Below the pieces are notes generated by a model. It made no database searches and was not told the origin of the DNA. It saw only the letters and a program-made list of their open reading frames with translations. 64,000 nucleotides of DNA from Pseudomonadales bacterium (GTDB lineage: Bacteria > Patescibacteriota > Microgenomatia > UBA1400 > PJMF01): positions 337,892 to 401,891 of the forward strand of contig JACKFW010000001.1 of the NCBI GenBank assembly GCA_020632265.1. The letters run 5' to 3'. Both the position numbers and the translations under genes were made by a program. Below are positions 1 to 64,000 of the stretch, in pieces. How positions within the stretch are numbered: the stretch's first letter is position 1; each line of letters begins with the position of its first letter.

Positions 1-321
1 CCAGTAACAGCACCTCCGTGATAGGGACCTAAGGACAATATTGAGGTTGCCATAGCCGCATAAATATCACCACCCGAAGAAGCTACAATCCTAGGAACTA
101 AACCACTTGCTGGACTAATTCCGTGGTCAATTGAGGCTACAAGCAATGCATTAAGAATTAAGTTTTCAGTCTTCTTAGGCTTTCGTCCTGTTATAGAAAG
201 ATATAAAGTGCTTACAAAATCAGCTTCTTTAATTAAGTCAGACAACTTCTCTTTTCTTAAAATTAAACCCTTTGATGTTTGACCACTGACTGCAGTTACA
301 AACTTTAAATCCTGCGACATA
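1..321 (-). CDS. citrate synthase-like domain protein (citryl-CoA lyase/citrate synthase family), N-terminal part only; runs off window start
   Basis: Minus-strand ORF starting at ATG 319-321. The translation contains LNALLVASIDHG...GPYHGGA, resembling the His-containing signature of citrate synthase-like enzymes. Truncated by the window edge. Confidence 0.4.
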
Positions 322-680
322 TTTTACATTCCTCTATTTAACATAAACGATTATTTTTTGAGATTTTTACACAAATATTAGATTAATAATAACATTATTG
401 TTAAAAAATATTTAAATTGGTTTCAGAAATTATGGAAAATTAGATGAAATTAACTTCCTTTGAAATCAAATTCTGATTCTAAATCAATAAAATCATCGTC
501 TATGGCAAAATATTTATATAAGGGCTGATTAGATAAATTTATTTTTAATGATTCTTCATCTCTTTCAAAATAAATATGAATTACGTTTTTTTCTTTCATA
601 TCAATGCTTATTCTAATTTATATCATCATATTTAGTCAAAGTGCAATGGGTATGTAAAATTTCAGCAAACTTGATAAAAA

Positions 681-1019
681 CTATTGTGGAAGAGTAAATT
701 TGTTAATTAAAGTTTCAATTGCTTGCGAATCAAGCATATTATTAACTATCGGAACATAATCAATTGATCGAACCACCTGTAAAGTTACAGCTAATATAAT
801 CGCAGAAATTACAGTCGCTCCCAATAGGGTTCCAAAACCTTTTAACAATGACAAAGCAAAATTTCTTTTAATTGAAGATTGTTTGCGCATCTCCATTTCC
901 AAAAGTAAAATTGATTTCTCCAATCTTTGTATACTTTGTTTGAGATCGAGGTCATTTTCTTGAATTTCTTCCATATAATCAGTATAGCTATATTTCAGAC
1001 TAAATGTAAGTGATATCAA
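681..1019 (-). CDS. small hypothetical membrane protein
   Basis: 112-aa ORF with one hydrophobic helix (LLGATVISAIILAVTL). No recognisable motif. Confidence 0.35.
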   Translation of the reverse strand: MISLTFSLKYSYTDYMEEIQENDLDLKQSIQRLEKSILLLEMEMRKQSSIKRNFALSLLKGFGTLLGATVISAIILAVTLQVVRSIDYVPIVNNMLDSQAIETLINKFTLPQ

Positions 1020-1060
1020 AAAAAGCTATCTACATTAATTAACTAGCATCAAGAGTGAAA

Positions 1061-1930
1061 TTATATAAGGTAACTTTCGTCTTCAATCTGATTTTTGGAG
1101 TCTGGAATAATATAAACATCACGATTATAACCACCTACGCCAACATATTCTGCTTCCCCGCGCAACACTTTTTCCAGTGGTTTGCATGCAAAACAACTTT
1201 TATCTCCATCTGGACATTTAAAAACATTGAGCTTGCGAGCAGTATTGATTTTTTTCGCAATAGTCAGCACTTTTTCATGAGCATCTATTAAATTAGGCAA
1301 TTCCTTTTCTTGCAAATCATCACTCAATCTCAAATACCAATAACTGACTTTTTCAACATTTCTATTTTGGGTATTTGTTACCAACAAATGATAAATTGGA
1401 AGTTGTAATGAATCTTTGTCTTCTTCTTTTTTTGAAGTTTTAAAATCAATCACATGTACACCCTCAGTTTCGGGCAAATATTCTAGCCAGTCGATTTTTC
1501 CACATAAAATAATGTTATCCTCTGCAGATAACCAATAATAAGGCAAATCTCCTTTTATCTTTACCGAAAGTCTTTTTAACGGTCCTGGATTTTTCATTAT
1601 TTTTCTGATCATTTCCAGCCCCTGGTTTTTATACTCTTCCTCTTGAGATTCACTCAAAAAACCTCCTATTTTTCCAGAATATTTTTTCCAAACATTTTCA
1701 AATTGTTCTACTAATGAATCCTTAAAACGATCCTTAGTAGGAACTGATGATAATGCTTCAATAACCTCGTGAACAGCCGAACCCAAAGTCAGTGGCGCAG
1801 AAATTATCTGAATTTTGTTCCCAGATTTAGGATCTTTGTAAATATTTTTTAGATAATATGATCTTGGACATTTCAAAAAATCACTAATTGAAGAATGTGA
1901 AACCCAAGTAGCTGTAAATTTGTCTGGCAT
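1061..1930 (-). CDS. PD-(D/E)XK nuclease, Cas4/RecB-like with C-terminal Cys cluster
   Basis: Has a D/ExK core (GKIDWLE...VIDFKTSKK) followed by a C-terminal CPDGDKSCFAC cysteine cluster, plus an N-terminal Cys (LKCPRS). This is typical of Cas4/AddB-type Fe-S nucleases. No CRISPR array lies nearby. Confidence 0.55.
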   Translation of the reverse strand: MPDKFTATWVSHSSISDFLKCPRSYYLKNIYKDPKSGNKIQIISAPLTLGSAVHEVIEALSSVPTKDRFKDSLVEQFENVWKKYSGKIGGFLSESQEEEYKNQGLEMIRKIMKNPGPLKRLSVKIKGDLPYYWLSAEDNIILCGKIDWLEYLPETEGVHVIDFKTSKKEEDKDSLQLPIYHLLVTNTQNRNVEKVSYWYLRLSDDLQEKELPNLIDAHEKVLTIAKKINTARKLNVFKCPDGDKSCFACKPLEKVLRGEAEYVGVGGYNRDVYIIPDSKNQIEDESYLI

Positions 1931-2045
1931 AGTAAAATTTTCTATATTAATTGCAATCCATCACTAACAATATAACAAACTAACCTGTTTTTGAAATAGC
2001 AGCTTAGGTTTGAGAATAATATTTTAATCAAGTATCATAATAAGT

Positions 2046-4607
2046 GTGAATAAAAAAAGTTTTTCGATTTCAGAGATAAAATCATCAGGTTTAAATAATG
2101 AAACTATTTTCAAACAAACTCAAGTTTTTGGCAGAAATGCGTTAATTGGTAAAAAACCACCTTCAGATTTTGAATTTATAATTAATCAATTTAAAAATCC
2201 TCTAGTGCTTGTTTTACTAATAGCAGCATTTATCACCGCAGTAATTGGTGATTTTACTGATGCGTTTGTAATTTCTTTAGCAATTTTTATCAATACAATT
2301 TTGGGATTTGTGCAAGAGAGAAAAGCTTTTAAGTCATTAGATTCTCTCAAGAAAGTGGTCACACACGAAACTTGGGTTATTAGAAATTACGAAAAAATCA
2401 AAATTGAGGTTAACAACCTAGTTCCTGGAGATATTGTAATCCTCTATGAAGGAGATAAAATACCTGCCGACGGAATTGTAATTGAAGACAATGACCTGCT
2501 GATAGACGAAGCAATCTTAACAGGCGAAAGTCTGCCTGTAACAAAAAATATATTTCAAACAAAAATTTCCTCAGAAACACTTGAAGAATTTATCTCACAA
2601 ATCACAAACAAAGAAAATGCAAAATCTGACACTTCACTTTTCATGGGCACAACTGTCGTAGGTGGTTCTGGACGTATTTTTGTTACTAAAATTGGCATGA
2701 AAACTGAAATTGGAAAAATTGCCACTCATCTAGAAGAAAATAGAGAAACTAAAACTCCATTAGAAAAGAAACTAGATCATTTAGCTAGATTAATTACAAT
2801 CGGAATTATTATTTTATCTATCATTATTTTTATTATCGGAATTTTATTAAATCAAGATCCTGTAGAAATGTTTACAACTGCAGTTGCTTTGGCCGTTGCC
2901 GCAATTCCAGAAGGTTTAGTGGTTGGATTAACAGCCATTCTAGCCATCGGTATGCATAGAATTCTTAAAAGAAAAGGATTGGTAAAATCACTTTTGGCAG
3001 CTGAAACTCTAGGAAGTGTTACTACGGTTTGTGTTGATAAAACTGGCACTTTAACTGAAGGAAAAATGAAAGTTATTGAAACCGAGCTGATCGATGAACT
3101 TCTTGCCTATAAAGCAAGCACTCTCGCAAATGATTTAAAAGATCCAATTGAACTAGCTAGATGGCAATGGGCATTAAAGATATCTAAAAATAACAAGAAA
3201 CTTGTTTCACCCGAAGAACTAGTCATTGAGCATAAAAGAGATGCTGTAATTCCTTTTTCTGTTGAAAGAAGGTTCTTGGCCTCAAGAAATAACAATCAGA
3301 TTTTTCTGTCAGGTGCTCCTGAGGAAATGCTCTTACGGTCAAATGTTTCAACTAAAGAAATAAATTACTTTCAAAATCTTATTGAAAATTGGGCAAATAA
3401 AGGTCGAAGATTGATTGGCTTTAGCTATATTGAGTGCAAATCTGAAGAGGAAGCCAAAAAATTATTTATCAAACTCAAAAAAGATAGTGTAGACAAATCT
3501 AAAATAACCTGGTTAGGTCTTATGGCTTTTGATGATCCAATTAGAACTTCAGTAAAATCATCAATTAAAAAAACCCAACAAGCAGGAGTGAAGGTAAAAG
3601 TCATTACTGGTGACTTTAGAACTACTGCCTTGGCAGTAATGCGAAAAATCGGCTTTGATATAAAATTTGATGAAATTATTGAAGGGCATGAGCTCGATAA
3701 AATGAGTGATATTGAATTAAAAAATATTGTTAATAAAGTGGTTTTATTTGCACGAACAAAGCCTTCACAAAAGCTCAGAATTGTTAAAGCTTTGAAAGAT
3801 AATGGAGAAATTGTTGGCATGATGGGAGATGGAGTCAATGACGCTCCTGCATTGGCCATTTCTGATATTGGAATTGTTGTTGAAGATGCTAGCGAAGTTG
3901 CCAAAGACGCGGCTGATTTAATTCTTCTTGATTCAAATATGCAAACTATTACAGCTTCAATTGAAGAAGGTAGATCAATGTTAGAAAACCTTAAAAAAGT
4001 AGCTCTTTATCTTCTAAGTGACTCATTTTCTGAAATTTTAATAGTGATGTTTGGGTTATTCTTAGGTTGGCCAACAACTATTTCTGCGGTTCAAATACTT
4101 TGGATAAATTTAATTGATGATGGCCTTCCCAATTTAGCTCTAACAATTGACCCAAAAGATAAAAACTTGTTGAAACGGAAACCTCTTTCTCCGAAGACAA
4201 GACTCATCGATCAAGAAATGCTTATATTAATAATAATTATATCTTTATCAACAGCAATCAGTTGCATAATTATATTTTATCTTTATTGGCAACAAAGAGG
4301 CTTAGATGTTGCTCGAACAATGATTTTTGCCGTCCTAAGTATAGATTCTCTGCTCTATGTATTTTCATGCAGATCACTAGATAAAAATATTTGGCATGAT
4401 TCTATTCTCAAAAATAAAGTGCTCGTGCTTGCTTGCGGGTTTGGAATACTAGCGACAATATTATCGGTGCATTTACTACCTTTACAACGTCTTTTAGGTA
4501 CCATCTCTCTGGGCATTACAGACTGGATAATCGTCTTTGGAACAAGTTTGGGAGTTATGGCAACTATAGAAGCATTTAAGTGGTTTTATAACAGATTTAC
4601 GAGTTAA
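2046..4607 (+). CDS. P-type cation-transporting ATPase (type II, Ca2+/cation family)
   Basis: 853-aa ORF with the DKTGTLT phosphorylation motif, TGES, the GDGVNDAPAL hinge and about 10 TM segments. The start is a non-ATG codon (GTG). Confidence 0.9.
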   Translation: MNKKSFSISEIKSSGLNNETIFKQTQVFGRNALIGKKPPSDFEFIINQFKNPLVLVLLIAAFITAVIGDFTDAFVISLAIFINTILGFVQERKAFKSLDSLKKVVTHETWVIRNYEKIKIEVNNLVPGDIVILYEGDKIPADGIVIEDNDLLIDEAILTGESLPVTKNIFQTKISSETLEEFISQITNKENAKSDTSLFMGTTVVGGSGRIFVTKIGMKTEIGKIATHLEENRETKTPLEKKLDHLARLITIGIIILSIIIFIIGILLNQDPVEMFTTAVALAVAAIPEGLVVGLTAILAIGMHRILKRKGLVKSLLAAETLGSVTTVCVDKTGTLTEGKMKVIETELIDELLAYKASTLANDLKDPIELARWQWALKISKNNKKLVSPEELVIEHKRDAVIPFSVERRFLASRNNNQIFLSGAPEEMLLRSNVSTKEINYFQNLIENWANKGRRLIGFSYIECKSEEEAKKLFIKLKKDSVDKSKITWLGLMAFDDPIRTSVKSSIKKTQQAGVKVKVITGDFRTTALAVMRKIGFDIKFDEIIEGHELDKMSDIELKNIVNKVVLFARTKPSQKLRIVKALKDNGEIVGMMGDGVNDAPALAISDIGIVVEDASEVAKDAADLILLDSNMQTITASIEEGRSMLENLKKVALYLLSDSFSEILIVMFGLFLGWPTTISAVQILWINLIDDGLPNLALTIDPKDKNLLKRKPLSPKTRLIDQEMLILIIIISLSTAISCIIIFYLYWQQRGLDVARTMIFAVLSIDSLLYVFSCRSLDKNIWHDSILKNKVLVLACGFGILATILSVHLLPLQRLLGTISLGITDWIIVFGTSLGVMATIEAFKWFYNRFTS

Positions 4608-4610
4608 TAT

Positions 4611-4650
4611 TCAGCTTGTTAAAAATACTGAATTTTTTACCTAAATTTGC
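4611..4650. terminator. possible bidirectional hairpin between convergent ATPase and korB genes
   Basis: ATTCAG...CTGAAT stem followed by TTTTTT. The stem is weak and the loop long. Confidence 0.25.
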
Positions 4651-5533
4651 TTAAAAGTTTTGAAATATCATAATGCCTGGTTTCTTCATAAGCATCTGTA
4701 ACAATATCTTTTCTATTTGGTTGTTTTTCAATTTGAGGCACACTTTTTTTATCCTGAAAAAGAACTCCTATTGCAATTTTTTCTTCTTGATCTTGAGCTA
4801 TAGCTAAAGCTTGTTGTCTGTTAGATGAGTCGTAATCTGCCAGATTACTGATATCAAAAACTCTATCCATATACCATTCATGAGGTGTTTCTTTATTGTA
4901 AGAAGGACAACTTTGTAATATTTCAACAAAACTAAAACCTCGATGATCTAAGGCCTGCTCAAAAGTTTTCGCCATGTGTTTAACATTTCCAGAAAAACTT
5001 CTAGCAACGAATGTTGATTCAAGCGACAAAACAAAATTTGCAGGATGTAATAACTCTGAAGTTACTCCGTCTGGAGAAGAATTCATCTTCATGTTTTTTA
5101 AAGTTGTTGGCGACGCTTGACCTTTGGTAAGTCCATAATTTAAATTATTGTGCAATACGAAAGTGATATTGTAATTACCTCTTATTGCATGAACTAAATG
5201 CCCAACTCCCTCTCCCAAGGTTCCTCCATCTCCGCCAAAAGCAATAACCGTCATTTTACTGTTAGCCATAGTGGCTCCACAAGCCATTGGTATAACCCTA
5301 CCGTGTAAGCCATGAAAGCTATATCCGCCAATTTTGTCAGATCCATTTCCATTGCACCCAATATCAAAACAATTTAAGGTTTGACACGCAGGTATTTTTT
5401 TGGCTACTAATGCTCTTCTTAATGCGGTGTGAATTCCATAATTGCCACAATTAGTGCACCAAGTAAATAAATTATTGGACTGAAAATCTTTCATTGTTGG
5501 AGTTTTATTTGAAGAACAGCTTTTGCAAGTCAT
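4637..5533 (-). CDS. korB: 2-oxoacid:ferredoxin oxidoreductase beta subunit (TPP-binding)
   Basis: 298-aa ORF with the thiamine-PP binding signature GDGG...N..YGLT and N-terminal CxxC. Lies directly downstream of the alpha subunit. Confidence 0.8.
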   Translation of the reverse strand: MTCKSCSSNKTPTMKDFQSNNLFTWCTNCGNYGIHTALRRALVAKKIPACQTLNCFDIGCNGNGSDKIGGYSFHGLHGRVIPMACGATMANSKMTVIAFGGDGGTLGEGVGHLVHAIRGNYNITFVLHNNLNYGLTKGQASPTTLKNMKMNSSPDGVTSELLHPANFVLSLESTFVARSFSGNVKHMAKTFEQALDHRGFSFVEILQSCPSYNKETPHEWYMDRVFDISNLADYDSSNRQQALAIAQDQEEKIAIGVLFQDKKSVPQIEKQPNRKDIVTDAYEETRHYDISKLLSKFR

Positions 5534-5535
5534 AT

Positions 5536-7281
5536 TTACTCCTTATCCTGAATATAACTAATAATTTCTTCGATAAAAAATGGTCGGCCATCATATTTAA
5601 GCAATCTATTTTTAAATAAAACACCGGTCTTTGAACTAATAAGACTTCCAAGTTGTCCAAGAGCATTGTTCTCAATCAAAACAAGTTTTTTGGCAGTTTT
5701 CGCATATTTGATAAACTTCTCGGTTCTAATTGGGTAGACATATTCATAATGCATATATGCAATTTTTTTATCGGAATAATCAGCTAAAATATTCATTGCA
5801 TCAATTACAGAATTTTTAACACTTCCCCAACCAACAAATGAAATATCTGGGTTATCACTACCATAAATTTCTGGTTCGGGAAGTTCTTTTAGTAAAGATT
5901 CTTCTTTTCTAATTCTTTTTTCATACATTTGTCTGGCAGGAATAGCATCCTCGGTTAATGAACCGTCAGATAAATGTTCATCACTATTTGCATCAAAGGT
6001 TGCATCACAGCTTCCTGGTAACCACCTAGGAGAAATCCCAGATTCTGTAATTTTAAATCTGTCTGCTGAAACAGCTTTTTCTAATTCTTCATCACTTAAA
6101 AGTCCTCTTTCTATTGGAATATCTTTTGGCATGTGATCAACTTGAAAAATTGATTCTGCAATTTGTTTTTCTGTTAAAACTATTACTGGAATTTGATATT
6201 TTTCAGCAATATTAAATGCATGCTGAGTAACCAGGTAACAAGACTCAATATCGTGAGCAGCTACAACACAGCGAGTATATTCTCCATGACCAGAGTAAAC
6301 AGCAATATTAAGATCTGAGGCTGAAGTCCAAGTTGGCAATCCCGTGCCAGGACCAGGTCTTTGAGCTAAAATACAAACTAGGGGCGTTTCAGTAATACCT
6401 GTCAATGAAACTGCTTCAGTCATTAAATCAAATCCTCCGCCAGAAGTAGCAATCAAGGTACGTGCTCCCATAAACATTGAGCCTACTCCCATATTTGCAA
6501 CTGAAATTTCATCCTCAATTTGTTTAACAAGCATTCCAGTTTCATGATAAACGCTAGCAAGATAACTCAAAATTGAGCTACTCGGAGTCATTGGATAGGC
6601 ATAAAAAACTCTAACCCCAGCCGCAATCGCCCCTAAACTAATCGAGTGATTGCCCGTCATTAAAAGATCATCTTTAAAATTTTTATGTTCAGAAATTTTT
6701 AATACAGCCCTAGTTAGACCAGATAAATCATATTTATAGCCTGCTTGTAAACATTTTAAATTGATGTCAATCACGTCAGGTTTTTTTGCAAAAATCTCTT
6801 TAATTTTGGCTTCCAAACCAATTATTTCTAGACCCAAAACTTGCCAAATTGCACCAAGCATTATGGTATTTGACATAATTCTCTTGCCACCAAGTTCTAT
6901 CGCTAAATCCTGAGCTGGAATATAAATAATATGAATTTTATTTTTCTCAACATAAGCTTGTTCTTCTGGACTTAATGTCAATTTATAAATACTGTGAATT
7001 ACCGATCCATTTTCTCTCACAGTTTCTAAATACATTTGAAAAGAAACTCTACTTAAACACATTAATAAATCACATTCTTTTGAAGAAGATTTAATTTCTT
7101 GATCAGCAATATCAATTTGATAGCTGGCATAACCACCTTTGATCAGAGAAGGATATTCACGATATCCAAAAATATATAAACCATTATTTTTTATTGCCTT
7201 AGCTAAAATTTCACCAATAGAGTTCACACCTTGTCCAGATTCACCAGCTGCTTTAACAACATAACGATTTTTAAAATACAT
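5536..7281 (-). CDS. korA: 2-oxoacid (pyruvate/2-oxoglutarate):ferredoxin oxidoreductase alpha subunit with fused gamma domain
   Basis: 581-aa ORF. The N-terminal region resembles a PorG/KorC gamma domain and the remainder a PFOR alpha core. It is separated from the beta gene by 2 bp. Confidence 0.8.
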   Translation of the reverse strand: MYFKNRYVVKAAGESGQGVNSIGEILAKAIKNNGLYIFGYREYPSLIKGGYASYQIDIADQEIKSSSKECDLLMCLSRVSFQMYLETVRENGSVIHSIYKLTLSPEEQAYVEKNKIHIIYIPAQDLAIELGGKRIMSNTIMLGAIWQVLGLEIIGLEAKIKEIFAKKPDVIDINLKCLQAGYKYDLSGLTRAVLKISEHKNFKDDLLMTGNHSISLGAIAAGVRVFYAYPMTPSSSILSYLASVYHETGMLVKQIEDEISVANMGVGSMFMGARTLIATSGGGFDLMTEAVSLTGITETPLVCILAQRPGPGTGLPTWTSASDLNIAVYSGHGEYTRCVVAAHDIESCYLVTQHAFNIAEKYQIPVIVLTEKQIAESIFQVDHMPKDIPIERGLLSDEELEKAVSADRFKITESGISPRWLPGSCDATFDANSDEHLSDGSLTEDAIPARQMYEKRIRKEESLLKELPEPEIYGSDNPDISFVGWGSVKNSVIDAMNILADYSDKKIAYMHYEYVYPIRTEKFIKYAKTAKKLVLIENNALGQLGSLISSKTGVLFKNRLLKYDGRPFFIEEIISYIQDKE

Positions 7282-7302
7282 ATTTTTTATCCAATTACAA
7301 AA

Positions 7303-7773
7303 TTATTTACTTTCAAATAAATCCAGTGTATTTTTGGCCCAATCTCGAACTACTTTATCGATTAAATCATCAAATGGTTCTCTTCCTATTGTCAGGGGAA
7401 CGCCCACTGAAGTTCCTTTTTGCTTTTCCCACACCTCTTGAAGTAACTTCATCCCGGTACAAAAATAATGCTTTTCATACCTTCGATCACCAAGACCTAT
7501 GAAAGTTGCAGATTTTCCAGAAAAGTCTGCTTTTGTCATTTGTGCTAGTAATTTGTCAAAAAAAGGATTGATTGTTCCATGATCCCAAGTAGAAGTTGCG
7601 AGTAAAAAATATGTATTATCTTCAATTAGTTTTATATCTGTTGTTTCAGCTCGATGGAGATTTACCTCATGACCAATTTCTATCCAAACGTCAGCAACTT
7701 TTTCCATCACAAATTCAGTATTTCCTGATGTAGATGCATAAATTATTTGAATTGGAAAATTGGATTTGCTCAT
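7303..7773 (-). CDS. flavodoxin
   Basis: 156-aa ORF with the N-terminal FMN-binding loop IIYASTSGNTEFV. Adjacent to the oxidoreductase genes. Confidence 0.8.
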   Translation of the reverse strand: MSKSNFPIQIIYASTSGNTEFVMEKVADVWIEIGHEVNLHRAETTDIKLIEDNTYFLLATSTWDHGTINPFFDKLLAQMTKADFSGKSATFIGLGDRRYEKHYFCTGMKLLQEVWEKQKGTSVGVPLTIGREPFDDLIDKVVRDWAKNTLDLFESK

Positions 7774-7833
7774 GAAAAACCTTTCGATATTTATTTATTG
7801 TACTATACCAAACTATCACAAAAAATCCCAGGT

Positions 7834-9972
7834 TTAACCTAAAACAATTTTGCCATCAACACTCCAGATACCTTCTCTGTTTAGTATTACTGGATTAATA
7901 TCCAACTCAACTATTTGATCGTGAGCATCAACAATGTTTTGAACTTTAAAAATTAAATCAATAATTTTGTCTATTTTATAACCTTCATCACCTCTATAAC
8001 CTTTAATCAATTGATAAACCTTAGAACCCTGAACCATCTTTTCAATTTCATACCTGTCTAATGGAACCAACCCCAAATTTCTATCTTCAATTAAATTGGC
8101 AAGTAAGCCTCCCGCACCAAACATCAAAACATTACCAAAAGTCGGATCTTTTTTTGATCCAATTATTAATTCAATACCTTTATTGACTTGTTTTTGAATT
8201 TGAATCGAATATGAACTAGTATTTTCAAATGTCTTAATAATTTTGTTTAAGCTTTCATAAGCTTGGTTAAGTCTTTCATCAGATTCTATGTCGACAATTA
8301 CTCCACCACTATCACTTTTATGTAATAATTCTGAGGATGAAATTTTCAAAACTACTGGAAAATTATTTTCGCTCACAAAGTCTTTAGCTGTTTGCAATGA
8401 CTCACACTTCTTAGTTTGAGGAGTATTGATTCCAAAAAAATTTAACAGTTGATTAGCTTCAAAACTATCAAAATTTTTTCTTCCCTGAGCTAAAACAGTT
8501 GATAACAATTTGGAGCTACTTTCAATGTTCGGAAGTGCCATTTCACTTTCACTCGTACTCTCACTGTCGTTTATTAAGTCAACCATACTTTTCTGAAGAT
8601 CTTGATATTCTTTCCACTTACACATTTGAGCCACCACTCTAATGGCTCGCTGAGGGTATCTAAAGGAAGGAATTTTAAACTTATTCAATATTTTCTCTCC
8701 TTTTGAAATTAAACTTCCCCCCATAAAAGAACAAAATATTGGTTTACCATATTCCAATGATAGCTTTCCTATTACCCCTGCAGTTTCCTCAATCTGAGTC
8801 ATTATCTGAGGAGTCAATATGATTAACAATGAATGCACATCTTCATCAACAATTAGGGTTTTTATTGCGCTTTCATACCTTTCAGCCAATGCGTCCCCCA
8901 AAACATCAACTGGGTTTAAAATACTGGCAGCTCTAGGTAAATGTATTTCTAGTTCTCTTCTAGTTTCTTCATCAAACCTCACCAAGTTTAGCCCTGCTTC
9001 TGATACATAATCTGAACTTATAACTGCCGGTCCCCCCGCGTTTGAAATAATGGCAATGTTTTTTCCTTTTGGTACTTTTTCCCATGCAAAAGTTCTTGAT
9101 AAATCAAAGAAGTCTTCAATACCCTCGCATCTGAGTACTCCCGCTTTTTCTAATGCCACGTCAAAAACATAATCTTCGCCAGCTATCGCACCAGTGTGAG
9201 ATTGCATTGCTTGCTTGGATTCAGTAGACTTACCTGGCTTCAGAACAAAAATTGGGTTCTTTTGAGAAATTGTCTTTGCAATTCGAATAAATTCCTGACC
9301 ATCGACAATAGATTCAAGGTACATGCCAATTGGAACAACATCTGAACTGCCATTTTCCTTTGTAAGCTGACTAATATCATTTTTAGCAAAATAATTTAAA
9401 ATATCATTTTCATTCAAATCTGTTTTATTTCCCAAAGTAACAAATTCTCCAAAACCAATTCCATTAGAATCAGCCCAATCAAAAATACTAGAAGCAATTG
9501 CTCCCGATTGTGAAAGAAATCTTAAATTACCTTTATTTTTTACAGGCTGGCCAAAAGTTACATTTACTGGAGCTAAATTATTTACAAAACCTAAGCAATT
9601 TGGACCTAAAACATTAATTTTATACTTTTTAATTAAATCTTTTAATTCATTTTCCAATGCCAATCCCTCATTACCAATTTCTTTGAAACCTGCACTAAAA
9701 ATAACAATATTTTTAGTTCCCTTTTTAGCAATTTCATCAACAGCAACACTTACAAATTTTGCTGGAATAGCAATTAAAGCTAAATCGGGAACTACTGGTA
9801 AATCTTGATATTGCTTATATGCAGTTAATCCTAAAATGGAGGGTGATTTTAAATTTAGTGGAAAAATTTCTCCAACAAATCCAGATTGAATTATATTCTT
9901 TAATACAATCGCTCCAAGTTTTTTTTCATCATTAGATGCTCCAATTAAAGCAATAGATTTAGGGTAAAACAT
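7834..9972 (-). CDS. acd: acetyl-CoA synthetase (ADP-forming), fused alpha/beta; acetate-forming, ATP-yielding
   Basis: CoA-binding/succinyl-CoA-synthetase-like N-terminus (MFYPKSIALIGAS...) and an ATP-grasp C-terminus. The ORF track extends to 10131, but the conserved start is the ATG at 9970-9972. The extension would overlap the next gene. Confidence 0.8.
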   Translation of the reverse strand: MFYPKSIALIGASNDEKKLGAIVLKNIIQSGFVGEIFPLNLKSPSILGLTAYKQYQDLPVVPDLALIAIPAKFVSVAVDEIAKKGTKNIVIFSAGFKEIGNEGLALENELKDLIKKYKINVLGPNCLGFVNNLAPVNVTFGQPVKNKGNLRFLSQSGAIASSIFDWADSNGIGFGEFVTLGNKTDLNENDILNYFAKNDISQLTKENGSSDVVPIGMYLESIVDGQEFIRIAKTISQKNPIFVLKPGKSTESKQAMQSHTGAIAGEDYVFDVALEKAGVLRCEGIEDFFDLSRTFAWEKVPKGKNIAIISNAGGPAVISSDYVSEAGLNLVRFDEETRRELEIHLPRAASILNPVDVLGDALAERYESAIKTLIVDEDVHSLLIILTPQIMTQIEETAGVIGKLSLEYGKPIFCSFMGGSLISKGEKILNKFKIPSFRYPQRAIRVVAQMCKWKEYQDLQKSMVDLINDSESTSESEMALPNIESSSKLLSTVLAQGRKNFDSFEANQLLNFFGINTPQTKKCESLQTAKDFVSENNFPVVLKISSSELLHKSDSGGVIVDIESDERLNQAYESLNKIIKTFENTSSYSIQIQKQVNKGIELIIGSKKDPTFGNVLMFGAGGLLANLIEDRNLGLVPLDRYEIEKMVQGSKVYQLIKGYRGDEGYKIDKIIDLIFKVQNIVDAHDQIVELDINPVILNREGIWSVDGKIVLG

Positions 9973-10058
9973 AGAACCCAAACTAGACCTAAAATCCCAA
10001 ATTTTTTCTTGATCAGGTTGATTTTTCCCTAAAAAATATCTTTCAAATATTTTTTTTA

Positions 10059-10832
10059 TCACAAGTAAATACCCATCATCTGAAGAAATCCAATGATTCC
10101 ATGGATTATGCCAATAACCACAGTAACCCAAACAAAATGTTTATGTACAGAACTCCAGGTCATATGTTTGCCGGCTTCGTCTAAAGGATCTGGTCCAATT
10201 TTTGAACCTTTCCAAGGTAAGGGTAATTTTGCCCAAGGAAGAGCAAAGCAACTTCCAAACGTTAAAACAAAAAAGATTGCTAAAAATATTCCTGTCCAAC
10301 CTAAAAGAGAAAAGCCCAAAAATGAGATTCTTTTTTGATACCATTTCAGAGTTTTTTCTAAAGGAACTGGTCCAGGATATTTATCAGAAACCAGTGGTTT
10401 TTCTGTTTTGTTTTCTTCAACCTGAGTAGTTGCCTGATTACTTAATTGAGTTAACTCCGGATTTGCCACTTTTGTGTTTTCTAAATTTTCCGATTGATTG
10501 GATTCTAAAGTGCCAACAACCTCAAAACCTGCAAAAACTTCTTTGCCATGAGGTGCTTCTTGCATTCTTTCGGTTAAATCAACACCGGCATTAAGTCCAA
10601 AGTGTTCACCTAACTTCCACAATTTACTATCGGTAACATCATAAACAACACCTTCATAGGCTGTATAAGCTTTGCGACCATCTTTACCATCAAATTCCAA
10701 TAAGTCTGATGCTGTAAATACCATTGACTCACTGACAGCACTCACCTTATTGACTAAAAATAATTGCCTATTTGAATTTACAAAAACTCCCAGTAAAAGA
10801 ACAAATATCAATGATATAAATAACTTTTTCAT
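10059..10832 (-). CDS. membrane protein with cytochrome b5-like heme-binding domain
   Basis: Signal/TM N-terminus, then FTASDLLEFDGKDGRKAYTAYEGVVYDVTDSKLWKLGEHFG..AGVDLT, which is a cytochrome-b5/steroid-binding fold signature. There is a C-terminal 2-TM region. Confidence 0.5.
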   Translation of the reverse strand: MKKLFISLIFVLLLGVFVNSNRQLFLVNKVSAVSESMVFTASDLLEFDGKDGRKAYTAYEGVVYDVTDSKLWKLGEHFGLNAGVDLTERMQEAPHGKEVFAGFEVVGTLESNQSENLENTKVANPELTQLSNQATTQVEENKTEKPLVSDKYPGPVPLEKTLKWYQKRISFLGFSLLGWTGIFLAIFFVLTFGSCFALPWAKLPLPWKGSKIGPDPLDEAGKHMTWSSVHKHFVWVTVVIGIIHGIIGFLQMMGIYL

Positions 10833-10857
10833 ATTTTATCTCTCTCTAAATTATCGA

Positions 10858-11742
10858 TTATTCTGCTGTCTGAGCTTCTTCGCCAATATGACCAAATGGA
10901 ATTAAATAGACAACCTCTTCTGTAACTGGATCGATTCTAAGTGCTTTTGCAACTGCAATCGGATTAAAGCCACCAGAAACCACTGTTGCCATACCCAATG
11001 ATTCAACTTCCAAGTAAACATTTTGGCCAATGTGTCCACCTTCTAGATAAATATTTTTATGTGGATCTGCACCGGGAAAAACTGCTTGCATTTTTGCCAT
11101 AGCAGCAGTCATAACAATGACCACTGGAGCTTTTTGAGAATTGTCCTGTACTCCAGCTTCAATCAGCAGAGCCTCTGCATTAGCCAAACCCAAATTTCCC
11201 AAAGTATTAGTGGTTGGATCATATAAGTATAATCCATTCTCAATTCCTTGAGCATTTCTGATCACAACATACAATGAATATGGATAGGCGCTTTTTGCAG
11301 ATGGAGCTGCTCGATAACCTTTTTCATTTGTAATTCCTTGTGCCGACCATAAAACTTGACTAAGTTCTGCTAAAGTCACTGGTTTGTCTGAATAAAGTCG
11401 TCTGCTTCTTCTGCTTTGAATAGCTTCTTCTACCGACATAGTGCCTTTGAGTTTTGGATCAGGTAATTTCACAACATCAGAAATGGTCTTTAATGCAGGC
11501 ATATCATATACCATTGCCACATCTTGCTTATCATCAATTTCTTCAGTATTAAATATAAGTGCGTTCTCTCTTTTTTCATTAATTAATAAAACGCTTAGGA
11601 CAGTTACAGCACCTACTAAAAACAAGGTAATAAATGAAAGTATTTCTTTTTTTAATGGAAATCCTCCTTTCATACATTGACCACAGCTTTCACCTGAGGC
11701 ACAACAACTTTTCGTTTCGGTTTGAGGAATATTATTTATCAT
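10858..11742 (-). CDS. nitroreductase-family (SagB-type dehydrogenase domain) protein with N-terminal Cys-rich segment and TM helix
   Basis: 294-aa ORF with an N-terminal CCASGESCGQC cluster and one TM helix, followed by the nitroreductase fold signature (RRSRRLYSDKPVTLAELSQVLW...). Confidence 0.65.
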   Translation of the reverse strand: MINNIPQTETKSCCASGESCGQCMKGGFPLKKEILSFITLFLVGAVTVLSVLLINEKRENALIFNTEEIDDKQDVAMVYDMPALKTISDVVKLPDPKLKGTMSVEEAIQSRRSRRLYSDKPVTLAELSQVLWSAQGITNEKGYRAAPSAKSAYPYSLYVVIRNAQGIENGLYLYDPTTNTLGNLGLANAEALLIEAGVQDNSQKAPVVIVMTAAMAKMQAVFPGADPHKNIYLEGGHIGQNVYLEVESLGMATVVSGGFNPIAVAKALRIDPVTEEVVYLIPFGHIGEEAQTAE

Positions 11743-11868
11743 ACATACATTGAAGATGATTTTCGATATTTAGTCAATATCTGATCCAAAAAAATCATAT
11801 ATTTAATAGATCTAAGTCATACAAAAGTTGACAAAAAATATTCAATTCATATATTTAAAATTCATATA

Positions 11869-13161
11869 TTAAAATCTAAAGAGCATAATAATCGTTTGGA
11901 GTATATTATTTGCAAATAATAGGCATAAACTCATTGTCGTAAAAACCAAAAAATATTTCCGATTCTTAAATTTATCAAACATAAATGCCAACCCCAAAGT
12001 TAAATGTGGCAACACACTAATAAACATTCTCGATCCATATGGACCGCCGATAATCTCTCTCTCCCAAGAAGCAACTACATAAAGTTGAAAAAGGAAAACA
12101 AAAATTGAAATAAAACATAAGTATCTAAAAAGAGATACTTTTTTTATATCTGATAAATGATTTTTTTGAGTTTTTAGCATAATAAATAAACCACTCAAAC
12201 CAACAACCAAAATTGGAGAAAAAAAGAATAATCCATTCTCAAATGAAAATAAAACTCTAAGAAAATCAGGCTTAAACCAAGATAAATGTTCTCCACCGAT
12301 TAAGTAAGGACTTCCAAACTGACCGTAAAGATTCAAGGTTATTAATATTTGGACACTTAATACTAAAAAAACATTTCCCCAAAATAAAACGATTCTATTC
12401 AATCGTTCCATCAAACTTTGCGATTTCAAAGTAAATATAAAGATTGATGTAGGAATTAATAGCACAATATCCTGATTTCTTACCAAAGCCATCATTCCAC
12501 CAATCAATCCTAATAAAATCATTCTTTGCCAATTGATTTGTTTTGAAAAAATAACTACTAAATATAAAAATAGTGATGACAACATGAATGAGGCGGAGTG
12601 AGAATTCAAGGGATCAATAGCTGTATAATAAAACATTTGTGTAGTTAAATAAATAAATAATATGGTAAGTAAAGCTATTCTCTTTTTAAAAAAAATTAGC
12701 AATAATTTATATAAAAAATACAGACCCAAAACTGAAAAGTAAATTGTAGAAACTGCAACTAAGTATTGAGTTAAAAAATTATAACCATCAACATAACTAA
12801 TTAAACCTAAAAAATTAAGACTACCACTTATCAATTGTCCAACTAGAAAAGCTGGCATCCAAAGAATCGGTGCTCCAGGTGAAAATTTATTTATCACTTT
12901 ATTAGTAATACTGGAAATTTGAGGAGGATTAGGAAAGCCAAAATCTTTCCTATATGCTTCATTTTGGAAATTTAGATCATGGTCAACGATTATTGAATTT
13001 GTGTATGAATAATAATATAAACTATCACCCCAAATAATTGATTTTACCCTTATAACGTTAAAAGAATAAGTAATGAGGCTAAAAAGAAACAAAAAAATAA
13101 AATACTTCTTGGTGTTGAGTTTTGTTAGTGTATTCCAATAATGATTGAGAACATTTTTCAT
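11869..13161 (-). CDS. polytopic membrane protein (GT-C-like glycosyltransferase?)
   Basis: 430-aa ORF with more than 10 predicted TM helices. No catalytic motif recognised. Confidence 0.4.
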   Translation of the reverse strand: MKNVLNHYWNTLTKLNTKKYFIFLFLFSLITYSFNVIRVKSIIWGDSLYYYSYTNSIIVDHDLNFQNEAYRKDFGFPNPPQISSITNKVINKFSPGAPILWMPAFLVGQLISGSLNFLGLISYVDGYNFLTQYLVAVSTIYFSVLGLYFLYKLLLIFFKKRIALLTILFIYLTTQMFYYTAIDPLNSHSASFMLSSLFLYLVVIFSKQINWQRMILLGLIGGMMALVRNQDIVLLIPTSIFIFTLKSQSLMERLNRIVLFWGNVFLVLSVQILITLNLYGQFGSPYLIGGEHLSWFKPDFLRVLFSFENGLFFFSPILVVGLSGLFIMLKTQKNHLSDIKKVSLFRYLCFISIFVFLFQLYVVASWEREIIGGPYGSRMFISVLPHLTLGLAFMFDKFKNRKYFLVFTTMSLCLLFANNILQTIIMLFRF

Positions 13162-14283
13162 TTAGTTTGCAGTTGTAACGGGAATTCTTACCACAAAAAT
13201 AGTTTTTTCATCTTCATCACTGGAATAAGTAATATTTCCATCCATATGATCAATAAATGATTTGGCTATAAACAAACCCAATCCAGATCCAGCCATATTT
13301 TGTTTGATAGCATTTTTTGCTCTAAAAAATCTATCAAAAATAAATTTATTATCATGTATTGGAATGCCAATGCCTTTATTTGAAACTTTAATTTCAAAAA
13401 ACTTTTCTTTCCTATTGAGAGAAATTAAGACCTTTTTATCCTTATAAGAATACTTGACAGCATTTGAGATAACATTTCTTAATGCTTCACGAATTAAATG
13501 CCAATCCATTTCTACAAAATAACGATGATTTTTATTTACCCGAAAATTAATTTCTAGTGACTTTAATTTTGCCTCGCAATCCAATTCTTCAATTATTTCT
13601 TCGATTAATTGAATTAGTGAGAATCTTTTTAGCTGAGAATGCAAAACATTTTGATCAATTCTTGAAACATTTAATAAATCATTAATTAAATCCAGAATTT
13701 TTAAATTGATTCGATAGTTCATTTTAACTAACTCAACTGATTCCGATGAAAAACTGTGGTCGTCAATTTTTTGCAATAATAATTCTGAGTTCCATCTCAT
13801 TGAACCCAAGGGAGTTTTTAGCTGATGCGCAACTATTGAAATACAATCACCTTTCTCCTTAGTAATCGAACTCATATCCTCTTGTGCGCTTTTTCTTGTG
13901 GTAATATCTCGAACTACAGCGATGATTCTGTCCGTTCCATCAAGATTTGCCTTTGACAAACTAACCTCAGCCCAAAATAATTCTCCATCTTTCTTTTTTG
14001 AATGCCACTCAAAAACCTGTGGTTTGTCCGATATGGCAATTTTAACCATCTCCATTGCACCTTTTTTATCATAAGGGGTAACACCAGAACTAATCGTTCC
14101 GACATCAATTTTTAATGCCTCTTTTTTTGAGTATCCATACAACTCAGACATTTTTTTATTAACATCTAAAATCTGACCAGTGTCTTCATCATAAATAAAA
14201 ATTGCATCGTTTAAAGAATTAAAAATTGTTTGATAATTTTCATTTTGTTTAAATTTCAAAATCTTGTTAACTATTTTATTCAT
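13162..14283 (-). CDS. cytoplasmic PAS-domain sensor histidine kinase
   Basis: PAS domain (YGYSKKEALK...), an H-box (HQLKTPLGSM) and HATPase_c N/G boxes. No TM segments. Confidence 0.8.
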   Translation of the reverse strand: MNKIVNKILKFKQNENYQTIFNSLNDAIFIYDEDTGQILDVNKKMSELYGYSKKEALKIDVGTISSGVTPYDKKGAMEMVKIAISDKPQVFEWHSKKKDGELFWAEVSLSKANLDGTDRIIAVVRDITTRKSAQEDMSSITKEKGDCISIVAHQLKTPLGSMRWNSELLLQKIDDHSFSSESVELVKMNYRINLKILDLINDLLNVSRIDQNVLHSQLKRFSLIQLIEEIIEELDCEAKLKSLEINFRVNKNHRYFVEMDWHLIREALRNVISNAVKYSYKDKKVLISLNRKEKFFEIKVSNKGIGIPIHDNKFIFDRFFRAKNAIKQNMAGSGLGLFIAKSFIDHMDGNITYSSDEDEKTIFVVRIPVTTAN

Positions 14284-14342
14284 ATAACTTTATTATTATC
14301 TTCATTTATTAATAGTACTATTTTTAGTCACTTGAATTCAAT

Positions 14343-14385
14343 ATAAAAAAACAAGCCAGATATTAATCTAGCTTGTTTTTATTTA
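14343..14385 (-). terminator. intrinsic terminator downstream of the LTXXQ gene
   Basis: Minus-strand stem AAAAACAAGC..GCTTGTTTTT followed by a T-run (A-run 14344-14350 on the plus strand). Confidence 0.5.
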
Positions 14386-14418
14386 AAAAAAGTAACAATG
14401 TTACTCTTAAAAAATCAT

Positions 14419-14958
14419 TTAATTAAAATGGCGCATAAAAACACTACCATTTCTACGAAGTTCTCTTTCAAACCTAGCAATCTTATTCATATCAATGCCC
14501 CTCTCTTGGGCCCAGGCATCCATTTCATCATGAATATCTGCCATAGCTTCGTGCCTTTCTTCTGGAGACAAATCATCTAATTCATCAAATTTTGATTCTA
14601 GCTCTGCATGTTTTTCCAAAACTGAGTACATTTGCGCACTTGTCAGTGTTCCATTTTCAACAGCTTGCTCAAGTCTATTTGAAAGATTCTCTTCCATTCT
14701 AGCGTGACGCTCTTGGTTTCGATCCATTCTAAATTCTTTTAAAGCATTATTGACATCAGTTTCATTCAATCCAAATCTTGAGGCAAATTTGTGAGAAAGT
14801 GATTCTCTTGGACCAACTTGTTGGGTGTCAGAATCAGAATCTGATTGTTGTGCATCAACCAAACCTGCAGAATTTAAAGTTGCAATTGCAATAACACCCA
14901 CAATAATCATAGGTGCAACAAACTTTTTACTTAAAGAAATTCTTTTAATTTTTTTCAT
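14419..14958 (-). CDS. secreted LTXXQ-motif protein (Spy/CpxP family-like periplasmic chaperone/regulator)
   Basis: Signal peptide, a highly charged helical protein and an LTSAQ (LTXXQ) motif. Located next to a two-component system, as cpxP is to cpxRA. Confidence 0.45.
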   Translation of the reverse strand: MKKIKRISLSKKFVAPMIIVGVIAIATLNSAGLVDAQQSDSDSDTQQVGPRESLSHKFASRFGLNETDVNNALKEFRMDRNQERHARMEENLSNRLEQAVENGTLTSAQMYSVLEKHAELESKFDELDDLSPEERHEAMADIHDEMDAWAQERGIDMNKIARFERELRRNGSVFMRHFN

Positions 14959-15035
14959 ATCTCAATTCCTTTGCAATATTTCTTGATAATTAGTTGATAC
15001 TAAAAAAATTATATGAAATAAAACTGAGAAATTGC

Positions 15036-16082
15036 TTAAGATTTAATAGGCAATTTGATAGTAAAAACTGTACCCTTAGCAATCTCGCTTGAAACACTAA
15101 TCGATCCTTTATGATTTTCAACAACTTTCTTGGCAACAGATAATCCTAAACCAAAACTCGATTTAGCAGTTAGTGTCCTAGCTGAATTAATTCGATAAAA
15201 ACGATCAAAAATGTTGGGCAAATATTTTTGATCTATTCCTATTCCAGAATCTTTTACACTAATAATTAAATGGTTCTTTGCAGATTTAACGACAATATCA
15301 ATCTGACCATTTTTATTGCTATATTTAATAGCGTTGTCCAATAGAATTACAAATAACTCAATTAGGGAAGACTCTTCTCCTTTGATTTGATAATTTTTAG
15401 TGCTAACCTTAATTTTGATTTTCTTTTGATCAGATAAATATCTTACTCGTTTAAGAGCTGTTCTAATTACTTCGCTAATATCTAAATTATCAAAGATTAA
15501 TCTTCTATCCTCTAGACTTGATAGGCTCAATAACTTATCTATTAGTTGATTGAGAGCATTTACATCTTCAAGATTATATTGAAATAATTTATGAATATCT
15601 TTTGGAAGCTTTCCGCTTCTAATTGAAACTTCAATCGAAGTCTTTAATGAAGTTAAAGGTGTTTTTAATTCATGAGATGCATCTGTAATAAATCTTTTTT
15701 GCTCATTTATTATTTCTTCAATCGGTATTAGGGTTTTTCCAGCCAAATAATAACTTACTAAAGACGAAAAAATAATAATAATTAAATTAGTAATCACTAA
15801 ATAAAATAAGACATTCTGTTTTGAACTTTCAAGCTCATCTAATAGTAAGTTGTGTAAAACTTCACGAGCAGATTCACTACTGATACCCCTGTTTTCTGCT
15901 AACATTCTCATGGCTTGCGGACCTTGATTATTGTCAAATCTTGCTTCCGCATTTTTAAATGAAGCCGTAATGTTTTTAACAACTCCCTTATAAATCACAA
16001 AACTAAACATCGAACTCAATGTCATGATAATCAAGACATACCAAACGGTTATTCTTATTCTAGTTAATTCAAAAACACGCAT
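15036..16082 (-). CDS. membrane sensor histidine kinase
   Basis: Two TM helices, an H-box (HELKTPLTSL) and an ATPase domain (DSGIGI...GLGL). Confidence 0.85.
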   Translation of the reverse strand: MRVFELTRIRITVWYVLIIMTLSSMFSFVIYKGVVKNITASFKNAEARFDNNQGPQAMRMLAENRGISSESAREVLHNLLLDELESSKQNVLFYLVITNLIIIIFSSLVSYYLAGKTLIPIEEIINEQKRFITDASHELKTPLTSLKTSIEVSIRSGKLPKDIHKLFQYNLEDVNALNQLIDKLLSLSSLEDRRLIFDNLDISEVIRTALKRVRYLSDQKKIKIKVSTKNYQIKGEESSLIELFVILLDNAIKYSNKNGQIDIVVKSAKNHLIISVKDSGIGIDQKYLPNIFDRFYRINSARTLTAKSSFGLGLSVAKKVVENHKGSISVSSEIAKGTVFTIKLPIKS

Positions 16083-16099
16083 AATTATTTACCAAATAT

Positions 16100-16780
16100 C
16101 TATTTTTCAATACTAACTTTATAACCAAACCCTCTAATAGTTTTAATTAACTTAACTTTATTTTTAAAAGGCTTGTCTATTTTGTTTCTAAGATATCCAA
16201 TATAAACCTCAACAGTATTAGGAAGAATGTCTGCATCGAAATTCCAAACATTTTCAATAATATGCTCTTTAGATAAAACTCTACTGTGATTCTTTAATAA
16301 AAATTCTAATAATGAAAACTCTTTTTTTGAAAGACTAATCAACTGACCATCTCTTCTAACTTCTAACTTAATTAGGTCCATTCTCAAACCATCCAACTCC
16401 AAAACATTATTTAAAGTTTCTTTAGGTCTTCTTGCCAAAGCCTTTATTCTGGCAACTAATTCAACAAATGAAAATGGCTTAACCAAATAATCATCTGCTC
16501 CAGTATTTAATCCTAAAACTTTATCAGACACTTGCACTTTTGCAGTCAACATTAATATTGGAGTTGCAACTTTGTCTTCGCGAAGTCGTTTACAAACTTC
16601 TATTCCATCCATGAGGGGCAACATGATGTCCAAAATAATTACATCATAGTTTCCATCTGAAGCAAGATCATATCCAGATTCTCCATTATATGCTGTATCC
16701 ACAGCAAAACCCTCTTGTTCAAGCCCTATTTTCATTGAACTTGAAATTTTATAATCATCCTCAACTAACAAGATCTTCAT
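16100..16780 (-). CDS. OmpR-family response regulator
   Basis: Receiver domain (MKILLVEDD...D...K) and a winged-helix trans_reg_C domain. The true start is probably the ATG at 16778-16780, not the track start at 16867. Confidence 0.9.
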   Translation of the reverse strand: MKILLVEDDYKISSSMKIGLEQEGFAVDTAYNGESGYDLASDGNYDVIILDIMLPLMDGIEVCKRLREDKVATPILMLTAKVQVSDKVLGLNTGADDYLVKPFSFVELVARIKALARRPKETLNNVLELDGLRMDLIKLEVRRDGQLISLSKKEFSLLEFLLKNHSRVLSKEHIIENVWNFDADILPNTVEVYIGYLRNKIDKPFKNKVKLIKTIRGFGYKVSIEK

Positions 16781-16852
16781 AAGCTCTATTATAATGATAT
16801 TTCTTTGAAATTGCTGAGAAAATAGTTTGAAACATGACGTAAAATACAATGT

Positions 16853-17986
16853 ATGAACTTCAACCATCTCAAAAATAATTTTCTACAATTATTTAAGTCA
16901 AAAAAAATTTCACCCAAAGCACTCATTCTTATGGGAATATCCGTGGCCCTGGCTTCAACAATTGCGACTTTTATTTTTCTCTCTGGAAAAAAGATTACAA
17001 GTGATATTCAACCTAACGATGAAAAACTTGAATCTGAAGCTTTAGCACAAGAGTATGTGAACGATCAAAAAACTACTTTTGATGGCAGAAATCTAAACAT
17101 TTTACTTCTGGGCTATGGTGGAGCAGGACATAGTGGAGGATTCTTAACAGATGTAATTCAGATAGTACATTTTGATTTTGAAACACAAAAAATTGCCTTT
17201 ATTTCAATTCCTAGAGATCTTTGGGTACAACTTCCAAATGGAAAAAGTGACAAAATTAATAAAGCATTTACTCTAGGAGTTAGTTCTGATCCAATAAATT
17301 CCGGTGCTGAAATAAGTAAGCAGATGGTTGCAACGATCACTGGATTAAATATCAATTATTTTTTTTCTATTGATTTTGTGGGTTTTAAAAGAGCAATTGG
17401 ATCTGAACTCAAAGGCTTAGATGTAAATGTTCCAGAAACTTTGGACGATCCATGGTACCCAATTAGTGGCAATGAATTAGAAACTTGTGGTAAAACTCCC
17501 GAAGAAGTTGCGGAGCTCTCATCACAATTATCTGGATTTGAACTTGAAAAACAATTTGAATGCCGTTATGAACGCATCTATTTTCCAGCCGGGAAAAATC
17601 ACATGGAAGGCGGTGATGCTTTGGCATATGTTCGTTCTAGACATGGTTCTGCAGGTGGTGATTTTTCAAGAAGCGAACGTCAGCAAGCTTTGTTGCTCGC
17701 AATTAGAGATAAGTTCTTTTCACTCGATGTTCTCAATGATATTCCTAAATATTTCCAACAATTTATTAAACATACCAATACTGATTTAGATATTGAATCA
17801 ATCAAATATCTAGCTCCTTTCTTCACAAAAACACAAAACTTTGAAATCCAAAATATTACACTCAGTACTGAAAATGTTTTGAAATCATCAAAGTCTAACT
17901 CTGGACAATATATAGTTATTTCACAATCTGGAATAAATGATTGGACTCAAGTAAAAGAATATATAGATTCGCAACTTAATAAATAA
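16853..17986 (+). CDS. LytR-CpsA-Psr (LCP) family cell-envelope phosphotransferase
   Basis: N-terminal TM helix, then the LCP core (NILLLGYGG...DVIQIVHFD...ISIPRDLWV...INKAFTLG). Confidence 0.8.
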   Translation: MNFNHLKNNFLQLFKSKKISPKALILMGISVALASTIATFIFLSGKKITSDIQPNDEKLESEALAQEYVNDQKTTFDGRNLNILLLGYGGAGHSGGFLTDVIQIVHFDFETQKIAFISIPRDLWVQLPNGKSDKINKAFTLGVSSDPINSGAEISKQMVATITGLNINYFFSIDFVGFKRAIGSELKGLDVNVPETLDDPWYPISGNELETCGKTPEEVAELSSQLSGFELEKQFECRYERIYFPAGKNHMEGGDALAYVRSRHGSAGGDFSRSERQQALLLAIRDKFFSLDVLNDIPKYFQQFIKHTNTDLDIESIKYLAPFFTKTQNFEIQNITLSTENVLKSSKSNSGQYIVISQSGINDWTQVKEYIDSQLNK

Positions 17987-18032
17987 TTTTGCTTCTTCCA
18001 TTTATTATAAACTACAAGTTATAGTATAAAAT

Positions 18033-19763
18033 ATGATATTCTTAATATTCTTTGCCTTTATAGCAGGTTTTGTAACAATTTTGTCACCATGCATCTTGCC
18101 TGTGTTACCAATTGTTTTAAGTGGCTCACTTTCTGGAGGAAAAAAGCGTCCAATTGGCGTAGTCACTGGATTTATTGCAAGCTTTACTTTTTTTACCCTA
18201 CTACTTTCTGCTATTGTCAAAGCTACCAACTTATCTTCAGGATCACTAAGAACTCTAGCAGTTGGAATTGTATTTATTTTTGGATTAGTACTAATTTTTC
18301 CTCAGGTTCAAGTAATATTTGAAAAAATTACAAGTAAATTTTCTAGTATTAGTAATAAAAATAATAAAAATGATGGATTTTTTTCAGGAATAATTGTGGG
18401 TTTAAGCTTAGGATTGGTCTGGGCTCCTTGTGTTGGCCCAATTTTAGCCTCTGTTATTACCCTTTCAGCTACTAGTTCAATAACTTTAACTTCAGTATTC
18501 ATAACTTTAGCTTACGCCCTAGGTACCGCCATACCAATGTTATTTATTACATACTCTGGAAGAAGAATTTTCGAAAAACTACCAGGACTTCTTTCACACA
18601 CAACTCAAATTCAACAAATGTTTGGGGTAATTATGATTTTTACAGCTCTAGCTATTTATATGAATTTTGATTTAAAATTTCAAGTTTATATTCTAGATAA
18701 ATTTCCAGGATATGGTGAGGGCTTAACATCTATTGAAGATAATGAAATAGTAAGGACACAATTAGATAAACTTAGTCAATCAGGAGACTCTATGCAAAAA
18801 ATTACGGAAAAAACTGTAACTGGTTCCCTTTTAAGCAAACCAGAAATTAAAGCCCCAGACTTTATGAGTGGTGGAGCCTGGATAAACTCAGAACCACTCA
18901 GTCTTAAAAATGAGCTTAAGGGAAAAGTAGTGTTGGTGGATTTTTGGACCTATACTTGCATTAATTGTATAAGGACATTGCCTTACGTAACTGGTTGGGA
19001 TGAAAAATATAGTGGCGAAGAATTTGAAATTATTGGTGTCCACTCACCAGAATTTGATTTTGAAAAAGATACTAATAATGTCATTAGTGCTACAAAAAAT
19101 TACAATATTAACTATCCAATTGTTCAAGATAATAACTTTAATATTTGGAAATCATATGCCAATAGATATTGGCCAGCTCATTATTTGATTGATAAAAATG
19201 GCTATATTAGATACACCCATTTTGGTGAGGGAAAATATATTGAAACTGAGAACGCTATCAGAGAACTTCTTAATGAAGAACCAATAGAGGCTAATGAAGA
19301 AAATTCAAAAAGAACGATTTTAACACCGGAAACTTATTTGGGATATGAACGAGCAGGATCATATTCTACTCAAAACGATATAAATATAGATGAGGTTACT
19401 GATTATTCCTTGATCAAATCCGTTCGTGATAATGAAATTGGCCTATCCGGCTCATGGATTGTTGGACCAGAAGCTATTATCGCTCAACAAAATGGATCAA
19501 AATTACAAGTTAATTTTGTAGGATCTCAGGTCTTTTTGGTCATGAAGCCACCAAAAAACAAAACGGGTAACGTTCGAGTTTTATTGAATGGCAAACCAAT
19601 TCCTCAATCGTATTTAACATCTGATATGGATGAAAGTGGAGTCATTCAAATTCAGGAAGCAAGGAAATATGACATCATCGATCTTAAACTTGATTATGGT
19701 AGAAATATTCTTGATCTTGAATTTAGTGAAGGTGTACAAGCGTTTGCTTTCACTTTTGGCTAA
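18033..19763 (+). CDS. CcdA/DsbD-like thiol:disulfide interchange membrane domain fused to thioredoxin-like (TlpA/ResA) domain plus C-terminal domain
   Basis: N-terminal 6-TM domain carrying PCILP...CVGP cysteines, then the thioredoxin-fold motif WTYTCINC. Confidence 0.7.
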   Translation: MIFLIFFAFIAGFVTILSPCILPVLPIVLSGSLSGGKKRPIGVVTGFIASFTFFTLLLSAIVKATNLSSGSLRTLAVGIVFIFGLVLIFPQVQVIFEKITSKFSSISNKNNKNDGFFSGIIVGLSLGLVWAPCVGPILASVITLSATSSITLTSVFITLAYALGTAIPMLFITYSGRRIFEKLPGLLSHTTQIQQMFGVIMIFTALAIYMNFDLKFQVYILDKFPGYGEGLTSIEDNEIVRTQLDKLSQSGDSMQKITEKTVTGSLLSKPEIKAPDFMSGGAWINSEPLSLKNELKGKVVLVDFWTYTCINCIRTLPYVTGWDEKYSGEEFEIIGVHSPEFDFEKDTNNVISATKNYNINYPIVQDNNFNIWKSYANRYWPAHYLIDKNGYIRYTHFGEGKYIETENAIRELLNEEPIEANEENSKRTILTPETYLGYERAGSYSTQNDINIDEVTDYSLIKSVRDNEIGLSGSWIVGPEAIIAQQNGSKLQVNFVGSQVFLVMKPPKNKTGNVRVLLNGKPIPQSYLTSDMDESGVIQIQEARKYDIIDLKLDYGRNILDLEFSEGVQAFAFTFG

Positions 19764-19784
19764 TAGACAATGAAATCCTAAAGT

Positions 19785-21863
19785 TCATCCAGCTCCACCA
19801 CCACCACCACCTCCACCACCACCGCCACCGCCGGAAAAACCTCCAGAAGAGCCTGATCCAGAAGCACCATAGCTACTTGTTGCAGACTGATTAATACTTG
19901 ATATAGCTGAGGTAACATCATTGATTACAGATGACAAATCATTAATTCCCGTCATAGCACCATCTGTTGAAAGCGTCCTGCCAGCCCAGTATGAAGATGC
20001 AATTAATGCATCTGATTGATTAAATTTAACAGGTAATTGAGATAACGCTTTCACTGAAACACCTAGAAGTGTTCCATAAACCAAATATTTTTCCCAGATA
20101 ACTATCGAATCAATTTCGTATTTGGCGGTTTTTTTATAATCGTTCATATGCTTTTTGAAAGCAATCCACTTTGATGCCTCTTCACTACCTTTAGGAGTTC
20201 TTTTTTCCCCAGCTTCTCCCAGCATCGCCACACCTATGCCCATAAATAGTCCAAAAATTCCAAACAAAAGACCTAAAGCTGGAATTATTGTATAGTTTAC
20301 TGTTTCTCCCATAGATTCGAACAGCATTGGGGCTAAATAGAATGCAATAACAAATTCGGCAATTGCCAATAAAATTATTATTACTCCACTGGCTTTGTTT
20401 TGTTTCATATGAGAGGAAACATCAAAATATCCCTCAGCTAAATTTTCATCCAATGTTGTCTTAATCAGTGACTTGAAAAACGATTGACTAATCATTGGAT
20501 TATTTCTAGCCCAACTGACGATATCATCCAAAGCAATGACTCTTCTTTCTTTTCCTTCAACTACCATGTTTTTTAAGCCTACGTTTTTAATCAAAAAATC
20601 CATTACCGATTGTTGAATTGATGAAGGTAACTTAGTTGGTTTAATTAAATATGATTTTTTCTTGTCAAAAGGTTCTAAATAATATTTATAACTTTTTATA
20701 AATAAACCCTCTTTTTGATCACTTCTAACAAATTTAAAATATCTGTCTTGAACTAATGACAGTACAGTAGCGGTAAATGCTTTTGGGGATAATTGTTTAT
20801 TTGCAATTATCAACTGCTCAATCTGTGCGGGATCAATATCGCTCGGTGGTTCCCAAAGCGTTCCAGCCTGATTAACCTTTGGCAAAGGATCATCCTTACC
20901 ATACTTTAAAAATATTTTAAGTTGCTCAAGAAACTTGAAAATGATCAGAACAAAAACACCAATCACAACCGCTAAAATTACATTCTTGAGGAATTCTCCT
21001 TTTTTCCTTGTGGCAATGGTTTCCTTAATAAATTTTTCCTCTTGAGCTTCAATTGCAGATTGATTGCTTCCGCCCGTGGCTCCATCAGAAAAACTAATTT
21101 TTGGTATTAATACCCTGGCTTCCACAAACTCACCAATATTTGCTTTTGGTGTTTTAAAACTTACTACTGGTAAATTTACATCATCACCAATGGAAACAAC
21201 CCCTTCTAAAGGTCCATGAGCCCAGGCCTTAACGCTGTCTAGATTAACTTTTGTTGGCAAATTTAAACTAACACTAATATTTTTTTGAGAAACCTCCCAT
21301 TGAGAACCTATAAACTGCCAATATAACTCAGCAACATCCGAATGAAGCGTAATTGCATTCAAAACATCATATGAAAATTCAAAATATTTCTGTTCATTTA
21401 ATGCCGAATAATTCCATTGAATATAATATCTAGTACCTTCATCAATAACAAAAAAACTGTTTGTCGGATTATTCCTCGGATTAGCTAAATCTATTTGAGC
21501 ATTATTAAGTTTGGCATAACAGTTTGGTAATTTTCCTCCAGCTTCGCAAACCTTAAAATTTTCCAGTAAATATGGAGCAGTTCTGCTTGGAATTTTATCT
21601 TGGTCAGGAAATTTATCAATATATTCATAAGCATATTTATAATCCCCTGAAAAATTATAGGTTCTTTTTTCTTTCACACTCATCGAACCATCTTCCATCA
21701 AATTTGCATCTATTTGAACTTTGTCGATAGCGTATGATTTGGCAAAAATATGTCCAAAGTTTAAAAAAGCTGGGAGAATCAAGTATGATAAGAAAAATAT
21801 TACCAATAAAAGAGTGGACTTAATTATTTTTTGAAAAAAATTTGCCATATAAATAATATACAT
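19785..21863 (-). CDS. DUF2207-family membrane protein with C-terminal poly-Gly tail
   Basis: Signal/TM N-terminus, a large extracellular domain, 2-3 TM helices and a GSGSSGGFSGGGGGGGGGGGGGAG tail encoded by the (CCN)n repeat at 19788-19858. The probable start is near 21851. Confidence 0.65.
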   Translation of the reverse strand: MYIIYMANFFQKIIKSTLLLVIFFLSYLILPAFLNFGHIFAKSYAIDKVQIDANLMEDGSMSVKEKRTYNFSGDYKYAYEYIDKFPDQDKIPSRTAPYLLENFKVCEAGGKLPNCYAKLNNAQIDLANPRNNPTNSFFVIDEGTRYYIQWNYSALNEQKYFEFSYDVLNAITLHSDVAELYWQFIGSQWEVSQKNISVSLNLPTKVNLDSVKAWAHGPLEGVVSIGDDVNLPVVSFKTPKANIGEFVEARVLIPKISFSDGATGGSNQSAIEAQEEKFIKETIATRKKGEFLKNVILAVVIGVFVLIIFKFLEQLKIFLKYGKDDPLPKVNQAGTLWEPPSDIDPAQIEQLIIANKQLSPKAFTATVLSLVQDRYFKFVRSDQKEGLFIKSYKYYLEPFDKKKSYLIKPTKLPSSIQQSVMDFLIKNVGLKNMVVEGKERRVIALDDIVSWARNNPMISQSFFKSLIKTTLDENLAEGYFDVSSHMKQNKASGVIIILLAIAEFVIAFYLAPMLFESMGETVNYTIIPALGLLFGIFGLFMGIGVAMLGEAGEKRTPKGSEEASKWIAFKKHMNDYKKTAKYEIDSIVIWEKYLVYGTLLGVSVKALSQLPVKFNQSDALIASSYWAGRTLSTDGAMTGINDLSSVINDVTSAISSINQSATSSYGASGSGSSGGFSGGGGGGGGGGGGGAG
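19788..19858. repeat. trinucleotide (CCA/CCG/CCT)n tract encoding the poly-Gly tail
   Basis: ccagctccaccaccaccaccacctccaccaccaccgccaccgcc... A GC-rich simple repeat in a roughly 30% GC genome. Confidence 0.8.
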
Positions 21864-21977
21864 TATTTTGTTTGTAAAAACCTCTAATAATGGTAAAATT
21901 CAGCTAAGAGAAGAAGAATAATCTTACCTATATATGCACATACTAACAAAAAATTATCAGTTAAAATAAAGGTTATT

Positions 21978-22454
21978 ATGCTCAATATTAATGATTTGGC
22001 ACCATTAAAAATTAACGCTCTAGATGAAAATGGAGATACTACTTCTCTTTCAAATATTCTCGGAAAACCTTCAGTAATTTACTTCTATCCCAAAGATAAC
22101 ACTCCTGGATGCACCAAAGAAGCTTGTAGCTTTCGAGATTTTAATACTGAACTCCAAAAACTTGGAGTCCAAATTATTGGTGTGAGTGCAGATTCACCAG
22201 ATTCACATTCAAAATTTAAATCTAAACACAGTTTGAATTTTCCACTTTGGTCTGATCCTGACAGAAAACTAATTACTGCGTTTGGAGCAATTGGAAAAAA
22301 ATCAATGTTCGGAAAAGTCTTTTTAGGCATCAAAAGAATTTCGTTTGCTCTTGATAAAAATGGCAGAGTAATTATGGTTTGGCCAAAAGTTAATGCAGAA
22401 ACTCATGCTAAAGAAGTCCTTGATTTCTTTACGAACTTTCCTCATCTGAAATAA
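21978..22454 (+). CDS. bcp: peroxiredoxin Bcp (thiol peroxidase, AhpC/TSA family)
   Basis: FYPKDNTPGCTKEAC peroxidatic-Cys motif. 158 aa. Confidence 0.85.
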   Translation: MLNINDLAPLKINALDENGDTTSLSNILGKPSVIYFYPKDNTPGCTKEACSFRDFNTELQKLGVQIIGVSADSPDSHSKFKSKHSLNFPLWSDPDRKLITAFGAIGKKSMFGKVFLGIKRISFALDKNGRVIMVWPKVNAETHAKEVLDFFTNFPHLK

Positions 22455-22702
22455 CCAAAAATATTCAAAATGAGCACAAAATATTCGAGAAACTATTAAA
22501 CCCTAAACCATAAAATATCTCATAAGTTGAAATTATAGTGATATTATGCTATAATTAATCTTTCTTAAATAAAATTAAGAAATAACCTATGGGTTTAAGC
22601 TAGCTAACGATTTTTGATATTTCAATTTTCCCAATTAATGCTTCTTGTCTTTTACCTTTTTATTATATGTGTCTAAAAGGTTAAGGCAGAGAAAGTATTA
22701 TT

Positions 22703-24019
22703 ATGTATCGTTCAAGAAGTTCTTCACAGAACTCTAACAATAAATTTCGTGGTAACAATCGAAATAGTAATTCCAATAGCGCTGGAAGTTTTTCTAGTAG
22801 TCGTAGTGGCCGTAGTGGTGGCAATAGTGGTGGCAATAATGGTGGTCGTATTGGTGGTCGCTCAGGAGGAAACTTTAGACGCGGTGGAAACAGAGGTAGA
22901 ATTCAAGGCTCATTTAACCCCAGCATGTTAATTAAAAATGCTGAAGTTGATGCAGGGTTAAACCCTGAAATCAACGTTTATGTCCCAAAAAATAAGTTCG
23001 CAGATTTTGTTATTAGTGAAGCTTTAAAACAAAATGTTTTAGATCGTGGCTATGAAATCCCAACCCCAATTCAAGATCAAATTATTCCTTTAATATTGGA
23101 TGGAAGAGATGTTGTGGGTTTAGCAAGAACTGGAACAGGTAAAACTGCAGCATTTTTAATTCCTCTTATTAATCAAGTTTACAATCAACGAGATATCAGA
23201 GTATTAATTTTAGCTCCAACTAGAGAGTTAGCAGTTCAAATTGATTCAGAATTCAAATTATTTGCAAAAAATTTAAGCATTTATTCCGCACTATGTATTG
23301 GCGGAGCTAATATGAATCAACAAATTTCAGCATTAAGAAGAAATCCACAATTTGTAATTGGAACTCCTGGAAGATTAATAGATTTGGAAAAAAGAAGAAT
23401 TTTTAAATTCAGTTCATTTTCTACCATAGTTTTAGACGAAGTCGATCAAATGTTTGATATGGGCTTTATTAATGACATGAAATATGTGATTGAAAATTTA
23501 CCAGAACAAAGACACTCATTGTTTTTCTCAGCAACACTACCAAGTAAAATGACTGAGATTACTAATAGTTTCTTGAGAAACCCAGTTAAAATTCAGGTTG
23601 AAAGTCAAAAAGCTTCAACCAATGTTAGCCAAGATATAATTAGGGTTCAAGGTAGATCAAAAATTGATTTACTTCATGATTTACTGGACCAAGAAGGTTT
23701 CGACAAAGTCCTAGTTTTTGGCAGAACTAAACACGGTTTGAACAAACTTTCACAAATTTTAAATGAGAGAGGTGTGAGAGTTGCAGCTATACATGGAAAT
23801 AAATCACAATCACAACGTCAAAGAGCCCTTAAACAATTTAAAGGCGAAGCAGTTCAAGTTTTACTTGCAACAGACATAGCTTCTAGAGGTTTGGATATTG
23901 ATAACGTCACTCATGTAATTAATTACGACTTACCACAAACTTATGAAGATTATATTCATAGAATTGGCAGAACAGGTCGTGCAAATAAAACTGGAATCGC
24001 ATTAAGTTTTGTTGATTAA
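22703..24019 (+). CDS. DEAD-box ATP-dependent RNA helicase with N-terminal RGG/Ser/Asn-rich low-complexity region
   Basis: Q-motif, GTGKTAAF (motif I), DEVD (motif II), SAT, and HRIGRTGR (motif VI). The first ~70 aa are an RGG/SGN repeat region. Confidence 0.9.
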   Translation: MYRSRSSSQNSNNKFRGNNRNSNSNSAGSFSSSRSGRSGGNSGGNNGGRIGGRSGGNFRRGGNRGRIQGSFNPSMLIKNAEVDAGLNPEINVYVPKNKFADFVISEALKQNVLDRGYEIPTPIQDQIIPLILDGRDVVGLARTGTGKTAAFLIPLINQVYNQRDIRVLILAPTRELAVQIDSEFKLFAKNLSIYSALCIGGANMNQQISALRRNPQFVIGTPGRLIDLEKRRIFKFSSFSTIVLDEVDQMFDMGFINDMKYVIENLPEQRHSLFFSATLPSKMTEITNSFLRNPVKIQVESQKASTNVSQDIIRVQGRSKIDLLHDLLDQEGFDKVLVFGRTKHGLNKLSQILNERGVRVAAIHGNKSQSQRQRALKQFKGEAVQVLLATDIASRGLDIDNVTHVINYDLPQTYEDYIHRIGRTGRANKTGIALSFVD

Positions 24020-24032
24020 TTTTCTGCAAAAG

Positions 24033-25253
24033 TTAAACAGAAGGCTTATTCTTAAATTTAATAATGGTCTTTTTTCTTAAGTTTTTTGCAACTGACAAGC
24101 TATCATCGGGAGATTTCACATAAAACAAAGCAAATGGTTTCTGCGCATTCGGAGGAGCAATATATTTATCACCAGGTTTTATATAATGTGTTTCTGAAAT
24201 AATATATTTACTTTTTGGAATTGAAAACTTTTCAACTTTTCCCGATTCACTTTCCCAAACTTCACATGCGGTGCAACTACTACTCTCCTTGATATTATCT
24301 GAAATTCTCATATCTAGTGCCAACTCCCAACTCAGCTTATTCATATCAATATTATAAGCATTTCTCATAATTACATCTCTAAACCCACCCATTCTAACAT
24401 TCACTTCAATTAAGAAAATGTGTTTGCCAATTACAAAAAATTCTGGGTGTAGAAGTGTCGATTTTAATCCAGAAGCATCAACCAAAGTTTGCATCACAAA
24501 TGTTATTTTTTGACGAATATTTTCACTGTGCCTAGATGGAGTGGTGCGATAAATTAACTGCATATGATTCTGCTTTACTTCTCTAGCAGTAATTACATCC
24601 ACTAAAGCCAAAACCCTTACCTTGCCAATTTTATCCACATACATTACGGGAGCAACTTGTTTACCATAGAGATACTGCTCAATCAAGACAAGGTCCTTGT
24701 CAGGATTTTCTATATATTTTAATAAAATCTCTTTGGCGACCTCAAATCCTTTGGCATTTTTTAATGTTACAACTCCTCTACTTTTTGCTCCAAGATGAGT
24801 TTTCAAAACAATGGGAAATTGAAGTTGATCAAAATATGTAGAAACTTCATTAAGTGTAGTAATAATAGTTCTTGGTCGAAAAAACGACAATTCACTCTGA
24901 ATCATTAACTCATGCATTCGAGTTTTATCTGCCAAATCTTGAACTGAAGACGCGGTTGGACCTGGAACGTTAAAGGTTTCACAAAGTTGACCATGAAGAA
25001 CTTCAAAATAATCTGTGCGGTTAACTACTCCTTTTACTGTCAATTTATTTTTGATTGAATAAGAAACAATTTTTGAAAGAGTATTCTTCAAAGAAGAGGC
25101 AAAATATATTGCATTTTCAGGCAATAGTGTTTTAGGGACCTTATATTTATCAATAACCAATAATCTGGCTTCTGGATCATCAGCTTTTAAATAAGATGCA
25201 TAATCTGATATATATTTAGAACTTCCAAGAACTATGACGACAGGAATTCTCAT
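24033..25253 (-). CDS. ATP-grasp domain protein
   Basis: 406-aa ORF. The central region has ATP-grasp features (VLKTHLGAKSRGV..., E.N-type motif FLIEVNVRMGG). Confidence 0.55.
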   Translation of the reverse strand: MRIPVVIVLGSSKYISDYASYLKADDPEARLLVIDKYKVPKTLLPENAIYFASSLKNTLSKIVSYSIKNKLTVKGVVNRTDYFEVLHGQLCETFNVPGPTASSVQDLADKTRMHELMIQSELSFFRPRTIITTLNEVSTYFDQLQFPIVLKTHLGAKSRGVVTLKNAKGFEVAKEILLKYIENPDKDLVLIEQYLYGKQVAPVMYVDKIGKVRVLALVDVITAREVKQNHMQLIYRTTPSRHSENIRQKITFVMQTLVDASGLKSTLLHPEFFVIGKHIFLIEVNVRMGGFRDVIMRNAYNIDMNKLSWELALDMRISDNIKESSSCTACEVWESESGKVEKFSIPKSKYIISETHYIKPGDKYIAPPNAQKPFALFYVKSPDDSLSVAKNLRKKTIIKFKNKPSV

Positions 25254-25582
25254 ATGTTTAAAAATATTTTAAGTAGACTGAATTCTATACTTTTATTGCT
25301 AAAAGTAAATAAGGATAATGATCAATAAATCGAGTGATCATTAAAATAAATAGGCGAGTTGTGAAATTCTAATTCCATACTTCATGCCAACAATAAAGGC
25401 TATTAGTGGCAAAGTAATAAAAAGTACTGCCGCGAGCAATTTTGAAAAAGGCGTAACGGAAGTTAGTGAATTTGGAATTGTCGAACTTTTCTTTTTTTTC
25501 ATATAAAAAATTATATCAGTAATTTCCCAAGCAACTCAAGCTTCAAAATTATGAAGAAGATAAGGTTTTACTAAGTGCTAAA

Positions 25583-25692
25583 TTAATCGCTATTGTTGCT
25601 TATCCTGCCAAAATCGCTTCCCGGTCAGTACAATCGCTGCCTGGCCAATGCAATCATTATCTAGAAATTACAATCGCGACCTGGCCACGACC
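25583..25692. repeat. five tandem ~20-bp direct repeats (AATCGCNNCCTGGCCANNNC)
   Basis: aaatcgcttcccggtcagtac / aatcgctgcctggccaatgc / aatcattatctagaaattac / aatcgcgacctggccacgacc. The last copy encodes the C-terminus of the methyltransferase. The repeats are GC-rich relative to flanking DNA. Confidence 0.7.
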
Positions 25693-26495
25693 AATATATC
25701 CGTAGCTCCAAACAACTTTAGAGATATAAAATCAAACCAATGAAAAATTGGAACTAATGGTCCTTTAATTAATTTGATTAAAAACCCAATTTTGGTAGTG
25801 AAAAGCAAATTTCGTAAAGGTCCCTCAACACTTTTAATTTCTAAAACTTCGAAACCATTTCTAGTCAATAATTCTTTTATTTTAGCTTCTGAATATCTTC
25901 TTAAATGACCAACTTCTTTATCAAACTTATTAAAAAAACCTAGTCGATAAAGCCAATTATTTTTGGAAGGTGTAGTTAAATAAAGTAACCCATGATCAAT
26001 TAGCTGGCTTCTAATTTCATTTAAAAATTTACTTTCATTTTCAATGTGTTCAATTACCTCGGTAACAATAACTAAACCAAATTTACCTTGTCCTTTTTTT
26101 AATAATTTTTTTTCAAAAGTAACATTTTTTAATCCAAGTTGTTTCTTAGCATTTTTACAAATATCTATTGCTCGTTGAGAAACGTCTATCCCCCTAACAT
26201 TTGCTCCCAAAGAAGCAAAATATAAAGCTAAGGTACCTACGCCGCATCCAACATCCAAAATTTTTAATTTTGAAAAATCAAATTTTTTCTCTTTCAATTT
26301 TGATTCAATTAAAAATTTATTAATTATTTCTTTATAAAAAAATCTTAATATTTCATAATATGTAAAATTATTTTTACCAATGACTTTATAAAAATTTTGG
26401 TTTTTTTTATGATATTTATCGTAAAAATCTTGTTTTTTAATCATAGTAAAATAATTGTCGTTTGGTTTGAAAACAAAATTAATTTTAACAACCAA
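25668..26495 (-). CDS. class I SAM-dependent methyltransferase
   Basis: SAM-binding motif I (ILDVGCGVGTLA) and motif II (LVIVTEVIEH). Confidence 0.75.
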   Translation of the reverse strand: MVVKINFVFKPNDNYFTMIKKQDFYDKYHKKNQNFYKVIGKNNFTYYEILRFFYKEIINKFLIESKLKEKKFDFSKLKILDVGCGVGTLALYFASLGANVRGIDVSQRAIDICKNAKKQLGLKNVTFEKKLLKKGQGKFGLVIVTEVIEHIENESKFLNEIRSQLIDHGLLYLTTPSKNNWLYRLGFFNKFDKEVGHLRRYSEAKIKELLTRNGFEVLEIKSVEGPLRNLLFTTKIGFLIKLIKGPLVPIFHWFDFISLKLFGATDILVVARSRL

Positions 26496-26637
26496 TTTCG
26501 AATTATTGAATAATAGTTAATACATAGATAAATATATCAAATATTTAAATAAAGCGTTTCTGCAACTTATATCACTTAATCCTGATATAATGAATCAATT
26601 ATATTTTATCTTTATATCAACCTAAGAAACTCAAATT

Positions 26638-27108
26638 ATGAAAAACTTTAATAATTCAAATAAATTCGGACGCTCAAGAGGTGGTTATAATTCAGAAGAT
26701 AGAGGCTCTAGTCGACCTCATTTCGGCTCAGGAAGTGCTGGCAGAAATCAAATGCACGATGCAGTATGCGCGGATTGTGGTGGTAATTGTAAAGTTCCTT
26801 TCATGCCTAGTTCAGGCAAGCCAGTTTATTGTAGCAACTGTTTTGAAAAAAGAGGCAATGGTGACCACTCAGCAAGAAAATCAAGTTTTTCAAGCAAAAG
26901 TTTTACAAGCAAAAGTTTTACACCAGCACACAACAAGACTCAAGAAAATTTTAGTAAACAATTTGAATTAATCAATACTAAGCTAGATAAAATTATTAGA
27001 CATTTAAATTTAGAAGAAGTAGCTAAAACGACTAAAACTCAGGAAATCTTTACAATGATTGGCAAGAAAGTTGCTAAAGCAAAAACAAAAAAAGAATCTA
27101 TTGTCTAA
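26638..27108 (+). CDS. small RG-rich protein with CxxC-x17-CxxC zinc ribbon
   Basis: N-terminal GRSRGGYNSEDRGSSRP low-complexity region, then CADCGGNCKVPFMPSSGKPVYCSNCF, then a Ser/Lys-rich tail. Confidence 0.5.
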   Translation: MKNFNNSNKFGRSRGGYNSEDRGSSRPHFGSGSAGRNQMHDAVCADCGGNCKVPFMPSSGKPVYCSNCFEKRGNGDHSARKSSFSSKSFTSKSFTPAHNKTQENFSKQFELINTKLDKIIRHLNLEEVAKTTKTQEIFTMIGKKVAKAKTKKESIV

Positions 27109-27214
27109 ATTTTTTAGCAAGAATCTTTTTTAATCATGGACAAATTTGTTTATGAAGCATTGAGTTCTTTTTGAAATATTTGTTGTATATTTATCTACAT
27201 GCTACAATCTAAAA

Positions 27215-29158
27215 ATGAGTCAATTTAAGGCTTCACTATTAAAATTATCTCCAATTAAATATCTACTTTTTATTGCAACAATTGTCTATTTTTCTCTCGC
27301 TGTTTTGACTTATCATCCAGATAATAAACAAGTATTATTTTGGGCCAGCATTGATGGAACAAAACTAGTTGATGTATGGAAAGTTGGCACAGAAAAATAT
27401 CCAAACATCAGTCAATTTAATTATCCACCAGCACATTATCTTGTTGATAAATTATTGTATTTTATTGCTAAACCCATCGCTGGACCAGGGTATGATGAAT
27501 GGTTGAGTTCACCGAATGATCATGACCGCTTTCAACTTCAAATAACTAAATTTACTCTTGCTACAAAAACCGGCCTAATTTTCTTAGGAATTTTCTCTGG
27601 ATACCTTGTCTACTTGGTTGTTGCTCAATTAAACAACAAAAAGCAAGCACTTATAGCAACCTCACTTTGGCTTTTTAATCCAATTACTCTATACAGCATT
27701 CCGATGATGGGACAAAATGATATAATTGCGATCTGCTTTTTCTTAATGGGTTGGCTTTCATTGAGAAATAATAAATTTTTAGCTACAATATTATTTGGGA
27801 TTAGCGCTTCAATAAAAATGATTCCACTAATTTGGGTTCCATTTTTATTAGCGAGTAACTCAAGAATTAATTGGAAACAAAAATTTATAATTTTTTCTGG
27901 CTCTGGATTAATATATATCGCAACATTAATTCCATTTTTAAACAATGAAAATTTTCAAAAATCTATTCTTACTGGCAATCATAGCCAGCGATTTTTATAC
28001 TCGCAAATATCGTTTGGCTTCTCAGAAGGAATTTATATAATTCCAATTTTATTAATGATAATTCTAGCGGGAATATTTGTACATATAACAAAAAGTTCTA
28101 AAAAACTATCGTTACCATCTTTTGCACTAATGGTTGTCAACATGACTATGCTGAGTTTCACTCACTTTCATCCTCAGTGGTGGATTTGGGTAGTATTATT
28201 TTGGGCAATGTGGATGACAACAATTGATGCAAAGCGTATTGGCGGAGCAATAGTTTTGAGCTTTATTAGTTTTTGTTGTTGGCTTTCAATAGTGGTTTTA
28301 TTCAAAGATATTGCTTTAAGCTTTGCAATGTTATTACCTTTAAATTCCAATTTGGCAAATCTCCCAACTATCAATAGCTACTTAGTTGCCAGAGGCACTG
28401 ATGTAGAGCAACTTGTAAAATTAGCGTATTCATGGTTAGCAGGAATTTCGATCATTTCAATTGGGCTATTTTTTAAATCGCAGTTACCCACAATTCATAA
28501 AAGAATTGTTATTTCAACATACATAAATAAATTACTCAATAAAATATTTTCAAATGGAGTACTCAGAAAAACTACAATCATATCATTAATCGGATTTTTA
28601 TTTGTGAGTTTTACACTTGTTTCTCAAATAATTCCCGCTCCTATAGCGAGCAAACCTCCCAACAGCATTAGATATGAGCCATTAACTTCTAATTATGAGA
28701 TTACTTTCAGCCCTGAATTTAGTAATTTAGAAAGGTTTGATTTATATCTATCTGACAAAACTCTAAAGGGAACTGGGAATTATTTAATTCAGACGAAAAT
28801 TGGCGAAGAGGAAATATTTCAGCAAGTTATTCAAGGAGAAAATATTGGGTTTGAATCCATAATACGTTTTGATCTTCCAAATCCGATTGATCATCATGTT
28901 GATAATTACACCGTACGCATTGCTCCTCTAGAATATTTAGAAAATGGATCAAATATCATTCAAGAGAACGAGAATACAATTATGGTAGGAATCATAAACC
29001 CAGAAAATCCATATCAATCTTTGGCAATTCGTCCATATTTTTCTGCACCCAATATCAAATCCATTTTACCAAGAACCTACATATCTATAAAAAATATTAT
29101 TAACCAAACATTACCTCTATTTGTATTAATCGGATTGGGAATAGTTATTTTCGGATAA
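27215..29158 (+). CDS. large polytopic membrane protein (GT-C-like/DUF2029-like glycosyltransferase?) with C-terminal extracytoplasmic domain
   Basis: 647-aa ORF. About 12 TM helices in the N-terminal 420 aa, then a soluble domain and a final TM helix. Confidence 0.4.
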   Translation: MSQFKASLLKLSPIKYLLFIATIVYFSLAVLTYHPDNKQVLFWASIDGTKLVDVWKVGTEKYPNISQFNYPPAHYLVDKLLYFIAKPIAGPGYDEWLSSPNDHDRFQLQITKFTLATKTGLIFLGIFSGYLVYLVVAQLNNKKQALIATSLWLFNPITLYSIPMMGQNDIIAICFFLMGWLSLRNNKFLATILFGISASIKMIPLIWVPFLLASNSRINWKQKFIIFSGSGLIYIATLIPFLNNENFQKSILTGNHSQRFLYSQISFGFSEGIYIIPILLMIILAGIFVHITKSSKKLSLPSFALMVVNMTMLSFTHFHPQWWIWVVLFWAMWMTTIDAKRIGGAIVLSFISFCCWLSIVVLFKDIALSFAMLLPLNSNLANLPTINSYLVARGTDVEQLVKLAYSWLAGISIISIGLFFKSQLPTIHKRIVISTYINKLLNKIFSNGVLRKTTIISLIGFLFVSFTLVSQIIPAPIASKPPNSIRYEPLTSNYEITFSPEFSNLERFDLYLSDKTLKGTGNYLIQTKIGEEEIFQQVIQGENIGFESIIRFDLPNPIDHHVDNYTVRIAPLEYLENGSNIIQENENTIMVGIINPENPYQSLAIRPYFSAPNIKSILPRTYISIKNIINQTLPLFVLIGLGIVIFG

Positions 29159-29183
29159 AACATATCAACCAACTGATAATCAA

Positions 29184-30236
29184 TTAAGATTTTTGCTTTA
29201 ATTCTGGAAACATTAAAAACAAAAATTCTCTAGCTGCGTGTCTATTTTTTCCCTCGTATGGAAAATCGTGAATATCAAATCCAGGTGTATCGTTTATTTC
29301 AATAATTATATATGAGTTTTTAGTTTGCTTTTTTGTAATGTCAGTTGATAAAAAATCAATGCCAGCAAATGATAGTCCTGGAACTGCATTTATAGCATTT
29401 AGCGCAATATCTTTTACGCTTTGGTGCACTTTATCTGTAAAATCAATTGCATCTCCGCCTTGAGATACATTTGAAAGTCTACGTAAAAAAATTCTTTTTC
29501 CTTTTGGTGGAATTGAACTAAAATCCATAGCATTTTTTTGTAAGAGCCTAAGCATGCGGTCGTCCATTCTAATTTTTAAATGAGAAGTTGTGCCACTTTT
29601 TAAAGCTCTGATAGGATCTTGATTCTTCTTTTTTATTAATTCTTTAATAGAATCTAGGCCATTACCCAAAATACTAGCTGGTCGTCTAAATAAAACTCCA
29701 ATAACTTTTTCCCTTGTCGCTAAAATTCTATACTCAGTTCCTTTAAACATCTCTTCGACAATCACTGAAGCTTTTTGCTTTCCAGAATATTCTATTGCAT
29801 AATCAACCGCGTCTAAATACTCATCAAAATCAACGATGTTTAATGTAATATTTTCTCCCAAAGCACCATCACTAGGCTTAACCACTAAAGGTTTTTGTAA
29901 ATTCTCATAGACAGACAATAAAAATTTATCTGAACTAGAATTTCTAACCCTATATCCTTTTGGAACGGAGATGCCATTATTATATAAAAGATTTGTTGTA
30001 ACTTTTTTATTATTACATGCATACTTTGCTAAAGCTGAAGTTGTTGAAGGAACTTGATGATAAAAAGTCCGTTTTTTTCCTTTAAATGAAAGCTCAATTA
30101 TTTGTGTACAAGAAATAATATTCCAATCAACACCAAATTTTTCTGCTTCTTTCAGAACAAGCCTAGAACTATTAGAAATATTTTTATTTTTTATAATTCC
30201 TTTGGGACTATAAAATTCATAAATCAACTGCGACAT
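29184..30236 (-). CDS. ATP-grasp enzyme (RimK/glutathione-synthetase-like ligase)
   Basis: Motifs VVKPSDGALGENIT, IVEEMFKGTEYRIL and IIEINDTPGF. Confidence 0.6.
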   Translation of the reverse strand: MSQLIYEFYSPKGIIKNKNISNSSRLVLKEAEKFGVDWNIISCTQIIELSFKGKKRTFYHQVPSTTSALAKYACNNKKVTTNLLYNNGISVPKGYRVRNSSSDKFLLSVYENLQKPLVVKPSDGALGENITLNIVDFDEYLDAVDYAIEYSGKQKASVIVEEMFKGTEYRILATREKVIGVLFRRPASILGNGLDSIKELIKKKNQDPIRALKSGTTSHLKIRMDDRMLRLLQKNAMDFSSIPPKGKRIFLRRLSNVSQGGDAIDFTDKVHQSVKDIALNAINAVPGLSFAGIDFLSTDITKKQTKNSYIIIEINDTPGFDIHDFPYEGKNRHAAREFLFLMFPELKQKS

Positions 30237-30392
30237 GAAATCCTTTCAAAAAAATCAATCTAATTAAAGGGGAAATTTTTAAATTTAAACCACTTAATGA
30301 AGAACATTCATCATAACAGAATTTTGTCGATAGGTCAAATATTATGGGATAAAATGGGTTGAAAGTTTCATATATTCCATTATAATTTTGAA

Positions 30393-31451
30393 ATGGCTTC
30401 TAAAAAAACTTTTCTAGTGATATTAGCAGTAACGGTGATTATTTTAGCAATCATTGTGTCCTTAAACCCAAATTTCAGTAATCAAAAAGACAATTCAGTC
30501 ACAGACCGATCGATAGAAATGGTGACTAATGAATCTAATTTGCCACCTTCTCCTTTTCCATTTCAAGAACTTACAATACCATTTTTAAGAAATAAAACCT
30601 ACCAAAGCAATTTAGGAGAGCTGATGCAAGTTGAATCAAATTCCAACTACACTTCATATCTTACAAGCTATGATTCCGATGGACTTAAAATTAACAGCTT
30701 GCTTACAATTCCAGAAGGTGAAGCTCCCACAGGTGGTTGGCCCGCAGTTATTTTCTTACATGGGTATATTCCGCCTCAAAATTATCAAACCCAAAAAAAT
30801 TATCTTGCTTATGTTGATTATTTGGCCAAAAACAGCCTGGTCGTACTCAAAATTGATTATAGAGGACATGGAAATTCTGAGGGTGATGCAACTGGCGCAT
30901 ATTACTCAGGAGACTATATTGTAGATACCTTGAATGCTTATTCTGCTTTGGAAAATACGGAATTTGTGGATAAATCCAAAATATATCTTTGGGGACATTC
31001 AATGTCGGGAAATATTGTGTTGAGATCTTTAGCAGTCCAACCTTCTATTCCTAAAGCCGTCATTTGGGCTGGAGCTGTATACACTTATGATGATTTCCAA
31101 AATTTTAGAATTTCTGATAGTTCATACCAACCACCAGAAAGTAGAACTGAACACAGTCGCAATCGCCAAGAATTGAGAGATACATATGGAGACTTTAACC
31201 CAGAAAATTGGTTCTGGAAACAAGTGCCAGCCACTAATTACCTATCTGAAATAAGGGGAAAAATTCAAATCCATCACGCAGTTGATGACACAACCGTTGA
31301 TATTGGCTATTCAAGAAATTTGAACACAATACTTAATCAAACAGATATTATTCATGAATTATTTGAATATCAAAGTGGCGGACATAATATTAGTGGAGCA
31401 AGTTTTAACCAAGCAATGAACAGAACCGTTGAGTTTTTAAAAACTTTTTAA
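30393..31451 (+). CDS. alpha/beta hydrolase (S9/dienelactone-hydrolase-like) with N-terminal TM anchor
   Basis: Nucleophile elbow GHSMSG, HG oxyanion region (FLHGY), and downstream Asp/His. Confidence 0.7.
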   Translation: MASKKTFLVILAVTVIILAIIVSLNPNFSNQKDNSVTDRSIEMVTNESNLPPSPFPFQELTIPFLRNKTYQSNLGELMQVESNSNYTSYLTSYDSDGLKINSLLTIPEGEAPTGGWPAVIFLHGYIPPQNYQTQKNYLAYVDYLAKNSLVVLKIDYRGHGNSEGDATGAYYSGDYIVDTLNAYSALENTEFVDKSKIYLWGHSMSGNIVLRSLAVQPSIPKAVIWAGAVYTYDDFQNFRISDSSYQPPESRTEHSRNRQELRDTYGDFNPENWFWKQVPATNYLSEIRGKIQIHHAVDDTTVDIGYSRNLNTILNQTDIIHELFEYQSGGHNISGASFNQAMNRTVEFLKTF

Positions 31452-31470
31452 ATAAATTTATCACCAAATA

Positions 31471-32166
31471 CTACTCAACAGATTCTAAATTTGCTAACAC
31501 CAATAATCGGCGCCAAGTTGTTCCAGGAGGAGTACAAGTCATCAAAATCAAATCAGCATCTGGATTATTTTCAAGAAATGAAACCGCTTCTGGAGATACC
31601 TCTTTGGTTTGGGTCACTTTATAGATATAGGGCGCGCCTTTATAGTAAATCTTAATCTCATCACCAGCTTCCATTTTGTTTAGTAAATAAAAAATTGAGT
31701 TATAGCGGCGCGCCATCGTAATGTCGCCACTAGCATGAGCAAACAAAAACATCGTTTTTTCTTGTCCTGGCAAACCTGTGCCTGCAGCCTGAGCAACGCC
31801 TTTTGCTAATTCGCGCTGATAAATATTGGCGTCAAATGGATCTACTTTTGCCACAATTGGAGCATTTGCATCTATTTTAGAAATTACGATACCAAAATTA
31901 GTATCAACAGGCTCAATTTCTTTTTGCTCAACTGTTTTACTGTTAAAAAAATATTGAATTTGTTTTGGCGCATCGCCTTGAACAATGGCATTAAATAACT
32001 CTGGCGAATATTTTTCTGTAAATTTTTTAATTTGAATTGGAACAGTATTCTTTACAAAATAGCTTGTTTCGGAAAATATTATTGGTCCGTAAGAATATGA
32101 AAGAGTGCTCAAGCCGAACAACAATAGACCAAAGCCTATTGTTGTTGTAACTAATTTCGTTTTCAT
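31471..32166 (-). CDS. sortase (class with TLxTC-type active site)
   Basis: N-terminal TM helix, a His region (FAHASG) and the catalytic LILMTCTP motif. Its ATG overlaps the stop of the LPXTG giant gene (ATGA at 32166). Confidence 0.8.
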   Translation of the reverse strand: MKTKLVTTTIGFGLLLFGLSTLSYSYGPIIFSETSYFVKNTVPIQIKKFTEKYSPELFNAIVQGDAPKQIQYFFNSKTVEQKEIEPVDTNFGIVISKIDANAPIVAKVDPFDANIYQRELAKGVAQAAGTGLPGQEKTMFLFAHASGDITMARRYNSIFYLLNKMEAGDEIKIYYKGAPYIYKVTQTKEVSPEAVSFLENNPDADLILMTCTPPGTTWRRLLVLANLESVE

Positions 32167-35100
32167 TATTTACGCTTAGAAAAAAAGATGAAATAGATAA
32201 TAGTTAAAATACCAAAACCTAAAAGTAATGGTAAGCCGAAACGACCAAGAGTAGACCAAAGTTTATCAGTTTCAATACCCAATACTTTTCCATCTGCATT
32301 GACATCTACCTCATTAGTTTCTCCACTTTCTCCTGTTTCACCAGCGACCTCACCGTTGGCATCTTCTCCTACCTCGCCTGTTTCAGTTTCTCCTGCGATT
32401 TCACCTGCTGTGCCACCACCAGCTACGAAAGATTCTCCGACTGGAATTGCACCGAGAGCAACTTGCTGAGTTTCGCCCGTAGTAGAATTTGTGAAAACAA
32501 CTGTTATATCTTCATCCCCAACTAAATCTGAAGCATTATTGTTATCATCAAAAGCTCTGATAGCATAATAATAATCTTTGCCACAATCAGATTTTGTATT
32601 GTTAAATGTGTAATCTTGATTTGGACCAATGGCAATTGTATCTACGCGTGAACCCGCATCAGCTGTGAAATATGTATTGTTATCACTACGATAAATTTCA
32701 ACTCTACTAGTTTGCCCATCATCGGCGGTTTTGAATTTAATCTCATACTCACAATTGTTCTTGGCTGATTTATTATAATTCCTTGGTTTATCTGGGCCAT
32801 CATTGTCGAGACCAACTCTAACCTCACTGCTATTTATGTCGGTGCCATCGCCAGCAATCACAACCCTGAAGTCATAATTACTGTTGACATCAAGGTTTTG
32901 GGCATCGCAGTAACCAGAATTACCACCGGGCTTGACAACGTAATTTGTGGTGATATTAGTCCAAGCGCCATCATTTTTCTGTTGCTGACACTGGGCTGTT
33001 ACTGACAAATTGTCGGTGTTTAAAACCACGAAGTCTACTTTCATGTCTCTTTTATTGGTCGTAGCATCCTGACCATACTCAGTAATACTGTTGTATGGTT
33101 CTTCAACTCTGACCGAAGTGAAAGCTTGAGCTGGTTTGGCAAAATATAGTGATGCGCCAACCATTAATAATAGTAATAGAGTTTTACCAAATGATTTATT
33201 ACCAGATTTGTGCAAGCGTTTACCAAATAACAGTATCAATGCGCCAACTAAGGTACTAAGTAATGCAAGGATGTTAATCCAAGCATTTGCGCCAGTGGCT
33301 GGAAGCTGAGTACTTGCTCCAAGTACTTCACCTTCTTTCTCTTCAGTACGATCAATGTCGTAGTTTTTGGCAGGAGTTTGATCAACTACAACTGCAATCT
33401 GAGTGCCGGCAAAATGTTCTTCACCATAGTGACCTTCAGTTCCTTCTTCTGAAATTGCGGTTAAATCAGCATCTGTACCTCCAACTGCATCCTCTTGAGC
33501 ACTAGTTCCTGTTGCCCAAGCCATATCTGGGTAAACTCCTGGATCGGTTGAATTATCAATCTTGGTTTTGTAAGTCAGAGTAACAACTTCATCTTTTACA
33601 AGATTACCTAGTTGCCAAACACCTGGAGAAGCATAGGTTGGCTCAGTGGTTGTACCACCTTTCAAATCACCACGTTCGGTAGACTCAGCTGTATAGCTGT
33701 CAGGAACATATTCAAACTGTTCTGGTGGAAGATCAAAGACCTGTGCACCTAAAACTGGACCACCTACAGCAGTTACTTTAATTGTATATTCAACTTCACT
33801 TCCTGGCTGTTGGTTGTCAGGCGAATCAATGCTGGATTTTTCAATACGAAAACCACTTTCAATGAAGTTACCAAAGTTGGCTGTTTCAGTTTCACCAGAT
33901 TGGTCAATCACAACTTCGTGGCAAAGTTCACCATCAGGTTCTATTGATTGCCAACCCCAGTTGGTTCGGTCTTCTTCACAAACTGTGTATGTTCCCTTTG
34001 TTAAATCAGTAAAAGAATAAGCACCATTTTCATCTGTATTTACTTTTTGCTCTTCAATATCATTTCCAGAAAGACTAATGCCCCAATACTGCATTTTTGA
34101 TTCTCCTTCATCATATTGACCATTCTGATTTTCATCAAAATACTTGATGCCCTCAATATTTCCTGGTCGATAATTACCAACGTAACAAGTAGTAGCTTGA
34201 CCAGGTTGAACTTCAACAAGACGACTATTTGGTCTAACAACATCCAGAATTTCTTGTGCAAAGGCAACTGATACTCCTAAGATTTTATCCAACAAACTTG
34301 ATGAATCTGATTGTTGTGCATCAGGTGAAGGAGTTGGTGAAACAGAATTATTAGCACAAACAATGTCAGTTACACCCATAACCGGACACCAATTGCCCCA
34401 TCCCATTTGAACATCCCCTTGTCTATTAAATAAATTACAGCTTTGAAATTCAGTACAAGGACGTGCTTGGCCATAAGAAACTAAAGAATCATATCCATTA
34501 ACTTCACAAGCCCATAGAGCACAAGTTGCTGCATCTCCACAGCCATTCCAACCTTCACAATTACCATGGTGGCCATATGCTTCTCCTTGAGAAGTAATCA
34601 TAACGCCTTCTATATTAGAGTCACAACTAATTGCTGACTGCTCCCATCCTTTTTGAAGTTCTTCAGACAAGCTGTATGTCCCTCCCAGCACACTAAAATT
34701 AGTCATTCCACCCAACCCAGTTGTTTGAATCAAATCAGCCATTTCATTTTTACCCAAAACCATATTCCATTCTGGTAAAAATGGCTCACCTACATCATGA
34801 ATACCATTAGTATTTAGATCTTCATATTTATACACGTTAATATCACCATATTGAGTATTGCCAAAATTATATTCTGGTCCAGTCACCGCATTTTTACTAA
34901 CAGCTAAACGTTGTAGATTTTGATCAGGTAGTGTTACACTATGACATACTGGATCAATAGGATAGGTTTGTACCCAACCGTCTTGTGACACCTCACAAAT
35001 TTGGTAAGTTCCAGCAGTTAAACCTTCAAACCAATACCAGCCAAAATGATCTTCTTCGTTGGAGGTTGTGGTTTTTGGTTCACCATCATCCCATTGTTGA

Positions 35101-38100
35101 TTACTATTTTGATCAATAAAGATCTCCCAATCAGGTAATAGTTTTTCATCACCTCTTACACCATCTCTATCTTGATCATCCCATTTATATCCATGAATAT
35201 CATAAGTTTGAACATTACCAAAACTGATTGATTGGGAAGAACCGTCTTGATCTAGAGTAACTGCTTTGCAAACCTCGGCATCAGATGACCCTGGATCAGT
35301 GTTTGCCCAACCAGATTGATTGACTTCACAAACTTGGTAATTTCCAGGAGACAGTGAAATGAAATCATAAGCTCCTTCAACATCTGTAGTATCTAAACCA
35401 AGTAACTGTTGCTTATTTTCGTTATAGAGCTTAATTGTCCAACCCTCAAGACCTACTTCACCACTAGTCCAATCACCACTCATGTTGCTGTCTAAATATT
35501 TTTGACCATAGATATTTCCCAAGTGTTGATTAGTGATAGTAATTTCCGGAACCTTATCCCCAACTGTAAATGTAGCAGGGTAATAGGTAACTACATCGCT
35601 AGCAACCGTTGTCGATTGATAATACCAACCTTCTTTTGGTACCTCAAAGACTTGATAATCTCCAAATGGCACATCATCGAATGTTATGCAACCACTTTCG
35701 TCAGTTTGATCTGAGTCTATTACTGCACCGATTTGCGCTCTAAAATCACCAGTGTTTACATTATCACCATAGTTATCGTCAAATATCGAAAGATTTAAAT
35801 TACCTCCAGAAAATCCAGTTACTAAAGTGCTGTAAAGATGAGAAGGGTTATAACCACCCCAGTTGATATTCTGACCAGCAACTTTTAACTCAAGTGCTCC
35901 GGGAATACTTAACAAGTCGCCATTGATCCAACCATCCAAGTAAGGAGGAATGCTTTGGTAACGATATGAGTACCCAGCATCAGCGCCTTCGCTATCACCA
36001 CGATACTTGTAGTAGCCCGAACTGTAAACGACATAGTCTCCATCTGCAAGCGAAACATCAATACCAGTACCAATAGTAACAGGTATCTGTTCATCAAAAC
36101 CAGTTGGCTGACTTAATCCAACGGTCCAACCTGCCTGTGGTTGGCCATTTTGATCTTGTTTGCAGACTGTGACGTCGTTAACAAGCGGATAATTGCCAAA
36201 ACGGAAGTTTCGGACTTCTTCTCCAGAAGAAACGGTAACATCGCGACAAATCAGGTCGTTATTTTTGTATCCTGTGGCATAATCAAGATCGCTGCTTCCC
36301 CAATTATCTTGAAGTGTTTCGCAGACTGAATAAGCACCTGGTTTCAAATTTTTAAAGGTAGTCCAGCCATTAGGACCGGTTATTTGTGGACCAGCCACTT
36401 GATTTCCTTGATCATCGAGTAAAACAAATGCCCAACCTTGAAGGCCTGGTTCTGGATCAGCACCAAAATTGATCTTGCCATCGTGATTTCTGTCTTCATA
36501 TTTATTAACTAATATTTTTCCAAGCTGATAATTAGCAAAGCGGAAGTTGTTAACTGTTTCTCCTGAATCAACGCTAACAGTTCGACAAATTTCACCAGCG
36601 CCATTTTGAGTAGCATTGGCTTGTTCTAGATCACTACTCGACCAATCGGATTGAGGTACCTCACAAACCGAGTAGTCTCCAGGAATAACATCTTTAAAAG
36701 TAGTCCATCCGTTTGGTCCTGTAGTTTGGGGACCAGCCACTAATTGCTCATTTGAGTCATACAGTTTGAACGACCAACCTTGTAGACCTGGTTCATCTGA
36801 AGTTTTTTTACCGTTTGCATTAAGGTCTTCGAATTTGTTGACTAAAATTTTGCCTGAAACTGGCAGTTCGGCATTAAATGCTACGCAGTAGTAACTACCA
36901 CCGGGCTGTGCATTACTAATGCTCTCGTAGTTATCATACTTATAGTGATCATCATTGCAGTAGAATTCGGCGCTCACATTACTGCCTGGGCTAGCATCTG
37001 GGGGGTAGGTAAAGGGAATGAATCCTTTTTGTAATACTTCTCTGAACCACAGGGTTTTGTTGTCTGGATTTGGTATTATGGCAGCCGCTGGACTTGCTTC
37101 AAATGTTTTAACATTAAATTCAGTCCAAGGAGCTCCGGCATATCCAATATACTCACCACTTTGTTTGGGTGCGGAGCCATCGTAACCCCACTCGAAGTCC
37201 CAATCAGAAGCTAACCGACATCGACCATTACTCTGGTCTACGTAGTCTTGAGCGGTTGTAGCGGTTACCTGCCCACCCGCATCATCGCCCCAGTTGGGGA
37301 GATCTGATTCAGATTGACACACAACTTTATGTGCGTAGACCGATACTAATTGTGATCCGTCACAACTCACACTCACATCATCAAGGAACATACCCAATGA
37401 ATCAGGGATTCCTAGTTCAACAAAGCTGATTGTTGTTAGATCTGCAGTAGCAATAAACGAATAAGTTTCGGTTTTCCATTGAGTAGTAGCTCCTCCAGCC
37501 ATAACTCCACTGTCAAATACCTCAATGCCACCTACAGTAACTTGCAAATGATTGCCAACATAATTTGGCCTTGGAGAATAGCTCCAAGTTACTGTGTATT
37601 TATTTCCAGGAATGGTAGGAATACCCTGTGAAAGTGAGATAGATGCTGGCTCTCCACTATAGTTATCATTAGGTCCACCCCAATCAGTGTCTAATTCAAC
37701 GTACTGCTGACCTTCTGAGGCTAATCCCAAAACACCTCTGTGAAGTTCAATTTTGGGCTCAGGTCGATCATGACCGCCCCAAGTTTCAGGTATGTTGTAC
37801 CAACTGGCCGTCCAGCCAGGAACTTGAGCACTCTCAAAAATATCCCATTTTGCACTAGTGGTAACTACCGGAATTTCAAAACTGCCATCAGTAACCATTT
37901 CTGGTCGGCATTCATTGACCCAAGTACATTCGGTTGAACAACTGCCTTGGCCATTATCTGCTATGCCATAATCGCAAGATTCATTATTGTTCACTATGCC
38001 ATCACCACAACTAAGTGAGGGTGTTGGGGTTGGGGTTGGTGTTGGAGAAGGAGATGGTTCGGGAACATTGCAGTCATTATTCCAAATAGCCTGTCCTTCG

Positions 38101-41045
38101 ATAGTCCAATTTTTGCCAGGGTATGTACAAATACCAGAATCACAGAAGTAGTAGAACGGTGGAATAATGTCGCCCCACGGATCTTCAGGATATACCCCTC
38201 CGTTATGATCATCGTGACCTTGGACATCAGCGCTTTTACTCGGATTTATACTGTTGTATGGATTTACATGGGCATTAGTAGAATGACAAATAGTCACCCT
38301 TTCGCAATCAGTGTCGTTGGTGTTAGCAAGTCCAGGAGAGATGCAACTAACAACGAAGTCGCCGCTGTTGTCGTTGGTGTCTTGGCCGTCAGGGAAGCGA
38401 GAGAGACCCAAGCTCTGATTCGAACTATCGTCAGTGCCGGCATTTGTGCCTTCGGTATATCCAGGTGTGTCTCCTTCATAACTAACAGTATCAATTAGAA
38501 TTGCCGCTGGTTCTGACCCAAAAAAGAGCGCTACTGCATCGGGACCTCCGTTTTGGATTAAGTCAGTGCTTGGAGAAACTTCCAAATCGCAATTAGGAAC
38601 ATTGGCACTGTCTCCACAGACCACATAATAATCGCCTGCACCGAGATCAACGTCGGGAAGATCTATTGTATGGTAATTGAGTGGTGGAACCACGCCTCCA
38701 TTGATTAGGCGTAACTCAAATCCATCAAGGTTGGCTGATGCTTCGCCGGTGTTTTTGAGCTCGATAAATTCAGCATGATCTGTGCTCTGTTGATCGTAGT
38801 CAATTTCGTTGATTTTTAGTAAAACTGTTTGAGTGGTTGTGCTAGTGATTTCCTCACTCACTGACTCAGGAGAGCCGTGAGAAACTGCTCGGAAGTAGTA
38901 CTCAGTTACAGAACTCAACCCAAAAACTGTCACATTATGATTAGTTACCAAGGTTGAGTCTTCTGTCGTAGAGTATGCGTAACCATAATTTGATGCAGTT
39001 CCCAAGGATGAGTGGGAGACGGTGTCATAAATCACACGACTTGTGGCAGGATGATCGGTTGTCCAAGTGATTGTCACTGAATCCTCAGTGGGATTAGTGG
39101 CACTTTCGGTAGTAATTACTGGACCGATAATGCTCTCAGCTGTTCCAGCGTAATATGGATAGCCATCATTGATGGCAGGGTCGATGGCCCAAATGTTGTC
39201 AAAATCCCAGCCCGCATCAGTAAAGGTGGATTCTGCCTTCATTTCTGCGGTTGTTTTGCTGATTCTGCCCACACCATTTGCGTTGGTTTTGCCCGAAGTT
39301 TCTCTATCCCAAAAATTGGGTGCATCGTTACTATATGATCCCCAATCTTTCCCAATAAATCCTTTGCAATATTCTTGACTACAAGCAACTGTGCCTGTAG
39401 AGTAAGAATATCTAGTCGATCCGTTATCAAATCCAGCAAGTCCTCCAGAATTATTCGTGCCTGTCACATTTCCTCTCGCGTAAGAGTTGCTAATTGTTCC
39501 TGCATACATGTATCCAACCAGTCCTCCAGAAGTTCCACTTGATGAGCTCACTGTGGCAGTAGAGCTTGATTTACTAATTGAAGAATAATCGGATTGTCCA
39601 ACCAAACCTCCAACGTAGCCACCACTCCATCCCTCCATATCAGAATAAACAGTAGCATTAACCACCCCACTTGTTTGACAGTTTCTAATAGTGGCATTGT
39701 CTATCTGTCCCACCAGTCCTCCAACTTCGTATCGCCCGGTGATATTGACATTAAACAGTTTAATGTTGGCTAACTCTGCTCCTGTACCGACATACCCAAA
39801 CAATCCCTGCCAATCGGCGGAGTTATCAAACATGTCAACAGGAGAACGGTTGATATAGAGATTGGTTATTGAATAGTTATTTCCATCTAAAGAGCCCGTA
39901 AACTTACTTGTGCTATTTCCAATGGGTACAAATCCCTTTCCGCCGTTCCAGCTTGAGGTTGCGGAACAATCAATATCGTTCATTACGGAATAAACTCCAG
40001 AGAGATTATCTTTGACGGCCTGTAATTCATCACAAGTAGTAATTTGGGTTATGGGCTTTGCAACACCACCAATCACGATAAAGGTGGTGAAGTGATCTAA
40101 GCCAGAAACAGTTACCTGGTCATCCTGAACTTTTTGCTCTATATTTATTTCTCCTACTTTATCCTTAACTAAATTGATATCATCTTCGTTTATTTTGTCT
40201 TTTGATTCTGTCAAGGGCTTTTCTATATAAACCACTTCTGCTTCAGAATTTTCTGCCTTTGGTAATGTCACATCATACTTAAATGTCCCATCAGCCATAT
40301 CAGTTGTAATGTCATATGCATACTCAGCGTCAGTTACTACCGAATTTGGCAAGTTCAAATCACTGACCAAGACTCGCTCAATTCTCAAACCAGAACGCTG
40401 ACTCAGTTCTTTTGGTAAACACGAAAAGGTAACACTGACTTTGTTATCCAATGGGAATTCATAAACAACTCCTGACCTAACGTCCATAGTAGTTTCAGCT
40501 ACGCCATTCTGAGAATCAACTTCCCAAAGAGTTTCGCCAGCAGTCAGACCAACTTCATCAATATTTACACATTCTTGCTCAACCAATTCAGGATTCACTT
40601 CAGCATCACCAAAAACCACCTTACCATCAACTAATTGAAATGATTGATTAAATGAACTACCAATACTTAAATTACCACGAGAAAAATTAGCTGGGATACA
40701 ATCCTCACCAGAACAAGTACCAACATAGACTTCAGCACCAAAAACACCTGGCTCAACTTCAGCTAATTTTCCCTCAGCTGCCTGAGTTACTTCTGGATCT
40801 TGACTTTTATCAACATAGGAAAGGGTGTAAAAAAGCTCCTGATCAGTATTTACAAATAAATCGAATGAATGACTAGACGCATTAAATGCCAAATTAACAT
40901 CAGCGACACTAACACTAGCCTCAGCCTGCGCCACCGCCGGGTTGGTCATTAAAACTGGCAATGCCGCAAAGGGTTGAAAAACTAGGAAAAGAGCTTGAAA
41001 CGAACTGAATAATTTGATAAAAAAACTACGAAAGCGTTTGTTCAT
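32166..41045 (-). CDS. giant (2959 aa) cell-surface adhesin-like protein with internal LPATG sorting signal
   Basis: Signal peptide, then a lamin-tail-like domain, an FN3-like domain, at least 6 SdrD-B/Cna-B-like repeats (G.ILVNKYED.N.DG...GLQGW...TTG.NGW..F..L.PG.Y.VCE), a DUF11-like domain, and LPATG with a TM helix and a KRLHK tail at ~33285. The frame continues in-frame for 318 aa more, with a second signal-like segment and a terminal TM helix plus KRK. Confidence 0.85.
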   Translation of the reverse strand: MNKRFRSFFIKLFSSFQALFLVFQPFAALPVLMTNPAVAQAEASVSVADVNLAFNASSHSFDLFVNTDQELFYTLSYVDKSQDPEVTQAAEGKLAEVEPGVFGAEVYVGTCSGEDCIPANFSRGNLSIGSSFNQSFQLVDGKVVFGDAEVNPELVEQECVNIDEVGLTAGETLWEVDSQNGVAETTMDVRSGVVYEFPLDNKVSVTFSCLPKELSQRSGLRIERVLVSDLNLPNSVVTDAEYAYDITTDMADGTFKYDVTLPKAENSEAEVVYIEKPLTESKDKINEDDINLVKDKVGEINIEQKVQDDQVTVSGLDHFTTFIVIGGVAKPITQITTCDELQAVKDNLSGVYSVMNDIDCSATSSWNGGKGFVPIGNSTSKFTGSLDGNNYSITNLYINRSPVDMFDNSADWQGLFGYVGTGAELANIKLFNVNITGRYEVGGLVGQIDNATIRNCQTSGVVNATVYSDMEGWSGGYVGGLVGQSDYSSISKSSSTATVSSSSGTSGGLVGYMYAGTISNSYARGNVTGTNNSGGLAGFDNGSTRYSYSTGTVACSQEYCKGFIGKDWGSYSNDAPNFWDRETSGKTNANGVGRISKTTAEMKAESTFTDAGWDFDNIWAIDPAINDGYPYYAGTAESIIGPVITTESATNPTEDSVTITWTTDHPATSRVIYDTVSHSSLGTASNYGYAYSTTEDSTLVTNHNVTVFGLSSVTEYYFRAVSHGSPESVSEEITSTTTQTVLLKINEIDYDQQSTDHAEFIELKNTGEASANLDGFELRLINGGVVPPLNYHTIDLPDVDLGAGDYYVVCGDSANVPNCDLEVSPSTDLIQNGGPDAVALFFGSEPAAILIDTVSYEGDTPGYTEGTNAGTDDSSNQSLGLSRFPDGQDTNDNSGDFVVSCISPGLANTNDTDCERVTICHSTNAHVNPYNSINPSKSADVQGHDDHNGGVYPEDPWGDIIPPFYYFCDSGICTYPGKNWTIEGQAIWNNDCNVPEPSPSPTPTPTPTPSLSCGDGIVNNNESCDYGIADNGQGSCSTECTWVNECRPEMVTDGSFEIPVVTTSAKWDIFESAQVPGWTASWYNIPETWGGHDRPEPKIELHRGVLGLASEGQQYVELDTDWGGPNDNYSGEPASISLSQGIPTIPGNKYTVTWSYSPRPNYVGNHLQVTVGGIEVFDSGVMAGGATTQWKTETYSFIATADLTTISFVELGIPDSLGMFLDDVSVSCDGSQLVSVYAHKVVCQSESDLPNWGDDAGGQVTATTAQDYVDQSNGRCRLASDWDFEWGYDGSAPKQSGEYIGYAGAPWTEFNVKTFEASPAAAIIPNPDNKTLWFREVLQKGFIPFTYPPDASPGSNVSAEFYCNDDHYKYDNYESISNAQPGGSYYCVAFNAELPVSGKILVNKFEDLNANGKKTSDEPGLQGWSFKLYDSNEQLVAGPQTTGPNGWTTFKDVIPGDYSVCEVPQSDWSSSDLEQANATQNGAGEICRTVSVDSGETVNNFRFANYQLGKILVNKYEDRNHDGKINFGADPEPGLQGWAFVLLDDQGNQVAGPQITGPNGWTTFKNLKPGAYSVCETLQDNWGSSDLDYATGYKNNDLICRDVTVSSGEEVRNFRFGNYPLVNDVTVCKQDQNGQPQAGWTVGLSQPTGFDEQIPVTIGTGIDVSLADGDYVVYSSGYYKYRGDSEGADAGYSYRYQSIPPYLDGWINGDLLSIPGALELKVAGQNINWGGYNPSHLYSTLVTGFSGGNLNLSIFDDNYGDNVNTGDFRAQIGAVIDSDQTDESGCITFDDVPFGDYQVFEVPKEGWYYQSTTVASDVVTYYPATFTVGDKVPEITITNQHLGNIYGQKYLDSNMSGDWTSGEVGLEGWTIKLYNENKQQLLGLDTTDVEGAYDFISLSPGNYQVCEVNQSGWANTDPGSSDAEVCKAVTLDQDGSSQSISFGNVQTYDIHGYKWDDQDRDGVRGDEKLLPDWEIFIDQNSNQQWDDGEPKTTTSNEEDHFGWYWFEGLTAGTYQICEVSQDGWVQTYPIDPVCHSVTLPDQNLQRLAVSKNAVTGPEYNFGNTQYGDINVYKYEDLNTNGIHDVGEPFLPEWNMVLGKNEMADLIQTTGLGGMTNFSVLGGTYSLSEELQKGWEQSAISCDSNIEGVMITSQGEAYGHHGNCEGWNGCGDAATCALWACEVNGYDSLVSYGQARPCTEFQSCNLFNRQGDVQMGWGNWCPVMGVTDIVCANNSVSPTPSPDAQQSDSSSLLDKILGVSVAFAQEILDVVRPNSRLVEVQPGQATTCYVGNYRPGNIEGIKYFDENQNGQYDEGESKMQYWGISLSGNDIEEQKVNTDENGAYSFTDLTKGTYTVCEEDRTNWGWQSIEPDGELCHEVVIDQSGETETANFGNFIESGFRIEKSSIDSPDNQQPGSEVEYTIKVTAVGGPVLGAQVFDLPPEQFEYVPDSYTAESTERGDLKGGTTTEPTYASPGVWQLGNLVKDEVVTLTYKTKIDNSTDPGVYPDMAWATGTSAQEDAVGGTDADLTAISEEGTEGHYGEEHFAGTQIAVVVDQTPAKNYDIDRTEEKEGEVLGASTQLPATGANAWINILALLSTLVGALILLFGKRLHKSGNKSFGKTLLLLLMVGASLYFAKPAQAFTSVRVEEPYNSITEYGQDATTNKRDMKVDFVVLNTDNLSVTAQCQQQKNDGAWTNITTNYVVKPGGNSGYCDAQNLDVNSNYDFRVVIAGDGTDINSSEVRVGLDNDGPDKPRNYNKSAKNNCEYEIKFKTADDGQTSRVEIYRSDNNTYFTADAGSRVDTIAIGPNQDYTFNNTKSDCGKDYYYAIRAFDDNNNASDLVGDEDITVVFTNSTTGETQQVALGAIPVGESFVAGGGTAGEIAGETETGEVGEDANGEVAGETGESGETNEVDVNADGKVLGIETDKLWSTLGRFGLPLLLGFGILTIIYFIFFSKRK

Positions 41046-41313
41046 AAAGTAGTTCCCTCAATTATTAATGAGTCGACAACTGACAAATCGACCAATATAT
41101 AAAAATATTGCAATGTTAATGTAAGCACATTCTACTACAATTTTACCGGGACGCAAGTATCTTCCAGAGTGCGTTTATTTTATATTTTCCAGGCTAAATT
41201 GATTTTTATTGGCTAAAATTTGTGACCACATTGATTTTTTTTGATACATTTATAAGTGCCATTTTTTTATCTATTTAGAAAGTTGAGTATTAAATGATAC
41301 AATCCGATTCGCT

Positions 41314-43347
41314 ATGAATAAATTGGAAAGAGAGAGAAATTCTGATGATGATAAATGGGATTGGATTTTAATTAGTGGATTAATGAAAACGGCGATTGAA
41401 CAAGAATGGGCACCCGTTGAATTGGCAAGTAAAAAAATCACCCCAGAACTATCTAAGATAAAATTTAAATTAGAATTAGAACTTAAGAGTAAAGGTTTCC
41501 CAGGAACAATTGCTTTTTTTATAAACACTCAGGCTACCAAATTTGATGGATCAAGAAGTGGTGCAATTATTGGTACACCAATTTATTATGGAGCAAGTGA
41601 AAAAAAAATTCGAACTGTAAGTGGTTTATTTTTTCCTAAAAATATGATTTTAGATCCTAAGGAAATTAATAAAATCAATCAGATAATTAAATTGAGCATC
41701 GACAGTCTGAATTCGTCTCAAACCAAACTTCAAAGATCAGACAAATCTTTAATTATTATTCAAAAATATCCAATTTTAGCTGTATCAGTAGAGTTGCATC
41801 AATCCTGGAAAAATGGAACACCAATGATCTTTGTTCCACCTGAAATTTTAAAATACAATCAAGATCAATCAACTGTAACTCCACATCAGAGAGATGTAGA
41901 AAATATGGAGGATTGGCGACAATTAACTCCGGAAAATGAGCCGGGAGAGTTTCTAACCCGTCAATATTTCCCAGCTCTCTTGGAAGGTCTTAAATTACTA
42001 TTAAGTAAAAAATATTTGCCTTCTGAAATACAAGATAAATCAAATAATAATCCATTTACAATTCTCAAGGACAAAAATGAAAAAACAGTTCATTTATCAT
42101 TTTCCGTTTTTGGATTGTTATCAACAAGTCACAACCGTGCTTTAAAAGATATTGCCTTTCAATCTCATGCTTCTTGTTCCTTAGTGTTAAGTCCTCTATT
42201 TAATATGGGTACTGAGTTTGGTGTCGAAGAATTAATATATTTGGAATCACTAAGAGAATTAGGATTGAGAGATAATTCTGATTCAGAAACTGACCCCGAA
42301 GATCAACAACATAAAATGGGAGTAGATTTTGCAGGTGTAAATAATTATCTCTCAGAACCAGATCATAAGCCCGATCAAACATGCAATTGTCCTTTACACA
42401 AATATCACACAATTTATCAAGGTACTAAAGCCTTGGACATAAATTGGGGTTCATCCCAGCTTCATCATATTGTACCCAGAGGATTAGCATATTATGCACT
42501 TTTAGTTGCTTACATGAAAGGCTATATCAATGAGAATACTCCTCCAAGAAACATGATGCTTTTACTAAGAGGTGCAAAAATAAGCACACTTGTAAGCCGC
42601 AAAAATTGGGGACTTTTTGAAGATGAAGAAAAGATTGAGAAATTATTTGAAGTTCTTCCAACCTTGTTGCAAACAATTGATCTAGCAGTGAACTCTCCAT
42701 ATAATCTGATGCCATTATGTGTATCATGTCACGAAGAAATTCACCCAGATATGAGATACGTTGAAGAAATTGCTGGATTCATGCATCAAATTAATGAAGG
42801 TAAAATCACTATCAATCAAATTAATGACAAAACAATTGAGGAAATTATAAAAGGGAGATGGAAAATGTTTGCTCCCAAAGAACCAAATAAAATGTTTGTT
42901 CTTTTGCATCAAGCTAGACAAATAATTTTTGGACAAGGAACACTTTATCACTTGGTTTATAAACCATCAAAAAAAACTGAAGAACCAAGTTTAGACTTAA
43001 TGGATCAAATGTTAAGCCATGCAAGACTTGTTGCTGACAAATGGTTTGAAGAGCAAACAACTCTTGTGAGTAATTATATTCTAGATGATGATAATTGGTT
43101 GTTTGATAAATCAAAATGGAAAATTCTAAATCAAATTCAAAATATTGGACTTCATCAAACATGGATTCTTGCCGTTAAAATATCAAGTGCTAATCTAAAT
43201 AAACTCACAACAGAAGAAGAAAAATTAATTGAAGAATTAATAGCTAATCATGATAATTTTGACTTACAATGTGCGAAAATATTTTTAGACGTTATTAAAA
43301 TTTTAAAAATCAAACAGCCCTTTATTAAGAGAGTGATGAAAAAATAA
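41314..43347 (+). CDS. large HNH-endonuclease-domain protein
   Basis: 677-aa ORF. The central region has CNCP...HHIVPRG...NSPYNLMPLCVSCHEEIH (zinc-finger HNH). The flanking 300-aa regions are unrecognised. Confidence 0.55.
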   Translation: MNKLERERNSDDDKWDWILISGLMKTAIEQEWAPVELASKKITPELSKIKFKLELELKSKGFPGTIAFFINTQATKFDGSRSGAIIGTPIYYGASEKKIRTVSGLFFPKNMILDPKEINKINQIIKLSIDSLNSSQTKLQRSDKSLIIIQKYPILAVSVELHQSWKNGTPMIFVPPEILKYNQDQSTVTPHQRDVENMEDWRQLTPENEPGEFLTRQYFPALLEGLKLLLSKKYLPSEIQDKSNNNPFTILKDKNEKTVHLSFSVFGLLSTSHNRALKDIAFQSHASCSLVLSPLFNMGTEFGVEELIYLESLRELGLRDNSDSETDPEDQQHKMGVDFAGVNNYLSEPDHKPDQTCNCPLHKYHTIYQGTKALDINWGSSQLHHIVPRGLAYYALLVAYMKGYINENTPPRNMMLLLRGAKISTLVSRKNWGLFEDEEKIEKLFEVLPTLLQTIDLAVNSPYNLMPLCVSCHEEIHPDMRYVEEIAGFMHQINEGKITINQINDKTIEEIIKGRWKMFAPKEPNKMFVLLHQARQIIFGQGTLYHLVYKPSKKTEEPSLDLMDQMLSHARLVADKWFEEQTTLVSNYILDDDNWLFDKSKWKILNQIQNIGLHQTWILAVKISSANLNKLTTEEEKLIEELIANHDNFDLQCAKIFLDVIKILKIKQPFIKRVMKK

Positions 43348-43481
43348 TCATTATATTTTTCGTCTGTAAAAATCGATTCCATACTTATAAACTTAGGAAC
43401 AAATTATGAAATTTGATATATTAACAATCATGAAACAATTGATTGAAATTATATAATTTTTATAAAACTAATAATTTTTAT

Positions 43482-44177
43482 TTAGCAAGACTCAATTTTT
43501 TTGGGTGTAGATGCGGCAATAATATATTTATTAAAAAAATTAGTGAATATCGAAATATCTGAAGCTAAAAGTGCCTCAGATAGCTTCAAAACGATATTTA
43601 TCCCCAAATATGTTAACTCAATTATTATCTCTTCAAGTAATGCATTATCATCTTCTGGCACTTTCGAACCTGGAAAATGGTCTTCCATAAACGCATTGAT
43701 AACAACCTTTGCTCTAAAAACAAAATCTGGAAGATTTTCTGGATTATTTAAAGCTATTACAATAGTATTATTGTCAATATCTTCTTCTTTGAGCTGATTC
43801 ACTTTAGCGTCTTCAATTGAAACACCAATATTTTTCATTATATTTACAATAACTGGATTTGGTTTTCCCTGATACTTATCTGGGGTGGCATGCGAACCAG
43901 CACTTTCTATAATGACTGGCATGCCTAGTTTTCTTGATATATAAGATATTATTGCAGCCTCTACTTGACTTCTACCTTGATTTTGATCGCATATAACAAG
44001 AACTTTTAATGTACTAATATAACTATCCCATTCTCTTGAACACGGACAATACTCCCCTATATTATCCAAAAATCTATAAAGAGAATGATAACTTAATCCC
44101 TGAATTAATATGGCACGATCAATCATAAATAGAAATTCAGCTGGACTTGATTTTCGATTATTAAATTCTAAGTTCAT
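43482..44177 (-). CDS. low-molecular-weight protein-tyrosine-phosphatase/ArsC-fold protein
   Basis: P-loop VLVICDQNQGRSQVEAAI, matching the C-X5-R-S signature. Confidence 0.45.
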   Translation of the reverse strand: MNLEFNNRKSSPAEFLFMIDRAILIQGLSYHSLYRFLDNIGEYCPCSREWDSYISTLKVLVICDQNQGRSQVEAAIISYISRKLGMPVIIESAGSHATPDKYQGKPNPVIVNIMKNIGVSIEDAKVNQLKEEDIDNNTIVIALNNPENLPDFVFRAKVVINAFMEDHFPGSKVPEDDNALLEEIIIELTYLGINIVLKLSEALLASDISIFTNFFNKYIIAASTPKKIESC

Positions 44178-44457
44178 AGTTATTATTATATCAAAATATA
44201 TTAATCAGAAGATCTCTTTATAACTTAAATATCAAAATTTATGAGCTAAAAAATTCCAAACTCCATTTCTGCTTCTTTCACGTTACTGCTATTTTGCAAT
44301 TAAAATGTATTATTAGGGGAGTGGGTCAAAAATAAAGTAGTATGCGAGGAAACAAGTGCGTAAACCAACTCATAGATTGTTTGAGTGTCATTTAATATAG
44401 AGTGATGATTGACAAATGTGTGTTTTTTAGATATCAATAATAGACATTATTAAATCA

Positions 44458-44988
44458 ATGTGGAGATATTATATGGTAGATGCATCAAAATTTGAAAATC
44501 TTTATAGTCCTAGAAGTGAATTATTTGCAGCTTTGAAAGTTGATACAAATCCAACAGAAGAAGAATTAAGAGCAAAAAATCAATTTTGTACTGCAATTGA
44601 TACGGATGAATTTATTGTTGCAAGTGATAAAAAAAATGAAATTATAGAACTATTTGATAATATTCTCATAGCAATCAAATTTGCTGATGAGCTCAAAAAT
44701 CATTCAGGAAACAGATCTTCCCTTTCTCTAATAGATTCTGATGAAAATTATCGTACTGCTTATAATAATATTGTTAAGTTAAAAAAAATGTGGGATCCTG
44801 ATGCCAATCAAGATGTTGGATTATTACTCACTTGTCTTGAGCATGCCAAAAATCCAGTTCCATATATAGATATTAGAGCATTAGCAAATGGGGAAAATCC
44901 TCAAGCACAAGAGGCTAATCAAATTCGTAGAATCAATGGTATTCTTGATAACATTACAAGGTTTTTAACACAGCCTATTAACTTATAA
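44458..44988 (+). CDS. hypothetical protein
   Basis: 176-aa ORF with no recognisable motif. Its C-terminus is duplicated as a fragment at 45051-45205. Confidence 0.5.
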   Translation: MWRYYMVDASKFENLYSPRSELFAALKVDTNPTEEELRAKNQFCTAIDTDEFIVASDKKNEIIELFDNILIAIKFADELKNHSGNRSSLSLIDSDENYRTAYNNIVKLKKMWDPDANQDVGLLLTCLEHAKNPVPYIDIRALANGENPQAQEANQIRRINGILDNITRFLTQPINL

Positions 44989-45050
44989 CTGAATTAAATA
45001 ATAATTATATTTACCTATAGATGTAGTAGTTTAATTTTATCTCAATTCTT

Positions 45051-45205
45051 CAGGAAACTTCGACAAAGTTGATGAACCCAATATTGATATGAGAAGATTC
45101 GAAGATCTTGATGATCCTGAAGTACTTGAAGCTGTTGAAATAAGAAAAATCAATAGTGTTCTCAGTGAGATTACATCATTCCTAACAAATCCTATTAATT
45201 TTTAA
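45051..45205 (+). pseudogene. 3-prime fragment paralogous to the C-terminus of the 44458..44988 gene
   Basis: Its translation ...EVLEAVEIRKINSVLSEITSFLTNPINF* parallels ...AQEANQIRRINGILDNITRFLTQPINL* of the upstream gene. There is no start codon or N-terminal region. Confidence 0.55.
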
Positions 45206-45642
45206 AGAATGATTTTCCATAATATATAAGAAACTTTCACGAAATTGGTCGTTTGTTTATGTATTATGATTTAATGATAATAATACCACTGTAAATTATT
45301 ATTATGTGGGTTAATTATGACTTATAAAGAAATAGATAGACAACATTCACTTATTACTCCATACATATTTAATAGACAATAAACAAATTTTTTGATTCTG
45401 AAACATTTTAAAGTGTGATCGAACAGACTCCTTTTGGTGCTTAAGAAGAAGTACTTATTGCAAATGATAAACCCCAATCTAGTGTAGATTCTTACAAACT
45501 AAGAGCTAATGTAAGTCGGGGTCTTGAACAAGAAATCGGGTGAATTCGTTATATAGTTGATAAAATAAGTTTCACTCCAAATGGAAAAAACCAAATAATA
45601 ACAATTGAAGAATTTATACCAAAAGAAGGTCCGTTACCTGGA

Positions 45643-45855
45643 TTGCCTATTTTATCAGAGAAAAGAACAGTTGCCCTGATTGATAAGCCCAATAAGATTG
45701 TGCTCAAAATTTTTAAGCTTAATGGCAAAGAAGTTTCTGTTTTTGATTATGTTTCTGATCAATCTGAGATTTCAAATTATCCATTAAGTTCACAAAGCTT
45801 TTTTGTCACCGATGAAGAAGAAAAACTTATAGGATTGTTAGAAATAACATTTTAA
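45643..45855 (+). CDS. small hypothetical protein (TTG start)
   Basis: 70-aa ORF with a non-ATG start. Confidence 0.3.
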   Translation: MPILSEKRTVALIDKPNKIVLKIFKLNGKEVSVFDYVSDQSEISNYPLSSQSFFVTDEEEKLIGLLEITF

Positions 45856-45916
45856 AACTTCCTTTAACCCTCCAATCTTTTTGTAAAGTAATGCATGCAA
45901 AATGTTAAAGTAGCTT

Positions 45917-45990
45917 GAAGAAAAGTGGTGCTTCCCATCCATCTGCCTACTCGAACCCTGCGCGAGATGTTTGTGATTATCCCACCTGCC
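45917..45990. repeat. cassette-array repeat, R-module plus divergent T-like tail (most distal copy)
   Basis: gaaaagtggtgcttcccatccatctgcctactcgaacc...gagatgtttgtgattatcccacc. Matches the 61013-61140 copy. Confidence 0.55.
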
Positions 45991-46081
45991 AGTTTATTTT
46001 CCCATCTTTGTATAATTACAAGGAAGTTATCACTAATCGATAGTTCAGTCTCGACTGATGGCTGATGTATATCTTCGTATA

Positions 46082-46786
46082 TTATTTGGGTGAATTTTTA
46101 ATTGCTGAATATGCAGGATTTTCATAACGATAGTTAAATCTGTCTTCGCAAATAACTGGATAAGGTTCATTATCAAATGCTAGGTGAAAATCTTTATCCA
46201 TACTAGCTAAACTTCCAATATTAGCAATAAGTTTCAAAGATTCTGTATGACGATCACTATATAGAAAAATTCTTATATCAAAAGAACCTCGATAATAGTT
46301 ATTTAAATATTCGTAATATTCCTTTTTACTCATGATATTTTTTAACTTTATATTTTCTGGGTCGTTTTCGTCCAGACCATATTGCCAGTTTACCACTTCG
46401 TAGCCTGATTCATTAGAAGGAATTAGAATTGGAAGATATTCATTTTCGATAGCAATATCAATCAATTGCTGTGTATTTCTTCCATATTTCCAACTAATCC
46501 GAGGTTTTGGTTCAGTTGCAGACAGACTCTCAGCCTGCTTCTCAATCTGTCGAAAATGTTCCAATAATCTGAACAGTGCTTTCTCATGTGGTTCTAACTG
46601 AGCCATTAAAGCTTCTCTTTTATCAGCATAGTCATCTTGCTCCACAGTACCAACGACTGCTTTTGATATCCCTGCATCTGGAGTCTCTTTAAATTCATTT
46701 ACCATATCTTGCTCCTTAATAAATACTAATTTCGTACCAATTAGTAGTATATCAAAGAGCAATGTTAAAGAAACAAGAATACTCAA
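46082..46786 (-). CDS. hypothetical cassette protein
   Basis: 234-aa ORF with an N-terminal TM helix. Bounded by repeat copies. Confidence 0.55.
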   Translation of the reverse strand: MSILVSLTLLFDILLIGTKLVFIKEQDMVNEFKETPDAGISKAVVGTVEQDDYADKREALMAQLEPHEKALFRLLEHFRQIEKQAESLSATEPKPRISWKYGRNTQQLIDIAIENEYLPILIPSNESGYEVVNWQYGLDENDPENIKLKNIMSKKEYYEYLNNYYRGSFDIRIFLYSDRHTESLKLIANIGSLASMDKDFHLAFDNEPYPVICEDRFNYRYENPAYSAIKNSPK

Positions 46787-46823
46787 ATTAGAGTGAATTC
46801 AAAAATCTTCTCAAGTGAAAAAA

Positions 46824-46915
46824 GGCTCCCCCCCCCCAACAGGTTGATACTCGAACCAATTTAGTCTGGAAGAAAAATATTGAGAAACCTGTTGTGGGAT
46901 TTTTCTTTGAAAAAA
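46824..46915. repeat. cassette-array repeat, R+T form, with C10 homopolymer
   Basis: ggctcc(c)10aacaggttgatactcgaacc + aatttagtctggaagaaaaatattgagaaacctgttgtgggatttttctttg. Confidence 0.8.
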
Positions 46916-46939
46916 TGGAAAAATATTTATTTTGAAAAT

Positions 46940-47338
46940 TTATTGAAACAGCTTAGCAGACTTTAAACTCAAAGTTTGTAAAGTTGTACCTCTTTCTTCC
47001 AAAACTTCACTAAGTATACTTTCCTCAACATTGCTTAGCTTGGCACTAGGCATATCAGTTGAAAGAAATCTAACAGTTAATCCAAAATATTGAATATCAT
47101 TAATGCTGGGGAATAACTCTGCTGCACATAGATTAATCTTATCACTCACAGATAATTCATCAGGAGATAAAATTTGCATAATTCTCGTTTTTATAATGTT
47201 GGGGCGATCTGGAAATTCCTTCGTAGCACTTTCTTTAGCATTTAAATAATTTTTTTCATCAAATTCCAACCTACTGCCAGATTTGGTTGAAATCATAGCA
47301 ATTTTACCTTGATAGGAAAAAAATTCATAATTACTCAT
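46940..47338 (-). CDS. hypothetical cassette protein
   Basis: 132-aa ORF. Confidence 0.5.
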   Translation of the reverse strand: MSNYEFFSYQGKIAMISTKSGSRLEFDEKNYLNAKESATKEFPDRPNIIKTRIMQILSPDELSVSDKINLCAAELFPSINDIQYFGLTVRFLSTDMPSAKLSNVEESILSEVLEERGTTLQTLSLKSAKLFQ

Positions 47339-47385
47339 ATCAAAACTCCTTAAATATTTCTTATATTATATCAAACAATTAAAAC

Positions 47386-47530
47386 TCGGTTTGAATCCCA
47401 GGCAAACCCGTCCTATTGGGGCATGTATATTAAAAAAAATTGATATATAGATGTAATTAAGCCTATAATTTTAAAGCTCCCCCAACAGGTTGATACTCGA
47501 ACTGAGGAGTGGGTGGAAAGATACTTAAGA
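47386..47530. repeat. cassette-array repeat, full L-S-R form
   Basis: ggtttgaatcccaggcaaacccgtcctattgggg | AT-rich 55 nt | gctcccccaacaggttgatactcgaactgaggagtgggtggaaagatactt. Confidence 0.85.
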
Positions 47531-47604
47531 TTAAATACATTTCAGAAGGAGTATTTAGTTAAATAAACAAAAAATATTTCCAAAAACTTGCTACAATTAA
47601 TTTA

Positions 47605-48231
47605 ATGAACGAAAAAAAATCAGATGATCTTCCTTTCTCACTAAAATCAATTGCATTATTGGTGATTGATATGCAAGTTGACTTTTACTCTAATAATGGC
47701 TCTGCATCAAAAAAAGGTAAGCCCGTCAAGAAAATGCAAGAAATGTCAAAAAAACTCGATTTTTTCATTAAACATTATGGAAAGTTATTCAATCTAATCA
47801 TTTTCACTAAGTATATATCTGACAAATCTATTACTCCCCAAAACTTTCTTAGACTATCCAAAAAAGATGGATATAGTCTTATGTGTCAAAAAGGTAGTGG
47901 ATTAGAAAAAATTGATGGAGTCGAAATTCCAGACTATGCCTTTGTTATAGAAAAACCTCAATTTGATTCATTTGCATATATAAGCCTTTTAAAGATGTTG
48001 CGGGAAAAAGACATAAAAACTCTTGTAATTACTGGTGTGAGAACTGAAATATGTATTGATGCTACTGCAAAGAGAGCTTTCGCCGAAGGATTTGACACTA
48101 TAATACTTCGGGATTTAGTTGGCACATATGACGACAGGCAAAAAATTCAAGATTTTGTATTAGAACTCTTCAATAAGTATTCTGGTTACGTTTTTACAAG
48201 TAATGAATTTATCAAAATGTTTGAGAAATAG
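47605..48231 (+). CDS. isochorismatase-family cysteine hydrolase
   Basis: ALLVIDMQVDF, K, and the LVITGVRTEICIDATAKRAF catalytic-Cys region. It is the only plus-strand gene inside the array. Confidence 0.75.
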   Translation: MNEKKSDDLPFSLKSIALLVIDMQVDFYSNNGSASKKGKPVKKMQEMSKKLDFFIKHYGKLFNLIIFTKYISDKSITPQNFLRLSKKDGYSLMCQKGSGLEKIDGVEIPDYAFVIEKPQFDSFAYISLLKMLREKDIKTLVITGVRTEICIDATAKRAFAEGFDTIILRDLVGTYDDRQKIQDFVLELFNKYSGYVFTSNEFIKMFEK

Positions 48232-48339
48232 TTTACTTTAATCAAACAAATATAATACCCTCACAATAGTTTGTTACTTATTATAGACAATGGGTAAAAT
48301 ACTAGTTTCTACCAACAATTATAAATAGACAAATATAAC

Positions 48340-48460
48340 TCAGTTCGATTCCCGGAATAAGTGGTCTTATCAGGTTTATAATTATTGAGAAAAGATTAAT
48401 ATATTCATAAATTTGCCAATAATTTAATGGCTCGCCATCGTTGACCAAGTTGAAAATTGC
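48340..48460. repeat. cassette-array repeat, divergent full-length copy
   Basis: cagttcgattcccggaataagtggtcttatcagg | AT-rich | ggctcgccatcgttgaccaagttgaaaattgc. About 70% identical to the consensus. Confidence 0.55.
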
Positions 48461-48461
48461 T

Positions 48462-49052
48462 TTACTTGAGATTATCCACAGTTATAATCTTATTAATCAT
48501 AATTTTTGAATCTTTAATGCTGACTTTACGTATTGAAGCCTTTGGTTGATATTCTGCTGTAGGGATATTATATATTTTTATATTATCTGATATCTTTTTT
48601 TTGGAAAAATATACATACATCAAACATAATGGGTCACCATGGGAACAAATTACGATATTTTCATCTTCTGAATGATCGCTAATTAAAGACTTTAAAAAAT
48701 CTACTACTCTTTTATAAATATCATCAGGACTCTCTCCTCCTAAATCATCAATATTTTTAAAAAAAAGAGACCAATCCATTTCCCAATAACCTTGAAAAGC
48801 AGAATGTGTTTCTAGTAATCTTTGATCATAAATAATAGGAATCTTACTATTTGAGATAATTTCACTTGTTTGTTTACATCTTCTAACTGCTGAGGAATAA
48901 ATCTTGCTAATATCTTTAGTTAAAAAATAATTTTGTAACTTTCTTGCTTCATTTTCACCAGCTTGCGAAAGTCGGACGGGCAATCTTCCTACGAGTATTT
49001 GTAAAGGATTATCATATTGAGCATGTCGTACCAAATATATATTTTTTTTCAT
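48462..49052 (-). CDS. histidine phosphatase (phosphoglycerate-mutase-like) family protein
   Basis: IYLVRHAQ (RHG-type motif), a distal His in the ICSHGD region. Confidence 0.6.
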   Translation of the reverse strand: MKKNIYLVRHAQYDNPLQILVGRLPVRLSQAGENEARKLQNYFLTKDISKIYSSAVRRCKQTSEIISNSKIPIIYDQRLLETHSAFQGYWEMDWSLFFKNIDDLGGESPDDIYKRVVDFLKSLISDHSEDENIVICSHGDPLCLMYVYFSKKKISDNIKIYNIPTAEYQPKASIRKVSIKDSKIMINKIITVDNLK

Positions 49053-49094
49053 TCATCAAATTATACCAAAGGTTCAAGCGTCCCATAAGTGGTA

Positions 49095-49190
49095 TTCAAT
49101 ATTCGAACTGATTTTGTGCAAAATTTATTGAAGGAAATTTGATTTGAGTAAAATTTGCTTGCCCCATTGGACTCGTTACGGAACGGACAC
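49095..49190. repeat. degenerate repeat fragments (TTCGAACTGA end + R-variant gccccattggactcgttacggaacgg)
   Basis: Partial matches to the L end and to the R module variant seen at 55201. Confidence 0.45.
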
Positions 49191-49404
49191 AACTCTCATA
49201 CTGACCATAAGTAAAGAAGACACTGTACTAGTTACAAGTCGGATTATTCATACTACAACATTCATAAAAGAAAATTGCTTGTTTTAGCAACTAATTCTAC
49301 TAGAATTGCTATGCTTCTTTGTTTTCGGCAACTCAGGCGCTGTTTTCAACCAAATTATTAAATGAATATTCGCTACCATATCAACTAGAGTCTATTGTCA
49401 TATC

Positions 49405-49455
49405 TATATTGAGAAAAAAGTGGCTCGCCCCCAGTAGATGTATTCAGGAACCAAA
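49405..49455. repeat. degenerate R-module fragment
   Basis: gaaaaaagtggctcgcccccagtagatgtattcaggaacc. Compare ttgaggaaaaaagtgatgctcccccgacaggttgttactcgaac. Confidence 0.45.
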
Positions 49456-49541
49456 AAAATTGAGTTTGTAATTAACTTACAAAATATCTAATTAGCTTTC
49501 GACACTTTAAAAATTCAATCCACTGTAGCTTTGACAACTGA

Positions 49542-50369
49542 TTAATACTTCAGACTCTGCATAATTTCTTTGGCTTGCTTTAACTCTGGCTTGTTCAAAT
49601 ATTGTTTTGCTTCAATTTCGCTTAATTCTGGTCCACTTAGATTTATATTAGCTGTAGTTAAAATCGCACTGAACCCACCATTGTTTTTGGCAGTAAAGGT
49701 GCCATACTCCATATCTCTCCTCGTCTGAACATCTTCATTTTGAACAGCCACCCAAGGTTTATAAATTTTCCCATCATTAGTTATTGTTCCCATCGCCACG
49801 ACTAAATTTGGAGCACCAGCTATTGGAATCTTTTCAATAATATTAATAAGTGAACAGGATCTGAAATCTGAACCATTTGTTCCAAGTTGAGCTTCTTTGT
49901 CACATCCACCACCTAATCCTTCAATATATGACACCCAAGTCACAACAATGTCTCCACTTGGACTTTGTAAAGAAATCTCGTCTGCTTCTTCCATGTTTGA
50001 TTCAACTTGAGGTTTGATTACAATCCAATCAGAAGGATACTGAAACGTTACTTTTTCAGTCAAAGATGTGTATGTTTCCATTTTAGCATTATTTTCAGTT
50101 GTTAACGAATCATCATTTTCTTTAATATTTGACGCTGTCTCAGGTTGCATCACACGTTCTGATCCATTTGTTGAAAGTTGATTATTATTTTTCTGTTGGC
50201 AAAGATATATCATACTTCCTAGACTTACAACTAATAAAATGCCCAGTATTAAAGTAGCCGTCTTCCAATTGTTTGAAATTGCCCTCTGTTGCACTTGTTC
50301 ACTAATATTCTTGGTTGGTTGTAAAAATTCATTAGCCGATAAAGTAGGTTCTGTTGTGTTATTTTCCAT
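49542..50369 (-). CDS. membrane-anchored hypothetical protein
   Basis: 275-aa ORF with one N-terminal TM helix (WKTATLILGILLVVSLGSMIYL) and an extracytoplasmic domain. Confidence 0.55.
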   Translation of the reverse strand: MENNTTEPTLSANEFLQPTKNISEQVQQRAISNNWKTATLILGILLVVSLGSMIYLCQQKNNNQLSTNGSERVMQPETASNIKENDDSLTTENNAKMETYTSLTEKVTFQYPSDWIVIKPQVESNMEEADEISLQSPSGDIVVTWVSYIEGLGGGCDKEAQLGTNGSDFRSCSLINIIEKIPIAGAPNLVVAMGTITNDGKIYKPWVAVQNEDVQTRRDMEYGTFTAKNNGGFSAILTTANINLSGPELSEIEAKQYLNKPELKQAKEIMQSLKY

Positions 50370-50616
50370 AACTAAATAATAACAGGTTCTAAATAATATA
50401 ACTGAACAAACAATTGAAAAGCCTTAAAGCCCTGTCTGTAAATAGTTTTATTTATATATTGCCTGAAATTAAAAAATGTTTTACTGATTCAAACTAAGAT
50501 GATTAAGCAAGTATTCTCTTTCTCCATCGTCACTTTTTTGCCTATCAATTACTTTTACTATAAGATTATTTTTTTTGCTGTTTTTTCAAAGTGATCTAAT
50601 TCTGACAGTGCAGACA

Positions 50617-51040
50617 TCACCATAAATAGTTTTCCTGTTGGTTGAAAAATAAGTCACTTTCCATAACTTTAATATCTATATCATGTTGTTGAATATTTTG
50701 ACGTGCGTTTTCTACTGCCTTTGGATTAATATCAATCGCGCAACCAGTCGCACCCTGCAAACCAGTCGCATCTTGTAAACCAGTTAAGATTGAGGATGTC
50801 CCCGAACCCGTGGTAACATCAATGATTCTATCTGTTTCACTTACCTCAACATTTGCTACTAAAAGTTTTGTGTCTATGGCTGGTGGAAAAACCCCAGGAT
50901 GTAATATCTATTACTTGAATTAACATCTGAATTGACTTGGTAAAAGCCTTTGCTTTAGCAAAAAAGAATTCTTGGTGTTTTTTAATTTGTTCTTTATCTG
51001 ACATAATACATCTGATTATATCAAGAGTTTGAATGTCCAT
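50617..51040 (-). pseudogene. frameshifted/truncated HemK/PrmC-like SAM-dependent methyltransferase
   Basis: Frame A (50846..51040) gives a 64-aa N-terminal ORF. Frame B (50617-50905) encodes ...GVFPPAIDTKLLVANVEVSETDRIIDVTTGSGTSSILTGL...CAIDINPKAVENARQNI..., which is motif I of N5-glutamine/N6-adenine methyltransferases. The catalytic NPPY half is absent. The frames switch near a G4T5 run (~50893-50905). Confidence 0.5.
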
Positions 51041-51054
51041 TTTAAGGTAAAAAA

Positions 51055-51185
51055 ACTCGAACCTGTTTACGGAAGCAAGGTTAGTTCGAGCCTAATTTGC
51101 ACCCCCAACAGGTTGTTACTCGAACTAATTTAATCTGGAATCAAAATGTTGAGAAATTTGTTATGGGATTTTTGTTTGAAAATGC
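51055..51185. repeat. cassette-array repeat, short-L + R + T form
   Basis: ctcgaacctgtttacggaagcaaggttagttcgagcctaatttgcacccccaacaggttgttactcgaact + aatttaatctggaatcaaaatgttgagaaatttgttatgggatttttgtttg. Confidence 0.8.
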
Positions 51186-51318
51186 AAGGTTAACCAATTT
51201 AAACATTTAAGTGAATCATTGTTAATCAAATTTTTAACATGTAAAAACTTAACATTCAATAATAATTCACACCAATTTTATGAACTCATATGTGATATAT
51301 CAAAAAAAATTCGCTAAT

Positions 51319-51765
51319 TTATTTACTTTTTCGTAAATCTTTTAATATAAAATATTGATTAATAACAGCCTTACTTAGATTCATCAATCCCTCAATTTTA
51401 TATCTAATGTTTTCATCTATATTTGGAATATTTTCCCGATATTTTTCTGTAAATTTATCTTTAACTTTAGACTCAGCATCTTCCCTACTTTTTGATCCCA
51501 TACAAATCAATCCAATTGCTCCAATCATCTTAGTTACTTCACTTTCATCTAAACCTATAATTTCTGAAATTTCACTAAAAATTGGTTTATTTTTTCCTGT
51601 TATGATTCTTAACAAATTATTAAAAATCCCTTTATTAGCAAATTCATAATATTCTTTAATTAGCTCGTTTAACCTTTTATTAGCTGCTTCTTTCTCTTCT
51701 TTTTCTTTTAAAGCTTTTATAATTTCTTCCTCAACATTATAATATCTTTTAGATTCTTTAAACAT
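51319..51765 (-). CDS. hypothetical cassette protein
   Basis: 148-aa ORF. Charged and helical. Confidence 0.5.
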   Translation of the reverse strand: MFKESKRYYNVEEEIIKALKEKEEKEAANKRLNELIKEYYEFANKGIFNNLLRIITGKNKPIFSEISEIIGLDESEVTKMIGAIGLICMGSKSREDAESKVKDKFTEKYRENIPNIDENIRYKIEGLMNLSKAVINQYFILKDLRKSK

Positions 51766-51964
51766 AGATATTTTATTTCATTATATTATATAATATTTCC
51801 ATTAATTGTAACATATATTTACCAAAAAATATTAATTTTTTAAGGTCAAATACATTCCAAAAAATTATCTATTGCTTAACCACTATGATTTTTATTAAAA
51901 CAGATACAATTATTTGAATGATTTTCAATCAATATTCCATTGATTTATTTTCCATTATATATGA

Positions 51965-52055
51965 AAAAAGGTTGATTTATCAATCTAAATAGCATAAAGC
52001 TCCCCCTGATGGATACGTTAAGGAACGGGTATAAAGATGGGTTGATAGGAATTAC
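51965..52055. repeat. partial repeat (S+R modules, no L)
   Basis: gaaaaaaggttgatttatcaatctaaatagcataaagctccccctgatggatacgttaaggaacgggtataaagatgggttgatagg. Confidence 0.6.
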
Positions 52056-52132
52056 AGCGAGTGAAGCCAATGGATTTGCTGAGAAGCTTGTAAAATTACT
52101 GGAAACAAGTATTTATGCTTTTTGACGCAAAA

Positions 52133-52170
52133 AAACTCCCCTTGGTTTTTAACCTCAGGAAGTTATATTT
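52133..52170. repeat. degenerate R fragment
   Basis: aaaaaactccccttggtttttaacctcagg. Confidence 0.35.
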
Positions 52171-52287
52171 TGCTTCATACAATAATTCTATCATCAAATA
52201 TATTGTTGTTAGTTAGTGAACCAACTAGATATCAAAAAGAGCTATAAACTAAATATTTTTAGATTTAAAAGAATTATTGTTACATCT

Positions 52288-53400
52288 CTAACCTGTTTCA
52301 GGTAACCCAAGATCAATGTCTGCGAGCAATTTTATTTCTTCAGCAATTCCTTCAAGGAGTCTGCCTGATCCAGCAAGAGATTTTGCTCGAATGTTTTGGG
52401 AGATAGAAATAAGTTCGTTAAGTTTCGAAGAGTTCTCGATTGGCAAAGTTTCAATTTTATAATCTTTGGTCAAGTAACTTATGTGCCATTTTCCATTTTC
52501 AAATACCAAATCAATATTTGATCTACCAGACAATATTCTAATATTAGATAAGTGTTTGGTGCTTATTTCAAAATCCATCAGACTTAGCAGTTTATTAGTG
52601 TATATTGATAAATGATGGCCGGCACTTAGTTTTATTTCAGTCCCTTCTTTAAATTGAACTTCTTCATGATGTTTAAGCCTAATTGCAAGACCTTTTCGTA
52701 ATTCATTAGCCTTTCTCTTAACCCAAAAATTCAACTTTTGATCAAACTGTTCTTGATTAAAAATCTTAACTAGAAATGCCAACTGTTTTCCTGTTAACTC
52801 ATATCTATTCCCTTTTTCAAGCAAATGATGAGCTGTTGCCAAATAATAGGTATGATAGTTTATAGTTGTTTCCACCTTTTTACCATCAATTAAAAATTTT
52901 ATTGCTCTTTCGGGTGTTTCATCGGCAATCAATTCAAAATCATTTCGAGATTCACCCTGAATTTTAGCAGCCTTAATCGGATTTAAAAATTGAAATCTTG
53001 CTCCTGTTCCATGCGAAGAAACTCCAGGAAATCCAGGTAAATCGGGCATATTTTCTAAAGCTGATTGTACTTCTGATTCATATTTTTTTCTTGTTTTTTC
53101 ATCAACTTCCCAATACTCAGCACCTCTAAATACACTCTGCATAGTCTCATCAATAATTTTCTTTTGCAAATCGGCATGGAAAGAAGCTGAAACGGCTAAG
53201 CAGTTTAACACGTGGCTAGCTCGTTCCCAATCTACTCCGGCTTCAAGTAACATTTTTGTGTCACTTGCGTATACTTCAGAAATTTTTCTGCCTCCAAATA
53301 TTCCCTCTAACGAAGAATCCTCAAGCAAGTCATCATCGTTAGGAACGCCAACAAATCTGGGCAAATCAGAAGACGTTATGTATTTATAACCCCGCATCAC
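52288..53400 (-). CDS. hypothetical cassette protein
   Basis: 370-aa ORF with no recognised motif. Confidence 0.55.
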   Translation of the reverse strand: MMRGYKYITSSDLPRFVGVPNDDDLLEDSSLEGIFGGRKISEVYASDTKMLLEAGVDWERASHVLNCLAVSASFHADLQKKIIDETMQSVFRGAEYWEVDEKTRKKYESEVQSALENMPDLPGFPGVSSHGTGARFQFLNPIKAAKIQGESRNDFELIADETPERAIKFLIDGKKVETTINYHTYYLATAHHLLEKGNRYELTGKQLAFLVKIFNQEQFDQKLNFWVKRKANELRKGLAIRLKHHEEVQFKEGTEIKLSAGHHLSIYTNKLLSLMDFEISTKHLSNIRILSGRSNIDLVFENGKWHISYLTKDYKIETLPIENSSKLNELISISQNIRAKSLAGSGRLLEGIAEEIKLLADIDLGLPETG

Positions 53401-53663
53401 TTCAAAATTTGGTTGTCTGGATCTATCGTCTAATGTCAGATAATTGTTTAATCAATTCAACTTTATAAATTCAATTTTTTCTCTTTAAGCGAAATCTTAC
53501 CAACTTTGTATCCATAAGTTTCAGATTCTCTTTTGTAGTTTAAAAAAGAGTGATCGATTTTAAAACCAAGAATTTTTTTAATTTCTTCAAAAGTCAGAAT
53601 AATTAAATCGTTTTTGTCGTTTTGAAGATGTTTCTAGATTGAATTATACTTACTCATACGTGT

Positions 53664-53867
53664 TTAGTATAGCATATATTTGTTATGTAGCTCCTCATTT
53701 AGTTCCCCATTTCTATGCCTTTCTGCCAATCTATATGCAGCGATTTCAAACAATGGAATAAATTTCTTTTGAGAACTCTCTAACTGACGAATCTTCTTCT
53801 GTTCAATTTCTTCTTGTGATAATGTAATTTCTTCTACCATTATCTGAGTATAACAAATAATAATCAA
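53664..53867 (-). CDS. small hypothetical protein
   Basis: 67-aa ORF. Confidence 0.35.
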   Translation of the reverse strand: MIIICYTQIMVEEITLSQEEIEQKKIRQLESSQKKFIPLFEIAAYRLAERHRNGELNEELHNKYMLY

Positions 53868-53912
53868 AAAGCATCACTCCTGAATAAAATATTTAATTGT
53901 TATAGGACAAAA

Positions 53913-53968
53913 ACTCCCCCGACAGGTCGTTACTCGAACTAGGGGATGGGTGGAAAGTTACTTATTCC
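53913..53968. repeat. cassette-array repeat, short R-only form
   Basis: ctcccccgacaggtcgttactcgaactaggggatgggtggaaagttacttattcc. Its end overlaps the stop codon (TAA 53962-53964) of the upstream gene. Confidence 0.8.
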
Positions 53969-54270
53969 AAAATAGCTTCTCTATCTAAATAAACATTAAT
54001 TCCCTTATTTCTTAGAGCATCTCCATATTCTTCTATACATTCTCTAGCACCACCATAACATCCGCTTAGAGTAACAGAGTCTCCTGCTTCAAACATATCA
54101 GCCAACTGTTGAGGGCTAACCTCATAAGGTATTCTCACAGCAGGCTCCTTATGTTTCAGTCTTTTTAGGACTATTTCATATTCTTGCACATCATCTCCAC
54201 GTGCTCTCATGTCACGCATATCTTCTTCTAAAACATCTTGGTGAATTACTACTTCATGTATTTTTGACAT
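53962..54270 (-). CDS. hypothetical cassette protein
   Basis: The ATG at 54268-54270 (MSKIHEV...) is the likely start. The track start at 54288 is TTG. 102 aa. Confidence 0.5.
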   Translation of the reverse strand: MSKIHEVVIHQDVLEEDMRDMRARGDDVQEYEIVLKRLKHKEPAVRIPYEVSPQQLADMFEAGDSVTLSGCYGGARECIEEYGDALRNKGINVYLDREAILE

Positions 54271-54299
54271 ATAAGAAAAGTATAACAAAATTTCAATAA

Positions 54300-54433
54300 G
54301 GTTCGAGTCCTATTGGGATCAAAGAATTTTAGTTGAGGAAAAAAGTGATGCTCCCCCGACAGGTTGTTACTCGAACTAATCTAATCTGGAAAACAAATGT
54401 TGAGAAATTTGTTATGGGATTTTTGTTGGAAAG
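54300..54433. repeat. cassette-array repeat, short-L + R + T form
   Basis: ggttcgagtcctattgggatcaaagaattttagttgaggaaaaaagtgatgctcccccgacaggttgttactcgaact + aatctaatctggaaaacaaatgttgagaaatttgttatgggatttttgttggaaag. Confidence 0.85.
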
Positions 54434-54494
54434 AGATTGTGTCTCAAACTAAAGATCTCAATATTATTATAATATTTAATATTCAAAATAAAAT

Positions 54495-54887
54495 CTATTT
54501 ACCTATTATTATAAAATCATTCTCAGTGAAATAAGTTATATTCATTTTTTCCATTTGATCTTTTAAAAATCTTCTCGCACTTTCTTCTGAAGAATTTTCT
54601 ACAATTTCGTGAAGATATCTAACAATTCTTGGAATATCTAGATTAATTTGATATTTTGCATGAGCTACTTTTATATTTTCTAATTCATCAGGTAAATTTA
54701 TAAACAATGATGGAGTTTCTTTTCCCATCTCAATTTGAATAATTTTCCAATATTGACTAATTAAATCTAGTGAAGATTTTATGTAAGTTTTTAAAGTCTC
54801 AATTCTTTCTTGTTGCATTTTTTCTAAAAATGATTCTGCAGTTGAATTCATAAATATAATTCTTCCATCTAAATTAGTTTTATGCAT
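54495..54887 (-). CDS. hypothetical cassette protein
   Basis: 130-aa ORF. Confidence 0.5.
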   Translation of the reverse strand: MHKTNLDGRIIFMNSTAESFLEKMQQERIETLKTYIKSSLDLISQYWKIIQIEMGKETPSLFINLPDELENIKVAHAKYQINLDIPRIVRYLHEIVENSSEESARRFLKDQMEKMNITYFTENDFIIIGK

Positions 54888-55108
54888 TGTATCATTTAAG
54901 ATTACTAAAACGCTATAAGCATTTATCTATTATGCTTTAAAAACAACCCTATTAGGAAGATTTGAAGAATATTAAAAAAGAAAGAATTTGATAATCTAGT
55001 TAAGAAAATAGAAGGCTTTATAACTCAAATTAACTTACTAAATTTAGATTATCTGCTCGCTGAAATTAAAAGAAAAGCTGCCATGTTATAAATATAAAAA
55101 AATATTTA

Positions 55109-55255
55109 GAGAGTTCGAATCCCAGGCTAAGCTGTCCTATCGGGGGCATGTATGTGAAAAAAAATTGATACATAGCTATAAATAAGCCTATAATTTTAAA
55201 GCTCCCCTTGTTGGACTCGTTACGGAACGGGTATAAAGAGGGGTTGTTGGGAATA
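55109..55255. repeat. cassette-array repeat, full L-S-R form
   Basis: gagttcgaatcccaggctaagctgtcctatcgggggc | atgtatgtgaaaaaaaattgatacatagctataaataagcctataattttaaa | gctccccttgttggactcgttacggaacgggtataaagaggggttgttgggaataag. Confidence 0.85.
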
Positions 55256-55581
55256 AGTAAGGAAGATACCAAAGTATTTAGTGAGAAATTTAAAAATTGC
55301 TCTTTGATAATAGTGAATTCAACTAACAAAAAAGTTACCTTATAAATGGGCGTTGCGAACGCACTCACTTAGTAGCTTTTTTAAACATCATTCGTTCAAA
55401 ATTTCTTTGATTTGGCCAATTTTGAATGCAACACTTTCAAAAAAAATTATCCTCGATTAAATATGACTCTAACACAGTTAGAGAAAACAGTTCTGGATAA
55501 TTTTGACCATATCGCCTACGAAGAATATTGGAGTCAAAAGACCTTATTTAATTAGCTGCACACTTTCGAAACAAAATATAT

Positions 55582-57234
55582 TTATGCTTCAGACTTCATC
55601 TTCACATCACCTTGACAAACAAGCATACCACTAGAATTAATAAGCGAATAAACAACACTAATTTCTTGATTTGCTTCTAATGGAGTTATCGCAAAGGAAA
55701 ATGCATCCCATTTTCGTAACATAGATAGATTCATCTCAGGCATGTTTTCAGTTTGTCCACTTGCTATTGAGCTAGCTGTTGAGGTCACGCCAATAGAATA
55801 ATTACCAAAATGATTCAACAAAACATATAATTTTTGCTCAGTATCATCATATGGCCAAATTGTATCTAATACAGATATTTCAACAATAATTTCATTCTTT
55901 ACTCCAACCTTCAGATCCATAAGTGAACCTCCATCGACTCTTCTTTCTCTCATTCGAATTTGAATAGTTGGATTTTCTAAATCTCCTTGTGTATCCTCTT
56001 CCATAATTTTTTTAAACATGGTATGAAGAGCTTCTACAAAAGAAGCTTCAATTTTAGAAGGTGAAGATTTCCAATATGATCTTGTTTTTGAAGTCAAGTA
56101 GTGGTCGTAATTTCTTCTAAGAGTAATTACTCTATCTGTATCAATATCTTGTAATTCTGATTTAATCTCGCTGAGTAATGCTCGACGAGACTCTGTTGAT
56201 GTTGCTTCTCGTAATTTGGATTCATACGTACGTAAACGTGTTAAATAATGTTTTTTTTCTTTAAGTGAATCAGCAATATTTTTTACACCTTCCCAACTAT
56301 CAGGACAGCGCAAGAAATCACAATAGGTGCCTTTACCCCAATATGAATCGATCATTTTGGCCAGCTGAGGAATGAGTTTGAGATCTATACGAGCCTTAAG
56401 TGCTAATTCTAGGAAATTAGTTTGTTCTTCTTCAGGAATCTCACTTAATAACAATTCGAAAACGCTTCCCGCGTAATTTTGTAATGATAAACTCACCATT
56501 CTTTCATTGTTATCTCTATTTTCTATATGACTATAACGAGTAGGTGCATCAACCCTAGACGCAAAATGAATAGTACCTTCTGATAAAATAGAATTATTTT
56601 GATAGACAGTTTCATTTTCATTCACTTCAGTTTTGTATGCTGGATCTTTAGTTAAATCTAATAGAAATTGTGTACTTTCGTAGCTTGAAATACCTTTTTC
56701 AAGCAACCAAGGGGAAAAAGTATTAGTTGCATTTACTACTTGAAGTCCAATCCTAACTTCTCTAGCTTCATTTCTTGTTGCAGTAATCACCCTTTCTCCT
56801 ATTGATTCTAAAGTAACTCTATAAATAATCCTTGCTTGATCGAGCACAGAAAGAGATTTTTGTAGAAATACTATAGAAACCCCGTTATAAATACTCGTAT
56901 TTGCATCAAGATTTATGTAATTTCCACCACCTAAAGTTTCAAACATACGTGAAATTTCTTCTTGGTGTTCCCAATCAATGAGTAATAATTCTGGAATAGT
57001 AATAGATGACAGACCTAAAGCATCTAACTGTAACTGCACTTTCTCGCGAGCGATAGTAACGGCTTGTACTAATCTCGGGTCAGCATTTTCACTTTTGAAT
57101 AATTCTAATATTGCTTTGCGTTGTGCAATAATAGCATCTGAATTTTCTCTAGTTGCATCTACAAGCTCTTTACGATCATTGTAACCTAATAAATTATCAG
57201 AACCCAATAGATTAATTATATATTCAGATTTCAT
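55582..57234 (-). CDS. hypothetical cassette protein (550 aa)
   Basis: Long ORF with no recognised motif. Confidence 0.6.
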   Translation of the reverse strand: MKSEYIINLLGSDNLLGYNDRKELVDATRENSDAIIAQRKAILELFKSENADPRLVQAVTIAREKVQLQLDALGLSSITIPELLLIDWEHQEEISRMFETLGGGNYINLDANTSIYNGVSIVFLQKSLSVLDQARIIYRVTLESIGERVITATRNEAREVRIGLQVVNATNTFSPWLLEKGISSYESTQFLLDLTKDPAYKTEVNENETVYQNNSILSEGTIHFASRVDAPTRYSHIENRDNNERMVSLSLQNYAGSVFELLLSEIPEEEQTNFLELALKARIDLKLIPQLAKMIDSYWGKGTYCDFLRCPDSWEGVKNIADSLKEKKHYLTRLRTYESKLREATSTESRRALLSEIKSELQDIDTDRVITLRRNYDHYLTSKTRSYWKSSPSKIEASFVEALHTMFKKIMEEDTQGDLENPTIQIRMRERRVDGGSLMDLKVGVKNEIIVEISVLDTIWPYDDTEQKLYVLLNHFGNYSIGVTSTASSIASGQTENMPEMNLSMLRKWDAFSFAITPLEANQEISVVYSLINSSGMLVCQGDVKMKSEA

Positions 57235-57435
57235 ATTAGTTCGTTTTACAATTTATTGTGTGGTCACACTATGTCTATTATTATAGTAATAATAATATGA
57301 GCTGTTGTCGAGAGTTAATTCTGATCTGAGGTAGTAATAATACTTAAAAAATTCCTGCTATATGCACTCCTTTCTAGTTAACTAATTTTATTACAATTGG
57401 TGTCAACTATATGGGAAGTGGGTCAGTGTTCGCTA

Positions 57436-57476
57436 AGCTCACTCACTCCCATCTTGGACTCTTTGCGGAACGGGTA
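57436..57476. repeat. degenerate R fragment
   Basis: gctcactcactcccatcttggactctttgcggaacgggtatg. Confidence 0.5.
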
Positions 57477-57596
57477 TGTAAATAAATCTCTAAAATATAT
57501 CAAAGATTATGATGTGAGTATAATTATGAGTGAATTACAACATATACATATAACTAATTAATTATTTCTCCTAAATTTATTCCTAACTTATCTTTA

Positions 57597-57628
57597 GCCA
57601 TTGGACTCGTTCAAGAATGGCAACCAGT
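57597..57628. repeat. degenerate R fragment
   Basis: agccattggactcgttcaagaatggcaacc. Confidence 0.35.
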
Positions 57629-57658
57629 TACTTTTTAGATTGTATTTACAAATTAAAT

Positions 57659-57877
57659 TTACTCTGAGACCACAAAGCTTCCAAACAATTCATGAAAATG
57701 AGTTATCTGTTGTTTTCTAAGTTGTTTAATATTTTCTACAATTCCACTGTTTTGAAATTCTTTAACTGTTACGGTTAAATCCATTCTTTGTATACAAACA
57801 CCAACTCTTACTAAGCCATCATCTCCTTTATAAAGTCTAATACCATAAAAACCTTCTATTCCAAAGAGTTTTTTCAT
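57659..57877 (-). CDS. small hypothetical protein
   Basis: 72-aa ORF. Confidence 0.4.
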   Translation of the reverse strand: MKKLFGIEGFYGIRLYKGDDGLVRVGVCIQRMDLTVTVKEFQNSGIVENIKQLRKQQITHFHELFGSFVVSE

Positions 57878-58038
57878 TTTTCGTATTATTTTAAATAAAA
57901 ATACGTATTAAATATGTATTTTTAATATAATTAAAGAAGAGTTTTATCACTTTATTTATAATAATTCAAGTTTAGGGACTAATTTAATCTTTAACAAAAA
58001 TAAAATTAAACAAAAATCTATCTAACTGAGAGATCTTT

Positions 58039-58107
58039 AAAAAAGTGATGCTCCCCCGACAGGTCGTTACTCGAACTAGGAGGTGGGTTGGGAATGTCTT
58101 ATTTCAA
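58039..58107. repeat. cassette-array repeat, short R-only form
   Basis: aaaaaagtgatgctcccccgacaggtcgttactcgaactaggaggtgggttgggaatgtcttatttc. Abuts the stop of gene 58115..58573. Confidence 0.8.
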
Positions 58108-58114
58108 AATAAAG

Positions 58115-58573
58115 CTATTTTGGTTCAATCCTATAAAACATCAGAGGTTGCTTGTCACTAATAGGAGCAAATCTAGGTTTTCCATTTTCCCATTGCCCAA
58201 ACTCATAATGAACTCCATTTATTTCACCTAAATACAAAGCTGCATGCCATGGAAATCCACTAAAAGGATGTTGATATACAACAATATTTGAGTTTCCTCT
58301 TTTTCCTCTATCATCTTTACCAACTACACCCATAGCTTTTAAAGTCCCGTGTTGTGCAGAACCATAATCATCAATAAATTTATCAATGCTTACTGAAATG
58401 TTTGATTCTTGAAGTCCAAGGAGATACATTACTAGCCCTGAACAAACCGAGTGTTCATGATCTTTACTTTTCAACTGTTCTTTGACTCTATTAAAAACCT
58501 CTTTGCCAAATATAGTCTCAACTTTTTTTAGTTTTTCATTGTCGTGGATTGCTATTTCTTTTCTCATACTCAC
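58115..58573 (-). CDS. hypothetical cassette protein (possible Cys/His hydrolase)
   Basis: 152-aa ORF. The conserved-looking HSVCSG and WHAALYLG segments hint at a papain-like or permuted Cys-His fold. Speculative. Confidence 0.5.
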   Translation of the reverse strand: MSMRKEIAIHDNEKLKKVETIFGKEVFNRVKEQLKSKDHEHSVCSGLVMYLLGLQESNISVSIDKFIDDYGSAQHGTLKAMGVVGKDDRGKRGNSNIVVYQHPFSGFPWHAALYLGEINGVHYEFGQWENGKPRFAPISDKQPLMFYRIEPK

Positions 58574-58605
58574 AAAGTATACCAGAGAATAATAACTCAG
58601 TTCGA

Positions 58606-58740
58606 GTACCAGGCTATCCTGTCCTATCGGGGGTATTTGTGTGAAAAAAGATTGATAAATAGCTATAAATAAGCCTATAATTTCAAAGCTCCCCGAGTTG
58701 GTCGCTACACGGATAGAGAGGTGGGTTAGACAATTCTTGT
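58606..58740. repeat. cassette-array repeat, full L-S-R form
   Basis: cagttcgagtaccaggctatcctgtcctatcgggggt | atttgtgtgaaaaaagattgataaatagctataaataagcctataatttcaaa | gctccccgagttggtcgctacacggatagagaggtgggttagacaattc. Confidence 0.85.
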
Positions 58741-58849
58741 TTTACAAAAACAAGATAATAACTCAAACCTTTTAATATTAATAAATCACTTATGCATGTT
58801 TGAACGTTGAGCACACATCGTGATGAAAGATTCCAAAGTCAATCATACT

Positions 58850-59581
58850 TCAAAGTAAATCTAAGGATAATTTATTATCCTCCCAATGTGAATTTTGTAA
58901 AACCAGGGTTTTTTTATATTCGTAAAGACTAGAACCTGAAAACTCATTAGTTGCGAAGAGTAACCTCAATTGATCTAATTTATTAGGATCGCTAGAACTA
59001 AATGCGTCTACTATTTCTTGCCAATACTCTGGGCGTTCTTTTATTCGTGTGCTAAATACTGAGGGTAATCTTAATTTGCCAAAAAACGCGTCAAGTGCTC
59101 CTTGATACCAATTTGGCAAACTTCCATCTGGTCTGAAACGAACAGCATTATCTATCCAACGAAATCTTGGTGGTGTAGCCATGCGATCTATAACTTCTAT
59201 CCATAACATATTGCTACAGGTGTTATTTGTGGGATTGTATACATGAATAAACCCTCTATTTTTCTTTATTCCTGGAATAAATGGTGTTTTGTCTTCAACA
59301 TATTGCAAAGCGGTAGGACTCGGATTTTTTGAATAAACTCTATTATATTCCTCAATTGAATATACTTTTGGAAGCATAACAAAAACTAAAAATTTTGATC
59401 CAAAAATGTATTCCATTTCTTTCGGAAATCCTTCTAGTAAGATTTCGTGAGGAGTCAAGATTTCGTCTGGTTCTAAAACTTCTGCATTCGATAAAGGTTG
59501 AAGACTGGATTCCACAGAAGGTGGTTCTGAATTTATATTTATCCTTACTTTAGAGAAAAATTCATCTGCATGTTCATTCAT
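58850..59581 (-). CDS. hypothetical cassette protein
   Basis: 243-aa ORF. Confidence 0.55.
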   Translation of the reverse strand: MNEHADEFFSKVRININSEPPSVESSLQPLSNAEVLEPDEILTPHEILLEGFPKEMEYIFGSKFLVFVMLPKVYSIEEYNRVYSKNPSPTALQYVEDKTPFIPGIKKNRGFIHVYNPTNNTCSNMLWIEVIDRMATPPRFRWIDNAVRFRPDGSLPNWYQGALDAFFGKLRLPSVFSTRIKERPEYWQEIVDAFSSSDPNKLDQLRLLFATNEFSGSSLYEYKKTLVLQNSHWEDNKLSLDLL

Positions 59582-59655
59582 AATGCTCCAATAACAATAT
59601 CATACATACATTTTATCGGCTGTTCAAGTATTTTATTATAAAGAATATATACAAA

Positions 59656-59705
59656 CCCTCCCCCGACAGGTCGTTACTCGAACTAGGAAGTGGATCTCTA
59701 ACTAT
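59656..59705. repeat. cassette-array repeat, short R-only form
   Basis: ccctcccccgacaggtcgttactcgaactaggaagtggatctcta. Overlaps the stop (TAG 59698-59700) of the GDPD-like gene. Confidence 0.8.
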
Positions 59706-60405
59706 TTAGGTATTTACTCGCAAATGCAATATCATTAACTAGGACTCCATTTATTGCCAAGCTTACTAACCAGTCTAACTTCTGCTCATCAACATCTCCA
59801 GCAGTTCTTGGTTGTAATTCTGTCGCTTTACGTCCTGGAGTTACCCAAACTTCTAATCCTAATTCTTGAATTGCTTGAACTCTTTGCTTAGTAAGATCTT
59901 TTTCCCAAAGTCTGAAATACTTACCACCTTTTTGCGCATACTCTACGTATGAATCGGGAGCAGAAAATAAAGCTAGTGTTTGAACTTCTGGATTAAGCGA
60001 AATAATAAAACTAAAATCATCCATATTTCTTACCGCGATAATAACTCTTGTTAAATCTGATCTTAAATCATTTATTATCTTTTCAAATAACTCTTTGGAT
60101 GGCTGCTTAAAATCTAGTAGTATTTTTATGTTTTGCGGAATTTCATTCAACATTTCTTTAACTCTGGGGAAGTTATGTCCTTGCTGTAATTGTTCTATCA
60201 CGGCCTCATTGGAAAAAGTTCCAAATTGTGAGCTAATTCCACTTGGATGAAAACATATAAATTCACCTGTTCTAGGGTGCTCTACAACATCCATTTCTAT
60301 AATACTTGGATTATATTTAACTGCTTCTAGAAAACTTTGTTCAGTATTTTCTGGATATTTGGCTGAGTATCCACCGTGGGCTATTAGTTTTATTTCTGTA
60401 TTCAT
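59698..60405 (-). CDS. glycerophosphodiester phosphodiesterase (GDPD)-like protein
   Basis: LIAHGGYSAKYPENTEQSFLEAV...EMDV...H resembles the GDPD N-terminal HR(G)..PENT..AF...E.D motif, with substitutions. Confidence 0.45.
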   Translation of the reverse strand: MNTEIKLIAHGGYSAKYPENTEQSFLEAVKYNPSIIEMDVVEHPRTGEFICFHPSGISSQFGTFSNEAVIEQLQQGHNFPRVKEMLNEIPQNIKILLDFKQPSKELFEKIINDLRSDLTRVIIAVRNMDDFSFIISLNPEVQTLALFSAPDSYVEYAQKGGKYFRLWEKDLTKQRVQAIQELGLEVWVTPGRKATELQPRTAGDVDEQKLDWLVSLAINGVLVNDIAFASKYLNS

Positions 60406-60407
60406 AT

Positions 60408-60986
60408 CTATATATAAATTGTTACAGTTTCAAACTCATTTAGTACAATAATTGGAAGATCTGAATTTTCTTTCAACAAAAGTAACTTTTTATCTTTCTT
60501 TTTCTCAATATCCCAATGACATAATGCTTGTATTGATAATAGTCCAACACCTTTATGCACCGTATCTTCATCTTGATCTTCTAAAGATAGAACGTAACTT
60601 TCTGATGCTAAAAATGCCCCCATTGAACTTCCTGCATATATTTTGTCATCAAGTCTGTTTTTTAACTCAGTTAATTCCGAGTAGACAGCCTCAATTGGTT
60701 GCGAGTCACCTGCGGCCACATAGAGCACATCTGAGATTTCTAATTTTGAGAACAAATCTTTAGGATCATTTGCAACTAGTATTTCAACTTCTTTGTTTGT
60801 GTTGTTTTTTATATAGGTAGTATCTCTTTGGATTAATGCTTCCCACTCAGATTTTTCTCTTGAAAAGTAACAAAGAAGAATTGTTACTTTGTCTTTTTCA
60901 ATCAAATTAGTAAATTGAGAGAAGAAAAAGTTATTACCAGGATGTTGTTTTGAGGTTTTCCCTCCGTGTAAAAGAAATGTTGTCAT
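60408..60986 (-). CDS. peptidase S51 (dipeptidase E/cyanophycinase-like) family protein
   Basis: LLHGGKTS...YVAAGDS...YAGSSMGAFL fits the S51 GxSAG nucleophile region. Co-cassette with the GDPD-like gene (2-bp gap). Confidence 0.4.
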   Translation of the reverse strand: MTTFLLHGGKTSKQHPGNNFFFSQFTNLIEKDKVTILLCYFSREKSEWEALIQRDTTYIKNNTNKEVEILVANDPKDLFSKLEISDVLYVAAGDSQPIEAVYSELTELKNRLDDKIYAGSSMGAFLASESYVLSLEDQDEDTVHKGVGLLSIQALCHWDIEKKKDKKLLLLKENSDLPIIVLNEFETVTIYI

Positions 60987-61012
60987 GATGAGATTATAAC
61001 AAAGTTATTGAC

Positions 61013-61140
61013 TGGTTCGAGTCCTATTGGGCTCTATATAATTTACTTGAGGAAAAAAGTGGTGCTCCCCGAACAGGTCACTACACGAACTAGTTACCTC
61101 AAGAGAGAAAAAGTGAGGAGATTTGTTATGGGATGATACC
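61013..61140. repeat. cassette-array repeat, short-L + R + T-variant form
   Basis: ggttcgagtcctattgggctctatataatttacttgaggaaaaaagtggtgctccccgaacaggtcactacacgaactag + ttacctcaagagagaaaaagtgaggagatttgttatgggatgatacc. Confidence 0.8.
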
Positions 61141-61170
61141 TGAGAATGTCGTCCTTCAGGTAGCTATGAT

Positions 61171-61800
61171 TTACTTGATCCCTATTGCTATCCGATATGC
61201 CCTGTCCATTTGCTGTGTAGCATACTTTTTGTTCAGCTCATCATATCTAGCTTGATAGCGCGCTGGAACATCATCTACCACTTCAGCTTTTGATCTTATT
61301 TCTCGTATCCATCCGCTAACTTCGGTTCTTTCACCTTCGTCACCATACTCTTCTAGAACTCTCAGGAGAATATCCAGATACATGACTCCCAACCCACCCT
61401 CCACAGCTACTTCACGGGCAAAGGTAGGTGGAGTTGCAAGAACCGCTCCAGCATGAGTAGCTTGCATACGACCCACCTCAGACGATTGCGCATTGAGCTT
61501 GATTAGCTGCTCTCTTATATCTAAATGCATAGTGCCGTCTGAATTTATCAGGTTTCTGCGAACAGCTTCACGAAACCATTTCATGTTTTGCTCATCCACA
61601 GTTGCATCTGCAAATCTAGCTGCAAACTTAGCAAGAGGAAAAGCATTCATCCCCATCTCTTGAATTGAGCGAGCGATAACTGCCTGAGGATCAAATTGGT
61701 TTAAAATTTCATTTGACATAGTTATGGTGTATTCTATCACATGATACAAAAATGTGAGAATACACAGTGACTCTCCTAGTTCGTGTCCCAGATCAGCCAT
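61171..61800 (-). CDS. hypothetical protein (GC-rich cassette)
   Basis: ORF of 182-209 aa; the ATG at 61717-61719 (MSNEIL...) is the plausible start. Local GC is clearly higher than the genome background. Confidence 0.5.
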   Translation of the reverse strand: MADLGHELGESLCILTFLYHVIEYTITMSNEILNQFDPQAVIARSIQEMGMNAFPLAKFAARFADATVDEQNMKWFREAVRRNLINSDGTMHLDIREQLIKLNAQSSEVGRMQATHAGAVLATPPTFAREVAVEGGLGVMYLDILLRVLEEYGDEGERTEVSGWIREIRSKAEVVDDVPARYQARYDELNKKYATQQMDRAYRIAIGIK

Positions 61801-61833
61801 CCTAATAGGGGTATGCAGGTGGAATTAGATGTA

Positions 61834-62115
61834 TCACTCATTGTTGCAGTGCAGAACATAATTCTGGAGCAAAATTCCGAACATAAGATACCGCTCTGAT
61901 GATTCAAGCGAAATGTAATCGTCAGATCTAGCCGAGATGTCTGTGATTATTGAATGAATATATTTTGGAAGCTGGTGTGATTGTAGAGGTACCAACCATC
62001 GTTTTGCCTCCTTAAGAAAACGGGTAGCACCCTGAGTTGAACCGCGCTGAGACAAAGCCACGACCCGAAACAGATCGTTAGAAAGGGAGCCGATGAGTAG
62101 CTGGGTATCACTCAT
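61834..62115 (-). CDS. hypothetical protein (GC-rich cassette)
   Basis: 93-aa ORF immediately upstream of, and co-oriented with, 61171..61800. Confidence 0.45.
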   Translation of the reverse strand: MSDTQLLIGSLSNDLFRVVALSQRGSTQGATRFLKEAKRWLVPLQSHQLPKYIHSIITDISARSDDYISLESSERYLMFGILLQNYVLHCNNE

Positions 62116-62215
62116 ACCAATTGTTTAAAAAAACACTTGGACAATTCTAAAAATTTCTTCTTAAATGAATTTACGCAAACTTCGGGTTGTTCATTTCTAT
62201 CAGGGTATATTGAAC

Positions 62216-62434
62216 TCAATCGTGCTCAATTGTGACTGCGATGACAATCCTTTGTCCTTGGCCATGATCTACAGCTGTAAATTTTACAACTGGGTGTAAA
62301 TCTTTCAAGCTTTCAAGCTTTTGATTTATAACTATAGTAGCGTCATAAGCGAAACCCTCAAAAACAAGTACTTCATTTGTACGAATCATTCCTTGTTCTA
62401 CTGGATGATATCCTGATTCAACTTGACTGTTCAT
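62216..62434 (-). CDS. small hypothetical protein
   Basis: 72-aa ORF. Confidence 0.4.
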   Translation of the reverse strand: MNSQVESGYHPVEQGMIRTNEVLVFEGFAYDATIVINQKLESLKDLHPVVKFTAVDHGQGQRIVIAVTIEHD

Positions 62435-62492
62435 AATTCTCCTTTTCTTTATTATATTACAAATTATTGTAACAGATATTTATTTTTTGGTT

Positions 62493-62635
62493 CAGTTCGA
62501 GTCCCAGGCGATCCTGTCCTATTTGGGGTATATTAGTGAAAAAAGATTGATATATAGTCATAGTAAGCCTATAATTTAAAAGCTCCCCCAACAGGTTGTT
62601 ACTCGAACTAGGAGGAGGTGGATAGAAAGTTACTT
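62493..62635. repeat. cassette-array repeat, full L-S-R form
   Basis: cagttcgagtcccaggcgatcctgtcctatttggggt | atattagtgaaaaaagattgatatatagtcatagtaagcctataatttaaa | agctcccccaacaggttgttactcgaactaggaggaggtggatagaaagttacttgtttc. Abuts the stop (62639) of the MFS gene. Confidence 0.85.
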
Positions 62636-62638
62636 GTT

Positions 62639-63826
62639 TCAAGAATCTTTATCAGTAGTCAACAACTTATAAGTAAGGGGTACTACACTTAGTACAGTGA
62701 ACACTCCCAACAAGGAATACATTGTTCGTATTCCAAATTGAGAAATTACAGGAGCAGAAATAGTTGTCATTACAACATATACAAAACCAATTGCTAAACT
62801 TAAAAATGAAATTGCAGTTGCTCTATATTTACTAGAAAAAGCTTTATTTGTTAGTGGAGAAAGTAATATCCATCTTGCAGTAGTTGCGATCATAGCTGCC
62901 TGAATAAACGGAATACCCCAGAATCCATCCAACTTAATTCCAGGTAAATATCCAATTAACATAATAACTGGAAAAAATAATATCCTTGATCTTTCTGAAA
63001 AAATCCTCGTATCCTGCAGAATAAGGCGAATCAACAATACGTTAATGAGTCTCATACCAGCTGTCAGGATGCCTCTTAAAGAATCAGATGCAATAAACTC
63101 AACCATCATAAACTCGTTAAAATACAAAGTGCTAGACCATGCAATACCTGCTACAGCAATATAAAATAAAGATAAATACCTTGTATACTGGCTTTTAAAT
63201 GCTTCTTTTGAGCCATTCTTTATCTGCAACACATAATTCTTTAAAGTAAAAGTTTCAGAATCAATATGTGGTTCTTTATAAAACAAAATACATATAGAAC
63301 CAAGAAATAAACTCAGTCCATACAACAAGTACGGCAAGAACACCCACTGTTCAAATAATAATCCTCCTGTTGCAGTAGCAAGAATAAGACCAACTTGATA
63401 AATTAGATCTCCATTGCCGTAAACTTTATCGTATTCATTTTCTTTATCAGCTTGCTTATAAGTGTCATATAACAATGCTTCTTCTGAACCAGATCGAAAA
63501 GAATCGTTTAATCCAACCATCAAAGCTAATATGAGGAAGTGATAAAAGTTTGTTGCCAAAGGAAATAGAAAAAAACTTGCTGCACCAATAATCCAACCAA
63601 CAAGATTTGTATTTTTTCTTCCAATAAGATCTGCCAAAGCTCCACTTGGAAGTTCTAAAAACATTTGTGAAAGATATTGAATTGTAACTAAATATGAAAT
63701 TTCAGCTACAGTAATTTTTCCTTGATAATAGACAATCCAAATTGGAATCGTGAAAACAAGTGAGTGCAAAAACTGGGTAATATAAAAAATCCAGGTGTTT
63801 CGCTTATAAACTGGTAAATCTTTCAT
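62639..63826 (-). CDS. MFS transporter
   Basis: 395-aa ORF with about 12 TM helices and the MFS motif region (LADLIGRKNT). Confidence 0.7.
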   Translation of the reverse strand: MKDLPVYKRNTWIFYITQFLHSLVFTIPIWIVYYQGKITVAEISYLVTIQYLSQMFLELPSGALADLIGRKNTNLVGWIIGAASFFLFPLATNFYHFLILALMVGLNDSFRSGSEEALLYDTYKQADKENEYDKVYGNGDLIYQVGLILATATGGLLFEQWVFLPYLLYGLSLFLGSICILFYKEPHIDSETFTLKNYVLQIKNGSKEAFKSQYTRYLSLFYIAVAGIAWSSTLYFNEFMMVEFIASDSLRGILTAGMRLINVLLIRLILQDTRIFSERSRILFFPVIMLIGYLPGIKLDGFWGIPFIQAAMIATTARWILLSPLTNKAFSSKYRATAISFLSLAIGFVYVVMTTISAPVISQFGIRTMYSLLGVFTVLSVVPLTYKLLTTDKDS

Positions 63827-63859
63827 TCAAGTATTATATCAAAGGAATATGTGCAAAAT

Positions 63860-64000
63860 TAGTTCGAATCCCAGACCAACTTGTCCTATCGGGGGTATTT
63901 GTGTGAAAAAAGATTGGTATATAAATCTAGATTAGTATTATGAGATAAAAGCTCCCATCACCTGAAATCCTACAAGTGTCCATTAAGGCGATAATTCAAG
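63860..64000. repeat. cassette-array repeat (L-S modules, divergent R), cut by window end
   Basis: tagttcgaatcccagaccaacttgtcctatcgggggt | atttgtgtgaaaaaagattggtatataaatctagattagtattatgagataaa | agctcccatcacctgaaatcc... Confidence 0.75.

Follow-up and report, generated by a model that had tools for sequence, protein, structure and literature searches.

An internal sortase sorting signal in a giant Patescibacteria adhesin, probably the result of recurrent in-frame fusion of neighbouring cassette genes

Canonical sortase sorting signals are located at the C-terminus of their substrates (Schneewind & Missiakas, PMC3297441), and sortase is near-ubiquitous in the Microgenomates (PMC6744442). In the literature on internal LPXTG motifs, sorting-signal polyproteins and sortase in CPR, Patescibacteria and Microgenomates we found no earlier description of the architecture reported here, and the fused design is apparently undescribed so far. 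An internal sorting signal engineered into the Seb-Cws-BlaZ reporters of the Schneewind laboratory is reportedly cleaved, with release of the C-terminal fragment by sortase, while the part downstream of the signal is said to remain in the cytoplasm. The structural polyprotein of flaviviruses is built from alternating stop-transfer and internal signal sequences, and is cut by the host signal peptidase.

The locus lies in a stretch of 64 kb (the window, to which all coordinates refer), which comes from a tiny, probably symbiotic bacterium of the Patescibacteria/CPR type. All the features described are on the minus strand. The fused ORF (32166..41045, 2959 aa plus stop) encodes a giant adhesin, an internal sorting signal, a second signal peptide and a tail protein, and has Pfam matches to SdrD_B, SpaA, LTD, Glug and CarboxypepD_reg. 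Its start, MNKRFRS, is followed by a hydrophobic peak at aa 8-34 and by AQA/E (the slash marks the cleavage site), which by a rule-based reading of the sequence constitutes an N-terminal Sec-type signal peptide (40923..41045, aa 1-41, ending PAVAQA/EA). A Kyte-Doolittle profile of the whole protein shows strong hydrophobic segments at four places only, namely the N-terminal signal peptide, the last helix and the pair at the junction, together with one weaker segment within a domain. The last folded domain of the adhesin (33351..33860, aa 2396-2565) is modelled as a beta-sandwich with AF2 pLDDT of 80-96; it closes with a conserved DLAWA...FVGT.V segment, and its homologues carry PF01345 (DUF11/CLIPPER). 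In the AF2 model this domain is followed by a disordered region with the LPATG, two helices separated by a five-residue break, two FN3 domains, a disordered linker and the last helix. An Rfam scan of the window gave no match.

The sorting signal begins with the conserved pre-motif VLGASTQ and LPATG (33291..33326, aa 2574-2585), of which LPATG itself occupies aa 2581-2585 (nt 33305-33291), that is, about 2581 aa into the ORF and not the ~2690 aa given in the preliminary description. It continues with the 23 hydrophobic residues ANAWINILALLSTLVGALILLFG (33222..33290, aa 2586-2608, Kyte-Doolittle peak 2.77), which form helix 193-217 in the AF2 model and are predicted to cross the membrane from outside to inside, and with the basic cluster KR..K, completing the motif of an LPXTG sortase substrate. 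L186, P187, T189 and G190 are invariant in A3. When the junction segment was scanned alone, it scored 18.2 bits with TIGR01167 (LPXTG_anchor, cut-off 15.9) and 18.9 bits with PF00746, just below the cut-off of 20. The signal is not C-terminal, since 351 residues come after G2608, the end of the hydrophobic segment, and these include a second exported protein.

The basic loop KRLHKSGNKSFGK (33183..33221, aa 2609-2621, net charge +5) is predicted to be cytoplasmic, and in the topology derived from hydropathy, charge and the AF2 helices it would have two roles, closing the sorting signal with its positive charges and supplying the n-region for the second signal peptide. The h- and c-regions of the latter, TLLLLLMVGASLYFAKPAQA, span 33123..33182 (aa 2622-2641, Kyte-Doolittle peak 2.14) and correspond to AF2 helix 223-239. 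With KRLHKSGNKSFGK as n-region, TLLLLLMVGASLYF as h-region and the ending AKPAQA/F, this segment has the tripartite organisation of a Sec (type I) signal peptide, with a predicted signal peptidase I site at AQA/F. It begins at residue 2609 of 2959, and only the split homologues described below have the equivalent peptide at their N-terminus. The elements reported in the preliminary description, namely an in-frame LPATG, a hydrophobic stretch, a basic loop, a signal-peptide-like segment with AxA, a 318-aa tail and a last helix with KRK, are thus all present.

The tail comprises exactly 318 aa (F2642-K2959), in which a folded part rich in Asn, Asp and Thr precedes a 63-aa spacer rich in Gly, Glu and Thr, and a hydrophobic helix with SKRK behind it closes the chain. 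Its ectodomain (32517..33122, about aa 2642-2843) is modelled as two tandem fibronectin-III-like beta-sandwiches (AF2 pLDDT 80-97), and the best Foldseek matches in the PDB are tandem FN3 pairs, with E ~1e-7. The Gly/Glu/Thr-rich linker (32268..32507, aa 2847-2926), taken as disordered from its composition and from pLDDT values below 50, contains the motif VLGIET, and [VI]LG is found in 76 of 80 tails. The C-terminal membrane anchor (32169..32267) consists of hydrophobic residues 2935-2955 and the final SKRK, corresponding to AF2 helix 532-561; it has no LPxTG, nor any match to the LPXTG-anchor models. Proteins built in this way, in which a signal peptide leads into two FN3-like domains, a disordered linker and an anchor in the membrane at the C-terminus, form a family of 538 clusters at E<=1e-30; as marks of membership we took a full-length profile match, four invariant cysteines (C66, C93, C145 and C201, in 80 sequences) and a gene position with the LPxTG adhesin on one side and the sortase on the other. 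The window tail has all of these features, matching the family profile with E 2e-109 over positions 3-316. No Pfam or NCBIfam model for the family was found when the window tail and 24 members were scanned, the only hits being three weak matches to Big_3_2.

The sortase gene (31471..32166, 231 aa) lies directly downstream and would be the cognate sortase of this LPXTG substrate. The preliminary description had placed it there correctly, although the overlap is not ATGA: the start codon shares 1 nt with the stop of the fused ORF, in TAATG. The protein has an N-terminal membrane helix and the catalytic His (FAHASGD), Cys (LMTC) and Arg (WRRLLV) of the superfamily, and matches PF04203 (E 7e-21, 74.7 bits) and TIGR01076 (44 bits, cut-off 39.35). 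None of the curated sortase classes reaches its cut-off; the nearest model is that of class C, the pilus type (NF033745, 63.9 against 160), and classes D, E, F and GN also remain below.

In a census of 87 loci, the adhesin and the tail are two genes in 41 (split) and a single stop-free ORF in 40 (fused), with sortase immediately downstream in 82 of the 87 and the order in Patescibacteria always being LPxTG adhesin, tail, sortase. In the split loci the tail homologues are separate genes of ~320 aa that lie directly 3' of the LPxTG adhesin gene, and each has a Met and a signal peptide of its own. All 41 pairs overlap or are separated by at most 5 nt, the stop is TAA in 39, and in 24 the genes share an 8-nt overlap, ATGnnTAA; a one-base indel is therefore sufficient to fuse or split them. 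Because tail homologues occur as separate genes in these 41 loci, the window ORF was historically two genes in one frame, which bears out the earlier proposal of a two-gene fusion. The alternative offered with it, a precursor split by sortase into a wall-linked adhesin and a membrane-anchored product, is supported alongside it by the equal conservation of the LPxTG and the signal-peptidase site, the cleavage itself being putative. A stop codon between the anchor and the next segment in related genomes had been named as the finding that would refute a continuous frame; the outcome is mixed and follows lineage, with a stop in about half of the relatives and none in the others, which argues that the split and fused states are interchangeable. 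On a neighbour-joining tree of the tail domain (296 columns, midpoint root) there are at least five switches between the two states, their number and direction being approximate. One entry, L001, holds an inverted segment at its 5' end and is of limited use for upstream comparison.

All 40 fused loci share the junction pattern of an LPxTG, 20-30 hydrophobic residues, a net-positive loop (4-35 aa, median 7, net charge +2 to +13) and a second hydrophobic run ending in AxA. At the signal-peptidase site, 39 of 40 fused and 39 of 40 split tails (78/80 family members) have Ala at -1, and the -3 residue is small in both. Among 200 family proteins retrieved from public gene calls, 117 have the junction architecture, and this recurrence, together with that in 40 independent loci, excludes chance. 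The nearest relatives of the window (48-60% identity) are fused, with a stop-free junction. In the window's own clade the loop measures 13, 11, 8, 7 or 6 aa and the frame is always kept; as the lengths vary and yet stay in frame, the frame appears to be held by selection.

An alternative genetic code was considered and discarded, given that the fused ORFs are without any stops and that the stops in the split loci are almost all TAA. A separate internal start for the tail was also rejected. The window offers only a TTG (in KRL) and a Met within the h-region; Met is retained in just 11 of the 40 fused loops, and the loops of L002 and L007 have no start-type codon, so that an internal start is no conserved feature. 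Such a start would, moreover, leave synthesis of the fused chain unhindered. The window loop also contains an out-of-frame TAA TAA, a suggestive candidate for the fossil of an old overlapping stop, to which we give no weight because in a genome of 33% GC it is uninformative.

Judging from these sequences, the fused layout is a real design and no error, shared by about half of the related species. We consider it likely that the ORF is a genuine, recurrent in-frame fusion of neighbouring cassette genes, in which a junction hairpin is cut twice to give the same products as in the split loci. From sequence, conservation, the distribution of split and fused loci, fold predictions and gene context we infer a topology, two cleavages and a fate for the products. 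The junction would fold into a membrane hairpin of two helices, in which the sorting signal's hydrophobic part would pass from outside to inside, the short basic loop would stay in the cytoplasm and serve both targeting signals, and the second hydrophobic segment would return outwards to end in AxA. Sortase would cut at LPAT/G (T2584/G2585) and move the adhesin onto an envelope acceptor, while signal peptidase I would cut at AQA/F and release the tail from the hairpin; the tail's own C-terminal helix would keep it membrane-bound. What remains would be a hairpin peptide of ~57 aa, and the products would equal those of the split loci, at a fixed 1:1 ratio. The dual processing of the fused protein is suggested by the LPxTG and the signal-peptidase site being equally conserved in the fused and split forms.

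A missed stop, an assembly error or a fresh frameshift confined to this genome is hardly credible. Split relatives exist, a single-base indel would be enough for fusion, and the near-identical Logan contig L087, an independent assembly, has three single-base indels elsewhere; yet its loop is identical and without a stop, the stop-free junction recurs in 40 loci from different species and in 117 public gene calls, the nearest relatives stay in frame despite differing loop lengths, and the LPATG and AxA motifs are both intact in the window. It also seems improbable that the internal LPATG remains uncleaved, which would leave a whole, three-pass membrane protein whose giant and FN3 ectodomains would both be fastened by hairpin and last helix, and a sortase serving other substrates. 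Such an arrangement would agree with the known sorting signals being C-terminal (PMC3297441) and with the processing of a natural internal signal being undocumented, and one protein, P0167, has lost the LP of the motif and kept the hairpin, which indicates that the hairpin alone is tolerable. A plain hairpin, however, requires neither motif, whereas LPxTG is found in all 40 fused loci and, among 122 long family proteins, in 117, with MPxTG or FPxTG variants in four of the other five, and AxA is as conserved as in the split genes. Furthermore, the window contains a single LPxTG signal and a single sortase, and the frequent switching to the split state, where canonical cleavage is expected, argues that the outcomes are equivalent.

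The tail might itself be the acceptor, sortase linking the Thr of the adhesin LPAT to the membrane-anchored FN3 protein either through a lysine or through its new N-terminal amine. In that case the FN3 protein would be a membrane-embedded basal subunit, and for fused genes the net effect would be to cut out the hairpin and rejoin its flanks. We find this unlikely for the acceptor role as such, and slightly less likely still for the full sequence in which sortase and signal peptidase excise the hairpin and sortase ligates the LPAT Thr to the new N-terminus or a lysine of the tail. The adhesin, tail and sortase genes are strictly linked in 82 of 87 loci and translationally coupled, the repeated fusion implies a 1:1 functional partnership, and the hairpin model places LPATG and AQA/F both at the outer face of the membrane, few residues from the helix ends. 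The mature tail mostly starts with Ala, Gly or Ser, but in the window with Phe. The lysine of P..Y.K, a motif located between the FN3 domains, is present in 76 of 80 sequences, but it is replaced by R in two and V in two, L064 has no nearby K, and the residue lies within an ordinary FN3 start motif; these four exceptions weaken the idea of a conserved acceptor lysine. The pilus-type class C is the closest sortase model, but at a score far under its cut-off, and the YPKN pilin motif is absent from the tail. Finally, none of the 200 family proteins has the adhesin joined straight to the FN3 domains without the hairpin, which would be the genetic equivalent of the ligated product. Fusion followed by two separate cuts thus remains our preferred reading.

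The textbook C-terminal rule for sortase signals is relaxed by a large natural family with an internal signal, an arrangement seen in 117 of the 200 proteins and in about half of all species representatives. If the cleavage is true, the rule falls, and programs restricted to C-terminal LPXTG motifs will overlook many sortase substrates of Patescibacteria. The analysis also defines an undescribed three-gene module of adhesin, FN3 membrane protein and sortase, whose repeated fusion is an argument for adhesin and FN3 protein acting together 1:1. Patescibacteria are a radiation thought to live attached to other cells, and the module gives a concrete handle on how they display giant adhesins. If ligation is true, it would be a natural sortase-driven protein-protein ligation that anchors giant adhesins in the membrane via a dedicated stalk protein, and in the fused genes an enzymatic protein splicing of a membrane hairpin. 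The locus is also a clean natural case of gene fusion across a membrane, with one basic loop and two targeting signals; the fusion owes its topological neutrality solely to the hairpin that arises when an anchor signal at the end of one protein meets a signal peptide at the start of the next, and the shared-loop design may help to engineer co-secreted protein pairs.

Compared with canonical LPXTG substrates, such as S. aureus protein A and its sortase SrtA (PF00746, TIGR01167; PMC3297441), the adhesin is alike in its N-terminal signal peptide, LPATG, ~23 hydrophobic residues, basic cluster and adjacent sortase gene, and the isolated segment passes TIGR01167. It differs in that the signal lies ~375 residues from the C-terminus, the charged tail runs into a second signal peptide and exported protein, the sortase cannot be assigned to any curated class and the organism belongs to the Patescibacteria. 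Sortase pili with a basal pilin (SpaA/SpaB, BcpA/BcpB; YPKN lysine nucleophile; PMC3297441) likewise have a dedicated sortase encoded with its substrates, and they resemble this system in the SpaA, SdrD_B and CnaB-type stalk domains of the adhesin, the second, small Ig/FN3-like protein alongside and class C as the closest sortase. In contrast, the tail has neither LPxTG nor YPKN, it is anchored by a membrane helix of its own, the sortase falls well short of the class C threshold, and there is no sign of polymerisation. As in the Seb-Cws-BlaZ reporters, a sorting signal is followed by more polypeptide, but here the arrangement is natural and conserved, and the downstream part would be re-exported via the second signal peptide. 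With flavivirus-type polyproteins the locus would share a single chain threaded back and forth across the membrane, from which peptidases at the membrane face yield separate ectodomain proteins; here the system is bacterial and chromosomal, and one of the cuts would be a sortase transpeptidation and not a hydrolysis. The closeness of the two genes, with an ATGnnTAA overlap in split lineages and one ORF in others, is that of the 'Rosetta stone' fusion and fission of coupled genes and implies that their products are functional partners, with the difference that the fusion point lies across the membrane.

The fused ORF of the window (32166-41045, minus strand) translates to 2959 aa and carries LPATG at aa 2581-2585 (nt 33305-33291, minus strand), followed in the same frame by the junction segments ANAWINILALLSTLVGALILLFG (aa 2586-2608), KRLHKSGNKSFGK (aa 2609-2621) and TLLLLLMVGASLYFAKPAQA (aa 2622-2641), and by a tail, F2642-K2959, that is exactly 318 aa long. 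Scanned for hydropathy over its full length, the protein is strongly hydrophobic at four places only: the N-terminal signal peptide, the first and third of these junction segments, and the last helix (aa 2935-2955), behind which comes SKRK. The next ORF (31471-32166, minus strand) matches the sortase model PF04203 (E 7e-21), and its ATG shares one base with the stop of the fused ORF (TAATG). The feature is real, and the preliminary description of an LPATG signal, a second signal-peptide-like segment, a 318-aa tail and a final helix next to a sortase gene is accurate apart from small corrections: LPATG lies about 2581 aa into the ORF, not about 2690, and the overlap is TAATG, not ATGA.

The tail query matched 24 proteins. 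The closest two (P0002 and P0003, ~60% identity) begin inside or at the LPATG signal, so the frame is continuous in both as well, and the distant matches (30-40% identity) are stand-alone proteins of 310-340 aa. Inspection of three distant contexts revealed a common gene order of large adhesin-type protein, tail gene and sortase. The upstream protein is of SpaA/SdrD_B/CLIPPER type, and at its end VLGxSTxLPxTG is followed by a hydrophobic stretch and then a basic tail. Between its gene and the tail gene there is either an 8-nt overlap (ATGAATAA, ATGCGTAA) or a 3-nt gap.

Scanning one genome per species gave 80 loci. Wherever a lineage can be read from the record title, it is patescibacterial (Microgenomates groups, Paceibacterota, WWE3 and others). 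We sorted 87 loci by stop-to-stop translation and a tail profile; six were uninformative (three at contig edges, two without an upstream LPxTG, one with a truncated tail match). To the question of one ORF or two in orthologues both answers apply: a stop, which had been taken to speak against a single precursor, separates LPxTG from the tail in 41 of the 87 loci and is absent from 40. The split genes overlap or lie within 5 nt of each other in 41/41 cases, with an exact 8-nt overlap in 24 and TAA as the stop codon in 39, and the sortase lies 3' in 82/87 loci. The state tracks lineage, as given by record titles: Roizmanbacteria, Shapirobacteria, WWE3 and Paceibacterota are mostly fused, and Daviesbacteria, Gottesmanbacteria, Collierbacteria and Levybacteria mostly split. 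A neighbour-joining tree of the tail domain has at least five state changes, an approximate count. The window cassette is a case of a widespread, unnamed three-gene module of Patescibacteria. The missed stop suspected around the junction was ruled out by this census and by an independent Logan contig of nearly identical DNA, in which the same loop sequence is also free of stops.

At the protein level, a profile search of 1.84 billion cluster representatives gave 538 family members at E<=1e-30; among the best 150 of these, about 92, counted from listed lengths, are long and have the tail at their very C-terminal end. In a tally of 200 family proteins, 117 are fused with LPxTG, four are fused with an MPxTG or FPxTG variant, 77 stand alone and one has an N-terminally truncated tail match. 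In the remaining one, P0167, also fused, the LP of the sortase motif is lost (VLGAATG-TNTTW...) and the hairpin is kept. Complete examples are annotated at NCBI; one of them, P0174 from WWE3, is 763 aa long and has a signal peptide at its N-terminus. Fused family members appear in public annotations as DUF11, TIGR01451 repeat, hypothetical or 'RHS repeat' proteins, and neither Pfam nor NCBIfam has a model for the tail.

A single junction plan is common to all 40 fused loci. After LPxTG (LPATG in 30/40) come 20-30 hydrophobic residues and then a loop, which is 4-35 aa long (median 7) and carries a net charge of +2 to +13. The second hydrophobic run, behind the loop, has a small-x-small site at its end. 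In the window clade the loop measures 13, 11, 8, 7 or 6 aa, with the frame kept every time, and Met is retained in 11/40 loops. In the shortest loops (RLKK, RKKK, KKGK, KMKK) the single basic cluster has to play two parts, as the charged end of the sorting signal and as the n-region of the signal peptide that follows. The predicted signal-peptidase site has Ala at -1 in 39/40 fused loci and 39/40 split tails, and V, A, S or T at -3 in nearly all tails. Together with the conservation of LPxTG, this indicates that both cleavage motifs are under the same constraint, fused or split; a plain two-helix tether would need neither. A [VI]LG-x-x-T motif also occurs 3-7 residues before LPxTG in essentially all adhesins (VLGAST; window 33306-33326, minus strand; loci L003-L086); 76/80 tails have one or two copies in the disordered linker (VLGIET, ILGEEAT; window 32295-32312, minus strand). 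This suggests a common recognition or modification element, or a tail C-terminus derived from a degenerate sorting signal.

In an AF2 model built from the tail alignment, a signal-peptide helix precedes two beta-sandwich domains predicted with confidence; a stretch of ~80 aa after them is disordered, and the C-terminus is again helical. Foldseek matched the tail model to tandem fibronectin-III (FN3) pairs in the PDB (E about 1e-7). The last 564 aa, modelled with AF2 from an alignment of 33 fused homologues (mean pLDDT 75, pTM 0.61), start with a confident beta-sandwich, the last adhesin domain, whose homologues carry PF01345 (DUF11/CLIPPER), an isopeptide-bond stalk domain (PMC12617251). A disordered segment containing VLGASTQLPATG, helices 193-217 and 223-239 with a five-residue break, two FN3 domains, the linker and the last helix follow. 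This predicted model fits a hairpin whose two cleavage sites both lie on the outer face.

We regard the window protein as a predicted sortase substrate whose sorting signal is internal and which is fused to its partner from the cassette. On the most economical reading, fusing or splitting the genes is topologically neutral. The hairpin would comprise an outside-to-inside anchor helix and then an inside-to-outside signal peptide; sortase would cut LPATG between T and G, and signal peptidase I would cut between AQA and F. The products would be the same two mature proteins as from split loci, in a 1:1 ratio that split loci would approximate through translational coupling. We infer the topology, both cleavages and wall attachment from sequence, conservation, distribution and predicted folds. 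Recurrent fusion implies that the adhesin and the FN3 membrane protein would act together as functional partners. A bolder version, in which the tail itself is the sortase acceptor, is kept as a rival because the evidence points to it weakly: just one lysine is well conserved (76/80), not without exceptions, and it belongs to an ordinary start motif of FN3 domains, direct adhesin-FN3 fusions lacking the hairpin are absent from the 200 family proteins, and the sortase scores below every class cut-off.

Many cassette-bearing MAG records (L008-L011, L013, L018 and others) bear the title 'uncultured Gammaproteobacteria' or 'Pseudomonadales', a taxonomy that is probably wrong or a placeholder. The Logan contig L087 (run SRR12358678) is identical to window 32240-33340 except for two substitutions and three single-base indels, one of which cuts the called gene short. 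The same organism is probably present in the run, along with assembly errors. At the 5' end of another Logan contig (L001:4-207) the opposite strand encodes a homologue of giant-protein aa 2375-2442, an inversion or chimeric assembly just upstream of the LPATG region. In L002, a JGI contig from a close relative, the tail linker has two in-frame TAA codons: that at 819-821 aligns with a Gln of the close relative P0170, and that at 915-917 lies within repeats (TEGTEA*GTEAG) absent from P0170. The two codons, past which homology continues, could reflect a pseudogene, a sequencing error or a strain variant. Locus L006 has a second sortase (2-1061), after a cut 160-aa ORF, directly 5' of its cassette, so tandem cassettes may exist.

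No Rfam family, and so no model for a tRNA, rRNA or riboswitch, matches at gathering score anywhere in the window (1-64000), whose GC content is 33.4%. In its N-terminal part (38400-40100, minus strand; aa ~340-860) the adhesin contains an M26-peptidase N-terminal-like region, GLUG motifs, a purple-acid-phosphatase N-terminal-like FN3 domain and a lamin-tail domain, and aa 1052-1226 give a weak 'choice-of-anchor C' match. An adjoining cluster (24033-30236) of two ATP-grasp enzymes, a class I methyltransferase and a GT87-like glycosyltransferase may have a role in envelope modification. A DUF2207 membrane protein, encoded ~10 kb from the cassette (19785-21863, minus strand) and directly 3' of the sortase in locus L005 (11466-13274), may be loosely associated with it.

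Sortases are near-ubiquitous in Microgenomates (PMC6744442). In the literature we found no description of an internal LPXTG, the adhesin-tail-sortase cassette or the tail family. Sortase can reportedly cut a signal with further polypeptide behind it in engineered Seb-Cws-BlaZ reporters. Scanned alone, the internal signal passes TIGR01167, but canonical sorting signals are C-terminal (PMC3297441), unlike that of the window protein. What a sortase specialist would not expect is the frequency of the internal signal, together with the dual-use loop.

Follow-up and report, generated by a model that had tools for sequence, protein, structure and literature searches.

From 45.93 kb to the end of the window (the whole 64,000-nucleotide stretch of DNA analysed here), nearly every gene boundary is marked by a member of a single repeat family, which raises the question of what brought these unrelated genes together and whether the repeat is the site at which they move. 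A first-pass annotation had read the region as a sedentary integron or CALIN, with a distinct, undescribed cassette system using its own hairpin site as the fallback. Its account of the layout was borne out. We located 19 junctions of uniform orientation in 45.9–64 kb and found no copies in 1–45 kb of the window, in agreement with its claim that the repeat is absent from the first 41 kb. A degenerate 24-nt core pattern gave eight matches at 0–3 mismatches, all of them within 46.8–62.6 kb, against an expectation of 0.00 from shuffled sequences. All real ORFs between the junctions lie on the minus strand, with the single exception already noticed in that annotation (47605–48231), and the close packing it described was also seen: stop codons fall inside the conserved tail of the repeat or within about 10 bp of it, and the next gene begins 12–60 bp past the left arm, apart from one case of 226 bp. 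The cassettes (45957–63861, minus strand) comprise about 21 ORFs in 18 units, among them:

46082–46786, minus strand: ORF, no named family
46940–47338, minus strand: ORF, no named family
47605–48231, plus strand: isochorismatase, the only plus-strand gene, downstream of the promoter-like centre of junction 3
48462–49052, minus strand: His_Phos_1 (Pfam)
49542–50369, minus strand: ORF, no family
51319–51765, minus strand: ORF, no family
52288–53400, minus strand: ORF, no family
53962–54288, minus strand: ORF, no family
54495–54887, minus strand: ORF, no family
55582–57234, minus strand: ORF, no family
58115–58573, minus strand: ORF, no family
58850–59581, minus strand: ORF, no family
59698–60405, minus strand: GDPD (Pfam)
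60408–60986, minus strand: Peptidase_S51 (Pfam, weak), paired with the GDPD gene
61171–61800 and 61834–62115, minus strand: high-GC pair, no family
62216–62434, minus strand: ORF, no family
62639–63826, minus strand: MFS (Pfam)

The Pfam assignments, including that of isochorismatase, agree with the gene identities proposed earlier, as does the presence of one cassette of higher GC (0.42 at 61–62 kb, versus about 0.29–0.36 in most neighbours). The proposed inverted cassette was half right, in that the isochorismatase gene is flipped but sits within cassette boundaries of normal orientation. None of the 44 window ORFs tested against Pfam carries a recombinase domain, which fits the reported lack of a tyrosine recombinase in the window, and tblastn detected no large serine recombinase (LSR) gene or fragment in the window, including at the distal end of the array at 45.9 kb.

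The universal part of the site is a 26-bp core, CTCCCCCRACAGGTYGTTACTCGAAC, or its "Rvar" relative. The description of the repeat as an imperfect palindrome did not hold, as this core is non-palindromic and an inverted left arm is present at only five "A-type" and about four "B-type" junctions of the 19, with at least 10 of the 19 having no left arm at all. Conservation sets in abruptly at CTCCCCC and spans 26 nearly invariant bp, about the length of one LSR half-site, and the modules to the right and left of this start point assort independently. On the plus strand of the window, the junctions read:

Junction 1, 45931–45956, plus: array distal end; degenerate core CTTCCCATCCATCTGCCTACTCGAAC after a B-type centre end GAAAAGTGGTG
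Junction 2, 46831–46915, plus: core CCCCCCCAACAGGTTGATACTCGAAC, then tail B (..AATATTGAGAAACCTGTTGTGGGATTTTTC)
Junction 3, 47389–47530, plus: full A-type copy; left arm 47389–47421, long centre with TTGATA-N18-TATAAT at 47440–47469, core 47477–47502, tail i to about 47530
Junction 4, 48341–48460, plus: degenerate full copy; arm-like AGTTCGATTCCCGG.., centre-like stretch, core-like CTCGCCATCGTTGACCAAG.. at 48431 (blastn against the L003 junction, 74%)
Junction 5, 49159–49186, plus: Rvar-type core TTGCCCCATTGGACTCGTTACGGAACGG
Junction 6, 49424–49452, plus: core variant CTCGCCCCCAGTAGATGTATTCAGGAACC after GAGAAAAAAGTGG, read directly from the sequence
Junction 7, 51079–51185, plus: short arm-like left part GTTAGTTCGAGCC, core 51100–51125, tail B
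Junction 8, 52001–52094, plus: Rvar-type core with its long conserved tail
Junction 9, 53914–53966, plus: consensus core CTCCCCCGACAGGTCGTTACTCGAAC, tail i, which contains the stop codon of ORF 53962–54288
Junction 10, 54300–54432, plus: full B-type copy; left arm GGTTCGAGTCCTATTGGGATC with tRNA-like spacing, B centre end GAGGAAAAAAGTGATG, core 54351–54376, tail B; a 34-codon micro-ORF, M-LPRQVVTRTNLIWKTNVEKFVMGFLLERDCVSN, on the plus strand
Junction 11, 55113–55296, plus: A-type left arm 55113–55145, long centre with promoter-like site 55165–55194, Rvar core 55203–55230, tail
Junction 12, 57446–57473, plus: degenerate Rvar-type core CTCCCATCTTGGACTCTTTGCGGAACGG
Junction 13, 57596–57620, plus: degenerate Rvar-like fragment AGCCATTGGACTCGTTCAAGAATGG
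Junction 14, 58039–58104, plus: B-centre end AAAAAAGTGATG, consensus core 58051–58076, tail i
Junction 15, 58600–58730, plus: A-type left arm, long centre with promoter-like site 58652–58681, core of a third subtype CTCCCCGAGTTGGTCGCTACACGGATAGAGAGGTGGGT at 58689, also found in L029
Junction 16, 59658–59708, plus: consensus core, partial tail i
Junction 17, 61014–61134, plus: B-type; left arm GGTTCGAGTCCTATTGGGCTC, B centre (..GAGGAAAAAAGTGGTG), diverged core 61065–61090, B-like tail
Junction 18, 62495–62635, plus: full A-type copy; left arm 62495–62527, long centre with promoter-like site 62547–62575, core 62583–62608, tail i
Junction 19, 63862–63980, plus: A-type left arm 63862–63894, centre-like stretch, divergent right side CTCCCATCACCTGAAATCCTAC.. 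from 63952; the array continues past the window edge

Related CPR genomes revealed what such arrays are attached to. At eight loci from at least four lineages, the same co-oriented repeats begin at the 3' end of tRNA-Asn(GTT), which was called by ARAGORN in L010 and L015 and is present in a version split by a group I intron in L003, L005, L007, L012, L013, and L018. The tRNA gene lies downstream of rpoD in L003, L005, L010, and L015, with dnaG upstream seen in L015, and in the terminal junction of L003 the core is replaced by the tRNA itself. So far as visible, the array is one locus per genome, and no copy of the repeat was found in viral contigs. The end equivalent to the sequence beyond 64 kb, where intI and attI had been predicted, holds tRNA-Asn and rpoD in these arrays, and the recombinase, where present, is at the opposite, distal end. 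By comparison with these relatives, the array of the window probably ends just past 64 kb at a minus-strand tRNA-Asn(GUU) followed by rpoD-dnaG.

Compared with the tRNA-Asn 3' end, from which it derives, the core has the TCGAAC motif 5 bp farther out. Counted from the crossover, the pattern [TC]T[CA]G[AG]AC begins at position 14 in four tRNA sites and at 18–19 both in the Rfull cores and in two of three recombinase-native P' sites; the third has a near-match at about 19. The same offset separates the two kinds of LSR attachment site, of which attB carries the zinc-ribbon-domain motif 5 bp closer to the centre than attP does (bp 11–19 versus 16–24; Rutherford et al. 2013, PMC3783163). Identity between the repeats and the tRNA extends over only about 8 bp and is followed by the +5-bp rearrangement, which is nearly identical across lineages. 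The GTT and AAC triplets, previously taken for attC-like R and L boxes, belong to the palindromic tRNA T-loop sequence TTCGAA.

A family of CPR LSRs meets this site at its crossover point. These proteins have Resolvase, Recombinase, and Zn_ribbon_recom domains and the catalytic motif VIFCRVSSKEQ, and their PDB matches are the catalytic domains of TnpX and the TP901-1 integrase. The last codons of the gene (..RPIW|LP..) read exactly into the crossover point, past which (..RPIW-L) the C-termini of all homologs immediately diverge. Fusions of the gene to this point occur in at least eight independent contexts: to the tRNA (L020, L024, L025), to an Rfull core at the distal end of an array (L017/L003/L016, L010, L029), to an Rvar core (L019, L030), and to a conserved native C-terminal tail (L026 and several database proteins). 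L024 also carries a copy of the native tail, placed about 6 kb upstream of the LSR gene and about 7.5 kb away from the junction of LSR and tRNA, the layout expected if the two mark the attL and attR ends of an integrated element.

Only one cassette was common to different arrays. This 1.1-kb, two-gene unit (PNPOx+GNAT) occupies the tRNA-proximal position in L003 and an internal one in L006, whose labels are Pacebacteria and Woesebacteria, respectively; amino acid identities are 94% and 86%, and nucleotide identity is about 90%. Homology runs from GCTCCCCC of one junction to the same block of the next, and the flanks differ. At one boundary an 8-nt patch just within the core differs (AACAGGTT versus GCTGGGGT), which is unexplained by a simple 2-bp crossover at CT. 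This cassette apart, genomes with the same site have entirely different cassette contents, and the cargo (GNAT, glyoxalase, NUDIX, SDR, EamA, S51, and methyltransferases) is typical accessory-gene material; the claim of a mobile cassette array with a conserved site, a single locus, and integron-like cargo is upheld to this extent.

We consider it probable that the region covers the distal and middle portions of an LSR-built cassette array whose anchor is the tRNA-Asn(GUU) 3' end, given the anatomy of the array, the tRNA anchoring in relatives, the 5-bp geometry, the recombinase-site fusions, and the one shared cassette with exact breakpoints. In the mechanism that we propose, the right half of each junction is an attP-type half-site (P') of the CPR LSR family. 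Its 26-bp core matches the attB half-site (B') at the tRNA-Asn 3' end, except that the putative outer recognition motif of the recombinase, [T/C]TCGAAC, has moved 5 bp outward. Strand exchange would take place within the block that core and tRNA have in common, G-CT-C(CCCC), which coincides with the tRNA gene's last base(s), and cassettes, each made up of the P' core and its tail, one or more genes under a promoter of their own, an optional inverted left arm, and a "centre", would enter and leave as units by LSR-catalysed recombination at that block. New cassettes probably join at the tRNA-proximal site; this would keep the tRNA intact, displace older cassettes outward, and leave the recombinase gene, or what remains of it, at the end farthest from the tRNA. 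In this model the attP of the recombinase itself falls within the last ~30 codons of its gene, so that integration would swap its C-terminal tail; tail i, tail B, and the Rvar tail on cassette cores are diverged copies of this coding segment. Left of the crossover, recombinase-less cassettes (long, short, and B centres) are unlike the recombinase's own left half-site. In the canonical LSR model, recombination between sites of such mixed make-up would require a directionality factor.

The inverted left arm, at +15 or +0 spacing, falls outside the proposed model.

An unlikely alternative is that one or a few LSR-encoded elements decayed at tRNA-Asn, with cassettes that are deletion remnants, never mobile singly, and cores that are leftover attL-type scars. 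All array-linked LSR genes are truncated and near-full-length copies at other sites are frameshifted, so the arrays may be fossils and LSR activity is only putative; complete LSR elements of at least 7.5 kb integrated at the same tRNA site, and tails beside cores that are diverged recombinase 3' ends, also fit decay. However, a precise 1.1-kb unit occurs in two different arrays with the crossover block on both sides, and recombinase-less cassettes with conserved, non-recombinase left modules (centres) are common across lineages. In addition, 18 kb hold 19 well-conserved sites whose 26-bp half-site hardly varies, which speaks for sustained selection on the site.

Slightly less plausible still is a series of tandem tDNA islands, likened to tycheposon or satellite arrays with an integrase acting in trans, in which a tyrosine integrase repeatedly hit the tRNA-Asn 3' end and left displaced tRNA fragments. 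The array is anchored at that end and its repeats derive from it, and tRNAs are typical targets of tyrosine integrases (PMC4383910). Yet the short match to the tRNA followed by a conserved rearrangement is not what displaced tRNA ends would look like, no tyrosine integrase was present among the ORFs checked, and it is a serine recombinase gene that is fused to the crossover point.

We regard as very improbable a generic intergenic repeat (REP/REPIN/MITE-like) or portable promoter/terminator module with no role in gene capture, spread within a hypervariable island by transposition or gene conversion. Palindromic full copies look like REP doublets, the repeats are located at gene boundaries, and the long centre, in four copies, holds the region's best sigma70-like matches (11 of 12). 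Against this, the repeat is strictly co-oriented, tRNA-anchored, and confined to a single locus (one or two stretches per matching genome), no RAYT or transposase is associated with it, the shared cassette has its breakpoints exactly in the core, and the recombinase gene is fused to that core.

The integron or CALIN, with attC hairpins and an IntI-type tyrosine recombinase beyond 64 kb, is the most improbable reading and largely refuted: the co-oriented array of small, unrelated cassettes with typical cargo, the two-stemmed imperfect inverted repeat with an asymmetric internal loop at about half of the junctions, and an inner-stem pair changed on both sides in junction 3 (C-G to T-A) would suit it, but neither the window nor the Pfam-checked ORFs of related loci yielded an IntI or any other tyrosine recombinase, the site lacks RYYYAAC/GTTRRRY boxes, an Rfam search returned no match, single-stranded folds are weak (dG −5 to −14 kcal/mol, z-scores +0.3 to −2.6, neither strand consistently favoured), and the arms, both copied from the tRNA 3' end, are complementary by descent.

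The LSR-built array that we favour resembles an integron in its working and an SCC composite island in its build. Because its site matches LSR attachment sites and not attC, it looks like an undescribed integron-like capture system; the fallback offered by the first-pass annotation was thus close to the mark as to a system with its own site, although the hairpin is missing in about half of the copies. If this reading is true, the array would represent a previously undescribed form of integron-like gene capture in ultra-small (CPR) bacteria.

We searched the whole window for repeats and found that all multi-copy families longer than 30 nt were confined to 45.9-64 kb, the interval that the first-pass annotation had described as a cassette-like array. 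The degenerate 24-nt pattern CCCCCRACAGGTYGWTACTCGAAC gave eight matches with at most three mismatches, against 0.00 expected from shuffles, all of them on the + strand between 46.8 and 62.6 kb; looser matching combined with direct reading identified 19 junctions in a single orientation. The ORFs between the junctions lie on the minus strand, with the exception of 47605-48231, and Pfam assigned cassette ORFs to the isochorismatase, histidine phosphatase, GDPD, peptidase S51 (weak) and MFS families, leaving the remainder without a family. One unit at 61-62 kb has a GC content of 0.42 where most of its neighbours have ~0.29-0.36. The array is real, as the first-pass annotation had claimed: its repeats, orientation, Pfam cargo and GC outlier were all confirmed.

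Individual cassettes add some detail. The interval 61171-62115 is a two-gene cassette encoding proteins of 209 aa and 93 aa, both without a Pfam family, and because its GC content is well above the array average we suggest that it arrived recently from a different donor. Several short ORF fragments at 50400-51040 resemble a decayed methyltransferase-type gene, in agreement with the pseudogene proposed earlier. Peptidase S51 cargo is present in three independent arrays (window 60408-60986, L010 9075-9653 and L029 4252-4878; L numbers denote the other loci and contigs compared, from related CPR genomes and metagenomes), with different neighbouring genes in every array and 58.6% amino acid identity between the window and L010. 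Outside the array, a 2959-aa ORF on the minus strand (32166-41045) has a GC content of 0.38-0.45, against ~0.30 for the remaining window, and precomputed hits to SdrD_B, LTD and SpaA-type repeats; a sortase gene follows immediately (31471-32166), and the product is probably a giant sortase-anchored surface protein. The protein of ORF 44458-44988 (P0058) has an identical counterpart in NCBI, locus H6772_01805. The source label 'Pseudomonadales bacterium' is probably wrong because of the ~31% GC content and the CPR-like gene content.

The element common to the junctions is not the imperfect palindrome originally reported but a non-palindromic core of 26 bp, CTCCCCC[G/A]ACAGGT[C/T]GTTACTCGAAC, found at every junction in this consensus type (Rfull) or in a related form, namely a variant (Rvar, CTCCCCTTGTTGGACTCGTTACGGAACGG) or a third subtype at 58689. 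When 15 non-redundant junctions drawn from all sources were compared, there was almost no information content to the left of CTCCCCC, followed by 26 positions near the maximum. Only some junctions have an inverted left arm: in five it is of the A-type (GTTCGAATCCCAGGC..GTCCTATCGGGGG) and lies ~55 nt upstream of the core, and in about four it is of the B-type (GGTTCGAGTCCTATTGGGATC) and lies ~30 nt upstream. The left half is absent altogether from at least 10 of the 19. The modules flanking the core combine freely: the left side has a long, short or B centre or is empty, and the right side has tail i (TAGGAGGTGGGTGGAAAGTTACTTA), tail B (..AATGTTGAGAAATTTGTTATGGGATTTTTG) or the Rvar tail. The left arm carries tRNA-like elements at +15 spacing (A-type) or +0 (B-type), without the crossover bases, and may be an accessory binding site; a T-arm reading of the T-loop-like GTTCGAATCC in the arms was rejected, since it forms no T-arm. 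Four short contigs from other assemblies (L001, L008, L027 and L028) have exactly the sequence of parts of the window, and their breaks fall at repeats.

A search of 185,579 species representatives found the core pattern in four Patescibacteria genomes, in five stretches altogether, and twelve metagenome stretches also contain it. It was absent from the viral contigs of IMG/VR, and a viral origin of the core was rejected on that ground. These related loci have the repeats in common with the window and differ in the genes between them. At the end of the L003 array, the left arm and long centre are followed by a real tRNA gene in place of the core, located on the opposite strand and containing a group I intron. 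ARAGORN identified an intron-free tRNA-Asn(GTT) exactly at the array start in L010 and L015, and the intron-containing version is present in L005, L007, L012, L013 and L018. The rpoD gene precedes the tRNA in L003, L005, L010 and L015, and dnaG is seen upstream in L015; a 225-aa HTH protein encoded between rpoD and the tRNA in L005 was dropped as a candidate because it is not conserved elsewhere. The group I intron (Rfam RF00028, 73-114 bits) interrupts the array-anchoring tRNA-Asn(GUU) in several CPR lineages:

L003, 1212-1525: group I intron in tRNA-Asn (RF00028)
L005, about 2350-2690: group I intron in tRNA-Asn (RF00028)
L020, 11563-11860: group I intron in tRNA-Asn (RF00028)
L007, L012, L013 and L018: group I intron in tRNA-Asn (RF00028)

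In the + strand reading of the window, the tRNA end is CTCCCCCGGTAGGATTCGAACC and the core is CTCCCCCGACAGGTCGTTACTCGAAC. The first 8 nt of the two are identical and both contain TCGAAC, which in the core is displaced outward by 5 nt; the last base of the tRNA gene corresponds to the core's left edge. The repeats and the tRNA have only CTCCCCCG and TCGAAC in common, with the 5-bp displacement conserved. In the window itself, ARAGORN detected no tRNA and Rfam, at gathering and E-value thresholds, no relevant known RNA.

At the end away from the tRNA, several related arrays carry remnants of a large serine recombinase (LSR), which were found at array distal ends only. In the L003/L016/L017 array, a + strand ORF runs into the last core and encodes the C-terminal part of an LSR, with a weak Zn_ribbon_recom hit and, upstream, recombinase-domain sequence containing stop codons; a shorter remnant of the same gene occupies the same position in L010, and L029 has another. 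A database search with the LSR fragment returned 57 relatives in CPR genomes. Full-length relatives combine Resolvase, Recombinase and Zn_ribbon_recom domains (PF00239 + PF07508 + PF13408) with the catalytic motif VIFCRVSSKEQ, and their N-termini match the structures of TnpX and TP901-1 integrase in the PDB. This domain set (resolvase catalytic, recombinase, zinc ribbon/coiled coil) is present in related loci and not in the window, where no recombinase was detected by Pfam on 44 ORFs or by tblastn with the 57 LSR homologs; the distal flank at 44.2-45.9 kb contains no LSR remnant.

The LSR genes differ in what they run into. In L020 (a complete Collierbacteria genome), L024 and L025, the gene runs straight into the tRNA 3' end with no intervening cassettes (..TGG|CTCCCCCGCGTGGACTCGAACC), the genes of L019 and L030 lead into an Rvar-type core, and in L026 and several database proteins the recombinase continues into a conserved tail of ~30 residues, L(E/A)(R/G)W(Y/D)(E/D)F..W...PE(W/L)...V..LL. 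All C-termini of the family diverge directly after ..RP(I/V)W-L. What follows is antisense tRNA ('DSNLEP') in at least ten and LP(R/Q)QVVTRTRRWVENY, which is core plus tail i, in three, and the Rvar tail terminates three database proteins together with the LSR genes of L019 and L030. In L024 a copy of the native tail stands apart from the recombinase gene, ~6 kb upstream of it, a layout that, judged from sequence, is as expected for attL and attR of a 7.5-kb integrated element with attP inside the recombinase 3' end; the L024 attP has imperfect dyad symmetry.

Array-linked LSR copies are truncated, and near-full-length copies at other sites are frameshifted. Each near-full-length gene has one single-base frameshift in the coiled-coil region, at differing positions (L020 11150-11230; L019 about 5130; L024 about 7378), and the frameshifted L020 protein occurs on more than 24 contigs; these genes could be pseudogenes or could have a recurrent slippery region. 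At a contig end, L023 (2185-11097) has a family member adjoining a rolling-circle Rep-like gene (REP_ORF2-G2P), along with two large genes for reverse transcriptases (RVT_1), one of which includes a fused trypsin-like domain, and is possibly a different kind of mobile element with the same recombinase. Immediately upstream of its recombinase remnant, L029 has a small gene of the HTH_17/MerR type (excisionase-like; 3397-3609), and such a gene also lies inside the recombinase-bearing element of L020 (6404-6583); its product is a candidate directionality factor.

The 5-nt offset between tRNA end and core has a counterpart in LSR attachment sites, in which the attB half-site is an attP half-site with the zinc-ribbon-domain motif 5 bp nearer the centre, the half-sites being ~20 and ~25 bp (Rutherford et al., PMC3783163). 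With positions counted from the T of the shared CT, the first base of [T/C]T[C/A]G[A/G]AC is at 14 in each of four different tRNA-Asn sites; Rfull cores have it at 18-19, as do two of three recombinase-native attP-type half-sites (P'); the third native P' site has the near-match ATAGAAC at about the same distance, and the ..GAAC element of Rvar is displaced similarly. The tRNA sites and the cores are thus related by the 5-bp attB/attP rule, and the 26-bp block is nearly invariant. Because the motif is displaced as in this rule, the tRNA end appears to behave as an attB half-site (B') and every array core as a P' half-site. The predicted crossover coincides with the position of all mosaic breakpoints, which map to the shared G-CT-C block, with an 8-nt patch discordant at one boundary. 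No convincing symmetric left half-site was found in the cassette centres, with the exception of TTAGA[G/T]C, which lies at about attB-type distance in short centres and is lacking in long centres. The left halves of the cassettes (centres) are unlike the recombinase's own left half-site, and the canonical model of LSR directionality does not predict recombination of such mixed sites.

One cassette was found in two different arrays, namely a two-gene PNPOx + GNAT unit, which is tRNA-proximal in L003 (labelled Pacebacteria) and internal in L006 (labelled Woesebacteria). The two proteins are 94% and 86% identical, and the DNA has ~90% identity over ~1.1 kb, in an alignment that runs from the GCTCCCCC of the upstream core to the GCTCCCCC of the downstream junction. 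Past the downstream end, the L003 sequence passes into the body of the tRNA and that of L006 into a further core with tail B, and the upstream flanks are unrelated. This shared cassette indicates that the mobile unit consists of the right part of the core, the tail, the genes, the left arm and the centre, and it places the exchange inside GCTCCCCC. In its upstream core, the 8-nt patch just after CCCCC differs, a misfit to a clean 2-bp exchange.

We propose that these observations reflect an array built by an LSR and anchored at tRNA-Asn. The simplest account would be that small recombinase-less elements were inserted serially by the recombinase at the tRNA-proximal site. Insertion at that site would leave the tRNA intact, place P'-type cores between cassettes, generate mosaic junctions and leave the recombinase gene distal, and the pattern so predicted is the pattern seen.

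The first-pass annotation had instead interpreted the locus as an integron or CALIN with attC-type sites, while correctly noting that the window has no tyrosine recombinase; we found none among the 44 window ORFs tested. Nor was there an IntI or Phage_integrase-type match among these and the related-locus ORFs that were scanned or had precomputed Pfam hits. The outer boxes AGTTCGA/TCGAACT are the tRNA T-loop palindrome and lack the R''(RYYYAAC)-L''...L'-R'(GTTRRRY) arrangement of attC. Folding six full copies as ssDNA on both strands gave z values of +0.3 to -2.6 with neither strand consistently better, and the junctions had no Rfam match. An attC-type hairpin was considered unlikely, given the weak folds without strand preference and a hairpin missing from half of the junctions. 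By analogy the locus seems to work like an integron; by membership it is not one, having no IntI, no attC boxes and no consistent hairpin.

Like integrons, these loci are one-locus co-oriented arrays of small, unrelated, exchangeable cassettes with one conserved site each, they carry similar cargo (GNAT, glyoxalase, NUDIX and others), and both include arrays without a working recombinase. In contrast to integrons, the recombinase is a serine rather than a tyrosine enzyme, the sites look like half-sites in double-stranded DNA that descend from a tRNA end rather than attC hairpins formed by folding, the array is anchored by a tRNA gene at the opposite end from the recombinase gene, and the cassettes appear to have their own promoters. 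Arrays at tDNA islands, including the tycheposon type, are alike in insertion at a tRNA 3' end, an intact tRNA, tandem accumulation and degraded or satellite members. They differ in having tyrosine integrases and true displaced tRNA fragments, whereas here the half-sites are rearranged (+5 bp) and linked to a serine recombinase; we found no tyrosine integrase among the ORFs checked, and the repeats are not exact displaced copies of the tRNA 3' segment.

SCC/SCCmec elements are inserted by an LSR (Ccr) at the 3' end of rlmH (orfX), keeping the target gene active, and form tandem elements with accessory cargo. They are few and large (5-60 kb), include recombinase-less members and are separated by short direct repeats of the integration site. 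Both SCC/SCCmec and the Enterococcus cassette chromosome resemble the arrays described here in their LSR, the 3' end of a housekeeping gene as target, tandem recombinase-less units and site repeats, and the arrays likewise consist of tandem elements at the tRNA-Asn 3' end, with 19 junctions in the window. By this analogy, the SCC/SCCmec composite island at rlmH would be the architecturally nearest described system. The differences are that the target is a tRNA gene and not rlmH, that most units are single genes, 0.4-2 kb in length, with as many as 19 sites falling within 18 kb, that the recombinase belongs to a CPR-specific LSR family and not to Ccr (a comparison by shared Pfam domains alone), that attP lies inside the recombinase's own 3' coding end, and that the hosts are CPR/Patescibacteria.

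The LSRs of phages LI/A118, TP901-1, phiC31 and Bxb1 have the same domain set (resolvase catalytic, recombinase and zinc ribbon with coiled coil), the same 5-bp attP/attB offset of the outer motif and an int gene adjoining attP. Unlike in the phages, the crossover here lies inside the recombinase ORF, so that the C-terminal ~30 residues change on integration, and there are many tandem P'-type sites, recombinase-less mini-elements with unrelated left halves and a tRNA target. SSV1-type integrases are split by their own attP, and mycobacteriophages BPs and Brujita have attP inside the repressor gene. These cases are alike in having the attP core within coding sequence and a C-terminus that differs between free and integrated states; they differ in that the gene here is a serine recombinase of which the extreme C-terminus alone is exchanged.

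The junctions also have features relevant to expression. The long centre contains a near-consensus TTGATA-N17/18-TATAAT and holds the region's four best + strand sigma70-type matches (11 of 12). This promoter-like site faces the crossover and the tRNA, opposite in sense to most of the cassette genes; the isochorismatase, the sole + strand gene, is the one gene into which it points. It is missing from short and B centres. A terminator scan found 8 against 8.7 expected, with no enrichment and no consistent terminator at the junctions, and a terminator role was rejected. The recombinase reading frame is open for 19-45 codons across every Rfull junction, and tail variation in that frame looks largely synonymous or conservative. 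At several junctions ATG, GTG or TTG immediately precedes CTC (GTGATG|CTC at 54351 and 58051), creating micro-ORFs such as MLPRQVVTRTNLIWKTNVEKFVMGFLLERDCVSN. The peptide LPRQVVTRT.. encoded by a micro-ORF is homologous to the serine recombinase C-terminal extension, and micro-ORFs also occur at L005, L010 and L006 junctions. Those of ~20-45 codons in the window are:

54348-54452, + strand: micro-ORF
58048-58161, + strand: micro-ORF
61059-61136, + strand: micro-ORF
45925-46070, + strand: micro-ORF

A bolder reading, which we offer tentatively and regard as rather unlikely, is that a true equivalent of the integron, operated by a serine recombinase, is widespread in CPR bacteria, with tRNA-Asn as a permanent docking site, single-gene cassettes with portable attP-type half-sites exchanged between Patescibacteria classes, and a docked cassette that supplies the recombinase tail, coupling activity or directionality to integration state. 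The C-terminal tail of the recombinase would be encoded across the crossover, so that every cassette docking beside the recombinase would supply a new tail; alternatively, the cassette tail might be expressed as a micro-protein of 20-35 residues from ATG|CTC junctions. Either the new tail or the micro-protein would tie recombinase activity or directionality to integration state.

In the literature searched, we found no description of integrons or of serine-recombinase cassette arrays of this kind in CPR. If true, the integron principle would have been invented a second time by an independent mechanism, one that uses a serine recombinase and double-stranded half-sites, and the system would extend the accretion logic of SCC-type elements to single-gene cassettes and a tRNA target. 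It would provide natural sets of attP-type and attB-type half-sites obeying the 5-bp rule and a recombinase that rewrites its own C-terminus when it acts, both of interest for understanding and engineering the directionality of large serine integrases. Little is understood of how CPR/Patescibacteria, whose genomes are tiny and from which few mobile elements have been described, acquire accessory genes. A gene-capture locus dedicated to this task at tRNA-Asn, its sites conserved in lineages of both Microgenomates and Parcubacteria, would offer these bacteria a general way of gaining them.

Follow-up and report, generated by a model that had tools for sequence, protein, structure and literature searches.

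The Locus and Its Genomic Setting

The window, by which the whole analysed stretch of 64,000 nucleotides is meant, has a G+C content of ~31% and contains an array of repeat joints (n=17, all on the + strand) that is confined to its 45.9-64 kb part. According to the ORF listing the joints, whose density is 17 in 18 kb, sit between small accessory genes lying mostly on the minus strand, and the ORF and Pfam analysis gives for these genes the following entry:

46082..63826, - strand: ~20 cassette genes, 19 of them on the minus strand

The cassette products in the window include an isochorismatase, a histidine phosphatase, a GDPD, a peptidase S51-like protein, and an MFS transporter, and many are without a known family; the flexible-gene cargo as a whole also includes NUDIX, SDR, radical SAM, and EamA members. 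Such cargo supports the reading of the locus as a putative flexible-gene hotspot. Between two of the cassettes an unusually long stretch of ~670 nt (50370-51040) holds just a 64-aa ORF and may be a decayed cassette gene.

Elsewhere in the window the genes for pyruvate:ferredoxin oxidoreductase and ADP-forming acetyl-CoA synthetase, as well as a sortase gene with an adjoining 2959-aa predicted surface protein (31471-41045), are consistent with Patescibacteria. The region of this surface protein has a G+C content of 0.38-0.45, clearly above the rest of the window (~0.31).

The joints are built from two arms, L and R, an AT-rich spacer S, and a tail following R. In exact-pattern scans of public genomes and metagenomes the R core was nearly exclusive to Patescibacteria (CPR) contigs, including those of Pacebacteria, Woesebacteria, and Paceibacterota. 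Two matches carried other labels. A contig labelled uncultured Gammaproteobacteria (L004, CAZGOA010000006.1) has a copy of R type 1 with tail a in a 27-35% G+C context and is probably a mis-binned Patescibacteria sequence, and a match in the haloarchaeon Salinibaculum (L007), which consists of the searched R core only, has no tail, and lies in GC-rich surroundings, is probably due to chance.

In related Patescibacteria contigs, among them three independent relatives, the same array begins directly after rpoD and then tRNA-Asn(GTT). RpoD domains were detected at the array heads of L015, L012, and L020; tRNA-Asn was called at the heads of L012 and L017 and is present in intron-split form in L002 and L005, and an intact target tRNA at the proximal array border is seen in L012, L017, L002, and L005/L030. 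There S, and often also L, directly abuts the last bases of tRNA-Asn, GGGGGAGC. ARAGORN found no tRNA genes within the 64-kb window, and rpoD likewise lies outside it; since the genes of its array lie on the minus strand, the tRNA-Asn is expected just beyond base 64000.

The intron that splits the tRNA-Asn(GTT) downstream of rpoD is a group I intron of RF00028 (L002:1236-1475 and L005:2409-2641, with 113.5 and 107.2 bits, respectively). In L005/L020/L030 a 225-aa ORF between rpoD and the tRNA has an N-terminal HTH and a LAGLIDADG-like LYLGDG motif; it is probably a LAGLIDADG homing endonuclease beside an intron-bearing tRNA, and because of this resemblance it was rejected as a candidate recombinase.

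Repeat Copies in the Window

The pattern search for the R core, in which up to 3 mismatches were allowed, gave 7 matches against 0.00 expected, and L gave 5 against 0.59 expected. A nhmmer profile made from four full copies detected 11 copies in the window, none of them on the minus strand and none outside 47.3-64 kb, and looser searches extended the array back to 45.9 kb by type-3 and degenerate copies. The modular repeat family proposed by the earlier note is thus real and far above chance. R of type 1 carries either tail a (TAGGAGGTGGGTGGAAA...) or tail b (TAATYTARYCTGGAA...TTTGTTATGGGATTTTTG), and a further form of R is type 3 (GGACTCGTTACGGAACGG...). Opposite R, a joint has the true tRNA, an S (either long and joined to a long L, or short), a short L together with a short spacer, or no module at all. 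The copies are the following:

45921..45956, + strand: degenerate R-like copy (GCTTCCCATCCATCTGCCTACTCGAAC), the last one at the distal array end (direct-repeat family D9)
46825..46915, + strand: R type 1 and tail b with neither L nor S; the first bases of R pair with the last of tail b (+ strand fold, z = -2.56)
47386..47530, + strand: full copy of long L, S, R type 1 (CAACAGGTTG), and tail a (nhmmer 139.8 bits); the sole copy followed by a + strand gene (47605-48231)
48336..48438, + strand: degenerate L-S copy with decayed R (nhmmer E = 2.7e-8)
49167..49184, + strand: type-3 R core, no S or L, with an additional divergent R-like copy at 49413-49450 (pattern search; direct-repeat families D7 and D11)
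51055..51170, + strand: L-like box directly followed by R type 1 and tail b, S being absent (pattern search)
51957..52052, + strand: short S with palindromic TTGATTTATCAA box, type-3 R, and tail c (nhmmer E = 5.8e-8)
53913..53965, + strand: R-only copy, type 1 with tail a (pattern and nhmmer); its tail ends at the stop codon of gene 53962-54288
54300..54425, + strand: short L (GGTTCGAGTCCTATTGGG), short spacer, R type 1, and tail b; reference copy of family D1
55106..55257, + strand: full copy of long L and S but with type-3 R and tail c (nhmmer 141.2 bits); no L-R pairing in folds
57454..57618, + strand: two type-3 R-like cores (57454-57471 and 57601-57618), no S or L (pattern search)
58042..58102, + strand: R-only copy, type 1 with tail a, preceded by AAAAAAGTGATG (pattern and nhmmer)
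58593..58741, + strand: long L, S, and divergent R, the copy named in the earlier note (nhmmer 151.8 bits)
59655..59696, + strand: R-only copy of type 1 that directly adjoins the stop codon of gene 59698-60405 (pattern and nhmmer)
61014..61134, + strand: short L, spacer, divergent R (GAACAGGTCACTACACGAAC), and tail b-like sequence (family D1)
62488..62638, + strand: full copy of long L, S, R type 1 (CAACAGGTTG), and tail a (nhmmer 148.7 bits), with the best L/R helix of the array by folding
63859..63957, + strand: long L and S with divergent R (nhmmer E = 2.2e-18); the array continues past the window end

The forms which the earlier note had distinguished were recovered: the R-only form at 53913, 58050, and 59657, the short-L form at 54300, 61014, and 51055, the CAACAGGTTG variant at 47476, 51099, and 62582, and the third variant TTGGACTCGTTACGGAAC, which is exact at 49167 and 55211 and occurs at 57454 as TTGGACTCTTTGCGGAAC with 2 mismatches. 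All positions it cited were correct, while the L that it quoted as the consensus is that of the copy at 55113 and not of the copy for which it was given. The named copy reads L (GTTCGAGTACCAGGCTATCCTGTCCTATCGGGGG), the AT-rich spacer S, and then R, which here (58597-58741) is the most divergent of the array (CTCCCCGAGTTGGTCGCTACACGGATAG) and has no ACTCGAAC. An 11-bp direct repeat ATAATAACTCA flanks this copy (58589-58599 and 58756-58766).

L-S-R can be read as a non-autonomous transposon (MITE) with L and R as terminal inverted repeats, one copy of which (58600-58755) is flanked by an 11-bp direct repeat. However, the other 13 tested copies have no comparable flanking duplication (four with matches of 7-8 nt, nine with none), all copies belong to one locus and have one orientation, and the modules also occur separately, so that this explanation is the least credible of those weighed here. 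A phage or plasmid origin of the repeats was also rejected, since the R pattern was absent from viral contigs and blastn gave no match in plasmid and phage collections, which speaks against the transposon reading as well.

Relationship of the Repeats to tRNA-Asn

The reverse complement of R, which is the gene strand, reads TAGTTCGAGT-AACGA-CCTGTCGGGGGAGC, and in alignment A3 this equals the tRNA-Asn 3' end TAGGTTCGAAT-CCTACCGGGGGAGC with a 5-nt insertion and 2-3 substitutions. The short L is the same tRNA-Asn segment in inverted orientation, and the long L is the short L with 13 extra bases at the site that matches the 5-nt insertion of R. As this alignment shows, the repeats are diverged copies of the last ~30 bases of the tRNA-Asn gene, present in both orientations. 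All R copies stand in direct-repeat orientation relative to the tRNA.

In the earlier note R had been described as the reverse complement of L with bulges, which holds: an outer 9-bp and an inner 10-bp helix are separated by a 5-nt bulge in R and by a 0- or 13-nt insertion in L. The bulge of R arises from its 5-nt insertion, and the complementarity itself arises because L and R descend as inverted copies from one sequence, the tRNA-Asn 3' end. The AACGA insertion and the CCTGT substitutions are common to nearly all type-1 R copies in all genomes, with the exception of L006_4369, which argues for descent from one diverged site and not for fresh duplications of the tRNA.

Rfam gave no match in the window at the gathering score and, with E raised to 10, none that touches a repeat copy. 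The repeats were therefore rejected as a tRNA gene (0 genes by ARAGORN) or a known RNA, and a conserved small protein spanning the element was rejected too, because the reading frames are interrupted in most copies.

Hairpin Structure and Covariation

The earlier note had also claimed that compensatory changes imply selection on a conserved hairpin. This claim is weak, since the L and R arms are nearly invariant, their one variable pair shows no covariation, and folds of the whole element are not above shuffles. In 10 copies this sole variable L-R pair is TA in 3, CG in 3, CA in 2, and TG in 2, which matches chance. Folding of both strands gave no excess of stability for the whole element, with DNA z values from -0.25 to -1.76 against dinucleotide shuffles, and the hairpins of R with its tail were unusually stable in only 2 of 10 folds. 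The helix between R and tail a is 86% paired, and none of its pairs has changed on both sides; no covariation was found either in this helix or between L and R.

The paired G-C to A-T change cited by the note (CGACAGGTCG to CAACAGGTTG) holds only weakly as a compensatory one. Its positions pair with each other solely in a mini-palindrome inside R made of a 3-bp stem and a 4-nt loop, and their association is not significant in the set of 25 junctions (p = 0.14). Across 16 copies the pair is GC in 6, GU in 5, AU in 4, and other in 1, with one C-G at the neighbouring pair, and the covariation score was reached by 5 of 500 shuffles, a level that related sequences can attain without structure. In tRNA terms the G-to-A change corresponds to C66 to U66 and keeps a wobble pair with G7. 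As structural covariation the change is suggestive at best, and selection for tRNA compatibility or simple linkage explains it equally well. The complementarity of the repeat arms can stem from shared descent from the tRNA end, and hairpin selection is not required.

Module Assortment and the Putative Exchange Point

The R/tail modules and the S/L modules assort independently: a standard L may accompany a type-3 R, and many joints have R but no L. As L and R are separate modules of this kind, they are often unpaired partners. Among 25 type-1 joints, which are not mutually independent, the class of S was linked to the R base nearest S (p = 0.011), the class of S and the tail type showed no linkage (p = 0.65), and between the tail type and the far end of R a weak linkage was seen (p = 0.085). 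The same mosaic would also arise if the repeats exchanged by homologous recombination.

One two-gene cassette is shared between a Woesebacteria contig and a Pacebacteria contig (L006 and L002); it is 89.8% identical over 1103 nt, and its neighbours differ. The encoded proteins, of 163 aa and 144 aa, show identities of 94% and 86%, respectively; the 144-aa one is in our view probably a GNAT-type acetyltransferase. At the left edge of the cassette one genome has a type-1 R and the other a genuine tRNA end, followed in both by an identical S. At the right edge the identity spans tail a and TAGTTCGAGTAACA, breaks at CCCCAGC versus ACCTGTT, returns for GGGGGAGC, and is lost afterwards. Based on the linkage data and on this cassette boundary, the exchange point would lie inside R, between the T-loop-like box with the AACRA insertion and CCTGTYGGGGGAGC. 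The same two lines of data led to the dropping of the border of R and S, between GGGGGAGC and S, as the exchange point. In silico, chimeras of the tRNA-Asn 5' part with CCTGTC or CCTGTT and then GGGGGAGC were still called tRNA-Asn by ARAGORN, while the same chimeras carrying the AACGA insertion were not; as ARAGORN is tolerant, these calls are supportive only.

The position of the putative exchange point bears on another explanation, according to which the L-S-R hairpin would be a folded single-strand site whose stem mimics the double-stranded tRNA-Asn 3' end and serves as recombination substrate, comparable to integron attC sites or the attP hairpin of the CTX phage. Several genomes conserve the inverted copies of the tRNA end, the asymmetric loop between the two helices (5 nt versus 0 or 13 nt) falls exactly at this point, and G-T pairs favour the + strand in some copies (type-3 hairpin, -19.5 versus -11.2 kcal/mol). 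Nevertheless, we consider a folded site unlikely: the folds do not exceed shuffled sequence in stability, covariation between L and R is absent, many joints have R without L or a type-3 R beside a non-matching L, and neither an integron-type integrase nor the R'/R'' consensus boxes were found.

Promoters

The spacer S holds a sigma-70-like promoter TTGRTA-N17/18-TATAAT directed at R, and this motif is conserved in most S copies of six loci (alignment A2). The promoters in the window are as follows:

58652..58681, + strand: promoter in S, TTGATA-N18-TATAAT, score 11 of 12
47440-47469, 55165-55194, and 62547-62575, + strand: equivalent S promoters, score 11 of 12

In 18 kb five sites reach the top score of 11 of 12, and four of them are these S promoters; at the first joint such a promoter would, by prediction, read antisense into the tRNA. 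The short S of the copy at 51957..52052 has on its minus strand (51954-51983) a near-consensus TTGATA-N18-TATAAT (11/12), the -35 of which is the TTGATTTATCAA box, and this promoter faces the gene direction, opposite to those of the long S. Just beyond L, an extended -10 box (TGnTAnAnT, in the forms TGnTATAAT or TATACT) is present at 11 of 19 gene starts against 0.7 expected, usually 6-16 nt before the ATG of the minus-strand cassette gene. This spacing suggests that the cassette mRNAs may be leaderless or near-leaderless, and by their motifs the cassettes appear to carry their own promoters, unlike most integron cassettes.

According to these data the joints can be read as transcription punctuation, that is as terminator/promoter units between genes and/or as sources of a short RNA from the S promoter, the tRNA likeness being only historical. 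The conserved S promoters and the extended -10 boxes beside L fit this reading, as do U-rich runs after the hairpins of R and tail on both strands and a plain terminator that takes the place of S after the tRNA in L025. However, the terminator scan found 8 sites versus 7.8 expected from shuffles, the hairpins of type 1 with tail a are unstable (z of 0 or higher), Rfam matches and covariation are missing, and it would be left unexplained why the repeats derive from a tRNA, share its orientation, and are confined to one locus, and why a cassette is shared between genomes, which makes punctuation as the main account quite improbable.

An invertible promoter switch, where an invertase acting on the L and R inverted repeats would flip S and thereby turn on the neighbouring cassette gene, would suit the ~20-bp inverted repeat around a strong promoter that now points away from the adjacent gene. 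Yet all 15 aligned S copies, from six loci, have the same orientation relative to R, at the first joint an inversion would destroy the tRNA, which there serves as the R arm, Pfam/NCBIfam scans revealed no invertase, and the genes already have promoters of their own; this switch can hardly be regarded as probable.

Variation among Relatives and the Recombinase Search

The content downstream of rpoD-tRNA-Asn varies among close relatives, even in strains with identical RpoD. The strains with RpoD P0066 have different downstream content but no repeats, and several further relatives with the same rpoD-tRNA-Asn synteny and variable downstream content are also without them. Among near-identical contigs no presence or absence of a single cassette was seen, and all contigs sharing RpoD P0005 have the same array.

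No integrase or recombinase was detected by Pfam/NCBIfam among the ~60 proteins in the window or beside any array, phmmer with an E. coli XerD query of approximate sequence found no recombinase, and the array heads in relatives (rpoD with tRNA-Asn) contained no tyrosine recombinase. In a Pacebacteria genome where the repeats are absent (L038:12541-14190) a gene for a 529-aa large serine recombinase with Resolvase and Recombinase domains ends in or at the tRNA-Asn 3' end and is followed by small phage-like genes. Judging by this arrangement, the region looks like an element integrated on the same tRNA end, which suggests that the site is used for integration in the clade.

Proposed Origin of the Array

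The start of the array at rpoD and tRNA-Asn in relatives, the direct-orientation tRNA-derived joints between genes, the flexible cargo, the free mixing of modules, the shared cassette, the ARAGORN calls on the chimeras, and the serine recombinase element on the same tRNA end argue for repeated insertion at the tRNA end. In the best explanation, to which we give a probability of about 0.6, site-specific insertion took place again and again at an attachment site in tRNA-Asn, and the cassettes accumulated there in tandem through a recombinase acting in trans. Against it speak the failure to detect a recombinase in the window or beside any array, the diverged sequence common to nearly all type-1 R copies, the relatives of equal synteny that have no repeats, the near-identical contigs that showed no gain or loss of a single cassette, and the mosaic that homologous recombination could equally have made.

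Read on the gene strand, the first half of a joint would be the 3' arm of the upstream cassette, made of the tail and then TAGTTCGAGTAACRA, and the second half, CCTGTYGGGGGAGC, would belong to the downstream cassette as its 5' arm; it copies the last 14 bases of the tRNA in a form compatible with the tRNA. After CCTGTYGGGGGAGC there may follow S, then L as the inverted copy of the tRNA end, and an extended -10 promoter belonging to the cassette. It is proposed that circular cassettes are inserted by site-specific recombination, either into the tRNA end or into a joint already formed, and that new insertions push older cassettes outward. The incoming unit would bring the tRNA-restoring arm together with the downstream S, L, promoter, and gene, and would leave its other arm, the tail and T-loop box, against the arm of the previous unit. 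The recombinase is presumed to be supplied in trans, from a gene outside the array.

Comparison with Known Systems

Tandem accumulation of tRNA-targeting integrative elements is described for tycheposons and their remnants in Prochlorococcus islands (bioRxiv 10.1101/2020.12.28.424599) and for the ssrA-linked islands of Dehalococcoides (PMC3146451). The present array resembles these islands in the fixed tRNA entry point, the partial tRNA 3'-end direct repeats between insertions, the displacement of older insertions outward by newer ones as proposed here, the niche-gene cargo, and the streamlined host genome. It differs from them in its units of 0.3-1.9 kb, which hold one or two genes and neither replication genes nor the integrase by which tycheposon-like elements are defined, in repeats that are a diverged shared tRNA-end variant with a 5-nt insertion, and in the inverted tRNA-end copy and conserved promoter-bearing spacer added at many joints.

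Integron cassette arrays that have no integrase are known as CALIN (IntegronFinder, PMC4889954). Like CALIN, the locus is a long one-way array of single-gene cassettes with imperfect palindromic repeats of 50-150 nt abutting stop codons, has no integrase nearby, and carries cargo mostly of unknown function. Unlike CALIN, it has no AAC...GTT R boxes and is anchored by a tRNA gene and not by attI/intI, its cassettes carry their own promoters, hairpin stability and covariation are unsupported, and the putative exchange point lies within one arm near the internal loop and not at the hairpin base. On inspection of both strands the integron boxes R''(RYYYAAC)...R'(GTTRRRY) were absent, the arms starting with GTTCGAR and ending with YTCGAAC, and where array heads are visible intI and attI were not found, rpoD and tRNA-Asn being there instead.

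An integron-like system of gene capture in Patescibacteria is a further, rather improbable alternative, with the tRNA-Asn 3' end in the role of attI and L-S-R folding from single-stranded DNA. Cassette DNA in single-stranded form, for example from natural transformation, would then take the shape of a double-stranded copy of the target with an unpaired loop at the exchange point, and a recombinase encoded elsewhere in the genome would insert and shuffle the promoter-bearing cassettes. A comparable case is the attP hairpin of the CTX phage, which according to work attributed to Val et al. (Mol Cell, 2005) is reportedly used by XerCD. As in that attP, two inverted target-like copies tens of bases apart could fold in single-stranded form into a mimic of the target, which in the present array would have an unpaired central region. 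In contrast to it, the target would be the tRNA end and not dif, and for the array a single-stranded stage, a phage, or Xer involvement would be hypothetical.

The preferred reading of repeated insertion at the tRNA end also recalls cis-mobilizable elements (CIMEs), which are att-flanked remnants that have no recombination genes, need the enzyme of some other element, originate from ICEs or IMEs, and number few per genome. The array shares with CIMEs the att-bounded cargo that has no integrase and would rely on the enzyme of another element, and it differs from them in having 17 joints in 18 kb and no identified parent element.

Patescibacteria have very small genomes with few recognised mobile elements, and their gain of accessory genes is poorly understood. 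Full-text literature searches found no prior description of such arrays in Patescibacteria. The locus, which occupies the same chromosomal place in several lineages and holds promoter-bearing gene-sized cassettes with no integrase, suggests that genes are exchanged at a compact hotspot founded on an attachment site in the tRNA. If the proposed recombination is true, it would represent a concrete route of gene flow in Patescibacteria and would offer metagenome searches a cassette boundary of a new type.
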